In this document: positions 1-64,000 of the stretch, piece after piece
Numbering within the stretch: the stretch's first letter is position 1
Layout: each line of letters begins with the position of its first letter
Assembly (NCBI RefSeq): GCF_022045235.1
Contig: NW_027266273.1
Span: 4,712,001-4,776,000 of the forward strand
Direction of reading: 5' to 3'
Origin: Haliotis cracherodii
Lineage: Eukaryota
Length of the DNA: 64,000 nucleotides
Notes under the pieces: generated by a model
Database searches by the model: none
What the model was told of the DNA's origin: nothing
The model's input: only the letters and a program-made list of their open reading frames with translations
Program-made: the position numbers and the translations under genes

Positions 1-245
1 ATGATCATTACTTCTTCTATCAACTACTATTAAATGGCCCTGACAGGGCTGCAGGGATGTGGCTGAAATATTGCTGCTGTGGCACAAAACAACATTCACT
101 CACATGGGATTTGAAGGAAAGTGCTCAGAAAAGCTGCATGCAAAAATTGCTAAAGAAGAAGAGATTTTCGTTAAAGAAATTAGACAACTTTTTTTGTAAG
201 CCTGAGAGTCCCACATTGTAACTTAATATTCTTTAACTTCCTCAG

Positions 246-548
246 AGCCCCCAGGCCCCCCACTGTTTGTGCGGGTCAGCAAGATCACCAAGAAGTCTGT
301 CACTATTGACTGGGGTACGCCCTCTGACGATGGTGGCTCCAAGATCATTCGCTACCACATCTACACCTCAAAGAAGACAAGGGGAGAGTGGAAGGAGGTT
401 GCCAAGGTCAAGGCCTTTGACTCTGACTATGAAGTACAAGATCTTGAGGAAGGCCAAGACTACTTCTTCGCTGTTGCTGCAGAGAACGAAGTCGGCATTG
501 GCAAGATGGCAGAAACAGAAGCTGCTGCTAAGCCCCAGAAACCAATGG
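246..548 (+). CDS. FN3 exon 1 (phase 1-1)
   Basis: ctcag|AGCCC...ATGG|gtaag; EPPGPPLFVRVSKITKKSVTIDW...KPM. Confidence 0.93.
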
Positions 549-3500
549 GTAAGAGGAAGAGGATGTTGAAATTATCTCAGTAGACAAGTTTTGATTTATA
601 CTAATATAATATCCAGGTAATATTTCAGTAAAAATTGAAAGATCTCTTTTTCATTTTCTACTTTCTTGCAGAACGACCATCACCTCCAACCCCACCACTT
701 GAAGCCACAGACATTCAACGTGAAAATGTGACCTTGACCTGGAAGGCATCAAAGAGCGACGGTGGTTCGCCTATCTTGCATTATGTACTGCAGAAGCGTG
801 AAAGCTGGAAGACATCTTGGACAGAGGTCACTAAGGTCAAGCCGAATATATTCTCATACTGTGTCCAAAACCTGCGTGAAGGCCAAGAATATTACTTCCG
901 CGTGTTTGCAGAGAACCAGGTTGGAGCATCTGATGCCATCCAGACCGAGGTCGGCATTACTCCACGATCTCCATTCAGTAAGTACTTGGTTAGCATGTGG
1001 GTTTGGGGCTAAATGCTGGAATTCTAACAGGTTCTTGTTTACATGGAACTAACATGGCCATAAACAGTTTTGGACTTTTTGGGCCTGATCACTTTTAACA
1101 TTATACAAACAATGACTTTTGGCTGGGTCATTATTCAAAAACAAGGACCCAAGGACCCAACCCCTTTGCTGGTCTGACTGGACCGAGGCAATTGGCCATG
1201 GTCCAGTCGGAGCAACGAAGGGTTGGGTTAAACAAATAATGCAAAGTTTATTGTTTGTGTATGTGTTGTTGTTTACAATACTGATATTCCAATAACAACT
1301 TATATCCATTGTACGAATAACCATTTGTGACAGGATGAAATTGCATATTCAGAATATTTGGCTAGACCTGTTGTTTATTGTTACTGAATTCTTTTGCCCA
1401 AAATGCAGGAGGTGAAAAGGTTTTAACTGATTTGAAGCCAATTTCATCTGATGCTCCAAAAATATCCAAATATTATTTACATACTGTAAGAGTTACATAT
1501 TTTATTTGGAAATATCTGTTACATTTTATAATAGTCATTTTTTAGTATGTTGGAAAAGCTTTTGGAATAGAAGATCAAGAAATTCTATTTTCAACTTTTT
1601 GCAGGTTTATTCGTGGTCTGGCCTTGAGAATATCTTTTAATATCACCTGTTACTTCTGTGCTTAAGCTAATCATTGTAACAATGTTGTTGGTTGTTTGTC
1701 ACTAATGACCTATTCTGTTCACTATTTGGTGTGCTTCTACTCACATTTTGACCCAAACAGATTTTATGAGTATTTAATGGGGTATTATCTCCTCTCCAAC
1801 ACAGCTGTCAATTGTTTAATGGCGAGATCACTACACTAATAATTTTGCCCCTTGTTTCTCAAATATATTCTTTGGAATATTCATGACAGGATGTGCTGAT
1901 CAAAGGATTAAAATCTAGTTCCACCTGGATTATAATCCTTGGTCTGTCGACAGGGGCATGGGTGGCCCAGTCGTCTAAGGTGCTGCAATTCACTGTGCAG
2001 AGTTGCATCACTTGGGCATGTGGGATTGATTGTGGGTTTTAATCCTGGTTCGCTCCGATTATTTTTCTAGGTTTGTCAGCACTATACCCGTGATCGTGGG
2101 CTTTACCAAAGTGGTAAACGTCTGAGACTTCCTTCACTTCGGGGTTTCCTCCCACATTAAGCTGACACGCCGTGATATAACTGGAATACTGTTAAAAGCG
2201 GCGTTAAACCCAACTCACTCACTCACTGGTCTGTCAACAATTTACCTAAATTTACCCATGTTACAATATACCGGTAGGCTCTACACCAACATTAAGCTGA
2301 CATGCTGTCATATAATGTTGAAATTAGAGGTACACCCAACCCACTCACTCTTTTACCACCTCAGTGGTATAGTTGATAGAACGTCTGCCCAGAGCGCAGA
2401 ATGCTGGTGGTTCGATCCCTGGAAGCATCATAACAAATGACATTTGACAGTTCTGTGTTGCACCCATTGTTGAATTCCCGTAACACCAGTCATGCCGAGA
2501 CAAGAAGGAAACATTCTCACATATGTAAAATGTGCATTTCTAAAACCTGATCTTAAAAGTTAATTTGCGAAATTTTGGATTTGGATTGGTGATATATATT
2601 CCGAGCAGTGAGTCTGTTTGGCTAATCTGGTCAACCAGGAGCTCTGGCTGTAACACTGACTTGGAATCAATATTGGAATTCAAGATGTCTGCCTCATTTA
2701 ACTTTTATATTAATGTTGTTTCATTGTTGTCTGGGATGACTAACTGTGACTAACCATTGTTCTATTAACCAATCAAATTACAGATGTGCCTTCAGCCCCA
2801 GAAGGCCCTCTTGAGGTACTAGAGATAACAGCCCAAACTGTAACTATCCAATGGAAAGCACCCAAATCTAATGGTGGCCTTGCCCTTACTGCTTACTACA
2901 TTGAGCGTCGTGACAAAAAACACACGTCATGGCTTAAGGTGGACCAGGTGAAACCCAGTATCAAGTCTTATTGCATTCAGAAGTTGATGGAAGGAAATGA
3001 GTACTTTTTCCGTGTGATTGCTGAAAATCCAGAAGGACTCTCAGAACCATTGGAGAGCCTTGAAGCTGTCATGCCCAGGGAGAAACCAGGTTAAGATGTA
3101 GATGCTGTTAGCTGTTACTGTATAGCAGAACAGATCCATTCAAGTACACAGCATGCCTACGCAAATGTCTTTACCAACATTTTTGTCGATTTATTAATAT
3201 ACCTTTTATGAGTGATTTTCATCAATTTATTTGAAATAAATATGCAGACTTTTATGTATTAACACACAATTATTCATAAATTTGGATATATTATACTACT
3301 CAACCTTTGATAAGGATAATCGAATATGTCATTCTATTAAAAAATACAATCATTGAAAGATAAAAGTATAAGTAGTATGTAATTTTTGTTTCTTTAGATT
3401 AATATTTATGGAAAAAATATAGAGTAGTTATAGATATTACTATAATCATCAATGTATTCCAAATCAAAGTAATATATTGTCGCAATAAGCCTTCCTTCCT

Positions 3501-6500
3501 GAATTAATAACAGAACAATTTCTGCCTCTAGCTCCTCCTCTTGCACCGATTGGACCAGTCCGCTTCCACAACATCTTGGCAACATCTCTGGCACTTGATT
3601 GGCTGCCTCCGAGAGACGATGGTGGAGAACCAATCACAGAGTACCTCATTGAGGCCTGCTTGAAGGGAGGTGAATGGTTTGAAGTTGGAAAGACAAACTC
3701 AACCACCACCAAACTGAAGGTCAAGGATCTTAAGGAGGGCAAGACGTACGAATTCCGTATCTGTGCACGAAACAAGATTGGTCTTGGCAAACCACTGGAG
3801 TCTGAGCCTGTTGTACCATGCAGACCTCCAGGTGAGATTGTACATCTTCTAGACAGGCAGGACTAGAAGGGGGTTCACACCTATCAAATAGTGTCGTATC
3901 CAAACTAATGCATTGCAAATTTTAGTTTAATTCCACCATCAAAGTTCCTAAGTGTGGTATAACTATCATTAAAATACAGATATATTTGTCAATATCTGCT
4001 ATCCAGAATTGGAAATAAACAGAGATGAAAAATGCTTATCTTAATTCAAGTGCTTTCACATGAAAATGATTGGGATGTATAAATATTCATTCAAAATGGG
4101 AAGCTCTACCTACACCTGACGTGTGATATTGCCTCAAGCTTTGTCCATTTATTGCATTCCATCCAACTAAGACCATCTGACAGTAAATAACTGGTCATGT
4201 TTAACTCATTTGCCATGAACTTCTCTCATGATACTTGTGCATGGAAATAACAGTCTTCGTCTCCCTTCAACAGAGGTTCCATCTCGACCAGTTGGACCTA
4301 TCAAGGTGTCTGACATCACCAGGTGCTCCTGTGTTATTGCCTGGAAGGAACCAGAGGATGATGGAGGCTCGCCTCTCAAATCCTACATCCTGGAGAAGCG
4401 AGACATGAACCGTACTAAGTGGAACCGAATTGACAAGATCGATGCTTCCATCACCAACTTCTGCTGCCAGAACCTCCAGACTGGATCGGAGTATTACTTC
4501 CGTGTCAGTGCTGAGAACAAGATTGGAGTTAGTAAACCACTTGAGATGGACAAACCAGTTCTCATCAAGAGTCCTTATGGTGAGATATATTTTCAAGAAT
4601 GAGTGGTATCTTGTGTGTCATATCTATAAGGTAAAGAGGAAATCAGGTTCATTTTTAAGAAAAACAAGGCCGTCTTGTGGTTAAAGCAGTCACTTTTACA
4701 TGAGGATTCAATTCCCCACATGGGTACAATTTGTGAAGACCATTCCTTTTTCCCCTGTCTTGGTGTTGCTAATATTATAAAGCATATCCTTTCACAAGAA
4801 CACTGTCTTTTTTCAGATGTTCCATCAGCGCCCAAGTTCCTAAAGGCAGCTAATGTCAATGAGAAGACAGCAGACATTGAATGGAAGGCACCAGATAGTG
4901 ATGGAGGTCGACCTCTCACCGGCTACATCATCCAGTTCCGTGAGTCACGTCGTTCCATCTGGAACACCTTCTGTGAAGTGGAAGCCACAATGACCTCCAT
5001 CAAGCTGACTGACCTGGTTCCTGGCAATGAGTATGTCGTGGCTGTAGTAGCAGTTAACGAAGAGGGACAGAGTCCCCCAGCCATCCTCTCTGAGCCAATC
5101 AGACCACAGAAACACCTCAGTAAGTTCTACTCAGATATAGACACTTATCAATTCTCATTTAACAATTTTTTTAAACTCTTGAGTCTTTGGTTTTATTCTA
5201 AAGTTTCCTTCAATATGAGGTGTGGTGGGATCTACCATATGTCAAGGATATAAAGGTATATATTCAATATGGGTATAACATGTCCAGTCTTTTCTTCGTC
5301 TCTCTGAGGGGCGGTGGGGTAGCCTAGTGGTTAAAGCATTTTCTCATCACGCCTAAGACCTGGATTCGATTCCCAACATGGTTACAATGTGTGAAGCCCA
5401 TTTTCAGGTGTCCCCCGCCATGATATTGCTGGAATATTGCTAAAAAAGCGGCATAAAACTATACTCATCCACTCACTCATCTCCCTGTTATATGCGGGAA
5501 TAATTCTGAAAGCAGAATCAAACACTGGTACTCACCTCTGCACCAAAAGGTTGCCAGCATCATTAGTTAGTATCCTTATATCAGTGGTTGAAGTCTCCTG
5601 CAGCAGAATCAATTGCTGCTTCATCTTTATGATGGCAATAAGTTTACATATCCTTTTGCTGCAGAGGGTTGTCCTTGTTGCATAAAACCCTGGGGATGAA
5701 ATAGTATTTCTGTTAGTAACGAAACATTTGGACAAGAAACAGTAGGGTTGCCATTTGGTAATCCCATTTGAGTACAATATGTGAAGCTGATTTTTTATGT
5801 CCTGTGATATTGCAGGAATATTACTAAAATTGATATGAAACCAAACTTACTCACTTAAGCTTTTAGGAAATGGTTTAAGGATTATGTTTAGATTCTCATT
5901 CACTTCCTTCAACAGGAGTTCCAGGACCACCGGAGGCCCTCCAGCTGAGGAACATGACCAAGGTGGGTCTTACCCTGGAGTGGAACCCACCATCAGACGA
6001 TGGCGGCACCAAGGTCCGACGCTACCACATCGAGACGTGCACCATCGACAGCAAGGAGTGGGACCGAGTGGAGACAGTGGAACATTACCGCTCACACTGT
6101 GGAGTGTCAGGACTGAAACCCGAGGTGGACTGGTTCTTTGCTGTCGTTGCCGAGAACGATGTTGGTGTCAGTGAACGCTGTGTCTCCAAGAAGCCAGTTA
6201 GATTTGACAAACCAATTGGTAAGATTTTGACGTGTATATTTTGTTCCAATTGCATTAATATTCATGAACCAGTGGTGTTAATGGAAAAACATTTGTCAGA
6301 CATATTTGATAAAGGGAACAGACTGGTTGCTTGAAGAGTCAGATTGAAAATCCATTAAAGCAAAGCACATGATGCAGAGTTATAGTAAAACATAGGAAGA
6401 AAAGGAGTTAAATGGAGACAATGATGTCAATGCTTTTGATAGTCTGAGACAAATGGGTAATGGGCTGTTGGGGTGGTTTGATGGTCAATGGGTTCAATAC

Positions 6501-9500
6501 TTTTCATGTGGACAACAAGTGAAGCCCATTTATGATGTCCTATGTCATGTTAAGGCTACGTGTTGACTAATATTGATGTTAAATTCTGTTCTAACAAAGT
6601 AAAAAACTCCACACTTTACAGTTGCTCCATCACCACCTGTTGGTCCAATGGTGGCTTCCGACGTGAACCGTCGTGGTTTCCGCGTAACCTGGAAGCCAAG
6701 TGAGAGAGATGGTGGCTCCCCCATCACAGGCTACGTTGTAGAGAAGCGTGAGGCATGGAAGTCCACATACCTTCCAGTGGAGAAGGTGCCAGCCAAGGTG
6801 CTGAGCTGTGACCTGACTTTCCTCATTGAGAACCAGGATTACATGGTTCGCGTCATGGCAGAGAACATTGTCGGACAGTCTGAACCGCTGGAATCAGTCG
6901 ACCCAATCACAGCCAAAAGCCCCTACTGTGAGTAGCCATGGCTTTTTACAGGCTTGTACATGACCTTGTGATAGGAACATTTTGGGGAGATTAAGTTTGA
7001 ATAACAGTGATGTTATTATATCAAAATCATGAGGACTTGGAATATTATTATTGATAAATATGCTTTGATTGTGTCAGTTACAGTCAAAAAGAAAAGTTTC
7101 ACTATCAATAGACAAATAAGACTAGACTGGTCATATAACTGTGAGTGAGTGAGTGAGTGAGGTATTAAACAACGAACAAAAAATTATTAGAGCAAACAAA
7201 TTTTTAATCTACATGTATCTCCCATGACAGCACCACCTGGACCACCAGAGTCTATCACAGCCGCCGACAGCACAGAAAGCACTGTCACACTCAAGTGGAA
7301 ACCACCCAAGACAGATGGAGGTCTGCCCATCAAAGAATATATTGTGGAACGTCGGGACAAGAAGTATGGATCATGGATCAAGCAGGATGTCACTCGTGGC
7401 TCAATCCTCACCCTAGAGGTCACCAGGCTGACCGAGGGCACACCATACTTCTTCCGTGTCTTTGCTGAGAACGAAGAGGGTATCGGAGCTCCGTGTGAGA
7501 TGAAAGAACCAGTCATACCAATGCGAGAGCCAAGTTAGTAATTGATTTATTAATGAAATTCATAACGCCATCTTTGAAAAATATGTAAAAGTTAATTTAA
7601 TCATTTATGCATCAAATGTACCTGTCAGGATTCCTGTGCAGAATAGGTCCAGGGCTTGTTGTAATGGCCGACTAAAATGAGAATCGGATGGTCACAATGT
7701 ATGACAATGTGTGTATCATACCCTCATGGCCTGATTGTAATGTAGGTTTAGTTGGCCCAGACTTTTTTATTTAGAAATCGCTGTGATAGTTTGAATATTT
7801 TTGACTGTGTAAAACAACACTCACGTATATCATGCAACTTGTAAATAAGCTTTGAAATGTAAAAAAAATGAATATGATCTCATTTTCATTTCAGAGCCTC
7901 CTGGTATTCCAATTGGACCGATCAAATTCCGCGACATCGGAGAAGACTTTGTGACACTGGACTGGCACCCACCCCGAGATCCTGGTGGCATCCCCATCAT
8001 CGGCTACAAGGTGGAAGTAACAACTGACCTTGACACCTGGACCGAGGTGGCCACGACAGACTGTGGCATTACTTCAGTCAAAGCTAAGGAGCTGATACCA
8101 AACAAGAAGCACTACTTCCGTGTGTTCGCCATCAACCGTATTGGCAACAGCAAACCCCTCGAGTCGGAACCTGTCGTGCCCCACAGGCCCCCAGGTCAGT
8201 CTCTAACCCCATGTAACATTGGCTTGGAATAGGTGATTACATGTCCATAAACATGTAGGGATCTTGTTGCTGTGACTATTGTGAGTCTATGTGCACAGTT
8301 GTGTTATGGTACTAAGATCTGTTGTGTAACAATGCCTGACAAAGAGTAGCTTTATTTACTGCAACATCATGGCCAAGGGGTTATATCACTCATCTATTTT
8401 AGTGCTGCAAATACTGTAAGTTACCTGAAAAGTGGCTCATTTACTGAGGAATTGTAAATGAAATAAGTATTGAAGTTAATGCAAAGCTAACATTAGTTTC
8501 TGTTATAAGCATAGGCGGATCCAGAGGGCAGGGGTCCAAGAGTCTGGATTTTTAAGTTTTTTTACAACTTCAACTCTCCAAACACCACCCCCTCTTCTGA
8601 CAGAGGAATTTGACATTTTGGACCCATTCCTTTTAAAAAAAATCATGGATTCATCTCTTGTTTCACCATGAACTGTTCTTGCACTGTTTATGACTGTGTC
8701 TAGGTTTGGTTTTTTTGCCAATGCGGGAATCAGTATTCCTTTGATATTCGTAGATATATTTCCAATAATGAAAAGTCGTATTTGGTAGATCAAACATCAC
8801 CATAAGATAAGTCAATATTTAACATGCACACATTGGTATTCACTATCCAGGTGCACCAGGCAAGCCAGTTGGTCCAGTTGAAGCTATGGATATTGAACGA
8901 GAAGCAGTGACCTTGACCTGGAACCCACCAGAGGATGATGGTGGCAGTCCAATCACTCACTACCTGCTGGAGAAGCGGGATGTGATGAGAGCCCATTGGT
9001 CACATGCAGAGAAGACCTCTAGCACCACATGCAAGTCCAAGGTGAAGAATCTGACAGAAGGAACCGAGTTCTACTTCCGTGTCATGGCTGTCAACAAGAT
9101 AGGAGCTGGCATACCTCTTGAGAGCAGACCCATCTTAGTCAAGAGTCCATTTGGTAGGCATTTCTCTATCAGTCCGGTGATGTTTAATGTAATGGATTCC
9201 TGTTCATGTAATAATTTCTTGAAATTGAAACAGGAAACAGCAAGAGTAACCATTTGTTTTAATTGGAAAATTTGCAAGATTCAATAAATACTGAGGTTTT
9301 CTAATTTGAACAAATATGTTACCAAACTGATCTTTAATAGTGTTCAAATCTTGATGTTAAACGTAATGTCTTCAGATGTACCATCTCCACCTGTTGGCCC
9401 TCTGGCCATCTCCAACGTCACTGACTCAACGGCTGACCTAGAATGGAAAACATCAGAAGATGATGGCGGTTCACCAATCCTCCATTACGCTATTGAGATC

Positions 9501-12500
9501 CGTGAATCAAGACGTAGTATATGGGGCCGTGCTGGTGTAGTAGATGCCAACACATTGACTTTTACAGCCAAAAACCTGGTGGTCAACAATGAGTACTTCT
9601 TCCGTGTCCGAGCAGTCAATTCTGAGGGAGAGAGTCTGCCTCTAGAGGGTGTTGACTCTGTCACTCCCAGCAAGAAGAAAGGTAGGTTGAACACATGAAG
9701 CAAGAAATACATGGGATGTCACTCTGTTCAAGTTTCTCAGTTGTCTTCTTGATAAAAGACTAATATGGATAGCTTCAGGTATTTGTAGGGCCACACAGTA
9801 TTTCATTCTGCTTTTGATCAAGTAAAGTCTTGTAAAAAATTCACAGCCTGGATCGTAAACCCCAAAACATTTTGATGAACTTGTGCAGTCACCATTATCC
9901 CAGTAGTTTCTCCAGATTCCCCGTGGTAAATTCTGACATGATTTCCCAATGACAGGGGCGACGCCATGTTTGTTTATAAACACTGAATGTAGTCACTACT
10001 TGCCCTTTGATATTTGTTTATCTATCATATCTATCCACATATGACCCCAACGGGTATCATTCTTATCTGTTGGCTTTATTCTGCTGAGAAACCTACCCAT
10101 TATATGATGAAACGTGTGATTGAGACCCCCTTGCTTTGACGAAGACAGTTTCCTCAGACTTCTTGGCCTACCAGCACATTCCTGGATATGGATTTCTCGA
10201 TATCCAGATTGTATTGTGATCTCTGTCTTCATCTTCCACAGATGTACCAGAAGCACCAGCATACATCTACCCCGGCCGTGTCTCCGACTCGTCCGTCACA
10301 ATCGACTGGAAGGCTCCTCTCAAAGATGGCGGTTCTCGCGTCAAGCAGTACCATGTGAAGATGACCGAGGACAAACCAGGCTCACAGTGGCTGGATCTGG
10401 GATCAGTGGAAGCCTACAAGACATCATTCAAGGCTAAAGACCTTGACTCCAAGAAGAAGTATCTGTTTGCAGTGGTGGCAGAGAACAGTGTTGGTCTCAG
10501 TGAGATGAGCGTTACAGACAGACCAGTGTCAGTCAAGACTGTTGTCAGTGAGTAGACAAATCTTCCATCTTAAAGCGAGCTACAGAGTAATAACCCAAGT
10601 ACTCTTGCTATTCTTAATATGGTGATTACATGGTTACAATGACTGTTGAGCTTGGGGGATAGAATTGAGTTACTATGATGGGATAGCTGGCTTTAAAAAA
10701 GCTTTTGTTAGTGTGTCACCATACTAAGGTAATGACCCCCTGGAGTAGAAATCCTTGGAAGAATAAGTAAGGATAAGATTTATGGATGAACAATTTCTTT
10801 ATTACAACTAAGAGTGACGTTTCGTTGTAGGTTCCAACACCATTATCAAACAAGTGATATACAGAGTATGGTTGACAAGTAGAATAGGTAGAGACCCATG
10901 TTTGGTGCATAAGCTCACTAAAAGAAGAAATGGATGCTCAAAATGTGCAACCTTGCTGATTGTGTGTCATGAGATGCCATCCTGACATCAACCAAAATGG
11001 CCCCTTTTAGATGAAAATTTGCTCTCTGTGCAAAAACCAGCATTCCATTCACTTTATGGGTACACATAATTTGGCTGATGGTTTGTCGGAATCAGATTGT
11101 TACAGATGTAATGATGCTCCCTAATGCAAACTTCTTTCCTTGTCCCCAGAGCCACCATCACCACCTGAAGGACCTCTGAAGGTCATCAACCTGAGAAAAG
11201 ACGGAGTCACCCTGTCCTGGATGCCACCCGAGGAAGATGGCGGTGCTCCAATCACTCACTATCTCATTGAGAAGCGTGATGCGTTCAAGACCAACTGGAG
11301 TCATGGAGACAGGGTCAAGGCCAGTCAAACCACAGCTGACATCGACTACCTGACCCCAGGAAACAGCTATCACTTCCGGGTCCTGGCTGAGAACCTCGTT
11401 GGCATCTCAGATCCTCTACTGTCAACTGAGCCTATCACACCAAAGAGTCCATACAGTAAGTATTTTCATTTTTAGAGAATTTAAAATGCAATACCAGACT
11501 AGACCAAAAATATTCTTGTAATTAGAATAAGCCTAACTAAACTTTTGTAGACCAGGGTTTGATTCCTGACATGGGTACAATGTGTGAAGCCCATTTCTGG
11601 TGTCCCCAGCCGTAATATTGCTAAAAGCGGCATAAAACAATATATTCACTCACTCACTCCATATCATGAATGGACTCATTTTGTAAAAAGCTATTGTAAT
11701 GTGATTGGCTGTGCTTCTGTACTTTAACGTAGCACTATAACACTGCAACCACTTTATGAAACAAGTCCCTTGTCATATGTCTTTTGTCCCTTGCTAAAGG
11801 ATACGATTTTTTACCCATATTTATTCAATATTTGAATACAGTGAGCTAAAAATGGCCTCAGAACAAATCATTTACAAGTTATGTTCTTCCAGATGTGCCC
11901 TCGCCACCAGTTGGGCCACTGGAGATCACCAGTGTGGATAAGAATTCAGCCACCCTCAAGTGGAAGCCATCAGAGAGTGATGGAGGACTTCCTATCAAGC
12001 ACTACGTCATTGAGCGTCGTGAGGCCAAGAGACAGTCCTGGTTGCGTGTGGACAGTGTCCGCCCCACCACTCACAGTTTCACCGTGGAGCGTCTCATTGA
12101 GGGCAATGACTACATCTTCAGGGTGTTTGCTGAAAATGATGAAGGCCTAAGCCTGCCATTGGAATCTACTTCACCAACATCGTGCAGACGTCAAGCAGGT
12201 CCGTGTTTTGAGAAGCAGACATGAAACTGATCTTATCACTGTTACTGTTGCCATAGTCATCAATTTTGCAAATCTATCTGAGTAAATTTTACTTTTTATG
12301 AGGCAGATTGTTGAATGGATTTTAAAAAATTGATGTTCATGGGTGTGGTCACAATAAAGAATAACACACAAGATTGTTCTTTCAAGAAAAGCACATATTT
12401 TGTTGGCCCGACTTTGACATAAAAATTTCTTACTTACTCAAGGTAACTGTTATATCTCAAGCTTATGATCGTATTTCATTGTGTGAGAGGTTATGTTAAG

Positions 12501-15500
12501 TTAAATCATTCATTAAGTTTTTGTGGAATATGTTTTGATAATGATTATGTTATTTTATCTCACATATGAAAATGACACCAACTTTTAATATTTTCCTCCT
12601 AGAACCCCCTGGCCCACCATCAGGCCGAATCCGAGCCAGCAAGATCACTGCCGACTCCGTTATGCTGGACTGGCTGCCTCCCATCGACGATGGTGGCTCC
12701 CCAATCACCAAGTACATCATCGAGGCTCGTGGGGCCAGTGACACCGATTGGAAGACCATGGCTGAAGTGGACTCTATTGCCACCAGACAGAACATCCGGA
12801 ACCTTAAAACTGGAGAGGTATATGACTTCAGAATCGCTGCAGTGAATGCAGTCGGACGCAGCAAGCCTAACAACCTGGACACAACTGTCAAGCCAATAAG
12901 ACCACTTGGTAAGTCAAGACTATCAAATCTATTATGACATTTTTCAGATGTCATTTTAAAAGATTAAAATTCATTTTGTATTTCTTTACCATTAACTAGA
13001 AGCTCCAGGTAAGTCAGGACTATGGAATCTATTGTTTGATTTTATAAATGTGATCAAGTTTAAAAGATTAAAATTCATTTTGTTCTTTCTTACCATTAAC
13101 CAGAGGCTCCAGGAGCTCCTAGAGGACCTCTGCAGCTTACCAACATGAGGCGTGACACTGCCACGTTATCATGGCAACCACCTCTTGATGATGGAGGCAC
13201 CCCAGTGACAGGCTACACCATTGAGAAGAATGACATGACCCGCAATGCTGGCTGGATGAGGGCAGCAAGAGTCGCCGGCCCCGTCACCAACTACACTCTG
13301 TCCAGTCTCGTAGAAGATCACTCGTACATCTTCCGCGTGTCAGCAGAGAACAAGATCGGACTTGGTGCTCCACTAGAAATGAAGACAGCTGTTGTTGCAA
13401 AGAGCCAGTTTGGTGAGATCTGTTTTTATAAAAAATATTAGTTCTGGCACGTTTTAGTGCTCTAATATAATCAGACATAATATAACAAGACATTGGACAT
13501 GCAAAATATGGCCTGTATTGGTCTGAAGTTTCATCTCAAAAGTATATGTACTACAATGAAAAAACCTTGTTTGTTGTACATGAACAAAAACCAAAAGGAA
13601 TCAACAAATAGTCAAAATTTCATTGCTAAATACCTTGTAACAAACAATTTATGACAACTGACATCACTTTAATGGTGGCGTTCTCCTGTTAGATGTTCCA
13701 TCACCACCCAGTCGTCTGCGGGCTTCTGATGTCATGGACGAGACAGTTGAACTTGAATGGCTGCCGCCAGACTTTACTGGTAACCTTCCCCTTACTGGTT
13801 ATGTTGTTGAGCGTCGCGATGCAGACAGGATGCAATGGCAGAGAATCGGCAACACCACACCTGATGTGACCAAATTTGAGGCCTTGAACCTGTTGGAAGG
13901 TCGTATGTACATGTTCCGCGTGATGGCGGAGAATGCAGAGGGTCTCAGTGAACCGGCCATGTTGCCAAGACCCATCATGCCCGAGAGACCAGTTGGTGAG
14001 TGACGGTTCCAATATTTGTTTGACTGGATCTTTATTGCCTTTTGGCAGCGTTCTTTGGTAAATTAATCATGGACTCTGCTCCTTGGTATGTTTCCAATGT
14101 CCAGTCTAGGTCAAGATATTGTAATTGTTCCCATGTATGAAATGAAGACATTGACTCTGTGTAATTTAGGTAGTCTTGCCCTTTTCACGAACACCTGGTG
14201 TCATCACTGATTTTCAGTGCCCCATTCATATAATTGTCACCGCTATTTTGCCTTTAACGCCCAGTGGAATCTGTTTCAAGAAATAATCAAGATTCTCTGG
14301 TGTTGATGTTTTTATGTTTAACTTCAAAATTGATATACATCAGTGGTGCTTGCATGAGTTGAATCAAGCTTTCTGGGACTGCCAATTGGCTTAATTGAAC
14401 TTTGTCACTTTTGGGGGTTGCAAATAAGATCATGTGACTAAATGATGACATGACTGCATCTTCCTGTGGTAAATGTTGTAGAATGTGGTTGAGAGACACC
14501 TCAGAGTCCATCTGTTAGCTGAAAATATCACTGTACTGCTGCATGGTAGATGATGCTCACACTATCGGCCACCAGTTTGCCTACTCCTGACCTAACACAT
14601 TCTGAAAGCTGCTGAGATACTCACTGATCCTGCTTATCCTTTGTGCACAGATCTACCCGGACCTCCAGAGGACCTTCACGAGACAGCTGTGGACCGAAGT
14701 ATGGTGTCGCTGACATGGCGCCGACCACAGTATGATGGTGGCGCTGTCATCACAGGATACAAGATCGAAGAAAGAGATGGCAAGGCAGCCACCTGGGTGA
14801 CGGCTGGAGAGGTTGGAGGCTTTGACCTCATGTACGACGTCCGTGGACTTATTGAAGGATATGAATACTTCTTCCAAGTCAGCGCCAAGAACATCAGAGG
14901 CTATGGTCCACCTGCTGAGCTGAAACAGGCCATTGTGCCATCTAAGCAGAAGGGTGAGTGACTTTACAAACTTTGTCAATACAATCTGTGAAGCTTCTCA
15001 TTACAATTTACTCAATAAGGTATGTATATTCAAATTAATGGTTCGATTAAACAAATTAGGAAAGATTTCTCAATATTCAAGGCGTTTTCAATATGATTTA
15101 AGAAAAAAATTGGCCCAGTGTTATTACTTGAAATGAAGATTTCCTGGTTTCTATTCCCTAAATTATATATGGTGGCAGGTTTTGTCGTCCCTTGCTGTGA
15201 TACAATATTATGCAAGCTCTTTCATAACTTTCATTTACTCAATTTGATGACAGTTAGAAAAATGTCAGTGGCTATCAATGTTTCTTGATGTTGTTCCTCA
15301 GGTAAACCATCCCGCCCAGTTGGTCCACTCCAATGCAGCAACATCACCGACGACTCTGTGAAGCTGTCATGGCTGCCGCCAGAGAGTGATGGAGGGTCCA
15401 GACTGACTGGCTACATTGTAGAGAAATCTGACATCAGACGTCCAACATGGCTACGTGTTGGCAAGGTCAGTAAAACCTGATTCACTCACTCATTGATTAG

Positions 15501-18500
15501 ACAAGCACAAGCACAAGATTTGTCATACATGCTTGATCATGGAGCATTAAACCTTTGCCTTATGTGTAAAGCCCATTCCTCCTCTAGTTTACTATCTAGT
15601 CCCTTGGGAATTCCAAGTCAGAATATGTCCCAGGCAACTGATGCTTGTCACACATGACTAAATGGATCAAGTGTCTATCTCATCCTATGGATTCAGGACA
15701 ATATGTAAACAATGTTTATTTTTATCATGTTAGAAATCATACAATTAAACTTCAAAATTATCCTGAACTGCAATAAATGAAAGTAACTTTGGTAATAAAA
15801 ATTGTATTGTCCTATATAGAAATGGCATAATTACTTTTATATTGAGGATCATCGTGGTGCACAGTATACAATTTTGTTGGTATTTCTAGGTTGATCCTGA
15901 TACAACAACACTGAAAGTTGAAAACCTCCTCGACAACGTTGGCTACTTCTTCCGTGTAATGGCTGAGAACGCCGTCGGAGTGGGTCAGCCTCTTGATAAT
16001 GAATCTCCCATCATTCCAAAGAGTCCATACGGTAAGGAATAAAAATATATTCATGAAGTTGTTTCTGTTATCGTTTTATTTTTGAATTCTCCAAGAAACG
16101 TCACTTAGATTTGTTAATATATGCATGTACGTTTTAATCTGAAATCAATGTTTTTGAAAATCAAACTTCATATTGATATCTGAGACCAAATATAACTTTT
16201 CTTGACTCCAATTTCATTTTTGTATTTCTTTCACTTTTAGGTCCACCAGGGCCCCCTACTGGACCAATCAAATCAATGCAGATGACCCGCGACTCTGCAA
16301 CCTTCCAGTGGGAACCTCCAAGTCAAGATGGTGGCTCAAAGATTACTGGCTACATCATAGAGAGGCGAGAAGAAGGCAAGAAGTCCTGGATGTATGTTGG
16401 CCGAAATGATGCCGACAATCTTTCCTTCTCGGCCACTGGACTGACCGAAAATATGGACTACTACTTCCGAGTGTACGCTGAGAACAAATATGGCCGCAGT
16501 GATGCTCTGCAGTCAGAAATTCCCATCATACCTAAGAGAGTATTTGGTAAGTACAAGATGTTGTTTTATTCATTTGAATTATTCTGTTTGAAATCATACA
16601 GTTTTAGGTGATGGTATTTTCATTTTTTAAAGTTTTTCATTTTTATAATATATATTTATTATATATTGTATTTTTTTTAAATGACCAAATTCATAAAGAA
16701 AATTATACATAAGTCATTCAGTTACAATGACTTAGCAGTACAGTGATATTTTCAGTTACAAATTGTAACGTTCATTCAGAAATGTTTTGTCTAGAAATTG
16801 TATGATTTCAACTTAAAAATACTTAAATGAGGCTTCTGTTTTGCCCACAAGTGAGTATTTATCACAGCTTATGTTAGTACTGGTTTGTTTTTGGAAACAC
16901 TATTATCTAGAAATTTATCTATTTTGTATCACAGATTCATTGAGTTTAACTTTTTAAAGTTCAATTTCTACCATAAGCTGTTGATGGATACGTCAAGTGG
17001 GATTGTCCACTGGTTTTGGGTTTGCAATGTGGGGGTTTGAACCTGTTTCCATGACGACTTCTCTGAGGCATGGTGAAGGGGCGTGGCACCATGTACGCAT
17101 ATGGCCAGACACGCCCCCCCTTTCTGTGTGACATGGTGTGGACAGTATATTCCTTAGCAGATGTACTTAGACCCATTAGCATTCAGCCCACAGTACAGTC
17201 TATAGGTAGTTATGTTATGTACATTCTTACATAGGCGATACTTTCTGATAAAAGTAAAAATATATTTTGAATTACAAACCACAGATATAAAAAAATAAAT
17301 GACATTTACAATTTTTAAGGGATTTGATAAAAGACATTTTATCATATTGTTTTATCAGTGAAGATTTTGATTGCTGAATTCAACATTTTCATTTAAAATC
17401 ATGATAAATATTCATGCATACATTCAGAGTATTTTTTCTGGGTTGGATGTCAAAGGTCAGTTTCAGTCTTGACCTGAATCAGTGAGTCTATCTGATATAT
17501 TCAACCCACAATCTGCAATATACCTTCACCCTAGACTTAATACAACTAGTATAAATACTATGGTTGAGTACATGGAATAGAGGTCCTGTTTTTTCTCCAT
17601 TTCAAGTCTAGTTCCAACAATAGATGCACGATTGATACAGTAGGTGTGTGATCCGTTTTTATGATTAGAGTTACCTCCCCTTCAAGTGAGTGTTGGCAAT
17701 TAAGAGTGACAAAGTCACATGTTGACTGGTGAATATAACTGAAAAACTGTTCATGCAATGCATGTATGACAGCATGAAATACTATTCCAACATAAAATAT
17801 TACCACATGGTAATATAATGATAGAGTTATCTCCCCTTCAAATGAGTGTCAAAAATTAATAGAGACAAAAATCACATGTGGACTGGTGAATATAACTGAA
17901 AAAATGTACATGTATTCACAGTTTTCATGTAAAGCTCGTAAGATAGCATGAGATATTATTCTAACATGAAATATTACCGCCTGGTAATATAATAATAGAG
18001 TTATCTCCCCTTCAAATGAGTGTCGAAAATTTATAGAGACAAAATTGCCGGTAAATATAACTAAAACACTATACATATGTTCACAGTTTTCATGTAAAGC
18101 ATGTTATGTGGTATGAAAGACTATCATAGTATTACCACCTGGTAATACAGTGGAGCCTCATTGTGTCGAGGGGTGGTCTGGCAGCCTAGTGGTTAAAGCG
18201 TTCGCTTGTCACGCGGAAGACCCGGGTTCGATTCCCAACATGGATACAATGTGTGAAGCCCATTTCTGGTATCCCCCACCGTGATATTGCTGGAATATTG
18301 CTCAAAGAAGCATAAAACCATACTCACTCACTCATTCGTGTCAAACTTTAAAGTGTCAAATTCCCTGTTGTTTCTGACTCATTTTGGAGTCCCAAGTATT
18401 TCAGTTAAGCATAAATTCCCCTGATGTCTCGAACCCTACATTACTCAGCCATTTTTCCAACTCCCCACAAGTTCTCCACAACGAGGTTTGACTGTTTAAT

Positions 18501-21500
18501 GATGGACACAAACACTTCACATCGTGGCTAAATAAAGGGGAGATAGCCTCAGTCTGACATCCAGCTTTATCTTAACCCTTAGTGCCTCTATATGTATGAT
18601 GTCCTTGCTTGTCTCACTTAACCTTCTTGCCTTGTGTTTGTGGTGCATGGTGCATGTGGAAATCTTGTAATAATTCTTTCATTATGTCATTTCTTTCAAC
18701 TTGTCAGTCTGTTTATGATATTACAGTCAAAATGTTTATTATCGAGACATTTTTCAAAACTTGTAACACGAGTAGAGCTCCATGTTGAGCCAATTTCATT
18801 GGTGTAATTGTTTTCAAATAAAGTAATGTTTCCCTGTTCTATCCTAAACAGACTGATTGTACTTTAACTTTTTAATCAGTAATTTGTTAACCAAGACTGC
18901 TGCTGCTCTGTGAAGCTGTTGAAGCATCTAACATTGAAATTATTGGTTCAGTTTTCGTTGATCTTCTGTATACTTACTTACCTTTCCTCTGGTGCTTCTT
19001 TGCAAAATTAACAAAAGCTTCCTATGAGATATGGTCTCAGAAGTTCAAACATTTTGAGGAGGAATAACACCATGATAATTGAAAGGATTATATGTAATTT
19101 ATTTCCTATAACTGTAAACAAGTAAGGATGCATTGGAAAAGATATTGTGAATGAATTGAAACCCAGAATTCTAGACTGCATATTTCTTGATTATTATTCG
19201 GAAAAATATATGATATCATGTTATCTATCTATAGCTGCTTTAACAATTGAAATTTGAATTTAATATATATTTTTTGGGGAAAACAAATTGACAGGTGTAT
19301 TCATGTAATTTTCAAAATTATGAATCCTTGACGCTTTCTCTGCATCCTTCTATGAGATTTATGAGATTAAAAAATATATTATCTTGATTATATATCAAAA
19401 TTTTCTATAAGACACATTGTGGTATCTACAATAATCTCTATACTCTGTGTTGGGCTTCCTTGATTAGCCTGTGTATTATTTCTCAATTCTATTGGGATGA
19501 ATATCCTGGACTCATTTGTTACTATAGCTTCGATTTGAGCCAGATTCAAATTAGGTGACAACTAAGATTGCCATCAAATCAAATAACTCTAAGACTGAGA
19601 GAATTTCTGTGCTAAGCTGGTCAAAGGCTAGATGAAGATAGTGACGTCTCTTTCTAATGAAGCTTCGATGGCAAATGGGTCCAGGGTATTTATTGTACAA
19701 AATGGAGATATAATACCCTGGATAGTAGAGGATGAGTGTTGGAAAGTCAATGGTTGACGTGTCAGCAGCTGTCTTGGTTAACTCTCTGTGACAACTCACA
19801 TTCTCAACGCTGCTGTTTCTCTGTTTCTCCAGAATACGCTGGGAATAGTTGGCTCCGCCAGGCAAACCTTCAACCATGTATTAATGTCTACATGATTCAG
19901 AATCTAACAAGATACGAGTATATCTATCGTGTATACGCTGACAACCCCCTAAGCTCTGTGTGGGATTCCATAGACTTGAGTTCTATTGCGGGACGATTTT
20001 AACAAATTGATTGTTATCCAACCACACATTATATTCTCCTAACAACTTATGGTGTGAAAGTTCGGAAATTTGATTTAATTTGACGCGTTCTCATTTCTCT
20101 TAACATATTAACCACTAATTTATTATTCATTGCTAAAAGCTTTCTGATTTAATTTTTAATGACTAACATTTGTACATTCTATGACTAATATCTGTACATT
20201 TATGTATGGTAACTTTGTTAACATTGTTAGTTTTCTTATTTCACTGATCTCTTTGTTGATATTGATATTAACATATTTCCTTGGCTGTGTCTGGAGCATA
20301 TTCACCTGATGGGCATTAATCATCAGAGATTGTGAGTTGTGTTCATTTTCTGCATTTGCGTACCATTATTATTGCTTCTTTCTGCGCTGAAGCTGTCATA
20401 TAGACGCATGCGAATATTTGGCTTTTCCAGCTTTTGAGGTATTAACAATGTACCAAAATTGCATAAATTTCAGGAAACATGTCATAATGTCAAAAGTAAA
20501 TATTGATGTTTGGGGTGTTTCATTTTGGCCTTTACTTAAACATAATTTGTTTCCTTTTCTGTTTGAAATTTATTAATGTGTCATTTTCGGTGACTGTAGT
20601 TATCTCCCCTGACTTGATATCTACAGTTGCAATTATATTGTTGGGCACATTTGTAGATGCCAAACAGCAAAGGAAATAGTTCTGTTTAAAAATGTTTATT
20701 GAAAATATAATGCGCTTTGCTTAAATCTGAAATATTTATCGATGGAAAACAAATCTCTAATGATTTCGGCCCTGACCCTTTCACTTGTATTATGCTCCAT
20801 ACACAGATGATTCTATGTGTTAAACTGTCATTTGTGAAGTCAAATATCTCCTCTTTAATTGCTATAGGTTTCCCTCGGTGAATAAATCTTTATAACTGTT
20901 GGCGATGTTATTTTGTTATCAATATTGTACCATGTTGTGTATATTAGTGTAGACTAGATGTAGTCAATGTTGTCTATAACAGCACTCACGTTGCATACAC
21001 AGACAATATGTTGTCGTATTACAGGATCAATGCTGAATGGCTCACGATGCATGGATAGGAAAGTTTTTGGATCAAGTGTTATAAAACAGTTACATGACAG
21101 CTATAATAAAGTGGTATTTTAGAAGCTGTAATGTCCATGAACACTAATGGATTCAACTTATTTATTAAGTTATTTGGAAGTTTTACACAAATGATTCATT
21201 CTTGGTTTCAACATCAGAAAGTCTGATGCTGATCTCAAAGAAATGTCATTAAAATCAGATCTTAGTTCACCCTACCACAAAACAAAGATTTGAGGACATT
21301 ACGGGTCATGTCATACGACCTTACATTCGCCCAATCAGGGCGTTGCTTACCAGATCAGGAAAGTGACATTCGGAGTGTATTTTCTCTTCATGTAACCTCG
21401 AAAATGTTAACACAGGGTTTTACGAACGACAGTTACAGGTTTTATGACCAAATCCATACAAGCTGGGCCATTTATTAACCATTCTAGAATGTTGTTTTGT

Positions 21501-24500
21501 TCAGTTTTCAAATTTTTAATGAAAAACTTTGACAAGATGTGTTTCGAAGGATAGTCACCAGTTTGAAACTAGTCCCGAAAGTAAGAAAGATTGCCTTCTG
21601 ATTGCCCAATATCGACTTCTGCTCGATCAAAGTTGCGTCAAAGTTGGTTGGTCACATTTCGTGAAAGTTCGGTCTGACGTGACCCACATTGGGCTGTCTT
21701 CAGATCTTTGTTAAGGTGTAGCAAGAACTAAGATTTGATTTTAATGAGATTGATCTCAAAGCATTGACTGAAGCTGTTAAATGATGTTGTAGAAGTTACT
21801 CCCTCTGAACGTCTGTTGTGATATCAATGATGTGAAGTGGTTCTAAAACAATACATCAAAATTAGATAGTTTCTGAAAAAGTTCTTCTACTGAATCTGTA
21901 GAATAAAAAGAAGTACAGTGAAGTCTTGTTAAATCAAACTCCTTGATCTCAAGATGATACGTCTCAGTAGAAAATCGTATTTCGAACTGTGAATATCTTT
22001 TCATTTTCTATGGTGATCAGGATATCTAGGTAACGCTACAGTTTTCGTTTAGTCAGTTATGTGAGTTTGTGACCCTTGATCTTCAGACTTTCCATGTATC
22101 TTGCATATAGCATACTAAGAGCATCTACACATGGCCACACTCACTTGACTCACATAAGCCACACTGACTCACAAATACATGTTTCCTGTGTATCACACCT
22201 CACAAGGCTCATCTATCAAGTTAGTTGCACTCAATGTTTTTACTCATTTGCAAATAATGAACATTCTAATCTGAAAATAACTCATATTACATCATGAATG
22301 ACTGAATTTAATTTAAAATTCGTTCATGAAACTTTCTCACTTATTTTTTTTGTCAACATTTTTTCTAACATTTTGTCATCTTCTGGTACTTAGATTACTG
22401 GAATTATGTGTTAATTTAAAAAAAGTTGACTAAAACAAGATTTTAAGAGTAAACTACTTGGAATAAAAGATTTCATGAAAAGATGCAAAGGAAAAGTATT
22501 CTTTGAAAGAAGTCTGATTTCATTATGGCCAGGGACTCCTTGGGGAAGAACCTTACTAATTCTTTTGAATGGGAATAAACATCATCCTCTGTGAGGATTT
22601 GTGGAATTACCGCTGCAAAATAGATCTTCAAGAACATTAGAACAGTCACAAGTTTGTCATGATAGTCTGCGACTAGCTGATGTTAAGCTGGTCTGTGTAG
22701 ACTTTGTTTCCGTGTAATATGTTTGTGTGTACTGTCCACCCTGTCATACTTGGCATCCAGAGTCCGTTCCGGGAATGTCGTCACTTTTACCAAAGTCAGG
22801 TAAACTTTGTGTACGTGTTTATTGTGTTTCTGTATGTGCAGTCACACCCCTAGCTGTCTCAGGGCCTATAGTCCTCAACAATTGTGCCAAAGTGACATTT
22901 GGCTTAGGGGTTTACCTCCAAAACCTGAAGGTTTAATAGGACTGTTTTATATGTTGTGTATGTTAAGTGTATGTACTGTATGTCATCTATATGAGCTGTC
23001 CATTGGATGTCATTTAGCTGTATGTCACTTGATATTACTGTCCGTCACTTGACATCAACTGTTGATGGGATGAACATCAGAAGTACGGCAGCAATTTCAT
23101 GGGTACATGTTTGCTTATTGTCAGTTGTACTTTAGCTGAATATCAAGAGTACATTGGCTGTACATCAACTATACACCGGTTTTATGTCAACTATACCGTA
23201 TTCGACATGATAAGCTCTCAGGGTGCTCTCAAAATTAGAAATAGGGTCTCTTATTAGAATAAAATTTTGGTGAAAAACAACAGAGTTGAAAGATCGTAAA
23301 TTTTGTGGTTTATGCTGACAGCCTGAAATGTCTGTCTGTGTGTATTATACATGAATGATATATTTTTCAAGAATTAAATTACCCATAATTAAGGGTGCAT
23401 ATAACACGCGAGTGTGTACTATACACGAATAAATAAGTCTTGTGTGTATTGATCAATCGGAAGGAATTGGAATTGTTCACTAGCCAATATATTAGCAAAT
23501 ATTGCCGTGGGCGCTTATTAGAGCGGGGCACTTATTACGTCGATAATGGTATATTGGCTATATATTGGATAAACATCAGCTGTACGTCAATACACAGTGC
23601 ACCTGCTGAACAGAAGCTTAACGCTGGCCATAGATTGGATATACATTAGCTGTATGTCAGCAATACATTGACAGAGTATCCGATGAACAGAGGCTTAACA
23701 TTGGCCATAGATTGGATATACATTAGCTGTATGTCAGCAATACATTGACAGAGTATCTGCTGAACAGAGGCTTAACATTGGCCATATATCGGTTATACAT
23801 CAGCTGTATGTCAGCAATACACAGTGCACCTGCTGAACAGAAGCTTAACATTGGCCATATATCGGATATACATCAGCTGTATGTCAGCAATACATTGACA
23901 GAGTATCTGATGAACAGAGGCTTAACATTGGTTATATGATGGTTGAACAGAGGTATACATTGGCTGTACATAAGGTCTACATCGACTGTACGTCTGCTGA
24001 ACTAGAAGCTTAACGCTGGCTACATGTAGCCTAAACATCAACTGGACATCGGCTACACACCAGAGCCCTGCACAAAACCTGCACAAAACAATCGTAGCTA
24101 TATCAGATTGCAATCCTAGGCTACGACTGCACACCATACACTTGCACAAAGCCATTGTAAGTTAAGATCATTTTCAGCTGCAATTGAAATTTACAATTGT
24201 TCTGGACTAAGATTATTGTAGTCCCTGAATTAACTTGAACAAAATGGCATACAAGATAGGGTCTGTTTCACAAGTAATCTTTACTTTCAAACATTACCAT
24301 TTCATTTTGTTTAAATGTGTGATTCGAACTGACACTTTAGCAGCATGAAGAACGCATTTCAGAAATATCATGTCAGAAATATCTTGAATCACAATAGTGA
24401 ACCACATATGAGCCGATAGCTAAAAGTACCATTACCACCAGACTCAAATGGTGAAAGAAGTGTTAAATAGTGGTAACCTTATCGATGACGAAGAGTTTAT

Positions 24501-27500
24501 TAAAACAGGTGAATTCATCTCGCATGAACTCAACTAAGCAAATATCTTAAAAGTCATGCTCCCTACCTATAAATGAAAGGAAATATAAAATTTAGAACAG
24601 TCATCAGAATGAATAAAGGTTGTGTACACCTGCATCACTTCGGGCTTTCCTCCCACATCAAGCTGACACACCATGATATGACTCGAATAATGTTAAAAGC
24701 AGCATTAAACCCAACTCACTCACTCACTATCAAATCATTAACACACAAAATGTAGATAACAGTACGAAATCAATGACTTTATTCAGTGCAATAATGCAAC
24801 CAAGCACCACCTATTCTATTATCAGCCAATCAGGAAATAGGTGTCCAACAGTGGGTGTGGCCTTTTGGTCATATTCTTTTCAGTTTCAGAAACCAAAGAA
24901 AAAATTGCTTGATTAGCCAAAAATAAAGCCATGGAATTTACAAAATAATAGCTAGACAGGTATCCCTGAATCTGTTTTCTGCACACCAACATGGAGGGCA
25001 AACGTGCCTCATCCTCCAGGTCTTGGGAGGTTCATAAAATCAGTGCCGACTCAGCATGTAAAGTTTGCAAATTATGACGATTTAGTAGTCTATATTCTTT
25101 GATAACTCACAGGTATTAATGTAAACAGAAATAAAGAAGTAAGTTGGTTAGCATAAACATAAATTATTATGAAGCATTCTTAGTTAAGTAAGGGTGGTGG
25201 ACTGGTCCAGTGGTTGAGGCATTGGCTTATCATGCCCAAGTCCGGGGTTTATTTCCTCACAGGGTGTGGAGCCCGTTCTTGGTGTCTCGCTTCTTTTAAA
25301 TGAATGGAATTATTGCTAAAAGCAGCATAAAACCACCCACCCACTCACTCACTCACTCACTCACTCACTCACTCACTCACTCACTCACTCAGTGAGAATA
25401 AAAGTTTATTGTTTATAAGCTTTAATTCATTATACTTTACAGAAAATGAATACATGAGTTGATACAGAGGAATTGATGTCTGCAGCAAAATATTACCCAA
25501 AGAAACTTTTCTCCCTGGTGAAAGGGAAGTAACTCTGAGTTGAACTCTGTTTGAGATAAGTGGGTGAAAGATGTTTGTTGCAAATATTGTCAATTATTGA
25601 CCGAGTTCAAGACATGTTTGGCTTTGCAATCAGTCTGATTAGCTGAACCAACCATTTGTTTGGCAAAAAAATTGGTGTTTGAATTATGCCATTGTAAGAG
25701 TGCAACGAAGGCGTTCTGTAACACTGACGAAAATTAATAATTTCTAAACAAGAACATCACTTTAAAGAAAAAATAAAATACAACATTTAGAAAGAGTTGG
25801 TCTTTTCACAAATTTCAAATAATTAATTGTATTTTTATGGATGATTTTATTATCACAAACAGTTACCTCTATTTAAGCTTGTGCTATAAAAAATATTTTT
25901 TGGTTCAGTTTGAGAATTTTGACAGTTAATAAGACCTAAAATATTTTTTACTTGAAAATATTCATCTTTATTTCAACGATTCATATCTCCAAAATGGCTG
26001 AAATATTAAGAGTGTACACTTGAAGTAACATAGTTGTACTTTCAAAGGAATGTTTACCTAACTGGAGTGGGGTTCGAAGTTGTTTGTCTACCTAAGACAT
26101 TTTCTCCTAAACATTATCACATCAACCCATTCTACTCCAGCGAGGTAATCCATTAACAAAACACTTTAAAAACAAGGGCCTGCTATTTGTCCAGTTTATA
26201 AACAGCAAATATTCCGGCAAGACTGAACTGTTTAATCACATGCTATGCGAACTTGTATTTAGCACGTGTTTACTCGGACCCAAATTCACATGATCAACAC
26301 TGTCTCCAGCCCCTTGAGCCATCGGCCTTCTTGTCTTGGGAATGGGGGGTATTTATAACCTACAGTTGGGAGGGACCTGACGTGCTACACGTTAATGTCC
26401 AACCAATGCAATACAAATCTCTAGGCTCTGTCATGGAATTTGAAAAAGCTGGTTATTTGGGCATGGATTGCTGAAGAAAACTTGTAAGGTTAAGTACACA
26501 TTTTCTTTATAATTTTTGGAGAAATTGGCAACGTTTAATATAGAAGTTTGTTCTTTACATATTTTTCTGCTTAGTTTTATTTTAGAATCTTAAATGAGTG
26601 AAGTGGGTGAAATGAAGAAGCTGTCTTTTATGTTTCTCTCAAAACACATGTATTTATTTCATGATATCACTAGTAAAACCTTCATTTCGGACTACATTCA
26701 ATTGACACTGTTATTGTGAATATAAGTGCTTAAAAACAGAATCCACATTAGTGTATTGCAATGAATTATGCAGAATATAGTCCTGTCCTTTATAATGATG
26801 CACCAACTCACCATGTGGCATTGGGTGTCCTAGTGGTGAAGGTGTTTGCGTATCACACCTAAATCCTGGGTTTGATTTCCTACATAGAAACAGGGTGCAA
26901 TGTCCGTTTGTGATATTCTAGGCCATGCTTTGTCTGGAATATTTCAAGGAGAGAATGTTGTACATCTGCATCTGTGCATGTGATTAGATAAATATGTACT
27001 AGAACTGATTTAGGACAGTTTCTTCATTGAGTTAGATCACAGCCGAAGGCTCTGCTGGAATAGGACTGGTGTTTGTCATTTGAGGCATGTGTGGTATAAT
27101 GATGGCCTGGTATGTACTTCAACCAATACACATTTACAACCGTGCTGCTCAAGCTGCAAGCTCCCCGAGACCGACACAAATGCCTAGGTCGTGGTTTTGA
27201 CTGGAAATGTTCAAACTGTTCACTAGACACACAGACACTATTAGTGGAACTCGGTAATTTTGTTGTGCTCCAAGACTGATGGAAGACCTTATCAGGATAA
27301 TAAGGATGGGTTGTGATAATGATAGTATTATCACTTGTCCTGTAGCTATAACTAACTCTATTGAGCTATCGGTTCATTGGGGATAACCTGCTCACATATT
27401 CAGTAAGGGGGACAAATGGAAGTGCTAGAGATGGAGAAATGGATATTTGCCCACAAATCACACAAGATGAAAAACAAACAAACAACAGTTTTTCCAACCT

Positions 27501-30500
27501 GCAACCTGAAATGTAATGAAAAACTAAAAAAATGGTTTGCTATAAATATTCATTTAGGCTTCAGTGACCTATCTGTGTATTCAGTCTTTATCAACCAGTT
27601 CTGGATTACACAGGTTCAGTAATCATTTAAATATTTAAAGGAGGAATAAGCAACAACAACAAACATTATTAATGTGTTGTTGTGCCAGAGCCACCTTTAT
27701 ATGTAGCATTAAAAAAATGAAAATGATTTGTATGAATGCTGCTGACATAGCTTAATTATCAGTTATGATGTGCATACAAACAGTCAACAATAGAGCTGTA
27801 TGATATACAAATACATTACATTTTAAAACAGGTCCACTACAGCTGTATGATAGAATTATAAAACATGTTCAGTACAGCTGTTTCATATGATTATAAAACA
27901 GGTTCAGTACAGCTGCATGATATAAATCCTAAAACAGGTATAGTAGGGAAGTACGATATGATTATGAAACAGGTTCAGTACAGCTGTATGATATAATTAT
28001 AAAACAGGTTCAGTAGAGCTGTATGATATAATTATTAAACAGGTTCAGTACAGCTGATATAATTATTAAACAGGTTCAGTACAGCTGTATGATGTAATTA
28101 TGAAACATGTTCAGTACAGCTGTATGATATAATAATAAAACAGGTTCAGTACAGCTGTATGATACAATTATGAAACAGGTTCAGTACAGCTGCATGATAT
28201 AATTATAAAACAGGTTCAGTCCAGCCGTATGATATAATTATAAAACAGGTTCAGTACAGCTGTATGATATAATTATGAAACAGGTTCAGCAGTGCAGCTA
28301 GTTATGTCCTTCAACGTCTCAACACACTGATTCTCCACCACAAGAGACTGGACAATGCTATGACCTATTTACAAGTCCTCGTGAAAAGACTGAAGGAACA
28401 AACAGTCCCAAAGAAAACATGTCACATCAGTTGGCACAATTCACTGTGCAGGATTGCGTCCCTTTGTTGTATAAGTATCTGCTGATCATGAGGTCGACTC
28501 CCTTGTTGTTGTCATCCTTGGTTTGTCAGCTCCATACCTACGGGTTTCACTTTGCCCTCACGTAAGTGGACAGAGGTGGTGGGGTAGCCTCTTGGTTAAG
28601 GTGCTCATCACGCCGAAGACCCGGGTTCGATTCCCGATATGGGTACAATGTGTGAAGCCCATATCTGGTGTCCCCCACCATGATATTAATGGTGTATTGC
28701 TTAGAGCAGCTTAAGACTATACTCACTGACTCATAAGCGGATATTTAAGCGGTTTAAAGATGACACTGAATCAGGTAACAGATGGCCATGTGGTCCTGTC
28801 AAAACTGCGTTATCTCACACACTCATTATGTATTTTAACTTAAGTGTGTCTGTGATATGGAATGGTTGAGTGATGTTGGGTTTGATGCTGCTGTTGACAT
28901 TCAATATGTTTGTCACAGTCTGTCAGCTTCCTGTTGGAGTAAACACCAGAAGACAAAACCAACGAGTATTGGTATTTACAGACCAAAGATCACAACATTG
29001 GCAAGCCAGTGGAACCTTCAGGGCTGTACTGCTAGTCACTGTGCAGAGTTGTATCCCCTAGCCATGCCAGGATCCTCTGATCATAGGTTCAGACAATGTT
29101 GTCTGATAATTATCTGTGGTTTGTCAACAATGCTTATTAGTTTCATATTATCTCTGAGGTATCCTCCCACTTTAAACTGCAGTACTGTTCAAAGCAATTA
29201 AACCCCTATATGGGATTGTGTAGCTTCCCTTATCATGGACCTGGCAATCATATATTCATGCGCTCTGTATGTCTTGCAGCTCCACCAGAGGCACCAGCAT
29301 CATTACGGGCGGAGAACATCGACAAGGATTGTCTCACCCTTGTCTGGAACCCACCAGAGGACGATGACAGTATCACTGGCTACATTGTTGAGAAGAGGGC
29401 ACAAGATTCTGAAACCTGGGAACGTGTTGCACATGTGCCAGGCAAGACTACAGCTCGCGATGTCATTGGTCTGCCAGAAAACCAGTCATTCTTCTTCAGG
29501 GTCATTGCAGAAAATCCTGCCGGAGTTAGCCCCCCTGCTGAACTCCGACTTCCTGTTGAGCTGAAGGCAAAGAAAGGTAGGAGCAATCTAAAGAAATAGG
29601 TTACAGTAAATAAATATTTGTTCATGATTTAAGATTTCATTTTGCGTATATTGGTAGAATAATTCATTCCAACAGTCATCCTAGAACATATGAAAATATA
29701 TTTTACGTAATGTTTGCTAGTTGTTCGTTGTTCACATATCAGCACTTGTAGATGAACAGGCTTTCTTTTCTTTTTTGCCTTGAACATTGTGTGAGAGTTC
29801 GGTTTCTCAGCATGCTTTAAATGTTGATTTTTGTAGTTTCACAGTAGTTATACACAGTAGTTGAATGCACAGGTTTTCTATTCTAGGTATCTGTTTACTT
29901 TTTACTCTGACTTGCTAAATACATCATTATTTGTGGCATGACAAGTGTATTCCAACAGTGTATTCCCATTGTATTTAACTACATGCATGAACCTTAATCT
30001 ATATGCCTTTAATTCATTTCAGATTTATTTTCTTTCATAAAGGTTTGCTAATTATTAACACCTAATGTCAAATGTTCAAACAAATCTCTTGAATAAAGCA
30101 TGATACAAACATTTGTTGTTGTTTATTTCTCTTCTTTTTTTTCACTGAATGGATGATAACATGTGTGAGTTGTTTGAGTGTGAATGCATGACCTTGACCC
30201 TAAAGTTTGCTGTGACCTTTCTGTGATTAAACCTTGACCTTTCCTTTGCTGTCAACCTATGACCTCATTATCCTTGACCTATCTATTGCCTTGCTTGTTC
30301 TTTGTGCTTCATACTTCTGTCTGTATATTGTGTGTTGTCAAGTTTGGAAATTGTGCCTCAGTTGGATATATTACACCAGTATTTTACTATGAATTATTTT
30401 CAAAAATATATTTGGACACTATACTGCTTAAAACCTTTTTCATATTTGGGGTAACATGCAGCATTGATCTTAAAAAAATACCATTTTTTAATAATCAGGT

Positions 30501-33500
30501 TTGTAAGAATCCATACTGAGAAACCTTGTTTACTTTTTGTTCTGAAATTGTTTTGTTTTCATTTAGCTGTAGATTAGCTTTGCGAATGCTTTATGTTAAA
30601 TAGTTATTAATTAGATTCGCTTATTTCAAATATGCACTTCGTATTAATGATTCCTTCCCTTTCAGCCCTTACTGCATGATTTGATGTACATTAACATGCA
30701 TTTGTGTAATTGAATTATTTCTGTGTAATGTGTTTATATCTCATACAGGAACTGAGTTCATTTGTGTTAAATGTTATAGACATGGAAGTAATCTCATGTG
30801 CCATACTTACAGAACCACCCAGTAGAATCCCAGACTCACCTGAAGTACTGGAGGTTGGCCCAACCCATGTTGAGTTGTCATGGCAACCACCAGAGTCCGA
30901 TGGAGGCTCTCCTGTCACTGGTTATTTCATTGAGAGGTCAGATGTGACTGGCCGATCCTGGCTGCCAATCAACAAGGAGGCGATTCCCGACACAAGACAT
31001 CGTGTTGATGGACTCCATCCTGGCTGCACCTATGAATTCCGCATCATTGCCCAGAATGCAGTTGGGCTCAGCTCACCTTCTCCACCATCTGCTGCTGTTG
31101 TCTGCAGAGAAACAATCGGTAAATAGTGGACAGTGTTTAATGAAACGTAGACATGTATGTAGACATAATTAACATTAAGGAACAGAGTCTGAAGCGAACT
31201 ATTTATTCCATGCGCATATCATTACTGAAACTGAAACAAATCTTTGTACACTACACTCTGCAATTTCAGTGACGGAAGCACCCAAGTTCGTGCAGGAGTT
31301 CGGTGACCTTGACATTCCAGTCGGTGAAGAGGCTCGCTTCGTTTGCCAAGTGACTGGACTACCAAACCCAGAGGTCACATGGTAAGAGACATGGCATCAT
31401 CACATGCAACTGAAAGTTAATATTCAGTAGTGTTTTGGAAATAAGGAATTGATTTAGTCACAGTTGGAATCTGGACAAAAGGTACGACAGGTGAAGTTCT
31501 AAATTTGCATTGGTCTTTTCCATGTTGTAATGGGACTATTTGTTGTTGCTCCAGGTACAAGGACTACTGTGAAGTGTTCGACACCCGCAAGTACTCCGTG
31601 AAGGCTGATGACATTACCTTCACCCTGGTGGTCAAAGATGTGGAGCTGAAAGACAGTGGGGACATCGAGTGCCAGGCCAAGAACAGATACGGAATTATCT
31701 CCATCAGAGCCAAGCTCAATGTGCTGGGTAAGTTGAGATTATCAGAGCCCAGCCTAATGTTTTGGGTAAGTTGAAATTATCAGAGCCAAGCATAGTGTGT
31801 GTGGTACGTTTTGCTAACTCAAATTATACGGTGTATATTTCTTGCTAATTACACAATGTTTACGTTTCACGCACACCACTAATTACATATAGACCTAGAC
31901 CAGGGTGCACCAGACCATTGACCACAGTTCCCCTTCAAGCTAATAATGTTGGGTAATTGGATGACTGATAACATGCTCCCCTCACAGTGAGATAGAGATG
32001 TTGAGAGAGACCTGTAGAATATCTTCCCTCTGCCCTTCAGCACCCGCCCGTATCGACCTCCCTCCACGCTACGCCGACGGTCTCTGTATATCCAGTGGTG
32101 ACTCCATCAAGCTCCGCGTGCCCATATTTGGACTTCCTCTTCCAACTGCCACCTGGAAAAAGAATGGGAAAGCACTCCCTGATGAACTTCGTATCGACAT
32201 CACGACCACACCCAAACACTCCACCCTCATCATCCAGGATGCTGACAAGCGTGATGAGGGAGAGTACACTCTTGAAGTACAGAACAAGCTGGGCTCCGAC
32301 AGCGCCACAGTTCCCATCTCTGTTGTTGGTCAGTACCAAATAGACATTGACTGCATATCTGCATATATGCTACACAAAAGAAGTTAAACACCAATATTAT
32401 TTCATACAACTATAGTTAAAATGGCATATTTAAAGTCAATCTGTTCACTATCTGCCATGACAGATTAACAATAGTCATTTGAATATTGGGTGTTCTTTAA
32501 CTTCCTTTGAGTAGTATATACTGACAGAAAGAAATAAGGCAACATAAAGAAACATGTGGTGGTCTTAAATTTTGTCTGTAGCAAAGAAAACAATAGACTA
32601 TTGAGCAATGTATGAATGTAGTAACCACACCAGATACTTGCAGTTTACTGTATCATTATTTTGTGGATACAAAACAGTTTACTGAAATTGCAGTTAGTAT
32701 TAATCTTTGATATTTCTATGTTCCCTGACCACCTCTGTGGTCTAGTGGTAGAGTGTCTGCCCGGAGAGCGGAAGGTCTTGGGTTCGATCCCCGGCCGCGT
32801 CATACCAAAAGACGTTAAAAGATGGTACTTGTTGTTACCCTGTCTGGTTCTCGGTATTAAGGGGCTAAAACAAGGACTGGTCGGCTCGGAGTCAGTATAC
32901 TGTGTCTGAGTGGGATATTCATGTTAAACTGTGGCATGGTATCTCAGTGAGCTAGCACTATAAATCGGCATCAGTCCAGACTACTACAAGCAGCCACACA
33001 AACACACACTCGTACATTCACATCCCTATATAAGTGCAATAAACTTGGACGCGACGTTAAAACCCCATTTCGCCTCACCTCTATGTTCCCTTTTTTTCCT
33101 TCTGTATATAAATATAATATTAGCTCATCCTATGGCTTAGCCATGTGGATGTGACCAAGATTCACCCTGTTTACGATTCTTGGTTTGGCAGCACCATACC
33201 CTTGCTTTTGGCTTTCACCAAAGGTAAATATGAAGACCTGCTAAATCAAGCTGACTTGCAAGGTGTAACAGAAATAATGTTCATAGTGCCATGATATACT
33301 TACTTACTCTTTACCACTGTCCTCAGATCGACCTGACCGTCCTGGCAAACCTGAGATCACAAGCGTGGACAAGCACTCTGTGAGTATGACATGGGACGCT
33401 CCCAAGGACGACGGTGGCTCCCCCATCACTGGCTACATCATCGAGAAGTGTGACATGCAGACCACTATCTGGCGCCACGCCATCACATCCAACACACAGT

Positions 33501-36500
33501 CCTGCACAGTCACCTGCCTGGAAGACCGAGGACAGTTCAAGTTCCGCATCCTGGCAGAGAACATGTACGGCATCAGCAGTCCTGGACCTGAATCCGAGCT
33601 TGTGGTCACCCGTGAGCCGATCCCAGTCGTGGACTATGACAATCTATGTAAGGGACAAGGCTTTGTGTGCTTTTTGAACTTTATTTGCAAGGTGGTATTT
33701 CACAAAGAACAGATTTTCATGTATTGATATGAGTAATGGATTTGGAAGGGTTGTTTTGATCTAACACTGTATTAATGTTGTTCCTTGAAGAATTTCTGGA
33801 AAAATGTCCTGATTTTGTGCAAAGAAGGGGTATTGTGTCAGTTGCACACATAAAGTAGTTGGCTTACTTGCTTTTAGCCTTGTTGAGGCAGTTCTATTGA
33901 AGAAGGAACAAGATTTCTGTGATAAGAGTCTTGCAGATTGATAAAAAAATTGTTCTCAGTTAAGAGATTTACTAATGTACGAGTACAACTCTAATACACC
34001 TCTAATCTCTAATACAGATGATGCTGACTTCACCGGAACTCCAGTTGATGTAAGCAGAATCCGAGGAGACATCCTCAGCAAGTACATCATCTGTGAGGAA
34101 CTCGGAAGGTCAGTCACAGCTCGTTCCCAGCAATGTTCACGCGATAATATTTATCAAGCATGTGTTAACAGTGAAACAGCTTCATGTTCTCGATGCCTAA
34201 TTTAGTTTCTTTACAAATACCAATATAAGTATACCGATCTCACTTAACAGTCAATGTCATTACAGAGGTGCATTTGGTGTTGTCCATCGTGCTGTTGAGC
34301 GAGCCACCGGTAAGAACTGGGCCGCCAAGTTCATCCGCTGCCGCCCCCACGAGAAGGAGACGGTGCGTCACGAGATCGACATCATGAACCGCCTCCATCA
34401 CAAGAAGCTGCTGCAGCTCCATGAGGCCTTCGACCAGCCCGGAGAGATGGTCATGATCCTGGAACTGTGAGTCCTTTGTTAAGTCTTTGGACCTGTGAAG
34501 ATTCCGGGGTAGAATAGGTCTTCAGCAACCCATGCTTGCCGTAAAAGGCGACTATGCTTGTCATAAAAGGCAACTAACGGGATCGGGTGGTCAGGCTCAC
34601 TGACTTGATTGATGCATGTCATTGATCCCAATTGTGTGGATTGATGCTCATGATATCAGTCACTGGATTGTCTGGTCCAGACTCGATTATTTACAGACCG
34701 CTTTTTCTAACAGTGGGGGTAAATGATATTGGTCATGATAATAATAATACACTAAAATAGAGCTAGGCACATAGTACATGACATGGTAAGGGAATCAGCA
34801 TGTATTTGAATTTCTATTCTCAACTCCCTGAGATGACACTATATTTTCTGGTCAGGTGATCCAGTTTTGGATATAACAAAATAAATGTTTTGTTGAGTTG
34901 GATCAAGAGTTGGATCAAATGTTGCTTGTGTTTGGAAACCTTCATGAGTTGATTAAGATGCTATGGCATGTGTTTGCAGACTGAGTGGCGGCGAGCTGTT
35001 CGACCGCCTGGTCCAGCAACAGTATGACCTGACAGAGGAAGACTGCATTACCTACATGCGGCAGATTTGCCAGGGCGTGCAGCACATGCACAGCAACAAC
35101 ATCATCCACCTTGACCTCAAGGTCAGTCACGCACTTTCAACATTTTTTAATTATGTGCTTGTACATGATGCCAACCCAGAGTACAGTTGTTTCTGTTAAA
35201 ACATACAGATTCTACACAAAAGAAAACCTGATTATTTCATTTGACAGATAAGCTATAGTCATATGAACAAGTATATATATATGGTAACTGTTGAAGGAAT
35301 TTCTATCATAGAAGCTTCATGTTCTACATGAACTCTGAACAATCGGTAGGCAAGTGGCTACAGTGTTTGCCTCATTTCAACAGAGACCCAGTTCAAATCC
35401 AATCATTGGTAAAATATGTGATACCATTTCTGTTTTCTGCTGTGATATTACTGAACTATACCTAAAGGCGGGGCGGTCTGGTAGCCTAGTGGTTAAAGCG
35501 TTCGCTCGTCACACCGAAGACCCGTGTTCGATTCCCGACATGGGTACAATGTGTGAAGCCCATTTCTGGTGTCCCCCGCCATGATATTGCTGGAATAACC
35601 ATACTAACTCACTCACTGTACCTAAAAGCAGTTAAAACCTTAGCTTTCATAATGATGGGTGATGTAACTGAAGCAATGACATAAGTGTCTGTCCTGTCAA
35701 CAGCCAGAGAATGTCATGTGTGTGACCAAGGACAGCAAGGACGTGAAGCTCATCGACTTCGGATTGGCTCAGCGCCTGCAGGAAGGCAAGTCCGTCAAGG
35801 TTCTGTTCGGAACAGCCGAGTTCTGTGCACCTGAGATCATCAGCTTTGAACCTGTGTCCTTCGCAACCGACATGTGGTCCCTCGGAGTGGTCTCATATGT
35901 CCTGTAAGTACCCGGTATTGTCAAACCTGCCTGAAATCCATTAGGAAACTTATTTGAGGTGAGGTGAAATGGGATTTAACGTCACCTCCAAGATTATTGC
36001 ACTTATATAGTGAGGTACATGCACATCTGTGTGTGGCTGCTTGAACTAGTCTGGACTTATAGTGCTAGCCCACTGAGATACCATGCTGCAGTTTAACATG
36101 GATACCCTACTCAGACACAGTATACTGCCTCCAAGCCAACAAGTCCTTGTTTTTTCCCCTTAATGCTTAGTGCCAGGGTAACAACAAGTACCATCTTTCA
36201 ACGTCTTTTGGTATGATCTTGTCAGACAAAGGCTACCTGCTTCTCTTATTCTGTTCATCTGTATGTTTAAGCTACATTGCAATAAATGAAGCAACTGACA
36301 GTGGTCCGAAGTGTTGCTATCCTAGATATGGCATTGTATTTTGAGTGTATTTCGTCCAGACTGAGCGGCTACTCACCATTTGCTGGAGAGAGTGACCAGG
36401 AGACCTTTGTGTACATCAACCGTGCCGAGTTCGACTACGATGACGAGGCCTGGGCGCCTGTATCAGAGGAGGCCCGGGACTTCATCAACAAACTCCTCCT

Positions 36501-39500
36501 GAAAGACAAGAAGTGAGTTGCTAGAGTAGTCTCCCCTTGCCCATGGTGACTGATTGCGTATGTTATGACTTGCATTTTGTCAAGCATTTCAATTTCATGA
36601 TGAGAACGGTAATTACCTTAACAGTTACTAAATGATTGCGAAGATTAGTATTAATTTTACAGACATTTTTTTAGCATAGGAATTAAATCCAGAAGACACA
36701 ACCTGCCCACAAATCTTTCAAAGAGGAGAATGTACAGTAGTATTTGTAGCTTGTTGTTTCGGTACATATTCACTTTCTGAACTGCAACTTTCAGGCAGAG
36801 GATGACGATCGACGAGGCGTTGGCCCACCCCTGGTTGAATGTAAGTACTGCTTCTACCTACCTTGTGTTGCTGTCATCCTCTCATCTGTCCTGGGACATA
36901 CACTGCTTTAAGTGTGGCGGAGGCATGGCTACAGTCTCCAGTTTGGGAATGAGCTATGTGTAGTATTGTACATCATCGCGGAGCCCTGTGTCCCCACTAA
37001 CTGCTGGGGGCTTGAAGGGAAACTACACTTGGGCCAGTTGGCAGTTGGAGCAAATTTGATTCAAGTCTTTCAAACCAAAATTATTTGTCAGCAAACTCAA
37101 AATTTACATTGATACCAGCTTTAGTCAGAATAGTCACGCTTTTAGAGATGCCCTTAAGTATAAGTCAATACCGTATTTACCATATAAAGCCCCCTTATTA
37201 ACTTCTACGCCAACATCTGAGTAATTTTTATAAATGTCCCCTGATAAGACCAGAAATGTACATGACGGTCCATATTTACGGAACTCGGCACTATATGACA
37301 GTTATTAAACTGCCCAACTTTTATGACATTTTTTACATTACATTTTGTTCACAACTTTTGTTCACTTGTGCCCAATCTTTCAAAACAAATTTAACTTGTT
37401 GTTTCTGGTGTTGATAAGCATCCCCCTTTGTCAAGTTTCCAGGGCGCTTATTACGGCAAATACGGTACATTTAATTCTATCTGACTTTTTTCATTAGCAT
37501 TGTTATGCAGTTTAAGAATAGTTGGTATTTCTTTTACAAATGCAGCTGATAAAATTCTTTAACTGGATTTTTTCAAGACTTTCTAATTGTTACATATACT
37601 GTCAGTTTGAATATGATTTGGGATACAGGATTAAGATGGTGATGTTTGGTTCTGAGGGGTAAAGAACCTATAATGTATCGGAACATTTGAAAAGCGACTT
37701 AGTATTTTACGCTTGTTACAAGCTAATTTGTCAGAATATATCTTATTGTATTGTGACAAACTGTAGAGGCATATACCTTTCCTTAACCTAGGAGCATGGT
37801 GCTGACCTTTGACATCAACCATTCCATATCATATCCTTCATCAACCATTCCATATCATATTCTGCAACAATTATAAGGGATGGTGGGGAAGCCTAGTGGG
37901 TAAAGCATTCACTCGTCACGCTAAAAGGCCTGGGTTTGATTCTCCACATGGGTACAATGTGTGAAACCCAAATCGGGTGTTTCCACGGTGATGTGGCTGG
38001 AATATTGCCAAATGTTGGGTAAAATTTTATTTGCCCATCTATTCCGTACCATATTCATCTTTAAGGGTGGAATTTCATTTTCATCATCACTTTGAATTGA
38101 TGATTCCTCTATTGTGCATTGTGAGCATAGTCATCTTCATCAACAGCCAGGCATCTTCATCAACAATGATATGCATTGTTATACATGCAGTGGTGTATAA
38201 ACCATGATATCAGTCATATCCATATATCATTGTATCATAATATTCATTGTTATTAACTGTGGAACTTTGTTGTCATCTAACTGGTAAACTGTACAATGCC
38301 ATATTCTGGGTTTTTTATAGAAATTATATAACAATTTTTCTGATTCAGTTCTAGACTGTTCATAGAGGATTAAATAGGGCGTAATTCTTTTGCTTAAGAA
38401 GTTTCTTTCAAAACCATAGAGTTTTATGGGCAGCCATCTGGTAAAAAAATACAAGGTCATTATTTACATACAAACTGTGAATTCAAAATACCCCAAAATA
38501 CAAATGAACAATTAACTCGGAAACAAAAGATGTCATATGTAGAGAAAGAATAATGTGTATGAAAGAACGTCAGTGCACAAAAAGGACACTAAACTGCTAA
38601 AGTACATCATTGGCAATAAAGAAAGCTAGATGGTGCTGCAATTTGTAAATGATATTTTATTTATTTGGCTTGTTCCTCCGTGTAGATGATAAATACGTGC
38701 CGAAGTGCTCATTGTATTTAATCATTCCTCGTGCACTCAGTTTGATGGTTAAACTATGATACGCAAAAATTGAATTGCAAAATTAGAAAAGAAATGCAAG
38801 TGATTTCTAAAAGTGTTTTGGAGAGGAACAAAAAAAATTTGTCAGCAGATCGGTAAACCAAATAATAACTAAGAAATGTTATTGTCAAGCATATTTCAAA
38901 TAGCATGTCCTTTAAAAAAAAAATCATTCTATATTTGTAAAGTGTCAACTACTTTTGACATCCATGAATCATCATCAAAATATAAAGGATTGTAAATCAT
39001 CATGTCTTATGATCTTTTATCACAAAAGACCCTTGAAGATCCGGAGTAGAATAGGTCTTCAGCATCCCATGCTTGCCGTAACAAGCGACTATACCGGTAC
39101 TTGTCATTAGAGGAAACTAACGTTATCGGGTGGTCAGACTCGCTGACTTGGTTGATGCATGTCATTGATCCCAATTGCGTGGATCAATGCTCATGATATT
39201 AATCACTGGATTGTCTAGTCCAGACTCTATTATTTACAGACCGCCGTCATATAGCTGGAATATTGCTGAGTGCGGCGTTAAACAACAAACCAAACAACTT
39301 TTAGCACAAAATGTACATTCACGTTGACCAACTAGGTTATATCCTGTTTGTTCACCTGAAGTAATACAATGTAATTACTGAATGCACTTAATACATTAGA
39401 CAGCAATGTTTCCCGAAATGGGTAACCAAGTAAGGGGTGTGTGCATTCCACACAAGCAAGATGATAAATATTAACTGAGACAAGGCAAGTCCAGGGCCCA

Positions 39501-42500
39501 CATGCACAAAGCGCTCTAAGCGTTAAGATGATCTTAACTCCCAAACTATAACATAGGCTTACGATAGTCTTAGCGCTAAGATCGCTTTTTGTAGGTGGGC
39601 CCAGGTATTATCTGTATAATAGTATGACAAGATACTAATGCTATGATGACAGCAAGGCTCCACACCTTGTGTATAGATGTTAACAAGCTTGTACATTCAT
39701 GCTCATTGCATCAACGGGACCAAGCCAGTGCATGTTGTGCAATAATCATCCATGTCAGTATCTAAATCATGTGGATGCTGTGGCCCTTGTTGTCTACAAG
39801 TGGTATTTTGCTCACCTGATTGTCAAACTGTGGCTATGCTGTCTTTAACCAGTGAAGACTCTTGTTCCCCTTGGTGCAATGTATACCGTCACGCAAAATG
39901 TCGAATGCTCACGTATATGCCGCATTTTTGCTCCCGCAGCCCCGACCCAAGACTGACCTTGACCTTGATGTCACAGATGTAAGTAACGCTTCTGCACTTG
40001 TTGTCAAATGTGAAACCATATCCTCTAGACTTGAATCGTGAATGCTCTTGTATTAGGAGTTCTCTCCCCTTGTGTGATATGAATTTTAAAAATGTTTAGT
40101 TCTTCAAACGCGTCGGAATTTGATTCAGAATTCTGATGGTGATAGGAATTTATCATTTTGAAGTTTTATCTCATTCTATTTTTTCATTCATCGTCCTTGA
40201 AAGAAAAAGAACTATGACACCATTTTTTTATTTTAACATTATTTCTCTTATAAATGTTTGAAAATAGCTTCGATGTAATATATCTACTTCCTGAAGTGCT
40301 TCTTAGCTGAACATAGAAATATTAATTTCATACCAGCTTGCTAACCAATGAGCCATTTGCTAATATATCACATTAGGCTACTTTTTTATTTCAAATACAT
40401 ATCTTGTGATCGCCATCTGATGCCAACAAGAATGTGTTTTCAATCCTGGGTTGTATCTGTTCAAGGATTGAACAACTTTAGATACAGATATGTGTTAAGA
40501 GCTTTAAATATTGTCAGTGGTTTTCACCAATGTGACAGTGATGGTTGTTTGTTTGTTGTTTAACGCCGCACTCAGCAATATTCCAGCTATATGAAGGCGG
40601 TCTGTAAAAAATCAAGTCTGGACCAGACAATCCAGTGATTGACATCATGAGCATCAATCCACGCCAATGGGATCGTTGACAAGCTTCAACCAAGTCAGCG
40701 AGCCTGACCACCCGATCCCATTAGTCGTCTCTTACGACAAGCATTGTCGTCTTTTATGACAAGCATGGGTTTGTGATGTGGAAGTATGCGATGCTACGTG
40801 GCCACTAACAACATCTTGTCGTCGGTATGTTCCAGGGGGCAGCAGAGAAGAAGTTGAAGGGAGTGAAGCTGTGTCGCCAGGGTCACAAGGACTACCGGGA
40901 CAGGACCAGACACAAGGTAACGTGGAGTAACACAATAGGAAGCACACATGCTGGCCAAGCTTGGCAACATTGCAGGGATTTGTGTAGGATTCTGAACTGA
41001 GAGCCCTTGACAGGCAAACTGGGGAAAATGATTGTTTTATACTAAATGAGAAATTTAAAAAAGAATTCTGAGGTTCTAACTAAAAAATTTAAAAACAACT
41101 CTCAGTAATGTTAAACTAAGGATTAAAGTGTTTTCCTTCATGTTGGTCCTATCAGTGAAATGATTGTGAACTTTCAAAGACAGAACATTAGCTATAACTA
41201 AAATAGCATTAACTGTAAAATCTTTAATTCCAATTCAGAACTTTTAACTGACATTTGCTGCAGGTTTTAGGCCTTATAGCAGGACTAGATAAACCTCAGA
41301 AATGTGTCAAAATTTTTAAATGGTTTGGATGTTAAGTTTTACTTTTTTTATGTTAAACATTCTGTATTTCTGAGCCTATTATTTTTTGTAAATGAAGAAT
41401 GATTAGGAAAACTGTTATATTTTCAAATTTTCAGTTTGCAATTACCATGGTATCCCTCCTTTTATGTCTAAACAGAAAACTGACAGAACTAACCACAACT
41501 CTAAAAAGAACACTGGTCTTTGTTTGGAAAAGTCATCATGCTTTTGGTCAAGATTTGATTTTGATGAGTTTTGTGTTTCCCTGTTTCAGGAGGATGAGCT
41601 GGACGTTCTCCCCATTGGCCGCCTGTCTCGGGACAGTGCTGTCTTCAGGAAAGAGGGCGAGCTCGGCATACTGGCACGCAACCTTGTCATGGGTAGGTAC
41701 TTCACAACAATCATAATCAGGAGATGATATTTTGAAAAGAATAACTGCTTTTGAACTTCAGAACTGTATGTTAATTAATGTTGACACAAGCCTGAAACAT
41801 GATGAACTAGGTTGAGTGACAGATGAATTAAATGAATAGTTTATATATTGGTTAACTTGTGCATTTAGAACAGTGTTGCATTGTTTGTGTATATATGTGG
41901 TGTGAAAACATTAAAAAATATCCTGGTCACAATATCAAAATAGGTGATTTTTTTTCTAACTTAGCTGACTGTTTTGTTTTAGTTACTTGGTTTACAGATC
42001 CATCAAATATTTCAAAATCATTGAATAAAGTAAGGTTTTTAGTCTATTTTTAACCACCCAAATCTGTCCTTATAAACAATATCTTGTCAAACAATGTACT
42101 GTTTGACAGTTTATCAGTTTTGGCGAACATTTATGAAAGAGAAACAGTTGTTCGACAAATAACTGATCTCGCCAGAAGTCCAAATCTTGCTTGTTTTAGA
42201 AAGGAAAAATGTCATAGGTGGCCATTTTGAAATGTCTGATAATTTTCATGTGAGTTTCACTAAACTTATAAATGTAACACCCACTAATTAAGCCCTTAAA
42301 TGATCCTACCTTTAATGATCCTACCTTTAATGATCCTGCCTTAATTTGAACCACTGGTTGAATCCTGGAGATATGGGGTAAAATCTGTATACCAAATAAT
42401 AAACAAAAAAGGCCTAATGGATGATAGTCAAGGAGATCTGGACAACACTGTATATCAGTATGTGAGAATGGCCTGAGGTATACATATGGTATTGGGGCCT

Positions 42501-45500
42501 GCAATCTCCAGTCTTTGTATGGTAGACCGGTGGTATAGATGCTAGTTACCTGACACCTTGTTAATACCACTGGGTAAACATAGGTACATCTTTAACTGGT
42601 TACCTAAAGGTCATAATAGGCTATGCCACATCTGGTTGTATTTTCTCATGAAGTGAATATCAGTCAGTAAGAAGATAGTACTGCGGTCAATAAGAGGTGG
42701 ATTTGTTTCAGTATAGTGTTTTGAAACCTGAGTGGAATATATATAGTATCCAGTCTGGGTTTTGTTTCATAATGTCATTAATGAGATGGCGATTTATTGT
42801 AAATACTGAGAAGAAACGAATATTCAAGTTTTGAAAGAGATGTTGATTCCCTGTGTTGTGTCCACAGAACTGCCAGAACATGCCCCCATTGTGTACGAAG
42901 AACTGGATGATGTCACAGGTTACGAGGGGTCAAGGACACAGTTGGCATGCAAAATCATTGGGAAACCAGCCGCAGAAATCATGTGGTAAGTTGGTGTGAA
43001 TTTGTATTGTTTGAAATATTCGCAAGGGCAGATCCAGAGGCATGTTTCAGCACGGCTGATTTCTCAGATGTGTGTTCCGATGTACAATTTTGTACAATGT
43101 TTGTGCCACGTTATATAGAAATACAAGCCCTGTATACAAGTCTCTCCTTGTATACTCTGAATTGATTTACGATTTCAGTTGTCAGGTACCCTAAGGTATT
43201 TGTGGGTGGAATAGATCCCTAGTATGTATATTCATTGTAAGAGAGGGGCACGGGTGTCCCAGTCGTCTAAGGGGTAGAGTTGTGCAGAGTTGCATCCCTT
43301 GGGCACGCCAGAAACCTATGATTTTGGGTTCGAATTCCAGTGCTCTGATTATGTTTCTAGGTATGTCAGGACCATACCCATGCTCGTGGGTTTCACCGAA
43401 GTGGTTAACGTCTGAGACCTGCATCACTTCGGGCTTTCCTCCCACATTAAGCTGACACGCCGTGATATAACTGAAATACTGTTAAAAGCGGCGTTAAACC
43501 CAACTCCCTCACTCATTGTAAGAGCCAGCTAATTGGGGATCAGGTAGTTACTGTCTGTGTGACCTGGGCCCATTCTATAAAGTGTTCGCAACTCTTACAC
43601 AATTATATATCCAATACATAAACAGAGACATACATTCATTGTAGCGCTAAGATTACTTCATGGAATGATTTTCTCCCTGAGTGAAATTGCTCTCATTTGC
43701 ATTTTTGATAGTAGAGTGGATCTGCCCTTGATATTAAATTTTCAAAATATTGGCTTTATGTACACAGTAAGTCTGAGGTACTCTGGTTGGTTTATAAAAA
43801 ATTTGTGCAACAAAGCAAAATTGTGGACAGTGTTACACACTTAAATGTGTGATTCACGCAGCTTCAGGTGGAAGATTTAAGCCAGTAGTCAGCCTCTTAT
43901 TCAGGTGCACATTATGAAGACTGTGGGTATACCTATCAAGGTGCAGTACTTGATGTACCTATGTGCTCATCCTCAAGACAAGAATATCCCAGATTATCAC
44001 AGCTTCTCTTCCATGCTGTGTATTTTGGCAGCGCTGATGATGAGAGTTACACCTTTACCAGCACTTCTGCACGTGTTATGACATTATTTGTGCATCACAA
44101 AACAGATGCACATCTTGATGCAGAGATCTGACATTCAAGTACGTGATAACTTGTGGGTTGTATAACATAAAGTCATTCAGTGCCACTTAGGCCAACCTCA
44201 TTGCATTGTGGTAGGAATCTGCAGTTGAAGGATTTGATACACTCAGAAACACTGGATCGAGTGAGTTTGGCTTAACAGTATTCCAGGTACATCAGACGTG
44301 TTAGTTTAATGTGGGAGGAAAGCTCAAAGTGATGCAGGTATCAGACGTTTTCCAGGGATATGGTGTGGACAAACCTAGAAACATCATTGGGATGAACCAG
44401 GATTCAAACCAGGTTCTGTTATCCCAAAGGATGCAACTCTGCGCAGCAAAGTGGGCCACCTGTGTCCAACCAAAATCACGGGAAAGAGATAAACAACACT
44501 TTTTCAGACACAAGCTTTTTGTCCTTTTCATTTTTTGGCCCCATCTTTACATTTCATGGAATAAAACTTGCATTACAATACATGGTGTTTTGATTGTAAT
44601 AGGTAAACAAGAAATAGGTCACATCCCGTCATTATTATCTTTGTTCTGCTGAAGTCGAGGTGGTTTTAATGGAAAATACGTGGTGGTGTTATAGGGAAGA
44701 CATGGTTTTACTGGGGAAGATGTGTGGTGTTATGGGGAAGATGTTCTTTTACTGGGAAAGATGTGTGGTGTTATGGGGAAGACATGGTTTTACTGGAGAA
44801 GATGTGTGGTGTTATTGGGAAGACATGGTTTTACTGGGGAAGATGTGTGGTATTATGGGGAAGACATGGTTTTACATGGGAAGATGTGTGGTGTTATGGG
44901 GAAGACATGGTTTTACTGGGGAAGATGTGTGGTGTTATGGGGAAGACATGGTTTTACTGGGGAAGATGTGTGGTGGTGGTGATGCCGTTTGTCTATGTAG
45001 AAGAAGTATGCTGGGTAGTCATTACAAGTCCCATGGTTTGTACTCAGCCTGTCTGCAATGTTATTCTTCGCTATTTGATCTGATGAGGTTCCAGAATCAT
45101 TCATTGGCTTCATCACCTGCGCTGAACAGATGGTATATGAGCCATTAGATGGTTGCTTAACGAAGAGATGCTCCATCATGAGAAGGCACACCGGTTGTGC
45201 AAGTAAATGTCCTTTACATATTTTAATGTAGTTTTCAAGGTTCTTTAAGCTGAGGAGAATGATAAATTAGGTACTTTACACATTTTCGGATTCAATCTTG
45301 CTGATGACAGCTGCTCTTTTTATGGATTAAGTGGTTTGTTTTAATCAAGTTAGCCACTTAAGATTAGTGTTTCGATGACAAAAACTCTTTTCAAACAACA
45401 CATCCCTGATGTCAACTGTTCACCTACTGTAGACTTATTCTGCTATTCTGGTCATGGTCATATTGGACACTACTTGAAGGTCAGCTGAGAGAGCACTGTG

Positions 45501-48500
45501 TGGCCATGTCTGGCTACAGTGGCTGGGGTCCTGTGTATGAGGACTTCTACAGCACCATGAGGTATGACCTAAAGTTGCGAGATGGTCGTATGCCTTTACT
45601 TCAACACTTTTCGAGTTTCGTCTCTGGGAGCTATGTTGTAAGCACTGGAGTTAAAGTGCATTCCCGTAGATGTCGATTCAGATCCAACTACAGGTAAATA
45701 ATTGTCACTGCATACCAGTTTCAAACAGTCACATCATGATATGCAAGGTATTTCTTTCTCTCAGTATGATATGGACCAAGTCTTCACTAATTTTAGACTT
45801 TTTGTCTTCATTTTTGTGAAGCACAGAATTTTCTTCCTATTGAAGTAAAATTCATTGGATGACCTTCAAACATGTCAAAATGTCATCGTTTATTTAAAGC
45901 AGATATGATATAAGGCCCTATGCCTTTTGTCTTGTGTGCTCCTAAGCCACTGTAACAGATATGTTATTGGGACAATACCATCTGTTTGTTGGCTTATAAG
46001 CCACCTTAAGAGAAATGTGATCAGGACAATACCATCTTTTTGTGTACTGATAGGCCAATGTAACAGATATGTTATTTGGACAATATCATCTGTTTGTGTG
46101 CTTATAAGCCACTGTAACATATATGTAATTTCATGGACAGTATCATCTTTTTTGTACTTATAGGCCACTATAGGGACGGTCGGGTAGCCTAGTGGTTAAA
46201 GCGTTCGCTCGTCACGCCGAAGACCCGGGTTCGATTCCCAACATGGGTACAATGTGTGAAGCCCATTTCCGGTGTCCCCCGCCATGATATTGCTGGAATA
46301 TTGCTAAAAGCGGCGTAAAACCAAACTCACTCACTAACTCACTATAGGCCACTATAAGAGATATGTTATTTGGACAGTATCATCTGGATGTGTGCTTATA
46401 AACCACTGTTAGGTATACAAGTCCCAATACCATATTCTTGTGTACTTATAAGCCACTGTAACAGATGTACTACAAGTCTCAATACCATGTTGTGAACTTA
46501 TAAGCCATTTGAACAGATATGTTATTGCAGCCATTCCTTCTTCTCGTATGCTTACAAGCCTCTTGAACAGATATGTTACTGGTCCAAGTTCCACCTTCTC
46601 ATGCTCTCATAAGAATGATATAAACATCCCAGTGTGTCTGACATTTGTGTGGGGGACCCCATGTCTAACACAGGTAGACTGTGAGTGGCTCTCTTACGTC
46701 TGTGTGTTAGGTCCCTGCAACAAATGCCACATGAAATGAGAGATATCTACTGGTAGACATGATGGAAATATCAAACATAGTTTCTTTGTGAGTAACACAA
46801 AGTCCCAAACTGAGATGGGATGACAGGCATCATGGTGGTGTTTGTAGAAAATGAACTTACGTAAGTTGTTTTTGAGAGCATTGTTGTATTGAAAACTGTT
46901 TTTAATGATTGAAGTACAGACAAAATTATGTTATTTAAGATCAAACGACGAGTGAAAGTTGTTTATCATACAGAAGTGTTTTATTGTATGATATACAACG
47001 ACCACGAGTCATTTATTTCTTATTTGAAATATCAACATTATGAACAGCCTCTTTGGGGATGTTAATATAATGTATAAGTTTTAAAAATATTTATCCAAAT
47101 TTAAATAATGATGGGACCCTGAATACAGTTTGATTTCGGCAGTGTTGGACGAGTCTCTTATGTGAAAAGTGGGGTTAAGTTTGGTATTCCCCTGATATTC
47201 TCAGAATTTTCTCGTTGATTTTTTGTTCCTTATTCTCCTAATTCCGATAACTATTATCCTCAAAATGAAGCCGGGTTTTTTTCATACTGAAAAAAATTAC
47301 TCTTAACACATACTGTTGGTTGTGAAGTGCTGTGGCTTCAAAAAACGATGTGAAACTATTTCAGCAATTTAAACAACACGGACACTAGCTATCAAATAGA
47401 AAGATTCACAAGGTGACCTACATGTTGGGACTGACTGCATATGTTGTGAGGTATGTGTCCTGGTCTGCAGCCATAGAAACAAAACTTGAACTTGAGGAGG
47501 ATATTGAGTTAAAAATGCTAATTTCTGTCAGTTATCATCTGAGTAAACAGTGGGTGTGGTTGAAACCCTCATCAGACTACCACCATTCCAACAGATGATT
47601 AATGTGTGAAGAGAGAGGTTTCACAGAGCTATATCTAGACACAGGTGATTGTGTTGCTGCACAGGTGGTGGTGAGATGTACGCCACTGTGGGGGATGCAA
47701 GCGTTATCACATGGGGAGTAGTGATGGACTGTATGCCTCCAAGGTGTTACTGATAGGCGGGACTGTGTTACCGTGTTATGACGTTAGTTGTGAGTTAATG
47801 TTCTGCTGTCATGAGAGCACTGTTAAACATGTTATTTTGAATGAGGTTTGAATGTTTCAAGTTCCTGACATTTCTGGCATTGTTTAAATTTTAGCTAAGG
47901 CGTTCCATTATTTGCATGGTTTATGGATCCAATGACCTTAAGCACTGAAAATTCAGAAAAAAATGAAATCAGAGTCACAGACTTTTTCCATACCACCGAC
48001 TGTAAAGTTCGCTTTGACAATAAAATTGACAGTAGAATGCCGCTGTCATTTTTTTACAAATATAATATTTGTAAGGATCTGAACCAGGGCAAGGTTATTA
48101 TGTTATTTTTTTTCACATTCCAACCCAAATCCAATTTTAGGATGATTACAAAAATCCTGTAACATGCATCTTTTTTGTTGGGGCTGTCCTCAAGTCCTGC
48201 ACAACATCACGACAAATAGCTGCACGCTTCCTTAGTCTCTCGCTCATGTACAATATGAGTGCTCGACTAACTTCCAGATCAGGAATTTAAATAGTTAATA
48301 TGTAAATGTTCTGAAGAAGGCGATATTCAAATGTTGTAATTACCATGAATACAACAATGTTTTCACCTAAAAAAATAACCCCTGGTGTAGCTTTCAAATT
48401 GTAATAATTTGTAGCTATATAACATTGAATTGAATCAATACAACAATCAACAAGTACCAAGAGGAGAAATCAAACTAAATGGATATTCATATTAACAATA

Positions 48501-51500
48501 ATTAAAGCATCATTGATGGATGGGGAATGCTTAAATGGATTTGTTGTGCTCTTACAATTATGTTGGATTTTCTATCAATTCAGTTTCACTCCTTCATGTT
48601 TTTGAAGTACAGGTTAATGCACCTTTTCAATCAGTTTTCACTTACCTCCATCTTTCATGAATGTTAGATATCCCTGCCCAAAAATTATAAATTATTAGTA
48701 TATATATCATATATCATATGGTATAAGGGGCAGTGGGGTAGCCTAGTGGGTAAAGTGATCGCTGGTCTTGCTGAAGACCTTGGTTTGATTCTCGACATGG
48801 GTTCAATGTGTGAAGCTCATTTCTAGTGTCCTCTGCTGCGATATTGCTGGAATATTGCTAAAAGTGGCGTGTAAGCCATACTCACTCACTCATATAGAAT
48901 AGTTAGTCTGTCTTACAGACCCTGATACAAATATATATCAAATACAGCCCATGCAAGTCTATAATGTTTGGCAAGTCTAGATTACTGCAGTAAATGAAAA
49001 TGAAGAGAATCACTGGGCACCTTTTTATTATATTTTATTAAGATAACTGAACAACTGGTTTTTTTCTGTACGATATGTTCATTTCATAGACTAGTCTAAT
49101 AGAATAGTATAAACAGTGGTTTGATTCATTACTATCTAGTATAAAGCCACACTGAAGACAATTAGCTGTCCGACTTTAGTGGATGATGATACTGTTAACC
49201 CATTAATAAGAAGCATCGGATACAGTGATGCTTATGTTAAAGTCATCTTGATATGTAACTTACCTGCATATTTCAGTTCGTTTACCTGATGCCTGGCACG
49301 AAATAATCACCTGCTGCTGTGTATGCCATGTAGCAAGCCTTGGCAGGTGATGGGTGGGGTCGATTTAGTGATGAGAGAAGCATGCAGGAAGGGGGTTGTT
49401 TATCAGGGTCTGGTTGCTAATAGCAACGGTTCCAGTTTTACCCCCGAGAGGATGGTGTCAGGTTGGCTAATGTTTTAACTCCCGTCTTCATTCCTGCTAT
49501 GGAACTTGGTCCCTTCAGTACTTCTGAACCAGTTTTAGACCTATACTCACTCAATCACTGTCAAATTTATGCTGTTGTAAAGCAACACTGTGAAACCTTT
49601 ATCATCCATTGCATTTGTACAACATGTCTTCACTGAACATTCCTCTGTAATTTAAAAACAAACACATTTAAATGTATTCAAATTTTTATCCAGACAATAA
49701 TGCTTTAGCCTTCAAGGAAAACCAAAAAATATTTGAGAGCTAAAATAAATCTAAATTGTTGCCAAAGTTATTTTAGGAGCCACCTGACACTGTTTCTACC
49801 TGCACGTGAGTGTTTGTAAGTATGTAGGCGTGTGTCTGGGGGAGTAGGTCAGTGTGTACCTCTCAAGGGGAATCTGCTGTAGGAGTCGGATGTCAGACAG
49901 ATAAACAACTTCTAGCATTGCCAATACTCCTTCAGTAATCATGCTTTCACTGGCTTATTTTCGGGCTGGTACAGGAGCATGTGACTAGTGTACCTTTAGA
50001 AGGGCGTTACTGCTATATATTCCTATCTTACAGTGTTGTTGGGTTTATTTCTCGGCTAGGAATTCCTACGGAATAATAATGATTATTTCATTTGAAATGT
50101 TCAAATTCTTTAGGTATAAGTGAAATTTAAATGAAATTTAAAAAATAACATATTAAGATGAACATTTAGGATGTAAGTTTGACAGTGTAATGAATACCAG
50201 GTCAATACAAGGTATTTATTTTCCAGTAATTCAAGATCACATGTCTGATATTGTAGAATAGGAAAATACTTTTTATAAGTAAATAATTATGGTATTAAAT
50301 ATTTTGACAATATGATGCGTATTCTGGTAGGATGGAGTGTTCTTTATGATTCACCAAGGTACGTGCTTTGTGGTAATGTTTCCCCTGACATTTTAACTAA
50401 TTTCCTGCGATTCCGAAACGAAAGGTCACTGCTTACGTCAGTGTACCCTGTCACTTGTACAGAGCAGTCAGAGTTGTTGGTCTTGAATCTCTGCCAGTTG
50501 GACACCAGGTGGCGCTGTTTTGGTCATGCTCAGGCAATGAATCGCCAGTATATGGTTTCTCAACATTCACAGAATAACAAGTTATCAAACTAATCTGATA
50601 ATAAGAAATGCCAGAAATATTTACAACCGAAGATTAAATTCAGATTCAAATATAGAAAATTATCTATTCTTCTATGATAAAGGAACTTATAAAGTATGTT
50701 TTATGTATGTAAGACATGTAACTTCTTTAAATGTTTTATTGGTAATGAGACTTAGGAATGTGCAGATTATAAATATTGTGGGCTGGTTTGGCAATAAATA
50801 CCTGTAGTGGCTCGCTGGCTTAGCAGTTATATAACTCTGTGTTTATCATGAAAGATAATAAGGAGCTACATGCTTGAGGCTGTGTTAATTATGGTGGTTC
50901 AAGGCAGTGGAGGAATGGTTGTGATCACACTTTTTATCATCAAACTCCGATATCAAACTGTGAGGTTGATGTATGTGGAGGTTGTTGATGTATGTGGAGG
51001 TTGCATGGGCTATGTTAGAACATATTCTTAGTTTCTTCTCACATTCCTTGTTTATGTCAATAAATATTTACTTTTTCTTCATCATGAGATGATATGAACA
51101 TATTTGACAAGACAGTATAAGTATTATATTCATTTAATACTACCCAATGAAGATCGGTCTTCGACAACCCATACTTGTCCCAGTAGGTGACTAACAAGAC
51201 TGAGTTGGTGCATGTCATCATATCAGCATAGATCAATGCTCATGATGTCAGTCTTTGGATTGTTTGATTCAGACTTGATTCTTTACAGACCGCTGCAATA
51301 TATCTGGCATATTCCAGATTGGGGCTTTAAACAAGGAATGAACAAACCATCATTCAATTCTGAGAAATATTCTGGATTCTCATTCTGATTTGTTTTGGAG
51401 TGCCAAGAAGATTAAATAACAAGGTTTACACTACCAAGATAGTGAAAATCAATCTGGGATGCGGCCATTTGTGAGATGCTATGTATAGACACTAATGATC

Positions 51501-54500
51501 ACAAATGAGACAGAAGCTCTAAAATATCCAATAGCAGACCAAATTGCTCCAGACAACTTCAATGAGACCCAGCTAGTTCCCTGAGCAGAAACTCATTTCT
51601 GTCAGAGCAGATTACACCATGTGTGTACCATCCATTAAGTATTTCACAAACTCCTGGAATTTTTTACAACCAATCTCTTGAAGCTGCTTCAGTTTTCCGT
51701 CAGGAAGCGGGGCTGTTAAACCTGGCATGAATGAGGAGTTGGTAACATCTCTTGAAAGAAACAAGTGTTGGTATGCTGTTAAACAAACTGTAAACCCCAG
51801 ACTTCCAAGTACCCGTGGACAGCTTTTTATGCTACTCAGAAGAAGTTAAAAAACAACTGATTTTTCATGTGATTAGTTAATATGACATGGCTGGTAGGTA
51901 TTGCAACAAAGAGCCTTCCAATTGTGGGCTTGCTTTAACTTGTTTTGAGTATAGTATATATAAGGGTTCTTTCAACTCTGTTCAAAATCATTCAAAATTG
52001 TGTTTAAGATAAAGAATTGTAACCTTTTTGTAATTCTTTTAAAATATTTACCAAGAATTTGTTATACTTGTAGTGATATTTTTATGACATTAAGTGATAA
52101 ATTCCCATATAGAGGCATAGTCTTATGAATGTCAAGTACTGTATTTGTTGAATAAACAATTGTGTCAAAATAATAGCCAAAAAATAAATTGATCCAAATC
52201 AACACTCACTATCTCATGTTAATTGTTTAGTTCCATTATCTAAGTTAAGTCTATATATTTGCATATTTATCTACGGCAAGATCTACCTCTTTCAATACAA
52301 AACATATATGTAGCAAGCCAAGCTTCCTGCTTGTAAAATATACAAAGATGTTTCTGGTTCAAGAATCAAAGAAGCAACAAATCTTTAAATAACATTTTTC
52401 AGTCCTCATCACTGAAAGAATGCACAAAGCTATGGCGTAGTTTACGACTGACCTACTTAACTGTTGCACATAAACACTGGGAGAAAATAGTTTGATCTGA
52501 TGTAAAGCATGCGCAGTGGTTACCCTGTCGGGAAGCTATTGTCAGGAACAGGTGTAGATGATGCCGTCATCAGCAGCCATGGTGCAAGAAGCCCCTGATG
52601 GAAGATGACCCTCAATTATCTATAAACAGTCTCGATATAACACTGAGGACGAGCCAAGCTCTAACACTGTAGAGACTTTTTTTATGTACATGTCAACATT
52701 ATCTATTTAGAAAATTAAAAATAGATTCACCCTTAAATATTTATCCTGGTTCAAATTACTTTCTCTTAAGATTTTACTCTTTGCAATGCCATAATTAGAT
52801 TTTGGATCAATTTCAAGGTAATGATGATATATAGTTAGTTATGATGAAAGGAATATTTTCCAGTTTATCGACTGTTCTTAATAAACTATTAATTATCAGA
52901 TTATCTAGATAAAACCTATCATCAAGCATTCCATCCTTATCAAAATGTTCCAAAAATGTTGGTATGTTTCTTAATGAAAACGTCAAACATTTATGAATAG
53001 CATCAAATCAGGTAAAAATAGCTCCACCCAACAGTTTCATGCAAAACAAGTGTTAGACATTTTAAAGCCGTGATCCAATCCTGAAGGTCAGAGAGTAATA
53101 TTACAAGAGTATTTGTGTGGACAGGCGTGCCCCACATGTGTGTTATCACAGCCGATATCTCCCTGCAAGGTAGAACCTCTACAGGTATACCATCATGTCA
53201 GCTGGATGCGCCGACGTAACTAAAGGTTCCGTTCTTGGCACAGGCTTAGATCATTCCAGCTCTGACTTCCTCTGTTTTTTGTTGGCGTGTAGGTGAAATT
53301 CCTCCTCTCTTGCTCCTCACACAGTCTGGTAGCTTTAGATCGGTGTAGGCATTTGTTCTTTAATTCTCCCATTTCACGTTTTGGCGTAGATGTTTATCAC
53401 AGTTTTTTGTCTCGGATCCGGTGGAACAAACTGACTTTTGAGACACATCTTGGGTCTCGTTTCCATTTGAAGGGCACTTTTGATATTGGGATAAAGTTTG
53501 CTGTGGAGTTTTAATTTTCGGACCCTTCATTATATTCCTTGTTGGATATTTGGGTTTTCATCATCACAAAACCTGATTGTTCTGCTTTTCCATTTTGGAT
53601 GGACTGTGTGCTGTGACTTCAAAACCGTTTGGAGAGATTGTGTGGAGCTGTAGCTAATTTGGCTTGTTGAGTCACAAAGTTTTCGAGTTGTGACTCTTAT
53701 TCTTCATTGTGGATTAAAGTGACTAAGTCAGGTTGTGGTTTTGAAAATCAGTGAATATTCATTGTGGAATTTCGCACCACAATGAGCCAGGAATAATAAT
53801 ATTTTGAGAGTGATAATTTTTTTGTGGTGTTGTGTGAATCTAGCTACCTGCAATCATGAGTTTGATGTTTATTTTGCCCAATCATAAGTGCCCTTCAAAA
53901 GACTGTCCATTCCATGCATCCGAGATGTCATCCAAAAAGAAACTATTTGAGGCCCCTGCTGAAGAAATACAGCTAGCAGGGGCCACTGGTGCTGGAATTG
54001 AAGATGGTGGCAAATTGAGAAAAGGTCCAAAAAAGAAAATCCGAACGGCATGGAAGACTGCGGATGTGGAAGCTGAAGAAGAGAGAAGAGGAAGTATGAC
54101 AGGGAGTGTGGCTGAGGACGATGTTGTGACGGTGTTGTCTGTTGACACGGGTAATGAGTCGGGGTCAAGTGAGTGTGAGGCCAGGTTTACACTTGGGTCT
54201 GTGGCAAGTGACAAAGTAGATGTTGAAGACGTAGAAACTGAATTTTACGCCGACACTGGAATTGATTCCCTGGCTAGCGATGATGTACATTTGGATGATA
54301 TTCAGGAAGAAACCGCTGATATTGCCCTTACAAAACTTGAGAAAATTGAAGAAATGGAAATGCCACTTGTTGAACAAGATATTGAGGAGTTTGATGTGGA
54401 TGATATAAAAGAAGAAATAGTTTTTGCGACGGAACCTGAAGTTCCTCTTGTGAGTACTGCCACGGAACAGGAGCTCATTCTAAAGTCGGAGGAACAGGTT

Positions 54501-54817
54501 GTTGAAAGTGCTGTGGCCGTTAGGGTTGTACGAGAGGTTTGTGAGGAAATAAAAGTTGCAAAACATGTGGTTGAGACGCAACAAATATACACAACAAACA
54601 TTCAGGAGGAGGTAATCCAGTCCGAGACACTGACAGAGACACATGTGGCAGTGGAAAGGTGCGTGTTGTCAGGCCTCAGTGTAATTCAACCTTGGATAGG
54701 ACGTAGTGAAAGTCAGGTTTGATAAGCTGCTTCTAATCGTCAAGGAGAGGTAATAGGCTATGATTCCTGTAAATGTTTTGAAATAACAGTGACTCTTCAC
54801 GTCATCTGCCCTCAGAA

Positions 54818-54852
<35 letters not shown>

Positions 54853-57800
54853 CATACATGGTCAAAAATGATTGTGATGGTGTCTATCTTCTCGGTCAAA
54901 TCATGGTCAGAGTACTTGATATATTACCTTGGTTAATGTGTCAGAGTGCATTCAAATTGCATTTTCAGCTCCCTGGGGAGTATAATTAAAAAAAAAACAA
55001 TTCTGTAAGCATAAAACAGATAATCAATACTCTCATCTGAGCTTAAGTAAAACATTAAGTCAGTTATGACATAATTTGTCAGCCACAGAAGCTAGTATGG
55101 CTGTTGATGACCTTCACCTTGCTTGCATGTTGTTATTGTTAGAGCTGTATTCTGAGAATGGAAAAGAAAGCTGGATGAGTTCAGGTATTCCAGTAGACTA
55201 CATTCATGGGTGAATATGATATCTTCACCTCATTGTACCAGTTTTTTCAGTATATATTTTAGTAACACATTTATGATTTTAAACATCTATGCATCCGCTG
55301 AGATCTTCTCATGACCACTATCAGGAACATGTTACCATGGAAACCTATGTCAGAACAACATGGTATTCCTATTCGAAAGGGAAATAGAAAGACTACGTCA
55401 AATCACTTTTTGGCATGTTGCTCAATAAATGCATGTTCTGAATCGGTTCCAAGTTTTACACCAAGAACCTGCCCAAGCATTTCAAGTGTTGCTAAGTGAT
55501 TTTATATATACTGCTGGGTATTTGTATGTACTTACTTTAAACTGACAGATTGGAGTTGTTTTAATCCTATCATTATCCCATAATTCCTCTGCCACAAATT
55601 TTGTTGTGTGAAGATATCTGAAAAAAAAACGGTAGGAAGTTGTTAAGAGATTGATAGGAAGATTAGATGTTTCGCTTGGCTCACAGGGCAGATATTAGCG
55701 TTAATCTCGGCTGTATTTGCCATTATGAACTGTATAAAAAGCACTTGCATCCACTTGATAAACTGCCAGACGTCTGGGAAGCTGCTTATGAGATTTATCT
55801 GCAGGAAAAGTAACGTTCTTACTTGATTATTTTCTCTTCTTTGTAATCAAATGGTTATCGGTGTAATTGAAACATACATATCTACCTAAGAACTTGTTTT
55901 GACTTTATTTTTATGGGAGTGTGATATTAGTTATAGTTTGATGATAGTTGTCATTCATGGTGCCTCATATATAGCTTGGGGGTATACTAAAACGAATTCG
56001 AGGATTTTCTTGGATATTCAGTGTTATTGGTCAAGAGCTGACCAAGCTGTTTATTTCATCACTGTCTGTTGTTGGTGTGATCCTGTGCAGAAGTATATTA
56101 GTCACTACAGGTCTAATCAAGACTTCTTTTTGGACTTTTTGTGAATTTTAATGAGGTTTGCTTTTAAGGCTCAGTTGACATATTACATGGGACTAGGCCT
56201 GGTTCAATTGGCAGTTCCAGCAAGTTTGATTCAAGTACGGTATTCGACGTAATAAGTGCCCCGCTCTAATAAGCGTCCACGGCAATATTTGCTAATATAT
56301 TGACTAGTGCACGATCCCAGTTAGGACCCCTTCCAATTGATCAATGTACACAAGACTTACTTATTCGTGTATAATGCGCACTCATGTGTTATATGCACCC
56401 TCAATTATGGGCAATTCAACTCTGGAAAAATATATCTGTCGTATGTAAACATTTCAGGCTGTCAGCATAAACCACGAAATTTACGATTTTTCAACCAAAA
56501 TAATATTCTAATAAGAGCCCCCTATTTCTAATTTTGAGAGGGCCCTGGGAGCTTATACGGTAATTCAAATCTCACTTTGTTGTTTGATGAGTCAAATTTG
56601 CTCCCGTATGTCAGTCTAGCAGATAGCAATTAGCCTAATTACACAGAGACAGTGTCCTATTGGCTTGAATCACAGGTTCTTCTGTCAGTACCTTACCTTT
56701 GCTTGGGTGTAAAAGTCTTTAAAAGTGACTTCAGGCTTTTGGTATTTAATTCAAGTTACTCACTAAGTTATCCAATCTTTGTAACTGTTAGGGGGCGGTC
56801 GGGTAGCCTAGTGGTTAAAGCGTTCGCTCGTCAAGCCGAAGACCCGGGTTTTGATTACCAACATGGATACAATGTGTGAAGCCCATTTCTGGTGTCCCCC
56901 GCCATGATATTGCTGGAATATTGCTAAAAGTGGCGTAAAACCATACCAACTCAATTGTAACTGTTTGGCCACCATGTTGTGCAATGTATCGTGGACCATA
57001 GTGATGTACTTAGTAACTCTATGCAAGCGGCCCACCTCGGGCTGATGTGTGGTGGAGTGGTTGTAAGGTAGCTGTAAGGAACGTAGCATGTTGTTGTTTG
57101 TAACCTTCTCCAGGATGTTGCTGATGAGGGTTCCCATGGAGACTGGAATATTACATGTGTGACTTTACAGGAGAGATTTGTTTGTTCTTGTTCCCTGTGT
57201 CTATGGTGGCATATTAAAGATGTAGGGTCAGAAGGACGTTCTGTTGTATATGCGAGGAGATGGGTTCCAATGAAATAATCAGTGAATCTGAGACTGGACA
57301 TCGCCAGACCATCCAGACAAACTCAACCAAAGTTTAATATTGATCACCTGTGACTGTTGTCTCATGTGGGGAAAAGAGTAAAATGTTACAATCAACGACA
57401 TTCACAGAAAATTTGAAAAAACCTGTGTGACCACTCTAGAAAGAGCTACAAAGTCTCTGGTCTATATTTAATTTATCTTTTTCCCTTCCAGGTTGAAAGA
57501 TGGTGAAGAAGTCCTCCCAAGTCCACGTGCCAAAGCCACATACAAAGATGGCATGGCAACACTTGATCTCAAAGACCTTGAACCTGAAGATGGAGGGAAA
57601 TACACCTGCCGTGCTACCAACAGCTTCGGAGATATTGAAACCACAGCAAATCTCAAAGTTGAAGGTCAGTACGCTTCTCGTGTGAACAATGGTGGTGAAG
57701 ATGAATGGTGTGTCTGGAGAGTATCAGTTGTTTTATTCTAATCTTTCATATCTGTATGTCTTCTAATATAGAAGGATAACATATGCATTTAATTTCAGTA

Positions 57801-60800
57801 ATATTTGATGAGTGATGGGATGTTTTTAAATATATATAGCAATGGAGGTGATTGTATATTTTGAGTTATTATTGGTGTTATTTTTGTTTTACAGAAGTTC
57901 GCCACCGTAGAAGGAAGAAGGCTGAAGAGGCCAAACTCAAGTGAGTGTTTTGGAATATTTTAGCCAATCAATAGCATTTTTAGTGACCTTCATTCCATTA
58001 TTCTTGTAGAATATCAGGTACAGGATCAGGAGGGAATGTACTATCTTAGTCATGAATGACATGGTATGATTATGGAAGTTTCCTACAAGGAAACATGGTC
58101 GCCTCAAACTAGTAGGCCTTCTGATGGGGTGATATTTATTTATTGTCAAATGTAGGTTAGACCGGTATTAAGTTTAATGACTAAGTCATCATCCATTTCT
58201 ACCTGGAAAGGGCGGTCGGGTAGCCTAGTTAAACCATTTGTTCATCACGCCGAAGACCCGGGTTTGATTCCCGACATGGGTACAATGTGTGAAGCCCATG
58301 TCTGGTGTCCCCAGCCGTGATATTAACAGAGATGATAATCTGATGATTACTTGTTCTGGGTGTCTTCGTGTTTCAAAAATGTAGATTAAGTGTTCAGATC
58401 CTTGAGCCCTTGATGCTTTATATGATGCTGATAAGAGTCTATCCCCATAGATGGTTTATGCCATTTCCTGGAACACCCCAAGAAGTGTAACATCTTCATT
58501 GACATCTTCATTTCTCACCGCAGACAACTTAAGAAGGAAGTTTCAGAAGTTGAGGCCGACATCCCCCCAGAGTTCACACTGCCTCTGATCGACCAAGTAG
58601 CACCAGTGGGAGACTCCATTGAGTTGACTGTCACAGGTATGTTAAGTGGAGGAAACAGATGTTTGTGAATAGACCTTGACATTTTTTCTTTCAGAATTTT
58701 GGCAAGATGCTAATATATTTTGACCCATTTGTATGCTCTGGCTCACTGCTGGATGCTGACAAGGGACTGTGACACTTTGGGACTGTTACAGGTATGTTTG
58801 GTGGAGGAAACATGATCCTTATGTTGAAGAAGAACAGATATCGATGTTGGTGTATAGACCTTGAAGTTTTTATGCTGTATTTTTGGCAAGATGCTAATAT
58901 GTTTTGACCCATTTGTATGCCCTGGCTCACTGTGGGACTGTGATGGTGTGGCATGTTGCTCAGACTCTCAACCACCGGTTGTCTGATCCTGACCTGACAA
59001 TGAACAGGTGTCCATGGTATATCTGAACCATTGATGTTTGAGGCCATCCACTCATTCTATGCCTCATCCTGCCATACATGCATGCTAGAACACTGTCACA
59101 TTATGTCTTGACATGATGGATTTAAAATCAAGCTATAGCTCAGGCTTCCTGGTTGCATATTACTCCAGCTGCCTCAGTGCTCAGCCACAATAGTGTCTAG
59201 TCCTTCCGGGTACCCATTCAACAACTGGAAAGACTGTGGTATCATCATGTCAGATAACAATGTACTTTTAGACTTTTAGAGATGCAGAACACTTTGTTGT
59301 AAGGTGGATCTTTGACTGAATCTTTCAACAATGTTAATAGAAATTATTTATATCAAGATAGAATCTTCACTGGTCTCATTTATTGTCACAGTGACATGCC
59401 GACCTGAAGCCGAGGTAGACTTCTATCATGGGGATGAGAAGGTGTCGGCCGGAGGTCGCTTCAAACTGAAACAGGACAAGGACGTGTATAGTCTCATCAT
59501 CAGCGATCTCAGACTGGAGGATGCTGGAGAATGGAGCTGCCAAGCTACAAATGCATTTGGCAAAACACAGTGCTCATGTGACGTCCAGGTGCTTGGTAAG
59601 TCTTGTTTATAGTCTCCATGAAAATAAATGCCAGATATGTCTCTGTCACAGGTTTAGGTTTGTTGCAGGACGTAAGTTTCAGAAATTGTTTATCGCGCCA
59701 GTAAAATATATGCGAGATATTTTCTGTCATGGGAATAGATTTATAGGAGGACAGTATCAGTTTTAAAAATCATCTTTGATGTTAGGTCATTTAATCAGAA
59801 CTGAATTTGCAGGATGCTTGAAGACCCAGAGGCCATAAGGCTGTGGGATACACATTGTTTTTTCTATGTCCTTGTGCAGCAAGATGATGCGAAGCATTGT
59901 TATTGTTGAACTCATGCACCTTGCTGTGACATCACTGTTGTTCTGCTACAGACTCTGTGCCAGAAGGTTCCAAGAAGCCTCGGTTCACACGAGGACTGGA
60001 TGCTATGACCATCACTGAGGGCAGCAAGGCACAGCTGAAGTGTCGCGTCACCGGACTGCCACAGCCACAGATTGAATGGTAAGAAAGCATAACACTCTGA
60101 TCTGACTGAAAGTAAACGGTTAGAGTTGATTAGTTGAATGGTTTCAGTTCTTCTTAAAGTCTTCAAAATAACTTGAATCATACACTCAAAGTGACGACTG
60201 TGGGAGGTGTTCGAAGAGACTTTGATCAGACTTTTCATTCAGATTATCAAAATAGACAAGTGTAGCTAGCTATATTTCTCATATGAAATCATCATAAAGA
60301 AAAGCAAAATTTAAAAAAGAGAAATGTCTTGTGTAACAATAGATTATAACCGGTCTACCATAATTTCAGTGTTTTGTGATTTGTAAAGACATGCTCATGG
60401 TATTGTCTGAATCATAACATCAACTCTGCTGTCAGTAGAGATTTCTTTTGATTATGAAAAGGGTTTTGTTGCTTTTATTTGAGTAAGTAATTATCTTTGT
60501 TTCATTCAACCATTGTAAGGTTGTATGTCTGTTTTGAAATATTGCTTCTTGTGATGAGCATTACAATTATTTGAAAAAAAAAGCCTTCAAGCTGGCAATA
60601 AAGAGTGTCAGCAGTAAACAATTAAGTGGACTCCAGCTGTGGCTGTTGAGTGCTGATGGAGTCATCTCTCCTTCCAGGTACAAAGACAGACAGAGGATCG
60701 AGGCCAGTCACCACTACGAGATGATCCAGGAGGATGACGACGTTCACATTCTGGTTATAGATGGTGCCACCAAAGACGACACAGGGTCATACATGTGTCG

Positions 60801-63800
60801 TGCTGTCAATGAAGCAGGCTCTGCTTCTACAGAGGCCAGAATACGTGTACAGAGTAAGTGCATCGTGTATCTCAATTAGTTACCATCACCTGGATCACAT
60901 GTCAGTGTGAAGTTGGATTCTCTGTAAGCACTTGTTAAATCTCCAACATCATCAACAAGGCTTGGGCAATTCCTTTCGAATTTATATATGTTGATAGTAA
61001 TGGAGTTTTTCTGACACAGAGAGGATCCGGGGTAGAATAGGTCTTCAGCAACCCATGCCTGCCATAAAAGGCGACTATGCTTGCCGTAAGAGGCGACTGA
61101 CGGGATAGGGTGGTCTGGCTCGCTGACTTGGTTGATGCATGTCATCGTATCCCAATTGTGCGGATCAATGATCATGATGTCAATCACTAGATTGTTTGGT
61201 CGAGACTTGATTATTTACAGACCGCCGTCATATAGCTGGAAAATTGCTGAGTGTGGCTTTAAACAACATGAAACTGACACAGAGAGTTATAATGCTTGAT
61301 GGTGTGGAGCAGAGACAAATCAGAATTGAATGCAGATGGCTGAGTAATTGAATTAACAGGCACCATGATGTGTGACAGCGAGATAAACATCAGAGACAAG
61401 TTTAATAAACAATTTATGATTTCAATGAGCAGGAAAGAGATCATCATGCTGCTAGTGATACACTAAACCAGGGTAAAAAATGAAGCATGGAAATGATTTA
61501 GTGAATCTTGTATTGCAGAGGTGTCTGATCAAGAGATCCAGAGAGAGGACACCACCAGAGTGACTGCAGCGCCGACAAAACAATACCGATTCCAGATGGC
61601 GCCAGACTTCACTGTGAAGCTCCGGAACAAGTCTGTCCTGGAGAACAGCCATGTGAGACTGGCCTGCTCCGTCACTGGCATCCCTGACCCCACCATCAAG
61701 TGGTACAAGGATGGCCAGGACATCACCGACATGACCAGATACACCATCCTGGTAAGTGACATCTTGTTATTCAGGAAACATTGCGGAGATACCAGGCAGA
61801 AGATGTTCTGATTTTAGATTTGGTTATTGCTTTAATATAACTGGAATATTGCTGACTGTGGCTAGACATCAAGTAGATTTGTTATCTGTGGAGAACAACC
61901 AGTGAACCAAGAGGACCTTCAGATTATCTGTCCTAAGTGAATGAATCTGTCTTTCATCATTCAGTTATTGGGCATGGAGTATTGTGTGTTTTCAGTAGGT
62001 TATTCTCTACATTAGCAACACATGTAAACTCTACAAACAAATGTTAATGAAGTTTACCAGTTGTTATCAATCTGTGATGTCATGAACAAGTGATGACATC
62101 ATATTGGGTTGTTCACAGGATTGTATGTCACATGGCTTTAACTGACCAACCAGCTTTAAGAATCTCTAAAATGCTCCAATATTGTAAAGTTATTACACTA
62201 AATCATTTTAGGTCTGGGTAATATATTACATGAAGTGGGACTCCTGGAGCAGAATAGGACCCCTGAAGTCCCTGAAGCCTAATGGGTATCAGATGGACAC
62301 AATGGATGCTGATTTTGGCTTAGCATGAAGGAAATTCTTCCACTTTCAGTAGCATAGCATGGAGACAATCCATTGACACTCCATCATAACGGAGATAGCA
62401 CTGACTGTTAACTTGTATGTGGCTTTAGAAGACTGTGTGGAGGAACTATAATTTCTCCTGGTGTTTACAGAACAACTACGGCCTGCTGTCCCTGGAGATC
62501 CTGAGGACGGCAACATCCGACAGCGGCTGCTACACCTGCGAAGCCTCCAACTGCGAGGGCACCGTCACCTGCAGTGCCAGTCTTGATGTGCAGTGTATGT
62601 ACTCAACCCTTTATCTATGTAATACTTTCATTAAAATGCAAGTACAAAAGTAATCTTTTTCGACATAACTGTATTGACAATACCTTCATTATTTTACCCC
62701 AGGCCTGGATCGTATGTCCCCCGAGTTTGACCAGCGACCCCGTTTCCTGAACCCCCTGGGTGACATCTGCATCAGGGAGGGAGAGGATGCAGTGTTTGAG
62801 TGCACCGCCACTGGCAAACCATCACCCTCATTCAAATGGTAAGACACAATAGTACATTGGACAAGGAATTGGTTACACTGTTGGCTCATGCAGCAAGCTT
62901 AGCACGTTTTGTCAACAGATGATGGGGCCCAAAAGATGTGGTACATTCTGTACAGTATCTGGTTATAGTTAACATTAATTATGAACCTAAATAAACATGG
63001 CCACATGTCTACACCTCGGTGTGATGTTTAATGTACTTACTCACTCTACACCTGGGGCCACGGGTGGCCAAGTCGTCTAAGGCGCCGTGATTTGTTGTGC
63101 AGAGTTGCGTCCCTTGGGCATGCCAGAAACCTATGATTGTGGGTTCGAATCCCGGTTCGCCCCAATTATGTTTCTAGGTTTGTCAGCACCATACACGTGC
63201 TCGTGGGTTTCACCGAAGTGGTAAACGTCTGAGACCTGCATCACTTTGGGCTTTCCTCCCACATTAAGCTGACATGGCGCAATATAACAGGAATACTGTT
63301 AAAAGAGGCGTTAAACCCAACTCACTCACTCACTCACTCTACACCTTGAAAGATTGTTTGGGGCCATATAAATTATAACAAAGTTGCTGCTGATGTTGCT
63401 GTTGATGCTGATGCTGATGCTGATGCTGATGATTTGGTATTTATTGTTCCACTATTTGTTGTCATTTGATTCCAAGAGCCAACGAATGCTGTTTAGCAGT
63501 CATCCAATCGCAGCCTACAAAAAATCAGCCACTGTCTGTCTGCTTGTTTAAGTTGAAGGGGGCCAGTCGAAAGGACATCCTGAACACTTAAGCTTTTCTT
63601 CAAATATTTGACCAATTATTTTCCTTGGATGTACCAAATTTTCACACTAATATTAATTTTCCACTTTGTGAATGCCAGGCAAAAGGATGTGAGAGAAGTC
63701 TTCAGCAGTTCCAGAATCAACATCGAGTCGGACGAGGACGGCAAGGCTCGTCTTGTTGTGAAGAATGCCCGTCTTTCAGACTCTGGGCTGTATGTATGTG

Positions 63801-63854
63801 TGGCCTACAGTCTGGCTGGCCGCTGCAAGTGCTCCGGGTCACTCAGAGTCATTG
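246..63854 (+). CDS. Giant titin/twitchin-family muscle protein kinase gene, partial (multi-exon; FN3 x23-Ig-Ig-FN3-kinase-regulatory tail-Ig x5; continues beyond both window ends)
   Basis: Chain of GT-AG exons with compatible phases. FN3 signature PxPP...W.PP..DGG..I..Y.(I/V)E...W...Y.FRV.A.N..G; I-set Ig signature (W.K.G...D.G.Y.C.A.N); CAMK-group kinase of the MLCK/twitchin type. Confidence 0.95.
672..977 (+). CDS. FN3 exon 2
   Basis: ttgcag|AACGA...TTCA|gtaagt; ERPSPPTPP...PRSPF. Confidence 0.93.
1953..2227 (+). mobile_element. tRNA-derived SINE family B (~275 bp)
   Basis: tRNA-like head, TTTCCTCCCACA core, (ACTC)n tail; TSD GGTCTGTCRACA at 1941-1952 and 2228-2239; homologous to 43245 and 63054. 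Confidence 0.85.
2784..3089 (+). CDS. FN3 exon 3
   Basis: tacag|ATGTG...CCAG|gttaag; DVPSAPEGP...PREKP. Confidence 0.92.
3532..3831 (+). CDS. FN3 exon 4
   Basis: ctctag|CTCCT...CCAG|gtgag; APPLAPIGP...PCRPP. Confidence 0.92.
4274..4579 (+). CDS. FN3 exon 5
   Basis: aacag|AGGTT...TATG|gtgag; EVPSRPVGP...IKSPY. Confidence 0.93.
4817..5119 (+). CDS. FN3 exon 6
   Basis: tttcag|ATGTT...CTCA|gtaagt; DVPSAPKFL...PQKHL. Confidence 0.93.
5308..5479 (+). mobile_element. tRNA-derived SINE family A (~170 bp)
   Basis: A box TAGCCTAGTGG, B box-like GATTCGATTCC, (ACTC)n tail; at least 10 further copies in the window. Confidence 0.85.
5916..6218 (+). CDS. FN3 exon 7
   Basis: aacag|GAGTT...ATTG|gtaag; VPGPPEAL...FDKPI. 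Confidence 0.93.
6622..6927 (+). CDS. FN3 exon 8
   Basis: ttacag|TTGCT...TACT|gtgagt; VAPSPPVGP...AKSPY. Confidence 0.93.
7231..7533 (+). CDS. FN3 exon 9
   Basis: gacag|CACCA...CCAA|gttagt; PPGPPESI...PMREP. Confidence 0.92.
7895..8194 (+). CDS. FN3 exon 10
   Basis: tttcag|AGCCT...CCAG|gtcagt; PPGIPIGP...PHRPP. Confidence 0.93.
8851..9153 (+). CDS. FN3 exon 11
   Basis: atccag|GTGCA...TTTG|gtaggc; GAPGKPVGP...VKSPF. Confidence 0.92.
9376..9681 (+). CDS. FN3 exon 12
   Basis: ttcag|ATGTA...AAAG|gtaggt; DVPSPPVGP...PSKKK. Confidence 0.93.
10242..10547 (+). CDS. FN3 exon 13
   Basis: ccacag|ATGTA...GTCA|gtgagt; DVPEAPAYIYPGRVSDSSVTIDW...KTVV. Confidence 0.92.
11150..11455 (+). CDS. FN3 exon 14
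   Basis: ccccag|AGCCA...TACA|gtaagt; PPSPPEGP...PKSPY. Confidence 0.93.
11550..11659 (+). mobile_element. SINE family A, 5'-truncated
   Basis: catgggtacaatgtgtgaagcccatttctggtgtcccc body and ACTC tail. Confidence 0.8.
11893..12198 (+). CDS. FN3 exon 15
   Basis: ttccag|ATGTG...GCAG|gtccgt (weak donor, but gives the standard 306 nt); VPSPPVGP...CRRQA. Confidence 0.88.
12603..12908 (+). CDS. FN3 exon 16
   Basis: cctag|AACCC...CTTG|gtaagt; EPPGPPSGR...PIRPL. Confidence 0.93.
13000..13008 (+). CDS. Candidate 9-nt microexon (EAP) between two duplicated introns
   Basis: ttaactag|AAGCTCCAG|gtaagt; phase 1-1 and frame-preserving; the flanking introns 12909-12999 and 13009-13103 are diverged copies of each other. 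Confidence 0.5.
13104..13412 (+). CDS. FN3 exon 17
   Basis: aaccag|AGGCT...TTTG|gtgag; EAPGAPRGP...AKSQF. Confidence 0.92.
13693..13995 (+). CDS. FN3 exon 18
   Basis: tgttag|ATGTT...GTTG|gtgagt; DVPSPPSRL...PERPV. Confidence 0.92.
14651..14953 (+). CDS. FN3 exon 19
   Basis: gcacag|ATCTA...AAGG|gtgagt; DLPGPPEDL...PSKQK. Confidence 0.92.
15302..15465 (+). CDS. FN3 domain 20, N-terminal half (phase 1-0; absent from ORF track)
   Basis: cctcag|GTAAA...GCAAG|gtcagt; GKPSRPVGPLQCSNITDDSVKLSWLPPESDGGSRLTGYIVEKSDIRRPTWLRVGK. Confidence 0.9.
15890..16031 (+). CDS. FN3 domain 20, C-terminal half (phase 0-1; absent from ORF track)
   Basis: ttctag|GTTGAT...TACG|gtaagg; VDPDTTTLKVENLLDNVGYFFRVMAENAVGVGQPLDNESPIIPKSPY. 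Confidence 0.9.
16241..16546 (+). CDS. FN3 exon 21
   Basis: ttttag|GTCCA...TTTG|gtaagt; GPPGAPTGP...PKRVF. Confidence 0.92.
17660..18150. repeat. Degenerate tandem repeat, ~155-175 bp unit, about 3 copies
   Basis: Recurring agagtta(c/t)ctccccttcaa(a/g)tgagtgt near 17665, 17821 and 17995. Confidence 0.75.
18170..18334 (+). mobile_element. SINE family A
   Basis: Full head (GGTTCGATTCCC) and tail; imperfect flanking repeat ctcatt(c)gtgtc. Confidence 0.88.
19833..20002 (+). CDS. Candidate alternative terminal exon encoding a diverged C-terminal half FN3 and a stop
   Basis: Strong acceptor tgtttctctgtttctccag in phase 1; EYAGNSWLRQANLQPCINVYMIQNLTRYEYIYRVYADNPLSSVWDSIDLSSIAGRF*; AATAAA at 20881 and 21105. 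Confidence 0.6.
21246..21747. mobile_element. MITE-like element with ~23-bp terminal inverted repeats
   Basis: tcattaaaatcagatcttagttc ... gaactaagatttgattttaatga; TGATCTCAAAG repeated a few nt outside both ends. Confidence 0.6.
23196..23549 (+). mobile_element. Tc1/mariner-type MITE (TA TSD, CCGTA terminus)
   Basis: ta|ccgtattcgac...cttattacgtcgataatgg|ta; an inverted copy lies at 56236-56562. Confidence 0.75.
23550..23990. repeat. Minisatellite, 73-77 bp unit, about 5.5 copies
   Basis: (c/t)agctgtatgtcagcaatac...gaacagaggcttaacattggccata repeated. Confidence 0.9.
24991..25057 (+). CDS. Candidate alternative first coding exon (phase 1) for a kinase-containing short isoform
   Basis: caacATGG context; MEGKRASSSRSWEVHKISADSA+T|gtaaag (modest donor); upstream CCAAT 24826, GGGTGTGG 24853, TCAGTT 24880. 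Confidence 0.3.
25192..25391 (+). mobile_element. Diverged SINE family A with expanded (ACTC)12 tail
   Basis: Degenerate head and body; pure ACTC microsatellite 25343-25391. Confidence 0.8.
27825..28290. repeat. Minisatellite, 35-bp unit, about 13 copies
   Basis: aaacaggttcagtacagctgtatgatataattat(a/g) repeated. Confidence 0.95.
28573..28733 (+). mobile_element. SINE family A
   Basis: Homology to 5308 and 46173 copies; B box GGTTCGATTCCC. Confidence 0.82.
29280..29576 (+). CDS. FN3 exon 22
   Basis: ttgcag|CTCCA...AAAG|gtagg; PPEAPASL...LKAKK; lacks the DGG loop (PEDDDSITGY). Confidence 0.9.
30813..31118 (+). CDS. FN3 exon 23
   Basis: ttacag|AACCA...ATCG|gtaaat; EPPSRIPDSP...CRETI. Confidence 0.9.
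31270..31381 (+). CDS. Ig (I-set) domain A, N-half
   Basis: tttcag|TGACG...ACATG|gtaaga; VTEAPKFVQEFGDLDIPVGEEARFVCQVTGLPNPEVTW. Confidence 0.9.
31555..31727 (+). CDS. Ig domain A, C-half
   Basis: ctccag|GTACA...CTGG|gtaagt; YKDYCEV...DSGDIECQAKNRYG...LNVL. Confidence 0.9.
32041..32328 (+). CDS. Ig domain B
   Basis: ttcag|CACCC...GTTG|gtcagt; APARIDLPP...WKKNG...DEGEYTLEVQN. Confidence 0.92.
32727..33079 (+). mobile_element. tRNA-derived SINE family C (~350 bp), full length
   Basis: A box TGGTCTAGTGG, B box GGTTCGATCCCC, core TCATACCAAAAGACGTTAAAAGATGGTAC (from memory resembles the MetaSINE domain; unverified); perfect TSD TCTATGTTCCCT at 32715-32726 and 33080-33091. Confidence 0.88.
33327..33647 (+). 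CDS. Pre-kinase FN3 plus start of N-linker
   Basis: cctcag|ATCGA...CTAT|gtaagg; DRPDRPGKPEI...VVDYDNL. Confidence 0.92.
34018..34108 (+). CDS. Kinase N-linker and subdomain I start
   Basis: atacag|ATGAT...GGAAG|gtcagt; YDADFTGTPVDVSRIRGDILSKYIICEELGR. Confidence 0.88.
34266..34466 (+). CDS. Kinase exon (Gly loop, catalytic Lys, alphaC)
   Basis: tacag|AGGTG...GAACT|gtgagt; GAFGVVHRAVERATGKNWAAKFI...HEIDIMNRLHHKKLLQLHEAF...ILE; absent from ORF track. Confidence 0.93.
34490..34701 (+). mobile_element. SINE-like family D, 3'-truncated
   Basis: gaagattccggggtagaataggtcttcagcaacccatgcttgccgtaaaaggcgacta start shared with 39028, 61021 and 40543 (minus). Confidence 0.8.
34980..35121 (+). CDS. Kinase exon (GGELF to HLDLK)
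   Basis: ttgcag|ACTGA...CAAG|gtcagt; LSGGELFDRL...IIHLDLK. Confidence 0.95.
35467..35617 (+). mobile_element. SINE family A
   Basis: Full head, internal deletion near the tail; tacctaaa repeated on both flanks. Confidence 0.85.
35704..35903 (+). CDS. Kinase exon (PEN, DFG, APE, DMW)
   Basis: aacag|CCAGAG...GTCCT|gtaagt; PENVMC...IDFGLA...KVLFGTAEFCAPE...TDMWSLGV. Confidence 0.95.
35956..36216 (-). mobile_element. SINE family C, headless, antisense
   Basis: Reverse complement of 32800-33079. Confidence 0.8.
36360..36512 (+). CDS. Kinase exon (subdomains X-XI)
   Basis: gtccag|ACTGA...AAGAA|gtgagt; LSGYSPFAGE...EARDFINKLL. Confidence 0.93.
36795..36840 (+). CDS. Kinase C-terminal exon
   Basis: tttcag|GCAGAGG...TTGAAT|gtaagt; QRMTIDEALAHPWLN. 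Confidence 0.92.
37169..37467. mobile_element. Tc1/mariner-type MITE (TA-CCGTA...TACGG-TA)
   Basis: taccgtatttacc...gggcgcttattacggcaaatacggta; termini related to the 23196 element. Confidence 0.7.
37877..38035 (+). mobile_element. SINE family A, diverged
   Basis: Recognisable head and catgggtacaatgtgtgaa body. Confidence 0.7.
39028..39297 (+). mobile_element. SINE-like family D, complete insertion
   Basis: TSD CTTTTA(T/G)CACAAAA at 39014-39027 and 39298-39311; (AAC/AAAC)n tail. Confidence 0.85.
39494..39602. mobile_element. Small hairpin MITE with GGGCCC termini
   Basis: gggcccac...acaaagcgctctaagcgttaaga / tcttagcgctaagatcgctttttgt...gtgggccc; related remnant near 43565. Confidence 0.55.
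39940..39978 (+). CDS. Candidate 39-nt cassette exon after the kinase core (phase 0-0)
   Basis: tttttgctcccgcag|CCC...GAT|gtaagt; PRPKTDLDLDVTD. Confidence 0.55.
40543..40770 (-). mobile_element. SINE-like family D, antisense
   Basis: Reverse complement of the 39028 element; ends about 65 nt before the acceptor at 40836. Confidence 0.82.
40836..40916 (+). CDS. Kinase regulatory tail exon 1 (basic; phase 0-0)
   Basis: ttccag|GGG...AAG|gtaacg; GAAEKKLKGVKLCRQGHKDYRDRTRHK. Confidence 0.7.
41590..41692 (+). CDS. Kinase regulatory tail exon 2
   Basis: tttcag|GAG...ATGG|gtaggt; EDELDVLPIGRLSRDSAVFRK, resembling the PxGR(I/L) autoinhibitory motif of twitchin-type tails. Confidence 0.85.
42868..42985 (+). 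CDS. Post-kinase Ig1, N-half (phase 1-2)
   Basis: ccacag|AACTG...ATGTG|gtaagt; ELPEHAPIVYEELDDVTGYEGSRTQLACKIIGKPAAEIMW. Confidence 0.88.
43245..43512 (+). mobile_element. SINE family B
   Basis: TSD TCATTGTAAGAG; B box GGTTCGAATTCC; shared tail. Confidence 0.88.
44260..44465 (-). mobile_element. SINE family B, antisense, diverged
   Basis: ttaatgtgggaggaaagc...tgatgcaggt is the reverse complement of the family B core. Confidence 0.7.
44690..44975. repeat. Minisatellite, 41-bp unit (two ~20-bp subunits), about 7 copies
   Basis: ggaagacatggttttactggggaagatgtgtggtgttatgg repeated. Confidence 0.95.
45506..45561 (+). CDS. Candidate alternative first exon (phase 2; second in-frame donor at 45693)
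   Basis: gccATG MSGYSGWGPVYEDFYSTM+AG|gtatga; frame stays open to TACAG|gtaaat at 45693, also phase 2. Confidence 0.4.
45900..46590. repeat. Diverged minisatellite, ~54-bp unit, interrupted by a SINE
   Basis: cttataagccactgtaacagatatgttatt...caataccatct repeated on both sides of the SINE at 46173. Confidence 0.85.
46173..46342 (+). mobile_element. SINE family A, young full-length copy
   Basis: Perfect 14-bp TSD TATAGGCCACTATA at 46159-46172 and 46343-46356; intact A and B boxes. Confidence 0.92.
46820..46860 (+). CDS. Candidate alternative first exon (phase 2)
   Basis: MTGIMVVFVENEL+AC|gtaagt; in-frame TGA just upstream. Confidence 0.3.
47422..47450 (+). CDS. Candidate alternative first exon (phase 2)
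   Basis: MLGLTAYVV+AG|gtatgt. Confidence 0.25.
48727..48892 (+). mobile_element. SINE family A
   Basis: Full length, moderately diverged, ACTC tail. Confidence 0.82.
50312..50358 (+). CDS. Candidate alternative first exon (phase 2)
   Basis: MMRILVGWSVLYDSP+AG|gtacgt. Confidence 0.25.
51148..51350 (+). mobile_element. SINE-like family D, degenerate
   Basis: tgaagatc...gactaac...gatcaatgctcatgatgtca...tttacagaccgc. Confidence 0.6.
53856..54658 (+). CDS. Large alternative first coding exon: about 267-aa acidic E/D/V-rich N-terminus spliced to the C-terminal Ig domains
   Basis: Longest ORF in the window, with biased protein-like composition; in-frame TAG at 53841 before atcATG; donor GAAAG|gtgcgt in phase 2, matching the acceptor at 57492. 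Confidence 0.7.
54818..54850. repeat. (GAT)11 microsatellite
   Basis: Perfect trinucleotide run. Confidence 0.95.
56236..56562 (-). mobile_element. Tc1/mariner-type MITE, second copy of the 23196 element
   Basis: Reverse-complement similarity along its length (aataagtgccccgctctaataagcg...cctatttctaattttgagag). Confidence 0.78.
56791..56954 (+). mobile_element. SINE family A
   Basis: TSD TTGTAACTGTT at 56779-56789 and 56955-56965. Confidence 0.9.
57492..57664 (+). CDS. Post-kinase Ig1, C-half (phase 2-1)
   Basis: ttccag|GTTGAAAGAT...GAAG|gtcagt; LKDGEEV...DGGKYTCRATNSFG...LKVE. Confidence 0.93.
57895..57940 (+). CDS. Basic linker exon
   Basis: ttttacag|AAGTT...CTCAA|gtgagt; EVRHRRRKKAEEAKL; required to join phase 1 to phase 2. 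Confidence 0.82.
58210..58325 (+). mobile_element. SINE family A, 3'-truncated
   Basis: Head and body present, tail missing. Confidence 0.75.
58524..58636 (+). CDS. Linker plus post-kinase Ig2, N-part
   Basis: ccgcag|ACAA...ACAG|gtatgt; QLKKEVSEVEADIPPEFTLPLIDQVAPVGDSIELTVT. Confidence 0.85.
59392..59595 (+). CDS. Post-kinase Ig2, C-part
   Basis: tcacag|TGACA...CTTG|gtaagt; VTCRPEAEVDFY...DAGEWSCQATNAFG. Confidence 0.9.
59952..60078 (+). CDS. Post-kinase Ig3, N-half
   Basis: ctacag|ACTCT...GAATG|gtaaga; KPRFTRGL...LKCRVTGLPQPQIEW. Confidence 0.9.
60678..60853 (+). CDS. Post-kinase Ig3, C-half
   Basis: ttccag|GTACA...CAGA|gtaagt; YKDRQRI...DTGSYMCRAVNEAG. Confidence 0.92.
61021..61268 (+). 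mobile_element. SINE-like family D
   Basis: Near full-length match to the 39028 copy. Confidence 0.82.
61519..61751 (+). CDS. Linker plus post-kinase Ig4, N-part
   Basis: ttgcag|AGGTG...CTG|gtaagt; APDFTVKL...CSVTGIPDPTIKWYKDG. Confidence 0.92.
62471..62594 (+). CDS. Post-kinase Ig4, C-part
   Basis: ttacag|AACAAC...CAGT|gtatgt; NNYGLLSLEI...DSGCYTCEASN. Confidence 0.92.
62703..62838 (+). CDS. Post-kinase Ig5, N-half
   Basis: ccccag|GCCTG...AAATG|gtaaga; RPRFLNPLGDICIREGEDAVFECTATGKPSPSFKW. Confidence 0.9.
63054..63335 (+). mobile_element. SINE family B
   Basis: B box GGTTCGAATCCC; flanking repeat ACTCACTCTACACCT overlapping the ACTC tail. Confidence 0.88.
63385..63432. repeat. (GCTGAT)n-like microsatellite
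   Basis: gttgctgctgatgttgctgttgatgctgatgctgatgctgatgctgatgat. Confidence 0.8.
63679..63854 (+). CDS. Post-kinase Ig5, C-half
   Basis: tgccag|GCAAAAG...ATTG|gtgagt; QKDVREV...DSGLYVCVAYSLAG; the phase-1 donor shows the gene continues. Confidence 0.9.
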
Positions 63855-64000
63855 GTGAGTTGGCAGTTCCAACTGCATCAACATTAATGTGACATCATCA
63901 CAATGGTTTAATTAGAATTAGTGTCATATCTTCAGTGTATGATTGGTAGGGTGAAGAAACGTGTGTAATGAAAGTGGTACTCGATTCCTCGAGTTAAATA

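What the first reader, a model, noticed from the sequence alone, without database searches (positions are those of the whole stretch)
246..16546. Ig-free FN3 rod built on a 6-domain super-repeat
Seen: 21 consecutive FN3 domains (23 including 29280 and 30813) with no Ig. Position-specific motifs recur every 6 domains: 1/7/13 YH(I/V)...FAV(A/V)AEN; 2/8/14 KRESWK/KREAWK/KRDAFK; 3/9/15 GGL...ERRDKK/ERREAK..SW; 4/10/16 LDW.PP.D, with PLESEPVVP.RPP and 300-nt exons in 4 and 10; 5/11/17 EKRDM/EKRDV/EKNDM; 6/12 RESRRSIW. Established: twitchin/projectin use Ig-FN3-FN3 triplets and vertebrate titin A-band uses 7- and 11-domain Ig/FN3 super-repeats. Inference: this is a different, all-FN3 super-repeat that arose by block duplication.
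Basis: partly seen in the sequence, partly recalled or inferred. Interest (0 to 1): 0.75.

Follow-up and report, generated by a model that had tools for sequence, protein, structure and literature searches.

The report
All-FN3 super-repeat in mollusc titin-like gene
A giant titin-like muscle gene of a mollusc has a long stretch built only of fibronectin-type modules in a repeating pattern of three and six, a layout that differs from the mixed module patterns known from vertebrate titin and from twitchin.

Summary
The window's + strand carries 21 one-exon FN3 modules at 246-16546, and no Ig exon is hidden between them. RNA-like contigs join the exons directly. Identity peaks at lags 6 and 12 (0 of 5000 shuffles reach it).

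Fetching upstream shows the window holds only the end of a run of 50 uninterrupted FN3 modules. The run sits in one titin-family gene: about 74 Ig ORFs, then FFF-II-FFF-II, then 50 FN3, then FN3-FN3-Ig-Ig-FN3-kinase-Ig.

The basic period is a triplet (types A-B-C). Upstream it is a plain 3-module repeat, and three of its copies are 96-99% identical in DNA. The last 24 modules form four 6-module units, each made of two diverged triplets.

The gene is not twitchin. The twitchin ortholog lies on another contig and shows the classical FN3/Ig interleaving under the same pipeline.

Lottia gene models carry module-for-module orthologs in the same order, so the hexads are old. Hemichordate all-FN3 runs look independent.

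Thick-filament binding is inferred, not shown. I found no paper describing this pattern; one paper says only that lophotrochozoan titin features are "more mixed". My look-ups of earlier scan notes showed nothing like it on other DNA.

The parts
246..548 (+). FN3 exon D1 (F36), class c1 (type B)
   Evidence: Pfam fn3 2e-12. AG/GT borders, phase 1-1, 303 nt. Joined to D2 in contigs of X1, X2 and X4.
672..977 (+). FN3 exon D2 (F37), class c2 (type C, ends RSPF)
   Evidence: Pfam fn3 3.2e-14. 306 nt. Joints 547/671 and 977/2784 or 977/3532.
2784..3089 (+). FN3 exon D3 (F38), class c3 (type A'); cassette exon
   Evidence: Pfam fn3. 306 nt with the weak donor GTTAAG. Included in an X2 contig and skipped (977 to 3532) in X1 and X4 contigs.
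3532..3831 (+). FN3 exon D4 (F39), class c4 (type B'), 300 nt
   Evidence: Pfam fn3 7.3e-15. Borders. Joined to D5 in X1, X2 and X4.
4274..4579 (+). FN3 exon D5 (F40), class c5 (type C', ends KSPY)
   Evidence: Pfam fn3. Best solved relatives are titin A-band FN3 chains. Joined to D6 in X1 and X4.
4817..5119 (+). FN3 exon D6 (F41), class c6 (type A, acidic)
   Evidence: Pfam fn3 3.7e-16. Joined to D7 in X1, X2 and X4. Net charge -2.
5916..6218 (+). FN3 exon D7 (F42), class c1
   Evidence: Pfam fn3. Best match of Lottia P0023 module 1.
6622..6927 (+). FN3 exon D8 (F43), class c2
   Evidence: Pfam fn3. Best match of Lottia P0023 module 2, 56%.
7231..7533 (+). FN3 exon D9 (F44), class c3
   Evidence: Pfam fn3. 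Best match of Lottia P0023 module 3, 58%.
7895..8194 (+). FN3 exon D10 (F45), class c4, 300 nt
   Evidence: Pfam fn3. Borders.
8851..9153 (+). FN3 exon D11 (F46), class c5
   Evidence: Pfam fn3. Borders.
9376..9681 (+). FN3 exon D12 (F47), class c6
   Evidence: Pfam fn3. Lies in the clade with the upstream type A modules, support 98/87.
10242..10547 (+). FN3 exon D13 (F48), class c1 (most diverged)
   Evidence: Pfam fn3 3.3e-9. Long branch inside the c1 + zB clade.
11150..11455 (+). FN3 exon D14 (F49), class c2
   Evidence: Pfam fn3. Best match of Lottia P0023 module 5, 61%.
11893..12198 (+). FN3 exon D15 (F50), class c3
   Evidence: Pfam fn3. Best match of Lottia P0023 module 6.
12603..12908 (+). 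FN3 exon D16 (F51), class c4 (306 nt, not 300)
   Evidence: Pfam fn3. Groups with the other c4 modules.
13104..13412 (+). FN3 exon D17 (F52), class c5, 309 nt
   Evidence: Pfam fn3. Best match of Lottia P0023 module 8.
13693..13995 (+). FN3 exon D18 (F53), c6 by position but diverged
   Evidence: Pfam fn3. The tree places it with c3. Best match of Lottia P0023 module 9, 59%.
14651..14953 (+). FN3 exon D19 (F54), beyond the regular hexads
   Evidence: Pfam fn3. Highest identities are to upstream type B modules. Its tree placement is unsure because of a long branch.
15302..16031 (+). FN3 module D20 (F55), split into two exons, 15302-15465 and 15890-16031 (phase-0 intron)
   Evidence: The N-half hits Pfam fn3. 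The C-half hits only my own FN3 profile. Borders.
16241..16546 (+). FN3 exon D21 (F56), last module before a 12.7-kb intron
   Evidence: Pfam fn3. Borders.
29280..29576 (+). FN3 exon D22 (F57)
   Evidence: Pfam fn3. Falls in the clade of FN3 modules that neighbour Ig domains.
30813..31118 (+). FN3 exon D23 (F58)
   Evidence: Pfam fn3 1.3e-16.
31179..32384 (+). Two I-set Ig domains (ORFs 31179-31382 + 31445-31771, and 31965-32384)
   Evidence: Pfam I-set. Exon borders were not determined.
33327..33647 (+). FN3 module just before the kinase (F59)
   Evidence: Pfam fn3. The donor is uncertain: 33611 or 33647.
34201..36960 (+). Ser/Thr kinase exons of the twitchin/titin/MLCK branch
   Evidence: Pfam Pkinase for 2 of 2 exons tested. 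Best solved relatives are twitchin kinases, then titin. The other kinase ORFs were read by eye only.

Best explanation
The region is the C-terminal 21 modules of a run of 50 uninterrupted FN3 modules (52 if the two after a 12.7-kb intron are counted). The run is the A-band-type segment of a giant titin-family muscle gene.

Shown:
- Each module is one symmetric phase-1 exon.
- The run is a lattice of FN3 triplets (types A-B-C).
- Its N-terminal part is a plain 3-module repeat that is still being amplified.
- Its C-terminal 24 modules are four 6-module units, each made of two diverged triplets and copied as blocks.
- The order of the modules is kept in Lottia.

Inferred: like the FN3-rich super-repeats of titin and twitchin, the lattice lies along the thick filament and offers position-specific binding surfaces at a fixed spacing. 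Skipping of in-frame exons can change its length or register.
For: Gene context. About 74 Ig ORFs lie upstream. Then come FFF-II-FFF-II, 50 FN3 modules, FN3-FN3-Ig-Ig-FN3-kinase and further Ig exons, all on one strand.

Exon structure. In one search all 57 unsplit modules before the kinase-proximal one (F59, donor uncertain) have AG/GT exactly at the profile borders in phase 1. Four identical copies were mapped to their twins in that script.

Periodicity.
- F07-F56: lags 3 to 24 in steps of 3 give 41.4-53.6% identity, other lags 35.0-36.9%.
- F11-F29: lag 3 gives 78.2%.
- F30-F53: lags 6, 12 and 18 give 45.0, 42.1 and 43.3%, lag 3 gives 39.8%, and lags that are not multiples of 3 give 33.6-37.0%.
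- All shuffle tests give 0 of 5000.

Tree. zB + c1 form a clade (94/87) that joins c4 (97/97). zA + c6 form a clade (98/87) that joins c3 (86/93).

Age. The window's exons share almost no DNA similarity with each other, whereas the upstream triplet copies are 96-99% identical including their introns.

Lottia P0023. Its module best hits run F42, F43, F44..., F49, F50, F51, F52, F53, and 6 of 9 adjacent pairs are exactly +1.

Sarcomeric type. The best solved relatives are titin chains from thick-filament entries and titin A-band FN3 fragments, then MyBP-C and myomesin.

Transcription and splicing are shown.
Against: - No localisation or binding data exist, so thick-filament binding is inference from family resemblance.
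- At titin's spacing of about 4 nm per module (recalled), a triplet spans about 12 nm. That does not match the 14.3-14.5 nm myosin repeat without stretched linkers.
- D3 is skipped in contigs of two runs. That breaks the register and speaks against a strict ruler.
- D18-D21 do not follow the hexad.
- Continuity of the Ig zone, the FN3 zone and the kinase in one transcript was not shown. RNA joints were checked only for D1-D7.
- The Lingula and unnamed fragments keep the class order only partly, and their own lag profiles are flat.
Confidence: 0.7

Rival explanations
1. The FN3 run is a passive spacer or elastic rod, in the I-band or a connecting filament. It is not a thick-filament binder, and its periodicity is only a record of how it was duplicated.
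For: One module is skipped in some transcripts. The upstream triplets are so recent (96-99% DNA identity) that copy number seems free to vary. The gene has a very long Ig zone like I-band titins.
Against: Individual modules have one-to-one orthologs in Lottia at 46-61% identity in the same order, so position identity has been kept for a long time. In a related organism's contigs the exons differ less than the introns: X4 shows 33 other letters in 1796 exon bases against 52 in 1075 intron bases (table 8). The closest solved FN3 modules are thick-filament ones.
Confidence: 0.2
2. Only the triplet is real. The 6-module unit is a by-product of uneven divergence along the array.
For: Lags 3, 9 and 15 are also raised in F30-F53 (39.8, 37.8 and 38.3%). 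The whole run F08-F55 can be read as A-B-C triplets.
Against: Shuffling class labels only within each type never reaches the observed within-class identity (0 of 5000). Lag%6=0 pairs average 43.7% against 38.8% for lag%6=3 pairs. Class-specific lengths and motifs recur every 6 modules, such as the c4 exons of 300 nt and their PLESEPVVP.RPP ends. Lottia keeps the six-class order.
Confidence: 0.07
3. It is the mollusc twitchin gene, or an assembly or annotation artefact of it.
For: The kinase exons score best against twitchin kinases. Public models of related fragments are named twitchin-like.
Against: Another locus (C11) has a kinase exon with 62 of 68 residues identical to twitchin chain 1kob (126 bits). 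The window's equivalent exon scores 77 bits. That locus shows I-F-F-I-F-F-F-I-I-F-F-I-I-F before its kinase under the same profiles. RNA-like contigs confirm the window's exon joins.
Confidence: 0.03

Closest known systems
Vertebrate titin A-band super-repeats (7-module and 11-module Ig/FN3 units)
   Same: One module per symmetric exon, position-specific conservation, and two successive zones with a short and a long super-repeat where the long one is derived from the short one. An Ig-Ig-FN3-kinase end. The FN3 modules are the nearest solved relatives. The IFFIFFFIFFF pattern is seen in P0001-P0004.
   Different: No Ig in the repeat, periods of 3 and 6 instead of 7 and 11, and only about 50 modules. 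The kinase sequence is nearer to twitchin than to titin.
Twitchin / projectin FN3-FN3-Ig triplet core
   Same: A period of three modules, an FN3-FN3-Ig-Ig-FN3-kinase-Ig end, and a twitchin-like kinase. The pattern is seen in Anopheles twitchin P0005 and in this genome's C11 locus.
   Different: The third module is FN3, not Ig. The gene also carries a long N-terminal Ig zone. It is a paralog of the twitchin ortholog, not the ortholog itself.
Predicted 'titin-like' / 'twitchin-like' proteins with long FN3 runs in Lottia, Lingula, Saccoglossus and Ptychodera
   Same: Uninterrupted runs of 10, 6, 14, 18 and 15 FN3 modules next to Ig. The Lottia modules are one-to-one orthologs.
   Different: The hemichordate runs match the Ig-neighbour FN3 type (F02, F03, F05, F06). 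They have no period (Saccoglossus) or a period of 2 (Ptychodera), so they look like separate expansions. All of these are unstudied gene models.

Membership tests
Titin/connectin family of giant sarcomeric proteins | Tandem I-set Ig and FN3 modules with a Ser/Thr kinase of the MLCK/twitchin/titin branch near the C-terminus, preceded by Ig-Ig-FN3 and followed by Ig | tested here: met
   Pfam I-set, fn3 and Pkinase in that order at 31179-35904. Ig ORFs follow the kinase. The kinase exons score best against twitchin, MYLK4 and titin chains.
Titin/connectin family of giant sarcomeric proteins | FN3 modules of the intracellular sarcomeric type | tested here: met
   The best solved relatives of D5 and D1 are titin chains (8g4l, 8q6t, 8bnq, 3lpw), then MyBP-C and myomesin. 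Receptor FN3 modules score far lower.
Titin/connectin family of giant sarcomeric proteins | Location in the sarcomere and expression in muscle | not testable with these tools
   RNA-like contigs show that it is transcribed and spliced. The tissue and the location are unknown.
Twitchin/projectin | Core of repeated FN3-FN3-Ig triplets | tested here: not met
   No Ig match inside the 50-module run. The same profiles find the interleaved pattern in the C11 twitchin locus.
Twitchin/projectin | Orthology of the kinase to twitchin | tested here: not met
   The C11 exon scores 126 bits to chain 1kob, against 77 bits for the window's exon. The two exons are 58% identical to each other.
Vertebrate-type titin A-band | 7- and 11-module super-repeats that contain Ig at fixed positions | tested here: not met
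   The periods are 3 and 6 and there is no Ig.

The most novel reading that the evidence does not exclude
Lophotrochozoans have a third architecture of thick-filament 'ruler': an Ig-free lattice of FN3 triplets, doubled to hexads. It is as old as the gastropod radiation and partly visible in a brachiopod.

On this reading the three-module period is the ancestral binding period of the titin/twitchin family, and the third module can be either Ig or FN3. The spacing would be matched to paramyosin-cored thick filaments. For example, 18 modules (three hexads) would span the recalled 72-nm paramyosin repeat. Exon skipping and ongoing triplet amplification would tune the length between muscles and between species.
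Probability: 0.3. Interest if true: 0.75.

Novelty: new variant of a known kind. Interest (0 to 1): 0.55.

Why it matters
Super-repeats of titin and twitchin are the main argument that these proteins read out, or set, the periodic structure of the thick filament. So far every described super-repeat mixes Ig with FN3.

A conserved Ig-free lattice with periods of 3 and 6, in animals whose thick filaments have a paramyosin core, gives an independent case for two tests. One is whether module period follows filament geometry. The other is whether Ig is needed at all.

It also shows two stages of super-repeat growth in one gene: old hexads beside triplets that are still being copied.

The practical value is modest. 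It offers a clean exon-by-exon map for annotating these giant genes, which public models break into fragments.

Tried and rejected
- Tandem Repeats Finder found nothing in L004 or in window 1-17000. Its longest period is 500 and the units are 1.5-1.8 kb, so I used a blastn self-comparison instead.
- Lag profiles inside the foreign fragments were flat for Saccoglossus, Lingula, Lottia and the two unnamed proteins, and showed a period of 2 for Ptychodera. The fragments are short, and the models probably lack exons, so this neither supports nor refutes conservation. Module-by-module best hits were more informative.
- Among the 150 best representatives, only 4 showed any class or type order at p<0.05, and only the two Lottia models showed high identity. 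No full-length ortholog was in that library.
- Net charge by class gave only a mild pattern: c6 and upstream type A are acidic, c5 and type C slightly basic.
- Class-specific alignment columns are scattered over several separate stretches of the module and its C-terminal end. I did not fold a module, so their mapping to structural elements is from recalled FN3 topology only.
- Six paper searches found no description of an all-FN3 super-repeat.
- I considered an extracellular FN3 protein (usherin or receptor type) and rejected it because of the contiguous Ig-Ig-FN3-kinase end and the titin-type best matches.
- The joined (spliced) protein model was never built or searched. Every search was exon by exon, and the two halves of D20 were kept as separate rows.
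- Figures and supplements of PMC12063666 (its table S1, file S1 and Fig. 1A drawings of mollusc and annelid titins) could not be seen. They may already depict such FN3 runs.

Full report
**What is in the window.** Stop-free frames on the + strand show a chain of FN3-like ORFs.
- I gave Pfam 25 ORF pieces covering the FN3 candidates, and 24 hit PF00041 above its cut-off.
- The miss is the 50-aa second half of the split module D20. My own FN3 profile matches it at positions 55-101.
- Each module is one exon with AG/GT borders in phase 1 on both sides, 297-309 nt long. D20 is the exception, split by a phase-0 intron.
- After D21 comes a 12.7-kb intron. Then follow FN3 (29280), FN3 (30813), two I-set Ig domains, FN3 (33327), kinase exons, Ig exons, a 292-aa acidic ORF and more Ig.

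- On a MAFFT alignment of the exon translations, identity in D1-D21 is 41.1% at lag 6 and 39.5% at lag 12. The other lags up to 18 give 31.6-36.9%.
- None of 5000 shuffles of module order reaches the observed excess, for D1-D21, for D1-D18 or for the extended hexad zone.
- D4 and D10 are 300 nt. D16 is 306 nt.

**No hidden Ig.**
- I built an Ig profile by jackhmmer from the window's complete Ig exon. It finds 74 Ig-matching ORFs upstream of the FN3 zone, 5 in the transition, 12 downstream and none inside the array.
- A scan at E up to 50 over all ORFs of 25 aa or more, on both strands, between -25392 and 31150 adds only noise or weak matches on the FN3 exons themselves.
- As a positive control, the same profiles read the twitchin locus of the same genome as I-F-F-I-F-F-F-I-I-F-F-I-I-F before its kinase. 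They pick up Ig domains there that are split over two exons.

**RNA evidence.** The stretch 240-6230 is partly held by runs whose share of words (0.2-0.3) fits exon-only content.
- Contigs of X1, X2 and X4 join 547/671, 3831/4274 and 5119/5916.
- X1 and X4 join 4579/4817.
- X2 joins 977/2784.
- X1 and X4 join 977/3532, which skips exon D3. In those two runs the D3 exon is covered only at depth 3.9 and 8.1, against several hundred to about 1900 for its neighbours.
- These runs are RNA only by the tool's guess.
- X19 behaves like DNA of a relative.

**Extension upstream.** The window is G000:C10:4712001-4776000. I fetched 190 kb upstream in overlapping 10-kb pieces. My FN3 profile finds 35 more FN3 exons between -33605 and -135.
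- The order is: Ig zone, F01-F03, two Ig, F04-F06, two Ig, then F07 to F56 with nothing between.
- That makes 50 uninterrupted FN3 modules, or 52 with D22 and D23.
- In one search, 57 of the 58 unsplit modules have AG/GT in phase 1 exactly at the profile borders. The exception is F59, whose donor is uncertain.
- In that script the identical copies F15, F16, F17 and F19 were located at their twins' coordinates, so those four rows are not independent checks.

**Period 3 and period 6.**
- Over F07-F56 every lag that is a multiple of 3 is raised, from 53.6% at lag 3 to 41.9% at lag 24. All other lags give 35.0-36.9%.
- F11-F29 is a plain 3-module repeat (lag 3 78.2%).
- In F30-F53 the order is lag 6 (45.0%), then lag 18 (43.3%), lag 12 (42.1%), lag 3 (39.8%), with lags that are not multiples of 3 at 33.6-37.0%.
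- Shuffling labels only within each module type never reaches the observed within-class identity (0 of 5000). The hexad is therefore real on top of the triplet.

**Tree.** I built a maximum-likelihood tree of 58 modules, leaving out the two halves of F55.
- Upstream type B joins class c1 (94/87), and that group joins c4 (97/97).
- Upstream type A joins c6 (98/87), and that group joins c3 (86/93).
- Upstream type C is one clade (90/83).
- c2 and c5 lie unresolved in the second main group of the tree, apart from upstream type C. The c2-c5 kinship therefore rests on the lag-3 identities and the shared KSPY/KSPF ends, not on this tree.
- All class labels together need 14 changes, against 39.8 for shuffled labels (0 of 200 as low).
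- The tree has few columns and several long branches (F48, F54, F57), so single placements are unsure.

So the hexad is (B C A')(B' C' A), two diverged triplets. The whole run from F08 can be read as A-B-C triplets.

**History.**
- Hexad copies compared in register are 50.3% (copies 1-2), 45.1% (2-3) and 39.5% (3-4) identical.
- The window's exons share almost no DNA-level similarity with each other.
- The upstream triplet copies F11-F19 are 96-99% identical over 780-865 nt stretches that include introns.
- Old block duplications and very recent ones therefore coexist. I could not rule out an assembly error for the recent ones.

**Which family.**
- The two kinase exons tested score best against twitchin chains, or against MYLK4 and then twitchin. 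Titin scores lower.
- A search of the genome finds four other loci with such an exon. Two are MLCK-like. One of these lies on the same contig, about 86 kb beyond the window's end.
- One locus on C11 has 62 of 68 residues identical to twitchin chain 1kob. I recall 1kob as the Aplysia protein. That locus is the twitchin ortholog, and the window's gene is its paralog.
- D5 and D1 match titin chains from thick-filament entries and titin A-band FN3 fragments best, then MyBP-C and myomesin.

**Other species.** A search of 1.84 billion representatives with the D5 exon gave 19515 proteins at E up to 0.001. I analysed the best 150 with my profiles.
- P0001-P0004 show the titin pattern IFFIFFFIFFF. P0005, named Anopheles twitchin, shows (FFI)n ending FFFIIFFIIFK.
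- Long FN3 runs next to Ig occur in models named titin-like or twitchin-like: Saccoglossus (18 modules), Ptychodera (15), Lingula (14) and Lottia (10 and 6). They also occur in unnamed P0012, whose string FFIIFFFIIF(14) mirrors this gene's transition zone.
- Lottia P0023 modules best match F34, F42, F43, F44, F10, F49, F50, F51, F52 and F53 in that order, at 39-61% identity. Six of 9 adjacent pairs are exactly +1.
- Lottia P0046 matches F10, then a type A, a type B, F25, F26 and F31, at 58-68%.
- With class profiles, 10 of 15 adjacent assigned pairs in the two Lottia models and the Lingula model follow the c1-c6 order, where chance gives 1 in 6. These three were picked out of 150, so the figure is indicative only.
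- Hemichordate modules match the Ig-neighbour type (F02, F03, F05, F06) and lack the period. Their runs look independent.

**Literature.**
[quoted passage not shown] I could not see its figure or supplements.
- PMC12198301 (outline, passages and section 18) treats titin evolution without this feature.
- PMC12040844 (passages) gives Mytilus twitchin as 24 Ig and 15 FN3.
- PMC5549309 (passages) mentions only fragmented titin contigs.
- Six searches found no description of an all-FN3 super-repeat.

**Mechanism.** Shown: the gene structure, the lattice, its duplication history and its conservation in Lottia. Inferred: the FN3 zone lies on the thick filament and presents class-specific surfaces at a regular spacing.
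- Class-specific columns fall near D5 residues 16, 22, 28, 33, 41, 46, 71, 76, 80, 83, 88, 99 and 101. By recalled FN3 topology these are mostly loops, the C-C' hairpin and the linker.
- At the recalled titin spacing of about 4 nm per module, the run is about 200 nm long. That is too short to span a half filament and is not obviously commensurate with 14.5 nm. A strict ruler role is therefore doubtful.

**Organism.** Notes of other agents call this genome the black abalone. I did not test that.

**Left unchecked.** The joined spliced model was left out throughout.

Noticed in passing
window 2784-3089: FN3 exon D3 is a cassette exon. An X2 contig includes it. X1 and X4 contigs join 977 directly to 3532. 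Its donor, GTTAAG, is weak.
   Followed up: partly
L004:377-5715 (window-relative about -18.4 to -13.1 kb): Three copies of a 3-exon FN3 unit are 96-99% identical in DNA, introns included, and a fourth copy is 86-89% identical. This is either a recent tandem amplification or an assembly problem.
   Followed up: partly
window 1840-2240, 4640-4840 and 5240-5640: Intron stretches where the summed contig depth is about 10 to over 100,000 times that of the neighbouring bins (highest at 2040-2239 and 5240-5439), with many false joints between them. These are high-copy interspersed repeats, in both RNA-like and DNA runs.
   Followed up: no
window 19736-19999: A weak match to the second half of an FN3 module (E 0.007) inside the 12.7-kb intron after D21. 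It is the only FN3-like piece there.
   Followed up: no
window 12908-13113: Two adjacent stretches of about 100 nt in the D16-D17 intron are 80% identical, a tandem duplication inside the intron.
   Followed up: no
G000:C11:12665201-12694020 (L026-L029): The twitchin ortholog of this genome, with many of its FN3 and Ig modules each split over two exons, unlike the one-exon modules of the window's gene. One FN3 N-half ORF lies on the minus strand at 12692709-12692945, just before the kinase exon, and is unexplained.
   Followed up: partly
G000:C10:4862066-4862269 (L024): An MLCK-like kinase exon lies about 86 kb beyond the window's end on the same strand, so a second kinase gene of the family sits next door.
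   Followed up: partly
P0017 (Ptychodera twitchin-like model): Its 15 FN3 modules are 65-81% identical, with a period of 2 (80.8% at lag 2, 76.6% at lag 4). This is a different, recent all-FN3 expansion.
   Followed up: partly
window 53844-54719: A 292-aa acidic, low-complexity open frame lies between Ig exons downstream of the kinase.
   Followed up: no

What the first reader, a model, noticed from the sequence alone, without database searches (positions are those of the whole stretch)
12909..13112. Whole-intron tandem duplication creating a 9-nt microexon
Seen: intron 12909-12999 (gtaagtcaagactat...taaaagattaaaattcattttgt...taccattaactag) is followed by AAGCTCCAG and then a diverged second copy at 13009-13103 (gtaagtcaggactat...taaaagattaaaattcattttgt...taccattaaccag), then the real exon starting AGGCTCCAG. 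Both copies keep GTAAGT, a TTAAC branch-like motif and YAG although their middles diverged. Inference: a snapshot of exon/intron gain by duplication. Inclusion would lengthen the FN3-16/17 linker by EAP without a frameshift.
Basis: seen in the sequence. Interest (0 to 1): 0.7.

Follow-up and report, generated by a model that had tools for sequence, protein, structure and literature searches.

The report
Silent duplicated intron in abalone titin-like gene
A short intron in a giant titin-like gene of an abalone was copied twice in a row together with nine letters of the next exon, but the assembled RNA that was checked skips those nine letters, so it is likely a tolerated duplication of a known kind rather than a newly born mini-exon.

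Summary
The duplication is real. 12909-13008 and 13009-13112 match at 83 of 100 aligned bases. DNA contigs from another study and from a second species also carry it, so it is not an assembly error. The gene is a Haliotis titin/twitchin-like FN3 array. All 5 RNA-like runs laid (3 studies) join 12908>13104 and leave out the 9 nt; contigs drop rare forms, so minor inclusion is not excluded. Four of four mollusc orthologues covering the junction have the skipped spacing. The copies differ by 17%, about 4-12 times the gap between the two species, so this is not a fresh snapshot. The spare splice signals have survived no better than drift predicts (P about 0.4-0.6). The first acceptor is weak, and TTAAC lies only 5 nt from the AG. 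The 9-mer ends in CAG|GTAAGT, so the nearby splice routes give either the normal mRNA or an in-frame insert, which probably explains why it is tolerated. Closest known kind: amphioxus 'mirages'. This scan noted such splice-boundary repeats elsewhere in this genome, and a second one lies in this gene.

The parts
12603..12908 (+). Upstream FN3 exon (306 nt, phase 1 at both ends) of a titin/twitchin-like gene
   Evidence: Open frame and splice sites; covered by RNA contigs, joins 12196>12601 and 12907>13103 with cut shifts
12909..12999 (+). Intron copy 1 (91 nt). Its donor is the one used (12.0 bits); its TAG acceptor is weak (1.3 bits) and not seen in use
12970..12974 (+). Branch-point-like TTCAT of copy 1 (A at -27), inside a 27-column identical run; branch function inferred
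13000..13008 (+). 9-nt copy of the start of the next exon (candidate microexon, would add EAP); skipped in 5 of 5 RNA-like runs; 13001 reads G in organism B run X11, making it identical to the exon start
13006..13014 (+). CAG|GTAAGT at the duplication junction: strong donor (10.6 bits, 71st percentile) and weak AG|GT acceptor (1.6 bits); a possible zero-length recursive site
13009..13103 (+). Intron copy 2 (95 nt). Its CAG acceptor is the one used (4.9 bits); its donor is not seen in use
13074..13078 (+). Branch-point-like TTCAT of copy 2 (A at -27); branch function inferred
13104..13412 (+). Downstream FN3 exon (309 nt); its first 9 nt are the source of the 9-mer

Best explanation
A roughly 100-bp tandem duplication copied one whole short intron and the first 9 nt of the next exon of an abalone titin/twitchin-like gene; assembled RNA joins the outer donor to the outer acceptor, likely by removing the doubled intron as one 195-nt intron, so the protein is unchanged and the copy is likely a tolerated passenger. 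Shown: the duplication, its presence in two species, and skipping as the assembled form. Inferred: (1) it arose by slippage or unequal repair, helped by a 2-nt GG match at the breakpoints; (2) the inner donor is ignored because only 9 nt and a weak acceptor lie before it, while the outer donor is defined by a normal 306-nt exon; (3) it has persisted because the 9-mer is a whole number of codons and ends in CAG, so the three nearest acceptors (13000, 13003, 13009) followed by the inner donor give +9, +6 or 0 nt, all without a stop.
For: Skip junction 12908>13104 in X7, X8, X10 (organism A; contig depth 422, 290, 8), X14 (B; 165) and X16 (D; 18): 5 of 5 runs laid, out of 8 RNA-like runs listed; neighbouring canonical joins show these are spliced RNA. 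X7, X8 and X10 show no other letter at 13105, so the 9-mer is not swapped in for the exon start. Littorina, Bulinus, Plakobranchus and Pinctada orthologues have the 102-residue spacing of the skipped form (4 of 4 that cover both exons; 5 other proteins examined did not map both exons adjacently). All 51 scored FN3 exons are 297-309 nt. The copy-1 acceptor scores 1.3 bits against a leave-one-out median of 9.2, and TAG vs CAG differ at -3. Signal columns have 6 of 50 mismatches and free columns 11 of 50 (Fisher p=0.29); this fits one copy drifting (P=0.6), and the chance that the 8 spare core bases survive by drift is 0.36-0.47. A second boundary duplication with a decayed donor lies in the same gene. 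Amphioxus mirages are reported not to disturb regular splicing (PMC3087553, passages).
Against: All RNA evidence is contigs, which drop rare variants; the runs are only guessed to be RNA and their tissues are unknown. The doubled intron differs less between species than the next intron: X11 3 of 195 vs 14 of 280 (p=0.048), X12 4 of 195 vs 15 of 280 (p=0.095; two end-of-contig differences inferred), shared 3 of 195 vs 12 of 280 (p=0.11). The caveats are one comparison intron, a post hoc test, 10 of the 14 differences clustered in 100 nt, and 21 rows not shown. A 27-column identical run over the branch region is borderline (p=0.05). The inner donor is strong and intact. One-step versus two-step removal was not observed.
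Confidence: 0.66

Rival explanations
1. Same mature mRNA, but made mostly in two steps: either donor 12908 to the CAG at 13008, regenerating a GTAAGT donor (recursive, zero-length exon), or copy 2 removed first and the CAG then used as acceptor for copy 1.
For: CAG|GTAAGT with an inherited branch-like TTCAT 36 nt upstream; this route gives exactly the skip form. It is the only YAG|GTRAG inside a true intron among the 51 intervals scanned; the other hit is a real donor of an exon missed by my motif. The ancestral intron was about 91-95 nt, so each copy is probably spliceable (inference). YAG-ending cassette exons are excluded through distal recursive sites in human (PMC10156609, passages). Cross-species divergence is slightly low.
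Against: The AG|GT acceptor scores 1.6 bits, 2nd percentile. In human introns under 1000 nt conventional lariats prevail over recursive ones (PMC10156609). A TAG lies 9 nt upstream, and in human minigenes the AG nearer the branch point wins once the AGs are more than about 6 nt apart (PMC2875228, passages), which would give inclusion rather than skipping.
Confidence: 0.14
2. A real alternative microexon: a minor or tissue-specific isoform includes the 9 nt and lengthens one FN3-FN3 linker by EAP, and selection keeps both inner splice sites.
For: In frame with no stop; GT and AG intact in both species; strong inner donor; the 9-mer equals the exon start in organism B, and the single change in A is synonymous; low A-B divergence (p 0.05-0.11).
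Against: 0 of 5 RNA-like runs show it, two of them at depth 290 or more; weak acceptor; fixed domain spacing in 51 exons and 4 orthologues; signal retention fits drift. X12 contigs leave exactly base 13013 (+5 of the inner donor) uncovered, as a heterozygous change would, though low depth explains it equally well.
Confidence: 0.13
3. Mildly leaky duplication: the inner donor is sometimes used while copy 1 is retained, giving stop-containing RNA that would be degraded and could trim expression.
For: Retention of copy 1 or copy 2 brings an early stop; the inner donor is strong and the copy-1 acceptor weak.
Against: No RNA contig depth in the bins lying wholly inside the intron in any of the 5 runs, though contigs show presence, not absence.
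Confidence: 0.06
4. Assembly artefact.
For: None found.
Against: The copies are 17% diverged. Single contigs from X5 (organism A, study P2) and X11 (organism B, study P4) cross the whole region without a gap.
Confidence: 0.01

Closest known systems
Amphioxus 'mirages' (Adh3, globins BflGb6 and BflGb9; PMC3087553, passages read)
   Same: Tandem duplication across an exon-intron boundary; unit of similar size (10-160 bp there, 100-104 here); copies 81-100% alike there and 83% here; extra AG/GT signals kept; regular splicing apparently undisturbed; proposed there as raw material for intron gain.
   Different: Here there are only two copies, and the same number in the assembly and in the DNA runs laid. 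One unit holds both the donor and the acceptor of the intron, so a complete potential microexon is formed.
[quoted passage not shown]
   Same: The duplication crosses an intron-exon boundary and inherits branch site, pyrimidine tract and acceptor; it is shared by two close species.
   Different: In potato the new junction was backed by 106 RNA-seq reads and used a newly activated donor. Here both sites are copies of existing ones (a class the review leaves out of its intron-gain table), and no RNA shows a second intron.
Distal exonic recursive splice sites (PMC10156609, passages)
   Same: A candidate exon ending in YAG directly before GT can be removed without trace; proposed there as an intermediate in exon birth and death.
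   Different: Shown there by lariats in human, with the branch point inside the exon. Here the exon is 9 nt, the branch point lies in the upstream intron, the acceptor is weak, and no lariat data exist.
Microexons (27 nt or less; PMC8378409, search listing only)
   Same: 9 nt, frame-preserving, flanked by AG and GT.
   Different: No inclusion seen; no TGC in the last 30 nt before it (the UGC motif of neural microexons is recalled, from no call); the host is a titin-like gene, a muscle protein class (recalled).

Membership tests
Mirage-type splice-boundary duplication | Tandem repeat spanning an exon-intron boundary | tested here: met
Mirage-type splice-boundary duplication | Extra copies carry AG/GT signals yet regular splicing is kept | tested here: met
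   5 of 5 RNA-like runs skip; contigs only
Mirage-type splice-boundary duplication | Minisatellite-like array with variable copy number | tested here: not met
   Two copies in the assembly, X5 and X11; X12 covered it in two pieces with no gap. It works like a mirage but is not a minisatellite in the strict sense.
Microexon | 27 nt or less, flanked by AG and GT, frame-preserving | tested here: met
Microexon | Included in mature mRNA as a major form | tested here: not met
   0 of 5 runs
Microexon | Included as a minor or tissue-specific form | not testable with these tools
   Only contigs were listed, no raw reads
Microexon | Flanking signals under purifying selection | tested here: inconclusive
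   Copy-copy pattern fits drift (P about 0.6); cross-species p 0.05-0.11
[quoted passage not shown] | Source sequence of the new intron identified | tested here: met
[quoted passage not shown] | Outgroup with the single intron | not testable with these tools
   Both species with DNA runs carry the duplication; the H. rubra protein ends before this exon
[quoted passage not shown] | New intron spliced as a separate intron around a retained exon | tested here: not met
   (assembled form only)
Recursive splice site | YAG|GURAG motif | tested here: met
   13006-13014
Recursive splice site | Strong 3' splice site before the AG|GT | tested here: not met
   1.6 bits, 2nd percentile of 50 acceptors
Recursive splice site | Lariats or intermediates show stepwise use | not testable with these tools
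   Needs total or nascent RNA reads

The most novel reading that the evidence does not exclude
The duplication made a self-cancelling cassette: a 9-nt exon whose last three bases double as a recursive acceptor, so the cell can remove the intron stepwise and toggle between the normal linker and one three residues longer in a giant FN3 array. Selection has kept this in at least two abalone species, which would make it a dated, mechanistically clear birth of a microexon from a duplicated intron.
Probability: 0.1. Interest if true: 0.6.

Novelty: new member of a known kind. Interest (0 to 1): 0.2.

Why it matters
As it stands it is a tidy example of a splice-boundary duplication tolerated in a conserved gene. 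In 51 FN3 exons of this gene, 34 of 1428 possible breakpoints (3-30 nt into the exon) are both in frame and end in YAG, as this one does. That suggests survival may favour such harmless breakpoints, although one case cannot show it. If inclusion or two-step removal were shown, it would be a small natural system for testing how microexons and recursive sites arise.

Tried and rejected
Assembly artefact: rejected. TTAAC as branch site: rejected on distance. Clustering of mismatches as a sign of selection on both copies: scan tests p=0.10-0.21, longest identical run p=0.05, a priori partition p=0.29. RNA structure hiding the inner donor: folding z=-1.65, 16 of 200 shuffles fold as well. Search for an abalone protein model spanning the junction: three protein searches gave only an H. 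rubra fragment that ends about 6 kb upstream; proteins longer than 7251 residues were not searched, so full-length abalone models remain unchecked. No listed run is on record as RNA and none is kept as raw reads. Gao and Lynch 2009 was not held and was seen only as a reference in PMC3443670. Paper searches for this exact configuration found nothing: 0 papers, nothing on point in the listings; most subscription papers are not searched. A search of earlier notes by words found 0. No supplements were read. Intron-size check: the other introns scored in this gene are 120 nt or longer (rough estimates of 255 nt or more in the upstream Ig region; one search failed on a BLAST parameter for this part). 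This says little, since the ancestral intron itself was about 91-95 nt.

Full report
Observation. Unit 1 (12909-13008) is a 91-nt GT..TAG intron plus 9 nt. Unit 2 (13009-13112) is a 95-nt GT..CAG intron plus the first 9 nt of the next exon. They align with 83 identities, 17 mismatches and one 4-nt gap, and the intron-intron score of 110 is far above 2000 shuffles (mean -6.4, maximum 26). The stretch has one match in the 1.18-Gb genome. The breakpoints share two bases, GG.

Host gene. The window lies in a giant gene in which each FN3 domain is one phase-1 exon; 51 scored exons measure 297-309 nt. At least three exons were missed by my motif, so a few of the 51 'introns' span an exon. Ig-like exons lie upstream and a twitchin-type kinase region downstream. 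A partial H. rubra 'titin-like' protein maps at a median 93% identity (81 segments at 80% or more) but stops about 6 kb before the site. The organism is therefore an abalone, and the gene is titin/twitchin-like.

Real, and shared. One contig of X5 (organism A, study P2) spans 12700-13700 with no gap. One contig of X11 (organism B) spans 12501-14049 with no gap in the duplicated part, and X12 (B) covers it in two pieces. In X11 base 13001 is G, so the 9-mer equals the exon start, and 12954 is G; both A states look derived (inference from the other copy). The copies differ by 17%, against 5% (14 of 280, next intron), 3.1% (9 of 291 synonymous sites) or 1.5% (3 of 195, locally) between species. 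The duplication is thus roughly 4-12 times older than the A-B split if rates are even and there was no gene conversion. No outgroup with a single intron was seen.

What RNA shows. Eight runs were listed as probably RNA, all kept as contigs; five were laid. X7, X8 and X10 (organism A, one study), X14 (B) and X16 (D, with B-like alleles) each have a contig joining 12908 to 13104; in X14 and X16 the four letters between are the B alleles of the exon end. In X7, X8 and X14 the flanking GT..AG introns are also skipped, which shows spliced RNA. None shows the 9 nt or either intron copy. Contigs drop rare variants, so this fixes the major form only. Four orthologues that cover both exons (Littorina, Bulinus, Plakobranchus, Pinctada) have the 102-residue spacing of the skipped form; the other five proteins examined did not map both exons adjacently and are uninformative.

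Splice signals. Weight matrices from 52 donors and 50 acceptors of this gene give: outer donor 12.0 bits, inner donor 10.6 (leave-one-out median 8.7); used acceptor 4.9, copy-1 TAG 1.3, and the CAG before the inner GT 1.6 (median 9.2). Branch-like motifs of the other introns peak at -25 to -21, and a TTCAT at -27 is present in both copies. Acceptors at 13000, 13003 and 13009 followed by the inner donor add 9, 6 or 0 nt without a stop; the other AGs inside the doubled intron, and retention of either copy, bring stops.

Selection. There are 6 mismatches in 50 signal columns and 11 in 50 free columns (p=0.29); P=0.6 under a model in which only the spare copy drifts; the chance that the spare GTAAGT and AG survive by drift is 0.36-0.47; window scans give p=0.10-0.21; the longest identical run, 27 columns, gives p=0.05. 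Against my reading, the doubled intron differs less between species than the next intron (p=0.048 for X11, 0.095 for X12, 0.11 for shared sites; X5 polymorphism 1 of 195 vs 5 of 280, p=0.41). This is one post hoc comparison. One search left 21 rows unshown, including 5 of the 39 differences on the long X11 piece; the complete X12 list suggests they lie elsewhere. X12 contigs leave only base 13013 uncovered, a weak hint of a variant at +5 of the inner donor.

Mechanism. Most likely the spliceosome pairs the outer donor with the outer acceptor and removes 195 nt in one step, a size in the range of the gene's other short introns (120-260 nt). The inner donor would be ignored because it closes only a 9-nt exon with a weak acceptor (inferred). 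A two-step route through CAG|GTAAGT gives the same mRNA and cannot be told apart in contigs. It is less likely: that acceptor is weak, short human introns favour conventional lariats (PMC10156609, passages), and an AG 9 nt nearer the branch point should win (PMC2875228, passages; human minigenes). The duplication probably persisted because its breakpoint is harmless on the nearby routes; 34 of 1428 possible breakpoints in these exons share both properties.

Comparison with what is known. It works like the amphioxus mirages: tandem copies of exon-intron boundaries with spare AG/GT signals that do not disturb splicing and were proposed as raw material for intron gain (PMC3087553, passages). It lacks their many, unstable copies and holds both boundaries in one unit. 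It falls short of intron gain as shown for potato RdRp, where reads crossed the new junction (PMC4974935), and the review by Yenerall and Zhou leaves simple duplications of existing introns out of its tally (PMC3443670). Earlier notes of this scan describe several splice-boundary repeats in this genome with the outer signal used (AI notes, loci not checked by me). I found a second, donor-side duplication in this same gene (74 nt repeated at lag 93, second donor decayed), so 2 of 51 scanned intervals carry one. Two searches for the exact configuration returned no paper, within a library that lacks most subscription journals.

Verdict. A selected or regulated 9-nt microexon remains possible at about 0.1 and needs raw RNA reads to settle.

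Noticed in passing
L002 about 9737-9903 (G000:C10 about 4711737-4711903), 260 nt upstream of the window: Second splice-boundary duplication in the same gene: 74 nt starting at a donor, repeated at lag 93, with the second donor decayed.
   Followed up: partly
L003, about 13-18.4 kb upstream of the window: A three-exon FN3 unit repeated about 3.3 times with near-identical protein sequence, suggesting recent expansion of the array.
   Followed up: no
L006, about 37-46 kb upstream of the window: Regularly repeated Ig-like exon pairs that the H. rubra protein does not cover: its residues 1332/1331 map 8 kb apart. This may be a lineage-specific expansion or an annotation gap.
   Followed up: no
window 19832-19999: Exon matching the C-termini of the Littorina and Bulinus proteins; probably an alternative last exon giving an isoform that ends before the kinase region at about 34264-35904.
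   Followed up: no
window 53844-54719: 292-codon acidic open frame (Glu/Asp/Val-rich) among the Ig exons after the kinase; possibly a large linker exon.
   Followed up: no
window 23553-23931, 27820-28289, 44661-44975, 45932-46169: Minisatellites with 77, 35, 41 and 54-bp units, outside the mapped exons.
   Followed up: no
window 12577, 13557, 13652: Organism B has 14-nt and 28-nt insertions and a 7-nt deletion in the neighbouring introns relative to the window.
   Followed up: no

What the first reader, a model, noticed from the sequence alone, without database searches (positions are those of the whole stretch)
16547..57664. One giant gene that may be cut into three separately expressed modules (FN3 rod, kinase, Ig tail)
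Seen: most introns are 0.1-2 kb, but two are 12.7 kb and 14.5 kb. The first holds a phase-1 terminal exon with a stop (19833) followed by a candidate phase-1 first exon (24991). The second holds several phase-2 ATG exons, including an 803-nt one. Each matches the phase of the flanking constitutive exon. Established: smooth-muscle MYLK makes telokin from an intronic promoter after the kinase, and Drosophila Strn-Mlck uses internal promoters and alternative ends. Inference: this locus yields a kinase-less FN3 rod, a short FN3-Ig-kinase-Ig protein and kinase-less Ig-tail proteins besides the full-length giant. It is also possible that the rod and the kinase module are two separate genes.
Basis: partly seen in the sequence, partly recalled or inferred. 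Interest (0 to 1): 0.85.

Follow-up and report, generated by a model that had tools for sequence, protein, structure and literature searches.

The report
Abalone giant muscle kinase gene isoforms
A huge abalone muscle gene of the titin/MLCK kind has two oversized introns that each hide one real extra exon, so it probably makes shorter products as fly and vertebrate relatives do, but no RNA data could be read.

Summary
The two outsized introns (16547-29279 and 42986-57491) are real. They are the largest of about 133 gaps between coding pieces (median 516 nt).

Only two of the intronic candidate exons rise above chance:
- **19833-20002:** an orphan half-FN3 with an in-frame stop, behind the best-scoring acceptor in either intron. 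It is a plausible kinase-less terminal exon, or a dead relic.
- **53856-54658:** a single-copy, 292-codon acidic open frame. Its start region and an invariant LLPNHxCPxxDCPFH motif are conserved in other gastropods. It has a strong donor and no usable acceptor, so it is a genuine first coding exon.

The 24991 mini-exon and the other "phase-2 ATG exons" are what chance gives.

Intron 2 splits one Ig domain, and no spare Ig halves lie inside it. So kinase and Ig tail belong to one transcription unit.

Splicing 54658>57492 is in frame but would start mid-Ig. A rival splice, 54658>54816, ends the protein after two codons, which would make the exon a nested small gene.

Verdict: a new member of a known kind, partly supported.

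The parts
233..16546 (+). 22 FN3 domains, nearly all one exon each with phase 1 at both ends. They are the last part of a 49-domain FN3-only rod that starts 21 kb upstream of the window. The last donor is at 16546 (TTG|GTAAGT).
   Evidence: Local FN3 HMM hits of 102-145 bits. Pfam fn3 E 1e-12 for the last exon. Donors listed. Rod periodicity of 3 domains.
16547..29279 (+). Intron 1, 12,733 nt. It carries interspersed repeats and minisatellites.
   Evidence: High-copy repeats at about 18170-18337, 21242-21752 and 23194-23555. Tandem arrays at 23553-23931 and 27820-28289.
19833..20002 (+). Orphan half-FN3 exon candidate. It has a phase-1 acceptor, 55 codons and then TAA. It is either an alternative terminal exon that would end the protein before the kinase, or a dead relic.
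   Evidence: Acceptor score 12.1, the best of 1541 AGs in the two introns. FN3 HMM positions 54-91 at 14.7 bits, against a null maximum of 5.9. 37% identity to the FN3 at 815-928, with no DNA-level paralogue. Single copy. Pfam's general fn3 model does not detect it.
24991..25057 (+). Judged a chance ATG..GT.
   Evidence: Donor score 0.0, and 53% of intronic GTs score as well. 14 better phase-1 ATG..GT candidates exist in the same intron.
29280..36840 (+). Kinase module. It comprises FN3 (29280-29576), FN3 (about 30794-31118), Ig (31278-31382 plus 31556-31732), Ig (32058-32330), FN3 (about 33327-33611) and kinase exons (about 34266-34466, 34980-35121, 35704-35903, 36360-36512, 36795-36840).
   Evidence: Pfam fn3, I-set and Pkinase hits. 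Local HMMs. PDB matches: MYLK4 81 bits, Aplysia twitchin 74-77 bits. Site scores.
42868..42985 (+). First half of the first post-kinase Ig domain (strands A-C, ending ...AAEIMW). Phase-2 donor.
   Evidence: Pfam I-set positions 5-34 of 90. Local half-Ig HMM 63.8 bits. Acceptor 13.0. Donor 6.9.
42986..57491 (+). Intron 2, 14,506 nt, which splits one Ig domain. No other Ig half lies inside it.
   Evidence: Repeats at about 43245-43515, 48728-49094 and 56236-56556. Minisatellite at 44661-44975.
53856..54658 (+). Acidic first coding exon of 267 codons plus 2 nt. pI is 4.3 and 24% of residues are D or E. The N-terminus MSLMFILPNHKCPSKDCPFH carries an invariant H-x-C-x4-C-x2-H motif. Donor AAG|GTGCGT, phase 2.
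   Evidence: 292-codon open frame, larger than in any of 200 shuffles. Single copy at DNA and protein level. Relatives at 97%, 47% and 25-31% identity, including Nucella KAL8585015.1, all sharing the motif. Donor 8.7, upstream AG at 53844 scores -3.1. AlphaFold: disordered apart from a helix at residues 202-265.
54816..55010 (+). Rival second exon for the acidic exon. It has a strong acceptor (ccctcag|AAGATGATG...), gives a stop after two codons (…VAVERR*), runs into an (ATG)n microsatellite, and has ATTAAA at 54985.
   Evidence: Acceptor score 11.2, second only to 19833 among intronic AGs. Sequence. Poly(A) hexamers.
57492..57664 (+). Second half of the split Ig domain (strands C'-G). Phase-2 acceptor.
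   Evidence: Pfam I-set positions 36-90 of 90, E 3e-13. Acceptor score 15.1, higher than any intronic AG. The junction 42985>57492 restores ...AAEIMW|LKDGEEV....
58555..63856 (+). Further Ig domains of the tail, most split after the strand-C Trp. The tail continues to about +80.8 kb beyond the window.
   Evidence: Local half-Ig HMMs.

Best explanation
The window holds the middle and 3' part of one very large titin/twitchin/MLCK-family muscle gene of an abalone. On the + strand its order is: Ig exons from at least 158 kb upstream, a 49-domain FN3-only rod, then FN3-FN3-Ig-Ig-FN3-kinase, then about ten Ig domains.

The kinase and the Ig tail must be joined across the 14.5 kb intron, because that intron cuts one Ig domain in two and no alternative halves exist. 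This is shown directly by the sequence.

Two real extra exons sit in the two oversized introns.

(1) Exon 19833-20002 is a diverged second half of an FN3 domain with the best acceptor in either intron and an in-frame stop. It most likely serves, or once served, as an alternative terminal exon. It would give a kinase-less Ig/FN3 rod protein, as Drosophila Strn-Mlck isoform R ends early. This is inferred.

(2) Exon 53856-54658 is a conserved first coding exon for an acidic, largely disordered head with an invariant His/Cys motif. It is transcribed from a start site inside the intron. The coding status and the start are shown by conservation. The promoter and the downstream partner are inferred. 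The in-frame partner is the half-Ig exon at 57492, which would give an acidic-head plus Ig-tail protein of about 1,300 residues.

A separately expressed short kinase protein has no support.
For: - Domain map and split Ig.
- Introns are outliers.
- Half-FN3: best acceptor of 1541, 14.7 bits against a null maximum of 5.9, correct frame, longest of the strong-acceptor reading frames that resembles a domain, single copy.
- Acidic exon: open frame beyond all shuffles. Single copy. Conserved start region and motif in six gastropod lineages. Similarity ends exactly at the donor, with R|CV (= AG|GTGYGT) shared with the 47% relative, and the read-through tails are unrelated. Strong donor and no acceptor.
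- The rod's 3-domain periodicity stops at 16546, and the next FN3s are of other kinds.
- Precedent: Strn-Mlck IsoR has its own promoter and early termination (PMC4328745). MYLK encodes long MLCK, short MLCK and telokin (PMC7037368).
Against: - No RNA evidence at all.
- 54658>57492 would start at I-set position 36, so the first 58 residues after the head could not fold as an Ig. The head ends in a predicted helix and cannot supply the missing strands.
- A nearer strong acceptor at 54816 gives an immediate stop.
- No database protein joins the acidic exon to Ig domains, though length limits and clustering could hide one.
- The half-FN3 is invisible to Pfam's general model. No relative of it could be found. 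The nearest AATAAA is 880 nt past its stop.
- There is no TATA, CArG or CpG signal upstream of 53856.
Confidence: 0.5

Rival explanations
1. The acidic exon belongs to a small independent gene nested in the intron. It is spliced 54658>54816, removing a 157-nt intron, so translation stops after two more codons (…VAVERR*, 269 aa). The transcript ends near ATTAAA at 54985. A less likely variant is left unspliced (288 aa). It shares no protein sequence with the giant gene.
For: Acceptor 54816 scores 11.2, second best of all intronic AGs, and is the first strong acceptor after the donor. A stop follows at once and ATTAAA lies 170 nt downstream. This reading avoids the half-Ig problem. Nucella annotators list the homologue as a stand-alone 223-aa hypothetical protein. 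All database relatives are 195-288 aa.
Against: Those short relatives look like open-frame calls on genomic contigs that read through the donor. No NCBI protein of 147-467 aa with this exon turned up for any abalone. The donor phase matches the strongest acceptor downstream, 57492 (15.1). The (ATG)n run at 54818 suggests unconstrained sequence.
Confidence: 0.3
2. The locus is cut into three separately expressed modules: a kinase-less FN3 rod ending at 19833-20002, a short FN3-Ig-kinase-Ig protein starting at 24991, and Ig-tail proteins starting at several phase-2 ATG exons.
For: All sites exist and are phase-compatible. Giant muscle genes of this family do use internal promoters and early ends.
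Against: The 24991-25057 donor is at chance level. Phase-matched ATG exons are not enriched over the other phases or over shuffles. Only one ATG exon is conserved.
Confidence: 0.1
3. The rod and the kinase module are two separate genes. The rod gene ends with the 19833 exon. The kinase gene starts somewhere in 20-29 kb and never receives the 16546 donor.
For: The rod's 3-domain periodicity stops exactly at 16546, and the three following FN3s are unrelated types. A stop-bearing exon with the best acceptor lies 3.3 kb after the rod. A free-standing MLCK-like gene (Ig...FN3-kinase-Ig) lies downstream on the same strand, so kinase modules can stand alone here. An in-frame ATG at 29210 lies in an open frame that runs through the 29280 acceptor.
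Against: 29280 is a normal phase-1 internal acceptor, and no credible first exon was found. In titin, twitchin, obscurin and Strn-Mlck the kinase sits at the C-terminal end of the giant protein (established knowledge). 16546 is a strong donor at 9.7.
Confidence: 0.2
4. The half-FN3 at 19833 is a dead relic of a lost FN3 exon and is never spliced in. Intron 1 is simply an intron enlarged by repeats.
For: Only half a domain survives. No first half exists anywhere in 224 kb. A repeat ends about 80-100 nt upstream. Pfam does not detect it. The intron is full of interspersed repeats.
Against: At 37% identity to its nearest relative, a neutral relic should have lost its frame and its acceptor. Instead the frame is open for 55 codons in the phase that fits every rod donor, and the acceptor is the best in both introns.
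Confidence: 0.35

Closest known systems
Drosophila Stretchin-Mlck (Strn-Mlck)
   Same: A giant Ig/FN3 muscle gene with an MLCK-type kinase near the 3' end. Isoforms arise from their own promoters, and some end early and lack the kinase (PMC4328745).
   Different: The abalone gene has a 49-domain FN3-only rod with a 3-domain period and about ten Ig domains after the kinase. Orthology was not tested. The isoforms here are only predicted.
Vertebrate MYLK / telokin (kinase-related protein)
   Same: There is a kinase-less product made of the Ig region after the kinase, started inside the kinase gene. The domain order Ig-Ig-FN3-kinase-Ig is shared (PMC7037368; PMC3114093).
   Different: Telokin is a complete Ig domain identical to the MLCK C-terminus. 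Here the in-frame join starts at I-set position 36 behind a new 267-residue acidic head and would carry about nine further Ig domains. No promoter evidence exists.
Twitchin (Aplysia, Mytilus, C. elegans UNC-22)
   Same: It is a giant Ig/FN3 protein with a C-terminal autoinhibited kinase followed by Ig domains. The kinase exons match PDB 1KOB at 74-77 bits.
   Different: This is not the orthologue. Another locus in this genome (C11:12.69 Mb) matches Aplysia twitchin at 125.6 bits for the same segment. Twitchin has mixed Ig-FN3-FN3 repeats, not an FN3-only rod.
Titin Novex-3 / Cronos, SPEG/APEG-1, UNC-89 isoforms
   Same: These are giant sarcomeric genes that yield truncated products through alternative terminal exons and internal promoters (own knowledge, not checked here).
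   Different: They belong to different gene families. Obscurin-type kinases match this kinase worse (42.8 bits).

Membership tests
Titin/twitchin/MLCK family of giant Ig-FN3 muscle kinases | Long arrays of I-set Ig and FN3 domains | tested here: met
   Pfam fn3 and I-set hits. 59 FN3 domains and dozens of Ig exons on one strand over more than 240 kb.
Titin/twitchin/MLCK family of giant Ig-FN3 muscle kinases | MLCK-branch Ser/Thr kinase domain flanked by FN3 upstream and Ig downstream | tested here: met
   Pkinase E 5e-12. Best PDB matches are MYLK4, twitchin and titin. The order is FN3 33.3 kb, kinase 34.3-36.8 kb, Ig 42.9 kb.
Titin/twitchin/MLCK family of giant Ig-FN3 muscle kinases | Autoinhibitory tail after the catalytic core | tested here: inconclusive
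   An open frame at about 40.85-40.99 kb resembles the twitchin tail by eye only (…HKDYRDRTRHKVTW…). The PDB search found nothing.
Twitchin orthologue | Kinase closest to molluscan twitchin among the genome's paralogues | tested here: not met
   The window kinase scores 76.6 bits to Aplysia twitchin 1KOB. The paralogue L021 scores 125.6 bits over the same 68 residues.
Telokin-type kinase-less product | Independent transcription start inside an intron of the kinase gene | not testable with these tools
   Indirect only: a conserved start Met and motif, and no usable acceptor upstream.
Telokin-type kinase-less product | Reading frame continuous with the post-kinase Ig region | tested here: met
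   54658 (phase 2) joined to 57492 (phase 2) reads …THVAVER|LKDGEEV… without a stop. One join in three would match by chance.
Telokin-type kinase-less product | Product consists of complete Ig domain(s) | tested here: not met
   The 57492 exon covers only I-set positions 36-90. No first-half Ig lies between 42986 and 57491. The head ends in a helix.
Strn-Mlck-type early-terminating (kinase-less) isoform | Stop-bearing alternative exon upstream of the kinase, spliceable to the rod | tested here: met
   19833 has a phase-1 acceptor scoring 12.1 and a stop at 20000.
Strn-Mlck-type early-terminating (kinase-less) isoform | Use of that exon and a poly(A) site in transcripts | not testable with these tools
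   AATAAA lies only at 20881 and 21105, about the background density of 0.7 per kb. No RNA data.

The most novel reading that the evidence does not exclude
Gastropods have evolved their own telokin-like product. A promoter inside the intron that splits the first post-kinase Ig drives a conserved acidic head with an invariant H-x-C-x4-C-x2-H (possibly metal-binding) motif. That head is spliced in frame into the middle of the Ig domain and onto a roughly nine-Ig tail, giving a kinase-less thick-filament protein of a kind not described before.
Probability: 0.3. Interest if true: 0.55.

Novelty: new member of a known kind. Interest (0 to 1): 0.35.

Why it matters
Giant sarcomeric kinase genes in flies, worms and vertebrates yield kinase-less and truncated products that tune muscle mechanics. 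Molluscan muscle, with its catch and long-lasting tone, is a classic system for such proteins, but gene-level isoform maps are lacking.

It also shows that the kinase here is neither twitchin nor the canonical MLCK. And it defines a small, unannotated, gastropod-restricted protein-coding exon family with an invariant His/Cys motif.

It is not a new principle.

Tried and rejected

**Homology of the half-FN3 open frame.** No candidate was found, not even itself. This is uninformative.

**Searches with the acidic exon.** Pfam, PDB sequences, the ESM Atlas and a full-text search for the motif all found nothing.

**Promoter and methylation cues.** There is no TATA, CArG or MEF2 cluster upstream of 53856 or 29280. 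CpG observed/expected is uniformly low, about 0.43. This is uninformative.

**Cassette-exon scan of both introns with strong sites and matching phases.** None was found.

**Second Ig halves inside intron 2.** None was found. The best hit was 7.2 bits, E 0.8.

**Other intronic open frames.** No Pfam domain was found. The 162-aa frame at 44.6-45.1 kb is a 41-nt minisatellite.

**Rejected:** the acidic open frame as a transposon (single copy), and as a cassette exon of the giant transcript (the acceptor at 53844 scores -3.1, and that frame gives a stop).

**Joined exon models.** Junctions were only translated locally to read the frame.


Full report
**What is there**

The window is G000:C10:4712001-4776000 of a 1.18 Gb genome. 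An earlier follow-up in this scan calls it an abalone (s1-826171); I did not test that.

On the + strand lies a densely packed modular gene. A local HMM built from its own FN3 exons finds 22 FN3 domains between 233 and 16546, almost all as single phase-1/phase-1 exons. One domain is split, at 15302-15465 and 15890-16031.

After a 12.7 kb gap come:
- FN3 (29280-29576);
- FN3 (about 30794-31118);
- two Ig domains;
- FN3 (about 33327-33611);
- five kinase exons (34.27-36.84 kb);
- the first half of an Ig (42868-42985);
- a 14.5 kb gap;
- the second half of that Ig (57492-57664);
- more Ig domains to the end of the window.

**The gene is much larger than the window**

I fetched flanks from the same genome. 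The FN3-only rod has 49 domains (-21,092 to 16,546). It is preceded by mixed Ig/FN3 and a long Ig array, with sparser Ig exons out to at least -158 kb. The Ig tail runs to about +80.8 kb.

Rod domains are 53% identical at lags 3 and 6, against 36% at other lags. The basic period is therefore three domains.

**Which kinase it is**

The catalytic exons match the MLCK/twitchin/titin branch. MYLK4 scores 81 bits, Aplysia twitchin 1KOB scores 74-77 bits, and titin scores 53-56 bits.

It is not the twitchin orthologue. A paralogue on C11 matches 1KOB at 125.6 bits over the same 68 residues.

Two other paralogues are closer to MYLK4 (96-98 bits). One lies only about 86 kb past the window end on the same strand, in an Ig…FN3-kinase-Ig arrangement typical of a canonical MLCK.

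**The observation**

I measured gaps between recognisable coding pieces from -78 kb to +81 kb. The median is 516 nt and the 90th percentile is 1.8 kb. The two flagged gaps (14,506 and 12,706 nt) are the largest, and the next is 5.2 kb. Larger gaps exist only among the far-upstream Ig exons.

Both introns contain high-copy interspersed repeats and minisatellites. These account for part of their size.

**Which candidate exons beat chance**

I built donor and acceptor matrices from 58 full FN3 exons of this gene.

| Site | Score | Comparison |
|---|---|---|
| Real donors (mean ± sd) | 7.2 ± 2.7 | – |
| Real acceptors (mean ± sd) | 9.7 ± 3.0 | – |
| Donor 25057 | 0.0 | 53% of all intronic GTs do as well |
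| Acceptor 19833 | 12.1 | best of 1541 AGs in the two introns |
| Donor 54658 | 8.7 | only 12 of 1848 intronic GTs do as well |
| AG before 53844 | -3.1 | – |
| Acceptor 57492 | 15.1 | – |

ATG-to-GT pseudo-exons with a decent donor are equally frequent in phases 0, 1 and 2. The counts are 17/14/18 in intron 1 and 15/16/16 in intron 2, within about two standard deviations of shuffled sequence.

So phase matching of "several ATG exons" carries no information. The 24991 exon is not credible.

**The half-FN3**

The frame after 19833 matches FN3 HMM positions 54-91 at 14.7 bits. Over 224 kb in six frames, nothing else lies between 6.7 and 30 bits, and reversed or shuffled peptides reach at most 5.9 bits.

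- It is 37% identical to its nearest FN3 and has no DNA-level paralogue.
- It is single copy apart from a repeat end about 80-100 nt upstream.
- Pfam's general model misses it.
- No first half exists anywhere.
- The 55-codon frame fits the phase-1 donor of every rod exon and ends in TAA. AATAAA follows only at 20881 and 21105.

I read it as an alternative terminal exon derived from an FN3 second half, or as a well-preserved relic. The sequence alone cannot decide between the two.

**The acidic exon**

The 292-codon open frame exceeds all 200 shuffles of the intron, whose maximum was 213. It is single copy at DNA and protein level.

Database relatives are:
- a 97% identical 288-aa frame;
- a 47% identical group of 218-221 aa;
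- four more distant frames of 195-223 aa, among them Nucella lapillus KAL8585015.1, annotated as a hypothetical protein.

All share L-L-P-N-H-x-C-P-x-x-D-C-P-F-H near the N-terminus and a DTG-E-S…S acidic block.

Against the 47% relative, similarity runs from the first Met to R|CV. That is the translation of AG|GTGYGT. The read-through tails after it are unrelated and differ in length. This is what a conserved first coding exon ending at a conserved phase-2 donor looks like.

AlphaFold with this shallow alignment gives disorder plus one long C-terminal helix at residues 202-265 (mean pLDDT 50). No family, structure or paper matches.

**What it splices to is open**

The intron splits one I-set domain (Pfam positions 5-34 and 36-90). 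No other Ig halves lie inside it. It follows that:
- the kinase and Ig tail belong to one transcript;
- 54658>57492, though in frame (…THVAVER|LKDGEEV…), would begin with a half Ig that cannot fold.

The first strong acceptor after the donor is 54816, scoring 11.2. Joined in phase 2 it reads R-R-stop, runs into an (ATG)n microsatellite, and is followed by ATTAAA at 54985. That would make a nested two-exon gene for a 269-residue acidic protein.

No database protein links the exon to Ig domains, and no abalone protein of 147-467 aa contains it. Length limits and clustering weaken both negatives.

**One gene or two across intron 1**

For two genes:
- the rod's periodicity stops at 16546;
- the next FN3s are of other types;
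- a stop exon follows;
- a free-standing MLCK-like gene exists nearby.

For one gene:
- 16546 is a strong donor (9.7);
- 29280 is an ordinary internal acceptor;
- no credible first exon was found;
- every known family member carries its kinase at the end of the giant protein.

I put about 0.2 on two separate genes.

**Comparison and verdict**

The closest known systems are:
- Drosophila Strn-Mlck, whose IsoR has its own promoter and early termination (PMC4328745);
- vertebrate MYLK with telokin (PMC7037368; PMC3114093);
- titin Novex-3/Cronos, SPEG/APEG-1 and UNC-89 isoforms, from my own knowledge.

This locus works like those on paper. Membership of the broad family is met. Twitchin orthology is not met. 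The telokin analogy fails on the "complete Ig" feature.

It is a new member of a known kind, with one modest novelty: the conserved acidic exon family.

Noticed in passing
G000:C10 about 4,845,000-4,867,500 (window coordinates +133 kb to +155.5 kb; L019 holds one kinase exon): A second kinase gene lies on the same strand, downstream of the Ig tail. It has several Ig exons, a split FN3 (143.1 and 144.7 kb), a kinase exon 59% identical to the window's and closest to MYLK4 (98 bits), then a single-exon Ig at 155.2 kb. This is the layout of a canonical MLCK with a telokin-type last Ig.
   Followed up: partly
G000:C11:12693817-12694020 (L021): The genome's true twitchin orthologue. This kinase exon matches Aplysia twitchin 1KOB at 125.6 bits, against 76.6 bits for the window's kinase.
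   Followed up: partly
window -21,092 to 16,546 (flanks L010-L012 plus window): The FN3-only rod has 49 consecutive domains. Identity is 53% at lags 3 and 6 against 36% at other lags, so the basic super-repeat is three domains. Ig exons on the same strand reach at least 158 kb upstream of the window.
   Followed up: partly
window 53877-53915 (residues 8-20 of the acidic exon): P-N-H-x-C-P-x-x-D-C-P-F-H is invariant in all six homologues. The H-x-C-x4-C-x2-H spacing could bind a metal. It matches no Pfam or PDB entry.
   Followed up: partly
window 54818-54852: An (ATG)n/(GAT)n microsatellite of about 11 units starts two bases after the strong acceptor at 54816. In another frame it would read poly-Asp.
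   Followed up: no
window 29210 and 42840: In-frame ATGs lie 70 nt and 28 nt upstream of the acceptors at 29280 and 42868, in frames that stay open through the acceptor. A start site just upstream, as in vertebrate telokin, could give a short kinase protein or a complete-Ig tail protein. This is within what chance allows.
   Followed up: no
window 56236-56556; 23194-23555; 21242-21752; 43245-43515: SINE-sized interspersed repeats have many copies across the genome at 79-93% identity. The first look found tens of thousands of candidates. Related pieces recur in many small introns of the gene, for example 35.4-35.6, 37.8-38.0 and 58.2-58.3 kb.
   Followed up: partly
window 44661-44975; 27820-28289; 23553-23931: Minisatellites lie inside the big introns: 41 nt x 7.7, 35 nt x 13.5 and 77/150 nt x 4.3. 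The first creates a spurious 162-176 codon open frame and the local GC-skew peak.
   Followed up: yes
window 15302-15465 and 15890-16031: The only FN3 of the rod within the window that is split by an intron. The intron is phase 0, at HMM position about 65.
   Followed up: no

What the first reader, a model, noticed from the sequence alone, without database searches (positions are those of the whole stretch)
19833..21110. Hidden half-FN3 terminal exon that would end the protein before the kinase
Seen: a strong pyrimidine tract and AG, in phase with the donor at 16546. The peptide SWLRQANLQPCINVYMIQNLTRYEYIYRVYADNPLSS aligns by eye to domain 3 (SWLKVDQVKPSIKSYCIQKLMEGNEYFFRVIAENPEGLS), i.e. only the C-terminal strands of an FN3, then 12 more residues and TAA. 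An AT-rich tract with AATAAA at 20881 and 21105 follows. Inference: a kinase-less isoform ending in an incomplete beta-sandwich, which might pair by strand complementation.
Basis: partly seen in the sequence, partly recalled or inferred. Interest (0 to 1): 0.7.

Follow-up and report, generated by a model that had tools for sequence, protein, structure and literature searches.

The report
Kinase-skipping titin tail exon
The giant muscle titin gene of this animal (likely a sea snail) has an alternative last exon, found spliced and poly(A)-tailed in sequencing runs of related animals, that would end the protein before its kinase with a short half-domain tail also present in a periwinkle, where the tail likely serves as a docking end.

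Summary
The exon is real. The acceptor at 19833 is in frame with the donor at 16546. The junction appears in contigs of 3 of 4 runs laid (three organism labels, three studies). One run shows a poly(A) tail at 20900, 14 nt after AATAAA 20881.

A Littorina saxatilis gene model ends with the same tail: 40/56 identical, 13 of the last 14, same stop. Neighbouring full FN3 domains are only 43-66% identical.

The gene is Sallimus/Titin-class rather than twitchin: Ig arrays, giant PEVK-like exons, 56 FN3, then the tail or 3 FN3 plus kinase. The tail is an FN3 C-half (strands C', E, F) whose G strand is replaced by a new conserved end.

Strand complementation is unsupported.

Arthropod Sallimus-like proteins also end in a half-FN3, but common origin is not proven: 5 of 40 controls score as high. 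The kinase junction was not checked by reads. Verdict: new variant of a known kind, interest 0.6.

The parts
16241..16546 (+). Exon of the last complete FN3 before the branch point (Fn56); phase-1 donor GT at 16547-48
   Evidence: its last 19-29 bases are the loose ends joined to 19833
19808..19832 (+). Proximal acceptor: pyrimidine tract and CAG
   Evidence: score 11.0, rank 2 of 685 AGs; used in X1, X3, X4
19833..20002 (+). Coding part of the alternative terminal exon: completes a Glu codon, 55 more residues, TAA at 20000-20002
   Evidence: 40/56 identical to the end of Littorina P0012; single copy in G000
19835..19948 (+). FN3-derived part of the tail (profile positions 47-85, strands C', E, F)
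   Evidence: strand naming inferred from the Fn56 model
19958..19999 (+). Last 14 residues, replacing the FN3 G strand; most conserved part
   Evidence: 13/14 identical to Littorina; V42, W43, S45, I46 invariant in 4 of 4 tails of this type
20003..20900 (+). 3' UTR of the short isoform (32% GC)
   Evidence: unspliced contigs 19874-20512 (X1) and 19938-20900 (X3); indels only here, none in the coding part
20881..20886 (+). Poly(A) signal in use; cleavage at about 20900, followed by a GT/T-rich, not A-rich, genomic stretch
   Evidence: 22-A loose end behind 20900 in X3; X4 contig ends at 20876; downstream sequence
21105..21110 (+). Second AATAAA, not conserved and without sign of use
   Evidence: A>C at 21105 in X1, X3, X5
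29280..29580 (+). Distal acceptor and Fn57 exon, entry to the kinase-bearing long form (end approximate)
   Evidence: in frame with 16546, acceptor score 7.7; junction not tested by reads
34261..36513 (+). Kinase exons that the short form leaves out (span approximate)
   Evidence: Pkinase above cut-off in 3 of 4 exon pieces; motifs seen

Best explanation
19833-20900 is an alternative last exon of a giant Ig/PEVK/FN3/kinase titin gene, spliced to the last full FN3 exon and polyadenylated in related animals, so it would yield a kinase-less titin ending in a conserved 56-residue cap that likely acts as a docking end rather than a folded domain. Shown: the donor at 16546 joins the proximal acceptor at 19833 and the RNA is cut at about 20900. 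Inferred: skipping to the distal acceptor at 29280 gives the long form with 3 more FN3, Ig domains and the kinase. Inferred: the cap arose from the C-terminal half of an Fn32/34/37/38-type domain, lost strands A-C and G, and gained a V-W-[DE]-S-I end. Untested: it folds on binding a sarcomere partner, most likely at the thick filament, where the C-terminus of Sallimus-class titins lies. The choice between the two ends would be tissue-regulated.
For: Junction loose ends in X1 (2 contigs, 19 nt), X3 (1 contig, 29 nt) and X4 (1 contig, 29 nt) match the end of exon 16241-16546; poly(A) in X3; in X1 exon contigs have depth 6777 or more against 63.7 for the intron-holding contig; X5 shows only unspliced contigs at depth about 9. 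Littorina P0012 has domains 1:1 with Fn48-56, then the tail and the same stop; the tail (40/56) is better conserved than any orthologous FN3 compared (43-66%). Two further lone-exon proteins, P0123 and P0126, carry the tail (E 4e-7 and 5e-4), with 15 invariant positions over the four. P0008 ends after a matching last FN3 with a weakly similar tail (0 of 5000 shuffles reach the score). A Lingula gene model runs from Fn55/Fn56 orthologs into two FN3 and an Ig, like the long form. AlphaFold2 gives no confident fold for the tail: pLDDT 57 alone, under 50 for residues 102-158 behind a well-folded Fn56. The C-terminal end of Drosophila Sls reaches the myosin filament (PMC9886278, passages).
Against: The runs are contigs of relatives and are only guessed to be RNA; the junction and poly(A) tail are what show processing. 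None is known to be the window's own individual. 1 of 4 runs lacks the junction and 3 of 4 show no poly(A) end. The 16546>29280 junction was not tested by reads, so 'alternative' rests on open frames and a brachiopod gene model. P0012 is a gene prediction. No protein evidence and no partner were found. Low pLDDT with 6-7 aligned sequences is weak evidence of disorder. Among close relatives coding and UTR differences are alike (X1: 2 in 129 coding bases, one of them Y>H, against 9 plus 2 indels in 510 UTR bases), too few for dN/dS.
Confidence: 0.8

Rival explanations
1. The tail is the ordinary end of the gene, and the FN3-Ig-kinase exons from 29280 on are a separate downstream gene with its own promoter, as with split titin genes in arthropods.
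For: The 13 kb acceptor gap is three times the next largest among the FN3 exons (4.3 kb); the proximal acceptor is the stronger (11.0 against 7.7); the Littorina model stops at the tail; no read test of the long junction was possible.
Against: The 29280 exon has a phase-1 acceptor in frame with the donor; a Lingula gene model continues past Fn56 into FN3-FN3-Ig. Both can hold together if there is also an internal promoter.
Confidence: 0.15
2. The half-FN3 pairs by strand complementation or exchange with a partly unfolded FN3 of a neighbouring titin molecule, as anastellin does with fibronectin.
For: The tail keeps FN3 core features (W, EY, R-x-Y-A-x-N); the low-confidence models give it a three-stranded sheet; strand exchange by an FN3 fragment has a precedent (PMC13233970, passages).
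Against: No lone N-half partner in 464 kb; the F-G glycine and the G strand are replaced; conservation peaks outside the FN3-like part.
Confidence: 0.15
3. A decayed duplicate exon, spliced by accident, whose peptide has no function.
For: Below Pfam detection; no confident fold.
Against: 71% identity with Littorina and an identical stop position; junction in three studies.
Confidence: 0.02

Closest known systems
Lophotrochozoan 'Sallimus/Titin' class (PMC12063666: passages and table S1 seen, which lists Crassostrea and Mizuhopecten members)
   Same: [quoted passage not shown]
   Different: That paper draws the longest isoforms; the passages seen mention no kinase-less end or half-FN3 tail. The figure itself was not seen.
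Arthropod Sallimus / D-titin / I-connectin (PMC9886281 passages: five C-terminal Fn domains)
   Same: P0130 (SH3, Ig array, five FN3) and firefly P0124 end in a half-FN3 tail after the last full FN3. Two consecutive Ig domains of P0130 match two consecutive exons of this gene best (43% and 41%). Naming them Sallimus is inferred from architecture; the SH3 and lack of kinase in Sls are recalled.
   Different: Here 56 FN3 precede the tail, no SH3 was found, a kinase module follows in the genome, and the V-W-[DE]-S-I end is absent from the arthropod tails.
Early-terminating isoforms of titin-family genes: vertebrate Novex-3 (PMC13649281, search listing only) and Kettin from sls (PMC9886281 passages)
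   Same: An alternative end truncates a giant titin; for Novex-3 the terminal-exon mechanism and the loss of the kinase are recalled.
   Different: Those stop in the I-band part; this one keeps the whole FN3 array and ends in a remodelled half-domain.
Twitchin / projectin
   Same: FN3-Ig-Ig-FN3-kinase-Ig order at the C-terminal module.
   Different: No Ig-Fn3 super-repeat: 50 FN3 (Fn7-56) run without a detected Ig.
Anastellin (fibronectin FNIII1 fragment; PMC13233970 passages)
   Same: An incomplete FN3 sandwich able to expose strands.
   Different: Anastellin is a recombinant fragment; that it keeps strands C to G is recalled. This tail is exon-encoded, lacks C and G, and no exchange is shown.

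Membership tests
Alternative last exon | Spliced to an upstream donor in frame | tested here: met
   3 of 4 runs; frame
Alternative last exon | Own poly(A) site | tested here: met
   22 A behind 20900 in 1 of 4 runs, genome not A-rich there
Alternative last exon | The same donor also joins a downstream exon | tested here: inconclusive
   in frame and seen in a Lingula gene model; no reads
FN3 domain (PF00041) | Seven strands A-G and score above the Pfam cut-off | tested here: not met
   no Pfam hit; only profile positions 47-85
FN3 domain (PF00041) | Descent from an FN3 | tested here: met
   E=0.0064 among 3444 ORFs; hhalign probability 97.8 against Fn32/34/37/38/50 C-halves, a class picked after seeing the best matches
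Sallimus/Titin (I-band titin) class | Long Ig arrays and PEVK-rich springs | tested here: met
   27 Ig hits upstream of -160 kb; ORFs of 9296 and 2747 codons at 65% and 70% PEVK
Sallimus/Titin (I-band titin) class | SH3 domain near the C-terminal Ig array (recalled for Sls) | tested here: not met
   no phmmer hit in 264 kb and none by eye before the matching Ig pair; a split exon could be missed
Sallimus/Titin (I-band titin) class | Synteny with SEC14/spectrin genes upstream (PMC12198301) | not tested
   upstream DNA was scanned only with Ig and FN3 profiles
Twitchin/projectin | Ig-Fn3 super-repeats | tested here: not met
   50 tandem FN3
Ortholog of the arthropod Sallimus-like C-terminal tail | Closer to the arthropod tail than ordinary FN3 halves are | tested here: inconclusive
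   hhalign score 31.5; 5 of 40 random FN3-half profiles reach it and the Fn32/34/37/38/50 class scores 43.6; the arthropod-tail profile gives 8-10 bits to 3 of 4 tails of this type against at most 5.2 for 269 internal domains, but the reverse search gives only 4-8 bits
Strand-complementing FN3 fragment (anastellin-like) | Binds a complementary FN3 part | not testable with these tools
   no lone partner half in the locus; needs a binding assay

The most novel reading that the evidence does not exclude
The half-FN3 cap is an ancient protostome titin C-terminus. This one locus makes both a Sallimus-like kinase-less titin and a kinase-bearing titin, and arthropod Sallimus is the short form fixed as its own gene. 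The exon would then mark the point where the protostome I-band titin lost its kinase, and the cap would be an unrecognised thick-filament docking motif testable in Drosophila.
Probability: 0.4. Interest if true: 0.8.

Novelty: new variant of a known kind. Interest (0 to 1): 0.6.

Why it matters
How protostome titins split their spring, filament-binding and kinase roles is stated to be unresolved (PMC12198301, section 18 read), and comparisons use the longest isoforms (PMC12063666, passages). A conserved kinase-less end in the lophotrochozoan gene changes that comparison. It also supplies a 56-residue motif, missed by Pfam, as a candidate for how these titins anchor their C-terminus. The exon already sits unnamed in a Littorina gene model, so it is in databases. 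No paper describing it turned up in eight literature searches; these cover open-licence PubMed Central and bioRxiv only.

Tried and rejected
No RNA holder was listed on record among 23 runs; 18 were guessed RNA, and 4 of the 23 were laid. Word-index searches with the tail found nothing new (0 of 4 candidates, missing even P0012; only P0012 of 14 candidates), so they say little about range. Of the 5 phmmer hits, P0122 was dropped as a repeat artefact; P0124 and P0125 scored mainly through ordinary FN3 domains, and their tails were noticed afterwards. ESM Atlas gave no useful lead. No solved structure of the tail was found; the 5 hits had E 0.33-0.8. The two-copy complex job gave no verdict and is not used either way. 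Alignment A3 placed the tail-only rows on the wrong domain and was not folded. A recalled resemblance to Drosophila MnM/CG14964 was dropped once P0130 showed SH3 plus five FN3. The search for a hidden N-terminal FN3 half between 16547 and 19832 was negative. dN/dS in close relatives was uninformative. Peptide-motif search of papers gave 3 unrelated hits. Three look-ups of earlier findings returned nothing. Of PMC12063666's five supplements only table S1 was read; the others may bear on the Sallimus comparison.

Full report
Setting. The window lies at G000:C10:4712001-4776000 in a 1.18 Gb genome. With 360 kb fetched upstream and 40 kb downstream, the + strand holds Ig exons, giant PEVK-like exons, a tandem Ig array, and 59 FN3 domains, 56 before the finding and 3 after it, then a kinase and more Ig. 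Fifty FN3 run without a detected Ig, so this is not twitchin. It fits the 'mixed' lophotrochozoan Sallimus/Titin class of PMC12063666 (passages and table S1).

Observation. The donor after 16546 is phase 1, the acceptor ends at 19832, and the joined frame gives Glu plus 55 residues and TAA at 20000-20002. The peptide matches positions 47-85 of a window-built FN3 profile at 14 bits, E=0.0064 among 3444 ORFs; the best chance hit is about 5 bits. Pfam misses it. The acceptor ranks 2 of 685 AGs in the intron. Fourteen residues, not 12, follow the FN3-like part. The exon is single-copy in G000.

Transcription. Four of 23 listed runs were laid on 19550-21450. All are contigs, guessed to be RNA, from four organism labels and four studies. 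In X1, X3 and X4 the loose ends before the exon read as the last 19-29 bases of exon 16241-16546, which shows the junction in 3 of 4 runs. X3 has 22 A behind 20900, 14 nt after AATAAA 20881, where the genome is not A-rich. X5 has only unspliced contigs at depth about 9. X1 also has a lower-depth contig running on to 21299. The second AATAAA is changed in X1, X3 and X5. The coding part shows two substitutions (one silent, one Y>H) in three runs and no indel; the UTR has indels at four places.

Conservation. Littorina P0012, an NCBI gene model, ends with the Fn56 ortholog followed directly by the same tail and stop: 40/56 identical, 27/42 in the FN3-like part and 13/14 at the end. phmmer over 1.84 billion representatives gave 5 hits. 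P0123 and P0126 are unnamed lone-exon versions of the tail, and 15 positions are invariant over the four tails. P0122 is a repeat artefact. P0008 ends after a similar last FN3 with a weaker match (0 of 5000 shuffles against the two gastropod-type tails, but no clear match to P0123). A peptide better conserved than its neighbouring folded domains is under selection (inference).

Arthropod link. P0124 (firefly) and the P0125/P0130 cluster (unnamed) end in a half-FN3 after their last full FN3. P0130 has SH3, Ig domains and five FN3; Drosophila Sls has five C-terminal Fn domains (PMC9886281, passages), so these are likely Sallimus. I did not see the Drosophila sequence. The firefly tail and the gastropod-type tails match the same FN3 subclass best. 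Profile comparison gives probability 90.9, but 5 of 40 random FN3-half profiles score as high, and ordinary Fn32/34/37/38/50 halves score higher. Shared position and subclass favour common origin; sequence alone does not prove it.

Structure and mechanism. AlphaFold2 folds Fn56 with confidence and the tail without: pLDDT 57 alone and under 50 in context, from 6-7 sequences. The tail keeps C', E and F, lacks the glycine found in 57 of 58 ordinary domains at the F-G turn, and ends in a new conserved element. No lone A-B-C half was found in the 464 kb scanned. I therefore read the tail as a remodelled docking cap, with strand exchange of the anastellin type (PMC13233970, passages) as a minority option. 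Shown: splicing, polyadenylation, conservation, FN3 origin. Inferred: alternative use against the kinase form, translation, docking at the thick filament, where the Sls C-terminal end lies (PMC9886278, passages).

Novelty. Truncated titin isoforms are known (Kettin, PMC9886281 passages; Novex-3, PMC13649281 listing only). A kinase-less end that keeps the whole FN3 array and carries a conserved half-FN3 cap was not found in eight literature searches, though it is present unnamed in the Littorina model. The history of the protostome titin split is open (PMC12198301, section 18), and this exon makes one scenario testable. Verdict: real, new variant of a known kind, interest 0.6; 0.8 if the Sallimus link holds (probability 0.4).

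Noticed in passing
upstream of the window, about G000:C10:4575528-4603415 (window-relative -136473 to -108586): One open frame of 9296 codons (27.9 kb, 65% P/E/V/K, internally repeated). If it is a single exon it exceeds the 17,106 bp given for the largest human titin exon in PMC12198301. Further PEVK-like frames of 2747, 1644 and 1596 codons lie nearby.
   Followed up: no
upstream of the window, window-relative -45100 to -38900 and -18400 to -13000: Near-identical recent tandem duplications: an Ig pair repeated about five times and an FN3 triplet about three times.
   Followed up: no
window 227-16546: FN3 exons appear to follow a six-domain super-repeat (similar starts and ends every sixth domain), by eye.
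   Followed up: partly
window 15289-16030: Fn55 is the only FN3 split over two exons; the halves join into a complete domain.
   Followed up: yes
window 16935: An AG scoring higher (12.3) than the tail acceptor, with no FN3 match after it; possibly a decoy.
   Followed up: no
window 53844-54719: A 292-codon acidic open frame between Ig exons after the kinase, possibly a linker exon.
   Followed up: no
window 18170-18330, 28500-28700, 35450-35600, 19660-19735, 21240-21450: Dispersed repeats: a SINE-like element recurring in introns, and two repeat stretches flanking the exon that draw many unrelated contigs.
   Followed up: no
window 23553-23931 and 27820-28289: Tandem repeats of 77 bp (4.3 copies) and 35 bp (13.5 copies) in the large intron.
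   Followed up: no
PMC12063666, section 11: The authors report failing repeatedly to make a C-terminal knock-in in Drosophila Sls, which would fit a C-terminus that tolerates no tag; anecdotal.
   Followed up: no

What the first reader, a model, noticed from the sequence alone, without database searches (positions are those of the whole stretch)
42986..57491. Array of phase-2 ATG mini-exons in the intron that splits the first post-kinase Ig
Seen: ATG-to-donor segments, all phase 2 and so in frame with exon 57492: 45506-45561 (or -45693), 46820-46860, 47422-47450, 50312-50358, 51727-51770 (MNEELVTSLERNKC+TG, which would restore the Ig Trp) and 53856-54658. Inference: variable first exons on a constant Ig tail, each starting in a half Ig domain. 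Caveat: in 14.5 kb some short phase-2 ATG-GT segments are expected by chance and I searched for them deliberately, so only the 53856 and 45506 candidates stand out independently.
Basis: inference. Interest (0 to 1): 0.7.

Follow-up and report, generated by a model that had tools for sequence, protein, structure and literature searches.

The report
One nested start, no exon array
A giant snail muscle-protein gene has one extra, conserved exon inside a long intron, spliced onto its tail in RNA from related species and likely a second start making a shorter kinase-free protein, while the five other proposed mini-exons look like chance sequence.

Summary
The six ATG-to-donor segments exist as described, but only 53856-54658 is supported. 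In 4 of 4 RNA-like contig sets laid on exon 57492, exactly two upstream partners appear: the canonical 42985 donor and 54658. Three of four further runs imply the same junction. No mini-exon joins 57492. Phases of ATG-open donors are 19/26/29 (chi-square p=0.34); phase 2 is only slightly above shuffles (4 of 100; 4 of 200 without the real exon). Only 45506-45561 is borderline (19 of 200 shuffles reach its score). The real exon encodes 267 acidic, mostly disordered residues and is single-copy. Five 50%-clusters match it, one in the neogastropod Nucella, all with an invariant H-x-C-x4-C-x2-H motif. It is likely an internal first exon (contig 5' ends near 53.3 kb) giving a kinase-less isoform of about 1,750 aa: half an Ig, about nine Ig domains and one Fn3. 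This works like telokin, titin Cronos or stretchin-klp. Verdict: new member of a known kind; the array is not supported.

The parts
34018..36840 (+). Kinase exons (six) of the host giant Fn3/Ig muscle kinase gene
   Evidence: Open gene model; best PDB matches twitchin and MYLK4 kinases
42868..42985 (+). Exon with the N-half of the first post-kinase Ig; canonical phase-2 donor TG|GTAAGT
   Evidence: Best donor of 1036 GT; joined to 57492 in 4 of 4 runs and in X3
42986..57491 (+). 14.5-kb phase-2 intron splitting the Ig at the C-strand Trp
53271..53855 (+). Likely 5' leader of the internal first exon (start not mapped); three short upstream ORFs (53390, 53599, 53782), in-frame stop 15 nt before the ATG
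   Evidence: Contig 5' ends at 53197, 53271, 53300/53515, 53305 and about 53320, 53338, 53358 from lengths; uORFs; weak hint only, no DNA run laid
53856..54658 (+). Coding part of the real alternative first exon: 267 aa + 2 nt, acidic (D+E 24%, pI 4.3), donor AG|GTGCGT
   Evidence: Spliced to 57492; homologs; single copy; 0 of 200 shuffles
53883..53915 (+). H-x-C-x4-C-x2-H motif (aa 10-20), possible zinc knuckle (inferred)
   Evidence: Present in 12 of 12 homolog sequences and the window; invariant columns; pLDDT 66 in an otherwise disordered N-terminus
54144..54269 (+). Two DTGxxS motifs (aa 97-102, 133-138), phosphodegron-like (likeness recalled, untested)
   Evidence: [DE][ST]Gxx[ST] in 11 of 12 homologs, absent in P0004
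57492..57664 (+). Common acceptor exon, C-half of the Ig
   Evidence: Exactly three contigs touch it in each of 4 runs
57895..63854 (+). Shared tail exons (four more Ig in the window; tail continues in L001-L004)
   Evidence: Eight GT-AG joints in 4 of 4 runs up to 62703
45506..45561 (+).
   Evidence: 19 of 200 shuffles reach its score; no junction; X3 contig reads through unspliced 45000-45987
46820..46860 (+).
   Evidence: 183 of 200 shuffles; an X3 contig runs on past the donor (table 3)
47422..47450 (+).
   Evidence: 185 of 200 shuffles; no junction
50312..50358 (+).
   Evidence: 137 of 200 shuffles; no junction
51727..51770 (+).
   Evidence: 197 of 200 shuffles; weakest donor; TG ends in 98 of 100 shuffles; the only TG-type partner is 42985

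Best explanation
The intron holds one real alternative exon, 53856-54658, which is spliced in frame to exon 57492 in RNA-like contigs of related species and is likely transcribed from an internal promoter near 53.3 kb, giving a predicted kinase-less short isoform of a giant titin/twitchin-family muscle gene, while the five short segments are likely chance ATG-GT pairs. Shown: the junction, the open frame, single copy, conservation of the encoded peptide. Inferred: a first exon (about 550-nt leader, no 5' splice seen). Inferred: the product is about 1,750 aa, made of a 267-aa acidic disordered head with a possible zinc knuckle, a half Ig that lacks its N-terminal strands and has Arg for the core Trp (so probably an unfolded linker), about nine whole Ig domains, one Fn3 and a disordered end. 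Most likely job (by analogy with stretchin-klp and telokin, untested): a non-catalytic filament-binding Ig string whose amount is set separately from the giant kinase transcript.
For:: in X2, X4, X10, X13 (4 of 4 runs) three contigs touch exon 57492; the loose ends equal window 54627-54656 (one letter differs in X2) and 42955-42984 (one letter differs in three runs); contigs over 53197/53271/53515-54656 in X3, X5, X12 leave exactly 31 letters, and in X5 and X12 the tail contig starts at 57491, as the junction predicts (3 of 4 runs). Together 7 of 8 runs, four organism codes, seven study codes. Homologs at 97, 46, 32, 28, 30% identity, one named Nucella lapillus; all begin with Met within about 70 aa of the motif; the closest ones run off the presumed donor as R-C-V. 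No shuffle reaches the exon's score. AlphaFold2: disorder plus one helix 201-266, no strands to complete the Ig (mean pLDDT 52). Known analogues: PMC4530952, PMC4720518, PMC7391215, PMC12812942 (passages).
Against: X1 shows the exon (53305-54642) but no junction. No start site is mapped; contigs cannot show one and no DNA run was laid as control. Runs are only guessed to be RNA (exact GT-AG joints argue they are) and are not from the window's own organism. No spliced exon+tail protein was found in three searches of longer proteins (weak evidence). The genomic position of the distant homologs could not be fetched, so synteny is untested. The far tail model has one unresolved phase mismatch and a second MLCK-type kinase lies about 86 kb past the window end, so 'kinase-less' is not proven. 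Phase-2 segments are slightly above shuffles.
Confidence: 0.8

Rival explanations
1. Array of variable first exons: several short phase-2 exons, each with its own promoter, splice to the constant Ig tail in different tissues.
For: All segments are in frame. Phase-2 count is slightly above shuffles (4 of 100; 4 of 200). 45506-45561 is the best-scoring short segment and single-copy, and its bin has low contig depth in X1, X3 and X12. Contigs drop rare short tips and runs were picked by the 53856 exon.
Against: 0 of 5 mini-exons joined to 57492 in 4 of 4 fully listed runs; the 31-letter remainder in X3, X5, X12 leaves no room for another AG-ending donor. Phases 19/26/29, p=0.34. Four of five are ordinary against shuffles. 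X3 reads through 45561, 45693 and 46860 unspliced.
Confidence: 0.07
2. Two first exons: 53856 plus a rare, tissue-restricted 45506-45561 (or a 42-nt cassette 45520-45561).
For: Best short candidate in two scorings; low depth in that bin in three runs.
Against: 19 of 200 shuffles reach its score; weak donor (rank 89 of 1036); no junction.
Confidence: 0.1
3. The 53856 coding exon is not itself the first exon: a short non-coding exon further upstream, or the main transcript, splices into its leader.
For: A pyrimidine run and TAG precede 53294 (sequence); several contig ends lie at 53300-53360.
Against: X3 and X5 contigs run on unspliced to 53197 and 53271; no 5' loose end is evident in the listed pieces; that acceptor scores -11 bits; joining 42985 to the leader would bring premature stops. 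A non-coding first exon would not change the protein.
Confidence: 0.12
4. The short transcript runs past the Fn3 terminal exon into the downstream MLCK-like unit and so encodes a long myosin light chain kinase, as in Drosophila Stretchin-Mlck.
For: An Ig-Ig-Fn3-kinase-Ig unit lies on the same strand at G000:C10 about 4.844-4.867 Mb; X5 and X12 tail contigs both end at 3423 nt, hinting at a shared branch.
Against: The Fn3 exon runs to a stop with polyA signals behind it; no Ig exon in the 28-kb gap; the first exon seen of the MLCK unit is phase 2, the last tail donor phase 1.
Confidence: 0.1

Closest known systems
Telokin/KRP of vertebrate MYLK (PMC4530952, passages seen)
   Same: Intronic promoter in a muscle kinase gene gives the non-catalytic C-terminal part as its own protein.
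   Different: Telokin is 17 kDa and identical to the MLCK C-terminus; here about 1,750 aa with 267 unique residues, spliced into the middle of an Ig; no perfect CArG box in the intron.
Titin Cronos isoform (PMC4720518, passages seen)
   Same: Conserved internal promoter in an intron of a giant Ig/Fn3 kinase gene with its own in-frame Met.
   Different: Cronos starts far upstream of the kinase and adds only 7-12 residues contiguous with the next exon; here a separate 803-nt coding exon lies downstream of the kinase.
Drosophila stretchin-klp from Stretchin-Mlck (PMC7391215, passages seen)
   Same: Unstructured N-terminus (455 aa) followed by 10-12 Ig domains, one of several transcripts of a large MLCK-family gene; assigned to densities on the thick-filament surface.
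   Different: No sequence homology tested or claimed; stretchin Ig domains lie upstream of the kinase (recalled), here downstream; the HxCx4Cx2H head has no match in Pfam or PDB.
C. elegans UNC-89/obscurin (PMC12812942, passage seen)
   Same: Giant muscle kinase gene with three promoters and many isoforms.
   Different: Its short isoforms keep the kinases (recalled).
Protocadherin/UGT1 variable-first-exon arrays (recalled, no paper read)
   Same: Only the idea of alternative first exons on constant exons.
   Different: Those are many long paralogous exons; here one single-copy exon.

Membership tests
Variable-first-exon array (Pcdh/UGT1 type; definition recalled) | Several first exons each spliced to the same constant exon | tested here: not met
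   1 of 6 candidates joined; two partners only in 4 of 4 runs
Variable-first-exon array (Pcdh/UGT1 type; definition recalled) | Variable exons are tandem paralogs | tested here: not met
   First 125 aa of the exon match once in G000 at E<=1; mini-exon peptides show no likeness by eye
Variable-first-exon array (Pcdh/UGT1 type; definition recalled) | Shared phase beyond chance | tested here: inconclusive
   19/26/29, p=0.34; slight excess over shuffles, 4 of 100 and 4 of 200
Internal-promoter C-terminal isoform (telokin/Cronos type) | Intronic exon with own Met joined in frame to shared C-terminal exons | tested here: met
   7 of 8 runs
Internal-promoter C-terminal isoform (telokin/Cronos type) | Own transcription start in the intron | tested here: inconclusive
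   6 of 8 contig 5' ends at 53271-53358; contigs cannot map a start
Internal-promoter C-terminal isoform (telokin/Cronos type) | Short protein detected | not testable with these tools
   Needs western blot or proteomics
Telokin proper | Protein identical to the kinase's C-terminal Ig region | tested here: not met
   267 unique N-terminal residues and about nine Ig domains
Telokin proper | CArG/SRF promoter (recalled) | tested here: not met
   0 perfect CArG boxes in 42986-57491
Titin/twitchin/MLCK giant kinase family (host gene) | Ig-Ig-Fn3-kinase-Ig order with twitchin/MLCK-type kinase | tested here: met
Twitchin proper | Ig-Fn3-Fn3 repeats and only two Ig after the kinase (recalled) | tested here: not met
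   22 tandem Fn3 exons before and about ten Ig after the kinase

The most novel reading that the evidence does not exclude
The intron is a small bank of first exons after all: besides the conserved 53856 exon with its HxCx4Cx2H knuckle and degron-like motifs, 45506-45561 and perhaps others are tissue- or stage-restricted starts missed by contigs, so one Ig tail is given different N-terminal tags, all entering through a deliberately broken Ig domain.
Probability: 0.08. Interest if true: 0.6.

Novelty: new member of a known kind. Interest (0 to 1): 0.3.

Why it matters
It removes a false array and leaves a solid, apparently undescribed isoform: a kinase-less Ig string from a gastropod giant muscle kinase gene. 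Its head peptide is conserved out to Nucella and has no family match. Internal promoters in such genes are well known (telokin, Cronos, UNC-89, Stretchin-Mlck), so a muscle specialist would find it useful rather than surprising. The long unique head with a conserved Cys/His motif and the splice into mid-Ig are the modestly new features and are easy to test. I found no description in 8 literature searches; subscription journals and genome annotations were not searchable, so it may already be an annotated isoform.

Tried and rejected
Three homologous-protein searches of longer proteins (exon, Ig half-exon, alignment A1) gave no hit (weak). Pfam: no family for the window protein; 2 chance-level hits among 6 members. 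PDB profile search: one hit at E=0.26, ignored. Atlas: no usable hit for residues 1-130; second look unavailable. No run was on record as RNA (all 'RNA?' or '?'). Contig depths of the alternative vs canonical junction (30/3112, 72/422, 11/27, 12/23 in X10, X2, X4, X13) vary widely and hint at tissue-dependent use but cannot rank expression. The five coding differences listed were 2 non-synonymous and 3 synonymous: too few for a selection test. The idea that the exon's end supplies strands to complete the half Ig was rejected: that part is not conserved and is modelled as helix; no complex or fold search was run on the low-confidence model. The bacterial promoter scan is irrelevant to an animal. 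A missing exon between tail exons at extended positions 76985 and 79280 was not found; one search had a script error and only its exon table was used. The search of earlier findings returned nothing three times. PMC2908218 (TTN-1) is not held. No supplements were read.
Full report
Setting. The window is G000:C10:4712001-4776000 of a 1.18-Gb animal genome; a named homolog from Nucella lapillus points to a gastropod. A 46-exon model of the + strand translates to 3428 aa without a stop: 22 tandem Fn3 exons, Ig, Ig, Fn3, a kinase whose best PDB matches are twitchin and MYLK4, then Ig domains. The tail continues beyond the window to about ten Ig domains and an Fn3 exon that runs to a stop, with one unresolved phase mismatch. 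A phase-2 intron inside the Ig Trp codon is routine in this gene (31381, 42985, 60078, 62838), so the split itself is not special; its 14.5-kb length is.

Observation. With a donor matrix from the 46 true donors, they rank 14 to 124 of 1036 GT in the intron. At the weakest one's score there are 74 ATG-open segments, 19/26/29 by phase, chi-square p=0.34. Against dinucleotide shuffles phase 2 is slightly high: 4 of 100, and 4 of 200 after removing the real exon, uncorrected; 7 of 100 and 100 of 100 at stricter thresholds. Controls gave 8/9/14 (minus strand) and 20/13/19 and 19/13/12 (other long intron). On a codon-plus-donor score, 53856-54658 is reached by 0 of 200 shuffles, 45506-45561 by 19, and the others by 137-197. 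The Trp-restoring feature of 51727 is expected (98 of 100 shuffles).

RNA test. Eighteen transcriptome-sized contig sets of four related organisms hold the 53856 exon (RNA is the tool's guess); eight were laid. On the acceptor exon alone, each of 4 runs has exactly three contigs: the tail, one ending in the 42985 exon and one ending in the 54658 exon (loose ends match). On 45000-62900, one contig per run covers the leader and exon. In X3, X5 and X12 it leaves exactly 31 letters, the junction word, which also implies no second AG-ending donor; X1 has the exon but stops 16 nt short. So the junction is seen directly in 4 and by arithmetic in 3 of 8 runs, over seven study codes. No mini-exon junction was seen, and X3 reads through 45561, 45693 and 46860 unspliced. 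Limits: contigs drop rare tips, runs were selected by this exon, tissues are unknown, and one search's tables were cut.

The real exon. It encodes 267 aa, D+E 24%, pI 4.3, single-copy. A search of 1.84 billion representatives gave 5 clusters, 97 to 28% identical, sharing L-x-x-x-P-x-H-x-C-P-x-x-D-C-P-F-H and a TG-x-E acidic block. The H-x-C-x4-C-x2-H pattern is in 12 of 12 stored sequences and a [DE]TGxxS motif in 11 of 12. No Pfam, PDB or Atlas match. AlphaFold2 predicts disorder with one helix at 201-266 (low confidence overall). Six of eight contig 5' ends fall at 53271-53358, there is an in-frame stop just before the ATG, three short uORFs precede it, and the ATG has A at -3: a first exon is the simplest reading, but the start is unmapped. 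Whether the distant homologs sit in the same intron could not be checked.

Mechanism. Shown: splicing of the exon to the tail in frame, and conservation of its peptide. Inferred: an internal promoter makes a protein of about 1,750 aa without the kinase. The junction codon is Arg in place of the Ig core Trp and the N-terminal strands are missing, so the first half-domain is probably an unfolded spacer. Inferred by analogy: the Ig string binds filaments as a non-catalytic scaffold made independently of the giant transcript, and the head supplies localisation or turnover signals (zinc knuckle and degron likeness are recalled and untested). Confidence 0.8 for the structural reading, about 0.4 for the filament-scaffold role.

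Comparison. Telokin is transcribed from a promoter in MYLK intron 28 (PMC4530952, passages). Titin Cronos starts at a conserved intronic promoter with a Met 7-12 residues upstream of the next exon (PMC4720518, passages). Stretchin-klp is a 455-aa unstructured head plus 10-12 Ig domains assigned to thick-filament densities (PMC7391215, passages). UNC-89 uses three promoters (PMC12812942, passage). The locus works like these; it is not telokin, not twitchin proper, and fails the tests for a variable-exon array.

Verdict. One real nested first exon and no array. New member of a known kind; interest 0.3. The array reading keeps a probability near 0.08.

Noticed in passing
window:19833-20002: Strong phase-1 acceptor (12.4 bits, above the true median 9.1) followed by a degenerate Fn3-like frame ending in a stop, inside the 12.7-kb intron 16547-29279: likely alternative last exon that ends the protein before the kinase. 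The 2691-nt contigs in X4 and X13 fit exactly a branch at donor 16546 plus skipping of the 39-nt exon (2671+30-39=2662); inferred, not seen directly.
   Followed up: partly
window:39940-39978: 39-nt phase-0 microexon just after the kinase, in the regulatory-tail region; probably skipped in some samples (same arithmetic).
   Followed up: partly
L008:7663 to L011:1461 (G000:C10 about 4843.7-4867.5 kb): Smooth-muscle-MLCK-like unit on the same strand: Ig domains, a DFRxxL-type motif (motif recalled), Ig-Ig-Fn3-kinase and a telokin-like last Ig. Separate gene or far end of the same unit: unresolved.
   Followed up: partly
L004:8069-9183: Terminal exon of the tail: Fn3 followed by about 270 disordered residues and a stop, polyA signals behind.
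   Followed up: partly
Unexplained.
   Followed up: partly
window:44661-44975, 45932-46169, 46170-46340, 56790-56950, 58210-58320: 41-bp and 54-bp minisatellites and several copies of a very abundant short interspersed repeat (depth over 100,000).
   Followed up: no

What the first reader, a model, noticed from the sequence alone, without database searches (positions are those of the whole stretch)
53200..54658. Large acidic first exon with a PKA-type site: a telokin-like kinase-less product
Seen: 267 codons rich in E, D, V and T with no Ig or FN3 similarity, an upstream in-frame stop, a 4-codon uORF at 53782-53796, an N-terminal Cys/His cluster (HKCPSKDCPFH), a basic patch (KLRKGPKKKIR), RRGS at 54084-54095 and a phase-2 donor giving ...VAVER-LKDGEEV. 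Established: RRxS is the PKA consensus; PKA phosphorylation of twitchin releases catch in molluscan muscle, and telokin is a cyclic-nucleotide kinase substrate. Inference: a disordered acidic head on four or more Ig domains under cAMP control.
Basis: partly seen in the sequence, partly recalled or inferred. Interest (0 to 1): 0.75.

Follow-up and report, generated by a model that had tools for sequence, protein, structure and literature searches.

The report
Internal start exon, kinase-less Ig isoform
Inside an intron of a giant titin/twitchin-like muscle gene of a sea snail sits a transcribed alternative first exon encoding a conserved, mostly disordered acidic head, which most likely starts a shorter protein that lacks the kinase.

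Summary
ORF 53856-54658 (267 codons, E/V/A/D/T-rich, no Pfam, PDB or Atlas match) has an in-frame TAG 12 nt upstream, the uORF at 53782-53796, RRGS at 54084-54095 and an AG|GT donor.

It lies in the 14.5-kb intron that splits the first Ig domain after the kinase. That Ig's first half is at ~42868-42985 and its second half at 57492-57664.

Spliced contigs of four runs from four coded organisms cover 53.2/53.3 kb to 54656 in one piece, so the exon is transcribed. Intron bins beyond it are empty in three runs. The joint 54658>57492 was not printed. I infer it from three concordant contig features in three of the four runs.

Displayed variants give pN/pS of about 0.19 (P = 0.001).

About 20 unnamed ORFs, one from Nucella, share an invariant L..LLPNHKCP..CPFH motif. 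One of them (P0022) runs from the head straight into an Ig first half.

So the telokin-like architecture is supported. Three things qualify it:
- The abalone product would begin with an orphan half-Ig.
- RRGS is not conserved in the nearest relatives, although a distant subgroup keeps RKTS/RRxS sites.
- Orthology of the host gene to twitchin is not shown.

Function is untested. I rate it a new variant of a known kind.

The parts
53197..53855 (+). 5' untranslated part of the alternative first exon. The transcript start lies somewhere in about 53197-53305.
   Evidence: Left ends of the contigs that carry the ORF are 53197 (X4), 53271 (X6), 53300/53515 (X12) and 53305 (X1), ragged and without long unaligned letters (table 8). 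Only 4 upstream ATGs occur here. One CAGCTG E-box lies at 53199; there is no TATA or CArG box in 52700-53320.
53782..53796 (+). 4-codon upstream ORF (MSQE, stop)
53856..54658 (+). Coding part of the first exon: 267 codons plus 2 bases (phase-2 end). This is the acidic head.
   Evidence: for the sequence. Transcribed in 4 of 4 runs. pN/pS about 0.19 on the displayed variants. Homologues.
53862..53915 (+). Conserved N-terminal motif LMFILPNHKCPSKDCPFH (residues 3-20), with the spacing H-x-C-x4-C-x2-H
   Evidence: L3, P8, H10, C12, P13, C17, P18, F19 and H20 are invariant in 11 of 11 aligned sequences (A2). No Pfam or PDB match.
54012..54044 (+). Basic patch KLRKGPKKKIR (residues 53-63)
   Evidence: Only partly kept in the P0002 group and replaced by Pro-rich sequence in others.
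54084..54095 (+). RRGS, a basophilic-kinase (PKA-type) consensus site
   Evidence: Kept in P0001 and absent in the P0002 group and the CPQKDCPFHPP group. Analogous RKTS/RRxS sites occur in P0017/18/20/21/22.
54141..54200 (+). Second conserved motif, acidic and Ser-rich: VDTGNESGSSECEARFTLGS (residues 96-115)
   Evidence: In the 6-sequence alignment A1, G99, E101, S105, T112 and S115 are invariant. In the 11-sequence alignment A2 the consensus here is VDTGEESxxSDYESxxTLDSG and only T112 stays nearly invariant.
54456..54653 (+). V/E/T-rich C-terminal part of the head (residues 201-266), modelled as one long helix
   Evidence: AlphaFold2 on A1: helix 201-266, pLDDT 70-89 over about residues 211-260, from a shallow alignment of 6 sequences. 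The sequence is not conserved outside the genus.
54659..54660 (+). GT of the donor (GGAAAG|GTGCGT)
   Evidence: The contigs of X4, X6 and X12 leave the genome at 54656 in the tool's left-shifted convention, each with 31 further letters.
42868..42985 (+). Exon of the kinase-linked form that encodes the first half of the first post-kinase Ig (...PIVYEELDDVTGYEGSRTQLACKIIGKPAAEIM, then TG|GT). It is bypassed by the head transcript.
   Evidence: I-set positions 5-32 at E 0.013. The 27 loose letters before 57491 in X4 equal the end of this exon but for one letter (table 7). The acceptor at 42867|42868 was read from the sequence and is not shown by RNA.
57492..57664 (+). Shared exon: second half of that Ig (I-set positions 36-90). 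Inferred acceptor for the head exon.
   Evidence: RNA joints and pieces. The main contigs end or begin exactly at 57491 in X4, X6 and X12 (table 8).
57895..57940 (+). 46-nt exon, part of a basic linker (EVRHRRRKKAEEAKL)
   Evidence: Joints 57662>57893 (cut +2) and 57940>58524, both GT..AG, in 4 of 4 runs. Translation.
58524..58636 (+). Exon with the rest of the linker and the first half of the next Ig
   Evidence: Joint in 4 of 4 runs. Translation.

Best explanation
This is the first exon of an internal transcription unit of a giant titin/twitchin-family muscle gene.

How the transcript is built:
- Transcription starts at about 53.2-53.3 kb. That is inside the 14.5-kb intron that splits the first Ig domain after the kinase.
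- The exon carries a 0.55-0.65-kb leader and 267 codons.
- Its phase-2 donor at 54658 joins the shared exon at 57492 in frame.

The product lacks the FN3 rod and the kinase. It consists of:
- a lineage-restricted head, made of an N-terminal L..LLPNHKCP..CPFH motif, a basic patch with RRGS, an acidic Ser-rich motif and a long acidic V/E-rich spacer;
- the orphan second half of one Ig;
- a basic linker;
- the gene's tail of nine or more Ig domains.

Inferred function: the Ig tail places the protein where the C-terminus of the giant protein binds on the filament. The head adds a negatively charged, flexible extension. Its His/Cys motif binds a metal ion or a partner, and its basophilic-kinase site may be a switch.

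Shown: the ORF and its features, transcription, coding constraint, conservation of the head, and head-to-Ig linkage in one relative.
Inferred: the exact junction, use as a true first exon, translation, and all function.
For: (1) Position. The exon at 57492 is I-set positions 36-90 only. The matching first half is at 42810-42986. The X4 main contig carries the end of that exon directly before 57491 (table 7).

(2) Transcription.
- The runs hold GT..AG joints 57662>57893 and 57940>58524 in 4 of 4 runs, so they are cDNA-type.
- Contigs cover 53197/53271/53305/53515 to 54642/54656 in 4 of 4 runs.
- Bins 55167-56151 have depth 0 in X1, X6 and X12.

(3) Junction, inferred.
- In X4, X6 and X12 the piece ends at 54656. 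That is where the tool places a joint whose 2 letters (AG) fit both sides; compare 57662 '(cut +2)'.
- Each of those contigs has exactly 31 further letters. A k=31 graph gives 31 for a merge into exon 57492, against 29 for 57895 and 32 for 58524.
- In the same three runs the main contig stops or starts exactly at 57491. In X1 the head contig stops early at 54642 with no further letters, and there the main contig runs through 57491.

(4) First exon.
- The 5' ends are ragged.
- An in-frame TAG lies at 53841-53843.
- A phase-2 entry at the AG at 53842-53843 would hit TGA after 4 codons.

(5) Coding.
- 7 nonsynonymous and 10 synonymous displayed variants over 627 and 174 sites give pN/pS of about 0.19, binomial P = 0.001.
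- The frame continues into the Ig exon.
- The ATG has A at -3.

(6) Family.
- Hits P0001-P0005 and further hits P0013-P0022, about 20 ORFs with cluster members, one from Nucella lapillus.
- 9 positions are invariant in 11 of 11 sequences.

(7) Link to Ig elsewhere. P0022 continues from the head into I-set positions 1-35 (E 2.3e-4). It ends at ...KW, the position where 4 of 5 Ig first halves of this window are split.

(8) Single copy in the genome.
Against: - The joint 54658>57492 was not in the 15 displayed of 234 joint rows. All runs were contigs, which cannot show starts, strand or level, and their RNA status is the tool's guess.
- The product would start its Ig tail with half a domain, which cannot fold alone. 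No replacement half exists in 36500-57491: of 486 open segments only 42810-42986 matched, next best E 0.33.
- X1 lacks the junction letters.
- Contig depth of the head is 1-14% of that of the shared exon (57.8/24.3/34.1/11 against 407.6/2228.2/370/94). The tool warns that such figures are poor measures.
- 18 of 107 contig differences were not displayed, so pN/pS rests on a subset.
- No annotated long protein with this head was found among 1.84 billion representatives.
- No promoter element beyond one E-box.
Confidence: 0.68

Rival explanations
1. The head exon is real and is a first exon, but its productive partner is exon 58524. That joint is also in frame (AG+A = Arg) and skips the half-Ig and the 46-nt exon, so the protein would start with the linker and an intact Ig. 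The 57492 joint would then be a minor or by-product form.
For: Both acceptors keep the frame. It would avoid an unfoldable half domain, as seems to be avoided in P0022. 219 joint rows were not shown.
Against: The trailing-letter count is 31 in 3 of 3 contigs; the k=31 graph logic predicts 32 for 58524. The main contigs break at 57491, not at 58524, where the same contigs run through (table 8).
Confidence: 0.1
2. The transcript exists, but in this lineage it is a decaying or non-productive remnant. Ancestrally the head exon carried or preceded its own Ig first half, as in P0022. After that half was lost, the abalone product is misfolded, is little translated, or acts only as the free head region.
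For: P0022 has the head plus an Ig first half. The window has no such half after the head. The leader is long and holds 4 uORFs. Contig depth is low relative to the shared exon.
Against: pN/pS is about 0.19 within the genus. The ORF is intact and 97% identical in P0001. The P0002 group, at 47% identity, keeps an open frame of 218-221 codons that also ends ...QR before intron-like letters.
Confidence: 0.12
3. It is a stand-alone single-exon gene nested in the intron. It would encode the 288-aa read-through ORF that stops at 54720-54722, as modelled for the Nucella homologue and as in P0001.
For: P0001 (288 aa) and KAL8585015.1 (223 aa, 'hypothetical protein') are read-through ORFs.
Against: - The bin 54576-54772 holds just the depth expected if coverage ends at 54642/54656 in 4 of 4 runs (my arithmetic, table 2).
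- 3 of 4 contigs leave the genome at the donor.
- The tails after the donor are not conserved between homologues.
- P0001 and the other homologue ORFs read on past the presumed donor into unconserved letters, which is what an ORF call without splicing would give (my inference).
Confidence: 0.04
4. It is an internal (cassette) exon of the giant protein: an insertion between the kinase and the Ig tail, like the interdomain insertions of titin's M-band region.
For: A pyrimidine-rich tract and an AG lie at 53842-53843. The donor phase equals that of exon 42985.
Against: - Entry in phase 2 at 53844 meets TGA after 4 codons. Frame-compatible AGs exist only inside the ORF.
- Contigs run unbroken through 53844 back to 53.2-53.3 kb.
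- The homologues begin with Met 4-85 residues before the motif, and sequence upstream of that is not conserved.
Confidence: 0.03

Closest known systems
Telokin / kinase-related protein (MYLK)
   Same: An independent transcript starts from a promoter inside an intron of a muscle kinase gene, downstream of the catalytic domain. The product shares the non-catalytic C-terminal Ig part of the kinase. Telokin is phosphorylated by a cyclic-nucleotide-dependent kinase at S13 (PMC4530952, abstract and introduction passage). The telokin Ig domain binds myosin (PMC3114093, passage).
   Different: - Telokin is 17 kDa and identical to the C-terminus of MLCK. Here a 267-residue unique head precedes nine or more Ig domains.
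- The junction here enters the middle of an Ig.
- No CArG box was found; that the telokin promoter depends on one is recalled, not checked.
- The host gene is a giant FN3/Ig protein, not MYLK.
- No sequence similarity to telokin was found; the head has no PDB match.
Myorod / catchin (molluscan myosin heavy-chain gene)
   Same: It is a molluscan muscle protein made from part of a large filament gene. It has a unique N-terminal domain (156 residues) in place of the enzymatic part, and that domain is a phosphorylation target (PMC12040844, passage; PMC4410989, abstract in the listing).
   Different: It comes from a different gene and has a different tail (coiled-coil rod, not Ig). It is described as specific to bivalve catch muscle. 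No sequence relation was tested or seen.
PKA sites D1 and D2 of Mytilus twitchin
   Same: A basophilic-kinase site lies in a non-domain stretch of a twitchin-like protein. D2 lies behind the kinase (PMC12040844, passage).
   Different: D1 (Ser-1075) and D2 (Ser-4316) lie in linkers between Ig 7/8 and Ig 21/22 of the full-length protein. RRGS here lies in an alternative head and is not conserved beyond close relatives.
Other internal-promoter products of giant muscle genes (titin Cronos, APEG-1 of SPEG, short unc-22 and nesprin isoforms)
   Same: The general principle is the same: N-terminally truncated isoforms made from internal promoters. Nesprin short isoforms appear in the abstract listing of PMC3981789. 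The others are recalled and were not read here.
   Different: None is known to me to carry this head. The comparison is by architecture only.

Membership tests
Telokin-type product (independent C-terminal product of a muscle kinase gene) | Transcribed from its own promoter in an intron downstream of the kinase domain | tested here: met
   Contigs with ragged 5' ends at 53197-53305 cover the exon in 4 of 4 runs, and intron bins are empty in 3 of 4. The kinase exons lie at about 33975-36830. The promoter itself was not mapped, because contigs cannot show starts.
Telokin-type product (independent C-terminal product of a muscle kinase gene) | Spliced in frame onto the shared C-terminal Ig exons | tested here: inconclusive
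   The frame fits. The junction is inferred from the piece end at 54656, the 31 trailing letters and the main-contig breaks at 57491 in 3 of 4 runs. The joint row was not displayed.
Telokin-type product (independent C-terminal product of a muscle kinase gene) | Protein sequence identical to the C-terminus of the kinase, small (17 kDa), one intact Ig | tested here: not met
   There is a unique 267-residue head. Entry is at I-set position 36. Nine or more Ig domains follow.
Telokin-type product (independent C-terminal product of a muscle kinase gene) | Phosphorylated by PKA or PKG with an effect on relaxation | not testable with these tools
   Only a consensus RRGS is present, and it is not conserved in the nearest outgroup.
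Twitchin (orthologue of Aplysia/Mytilus twitchin) as host gene | Kinase domain specifically twitchin-like | tested here: inconclusive
   One exon scores best with MYLK4 (58.3 bits) and Aplysia twitchin 1KOB (57.1 bits). Another scores best with DAPK3 (42.5) and 1KOB (42.4), at 25 of 49 identical residues.
Twitchin (orthologue of Aplysia/Mytilus twitchin) as host gene | Domain plan of Mytilus twitchin: 24 Ig, 15 FN3, and a kinase followed by the last few Ig (site D2 lies behind the kinase, between Ig 21 and 22) | tested here: inconclusive
   The review passage gives the Mytilus plan. Here, by eye, the window's first 16 kb shows FN3 exons only, and at least nine Ig-type exon sets follow the kinase. 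The whole gene was not assembled.
Zinc-knuckle or zinc-finger motifs | Match to a curated zinc-binding family | tested here: not met
   Only sub-threshold hits to a C2H2 fragment model: PF22996, E 0.32-0.34, 11.5 bits against a cut-off of 27, in 2 of 5 proteins. No PDB hit at E <= 1. The H-x-C-x4-C-x2-H spacing is my reading of the sequence, and two members have x5.
Ig I-set or FN3 domain (the head itself) | Profile match | tested here: not met
   0 Pfam families at E <= 1 for the 267 residues. The model is disordered plus helix.

The most novel reading that the evidence does not exclude
The head marks an unnamed, mollusc-wide family of kinase-less 'tail' proteins made from giant muscle kinase genes. 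In it, one Ig domain is assembled from interchangeable 5' halves. Where the head exon brings, or is followed by, its own half (as P0022 suggests), the domain is whole. In abalone the half was lost, so the isoform carries an exposed half-Ig next to a long acidic helix. This orphan half could work by strand complementation with a mechanically opened Ig of the full-length protein or of a partner. That would give a stretch-dependent dock whose affinity is set by the His/Cys motif (metal or redox) and by phosphorylation of the head.
Probability: 0.12. Interest if true: 0.75.

Novelty: new variant of a known kind. Interest (0 to 1): 0.5.

Why it matters
Giant titin/twitchin-like proteins set passive tension and, in molluscs, the catch state. 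Small products of the same genes, such as telokin in vertebrates, are strong regulators.

The finding has four consequences:
- A conserved but unnamed head that starts a kinase-less Ig-tail isoform would add an unrecognised component to gastropod muscle filaments.
- It gives a handle for finding that component: the L..LLPNHKCP..CPFH motif.
- It means current annotations, which model the exon as a stand-alone 'hypothetical protein', are probably wrong.
- The half-Ig at the junction is a concrete and testable oddity of how alternative promoters interact with domain boundaries.

Tried and rejected
Searches and tests that gave nothing:
- Pfam on the head and on 8 homologues: nothing above cut-offs.
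- PDB profile search with A2: 0 hits at E <= 1.
- ESM Atlas on residues 1-135: no usable hit.
- Profile search of the 5.8-billion-protein set with A1: only the 5 known proteins came back, and only 8000 word-rich candidates were scored.
- A hidden Ig first-half exon between 36500 and 57491: an HMM built from 8 seeds (one of them an FN3 false positive) was run against 486 open segments, and only the known 42810-42986 matched.
- Promoter motifs: one E-box at 53199, one MEF2-like site at 52715, no TATA and no CArG. This is not informative.
- ARAGORN on the SINE-like repeats at 56600-58400: 0 genes.
- Three literature searches gave no paper on a kinase-less twitchin isoform in molluscs within the held library. 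Supplements were not opened.

Readings rejected:
- A poly(A) end at 54656. It would give an alignment to 54657 with about 27 trailing letters, there is no AATAAA, and the ORF would have no stop.
- A cassette exon, because of the frame.
- A transposon origin, because the ORF is single-copy.

Steps not done:
- I did not build, search or fold the joined head-plus-Ig model.
- The pN/pS figure uses only the rows displayed: 89 of 107 contig differences, of which 17 distinct sites lie in the ORF.
Full report
WHAT IS THERE

The window carries, on the + strand, the 3' part of a giant muscle-type gene. Its parts, in order:
- FN3 exons from 269 to about 16.6 kb.
- FN3/Ig exons at 29.2-33.7 kb.
- Kinase exons at about 33.9-36.8 kb.
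- Ig exons from 57.5 kb to the window's end.
- At least four more Ig exon sets in the next 10 kb of the contig (L002).

The kinase exons place the gene in the MLCK/twitchin/DAPK group:
- One exon scores best with MYLK4 (58.3 bits) and Aplysia twitchin 1KOB (57.1 bits).
- Another scores best with DAPK3 (42.5) and 1KOB (42.4), with 25 of 49 aligned residues identical to 1KOB.
- I therefore call the host titin/twitchin-like. Orthology to twitchin is not shown.

THE OBSERVATION

- The ATG is at 53856, with A at -3.
- An in-frame TAG lies at 53841-53843.
- 267 codons are followed by AG|GT, with the exon ending at 54658.
- The 4-codon uORF is at 53782-53796.
- HKCPSKDCPFH is residues 10-20 and KLRKGPKKKIR is residues 53-63.
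- RRGS at 54084-54095 is the only [RK][RK]x[ST] site.
- Composition is E 16%, V 11%, A 8%, D 7.5%, T 7.5%, with 63 acidic against 25 basic residues.
- Pfam finds nothing at E <= 1.
- The ORF is single-copy in the 1.18-Gb assembly.

WHERE IT SITS

The exon at 57492-57664 matches only positions 36-90 of the I-set model. It is the second half of an Ig domain.

The first half (...PIVYEELDDVTGYEGSRTQLACKIIGKPAAEIM, then TG|GT) lies at about 42868-42985.

The ORF therefore lies inside a 14.5-kb intron that splits the first post-kinase Ig at the Trp codon. Four of the five Ig first halves that a pattern search found in the window are split at this same position.

TRANSCRIPTION

The look-up of sequencing runs listed 24 holders, all labelled 'RNA? 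(a guess)'. I laid four of them, X1, X4, X6 and X12, from four coded organisms and four studies, on 53000-58900.

They behave as cDNA. GT..AG joints 57662>57893 (cut +2) and 57940>58524 occur in 4 of 4 runs. Bins 55167-56151 have zero depth in X1, X6 and X12. X4 has a background of about 5.

In each run one contig covers the ORF and its leader:

| Run | Coverage | Contig depth |
|---|---|---|
| X1 | 53305-54642 | 57.8 |
| X4 | 53197-54656 | 24.3 |
| X6 | 53271-54656 | 34.1 |
| X12 | 53515-54656, plus 53300-53479 | 11 |

- The bin 54576-54772 holds exactly the depth expected if coverage stops at those ends (my arithmetic on table 2).
- The left ends are ragged, with at most 4 unaligned letters. 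The contigs run unbroken through the AG at 53842-53843.
- This is what a first exon looks like. It is not what a cassette exon looks like.

THE JUNCTION (INFERRED)

The table of joints showed 15 of 234 rows, and 54658>57492 was not among them. Three features point to it.

(a) Where the piece ends. In X4, X6 and X12 the piece ends at 54656, two letters before the exon end. The tool does the same at 57662 '(cut +2)' when the exon-final AG also fits the acceptor's AG. Without a second aligned piece, the match would have run on to 54658 or beyond.

(b) How many letters follow. Each of these three contigs has exactly 31 further letters.
- In a k=31 graph, a branch that merges into a shared exon keeps 30 letters after its last private letter.
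- For a merge into 57492 the last private letter is 54657, because the G at 54658 is shared with ...ATGTG of exon 42985. That gives 31 letters.
- A merge into 57895 would give 29, and a merge into 58524 would give 32.

(c) Where the main contig breaks. In the same three runs the high-depth main contig ends or begins exactly at 57491, the shared G. In X1 the head contig stops early at 54642 with no extra letters, and there the main contig runs through 57491 (record position 842).

The 27 loose letters before 57491 in X4 equal the end of exon 42985 but for one letter. This shows the kinase-linked junction directly.

I put the 54658>57492 joint at about 0.8.

CODING

The variant rows displayed cover 89 of 107 contig differences. 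Within the ORF they give 7 nonsynonymous and 10 synonymous sites over 627 and 174 sites. That is pN/pS of about 0.19, with binomial P = 0.001. None of the displayed rows lies in the Cys/His motif or in RRGS.

The donor phase keeps the Ig frame (...VAVE-R-LKDGEEV).

THE FAMILY

- A full scan of 1.84 billion representatives found 5 proteins: P0001 (97% identical, a 288-aa read-through ORF), P0002 (47%) and P0003-P0005 (about 30-40%).
- Two word-indexed searches with distant members added P0013-P0022, and cluster look-ups added more.
- All are unnamed ORFs of 145-356 residues, except KAL8585015.1, a 'hypothetical protein' of Nucella lapillus.
- In an 11-sequence alignment, L3, P8, H10, C12, P13, C17, P18, F19 and H20 are invariant. 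The motif reads (R/K)LYLLLPNHKCPx(1-2)KxCPFH(PP).
- A second acidic motif (DTGEESxxSDYESxxTLDSG) follows. The remainder is acidic and not alignable.
- The tails after the presumed donors are unrelated. I take this to mean these ORFs were called without splicing.
- No Pfam, PDB or Atlas relative was found.
- An AlphaFold2 model from 6 sequences has mean pLDDT 52. 158 of 267 residues are below 50, and one long helix spans 201-266 at pLDDT 70-89. This is weak evidence.

A KEY RELATIVE

P0022 (179 aa) runs from the head directly into I-set positions 1-35 (E 2.3e-4, just under the cut-off, as a half domain must be). It ends at ...ALKW-LV. This ties the head family to Ig tails in a second lineage.

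It also shows a form in which the first Ig is whole. The window has no second Ig first half anywhere in 36500-57491, so the abalone product would carry an orphan half-Ig.

Whether that half is tolerated as a linker, or is skipped in part of the transcripts, is open. The joint to 58524 is also in frame. So is the question of whether the half has a function of its own.

THE PKA IDEA

- RRGS is kept in P0001.
- It is absent from the nearest outgroup (P0002/6/7/8) and from the CPQKDCPFHPP group.
- P0017, P0018, P0020, P0021 and P0022 keep RKTS/RKLS. P0018, P0021 and P0022 also have KRRS/RRLS. All these sites lie between the two motifs.
- Basophilic sites therefore recur in this head, but not at one conserved position.
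- The known twitchin sites D1 and D2 lie in Ig linkers of the full-length protein (PMC12040844, passages).
- cAMP control is possible and untested.

COMPARISON WITH KNOWN SYSTEMS

- Telokin. It is transcribed from a promoter in intron 28 of MYLK, is identical to the C-terminus of MLCK, and is phosphorylated at S13 (PMC4530952, abstract and passage). Its Ig binds myosin (PMC3114093, passage). The present case shares the gene architecture. It does not share the product's size, the identity with the parent, or any sequence.
- Myorod/catchin. This is the closest molluscan precedent for a unique head on a filament-binding tail.
- Three literature searches found no description of such an isoform in the held library.

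VERDICT

- It is a new variant of a known kind: an internal-promoter isoform of a giant muscle kinase gene, carrying an unnamed conserved head.
- Function is unknown beyond inference.

NOT DONE

- I did not build the joined exon model.
- Earlier notes of this scan on the same window and the species name were used as leads only.

Noticed in passing
window 57895-57940 and 58524-58636: Two small exons shown by GT..AG joints in 4 of 4 runs. Together they encode a strongly basic linker (EVRHRRRKKAEEAKL-K-QLKKEVSEVEAD) between the first and second post-kinase Ig. This is the region where Mytilus twitchin has its D2 site, but no RRxS is present here.
   Followed up: partly
window 56152-57136 and 58122-58318: Repeat copies, including a tRNA-like SINE head GGGTAGCCTAGTGGTTAAAGCG..., reach contig depths of 10^4-10^5 in all four runs and give many spurious joints. 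Related open frames (GRSGSLVVKAFARHAEDPG...) recur at about 35.4, 37.8, 46.2, 48.7 and 56.8 kb. ARAGORN calls no tRNA here.
   Followed up: partly
window 54808-54859: A (GAT/ATG)n microsatellite just after the donor. It reads as poly-Met or poly-His in open frames, and the reads tool skipped it as a repeat.
   Followed up: no
window 44620-45150: Tandem repeat open in all three + frames (units like GRHGFTGEDVWCYGEDMVLLGKMCGVMGKTWFYW), inside the same 14.5-kb intron. GC skew is high there.
   Followed up: no
window 1-16600 and 33900-36830; L002 1-10000: The host gene shows an FN3-only stretch, a kinase only about half identical to Aplysia twitchin in one exon, and at least nine Ig exon sets after the kinase. 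It may be a titin-like paralogue rather than canonical twitchin.
   Followed up: partly
proteins P0017, P0018, P0020, P0021, P0022: A subgroup of the head family (motif CPNKKxCPFHPP) keeps a PRKTS(H/Q)DI or GRKLS site, and three members also have KRRS/RRLS. These are candidate conserved basophilic-kinase sites.
   Followed up: partly
window 53293: A good pyrimidine tract plus TAG|G lies at 53292|53293, close to the left ends of the X1 and X12 contigs (53305, 53300). The X4 and X6 contigs run through it. An occasional upstream non-coding exon cannot be excluded.
   Followed up: no
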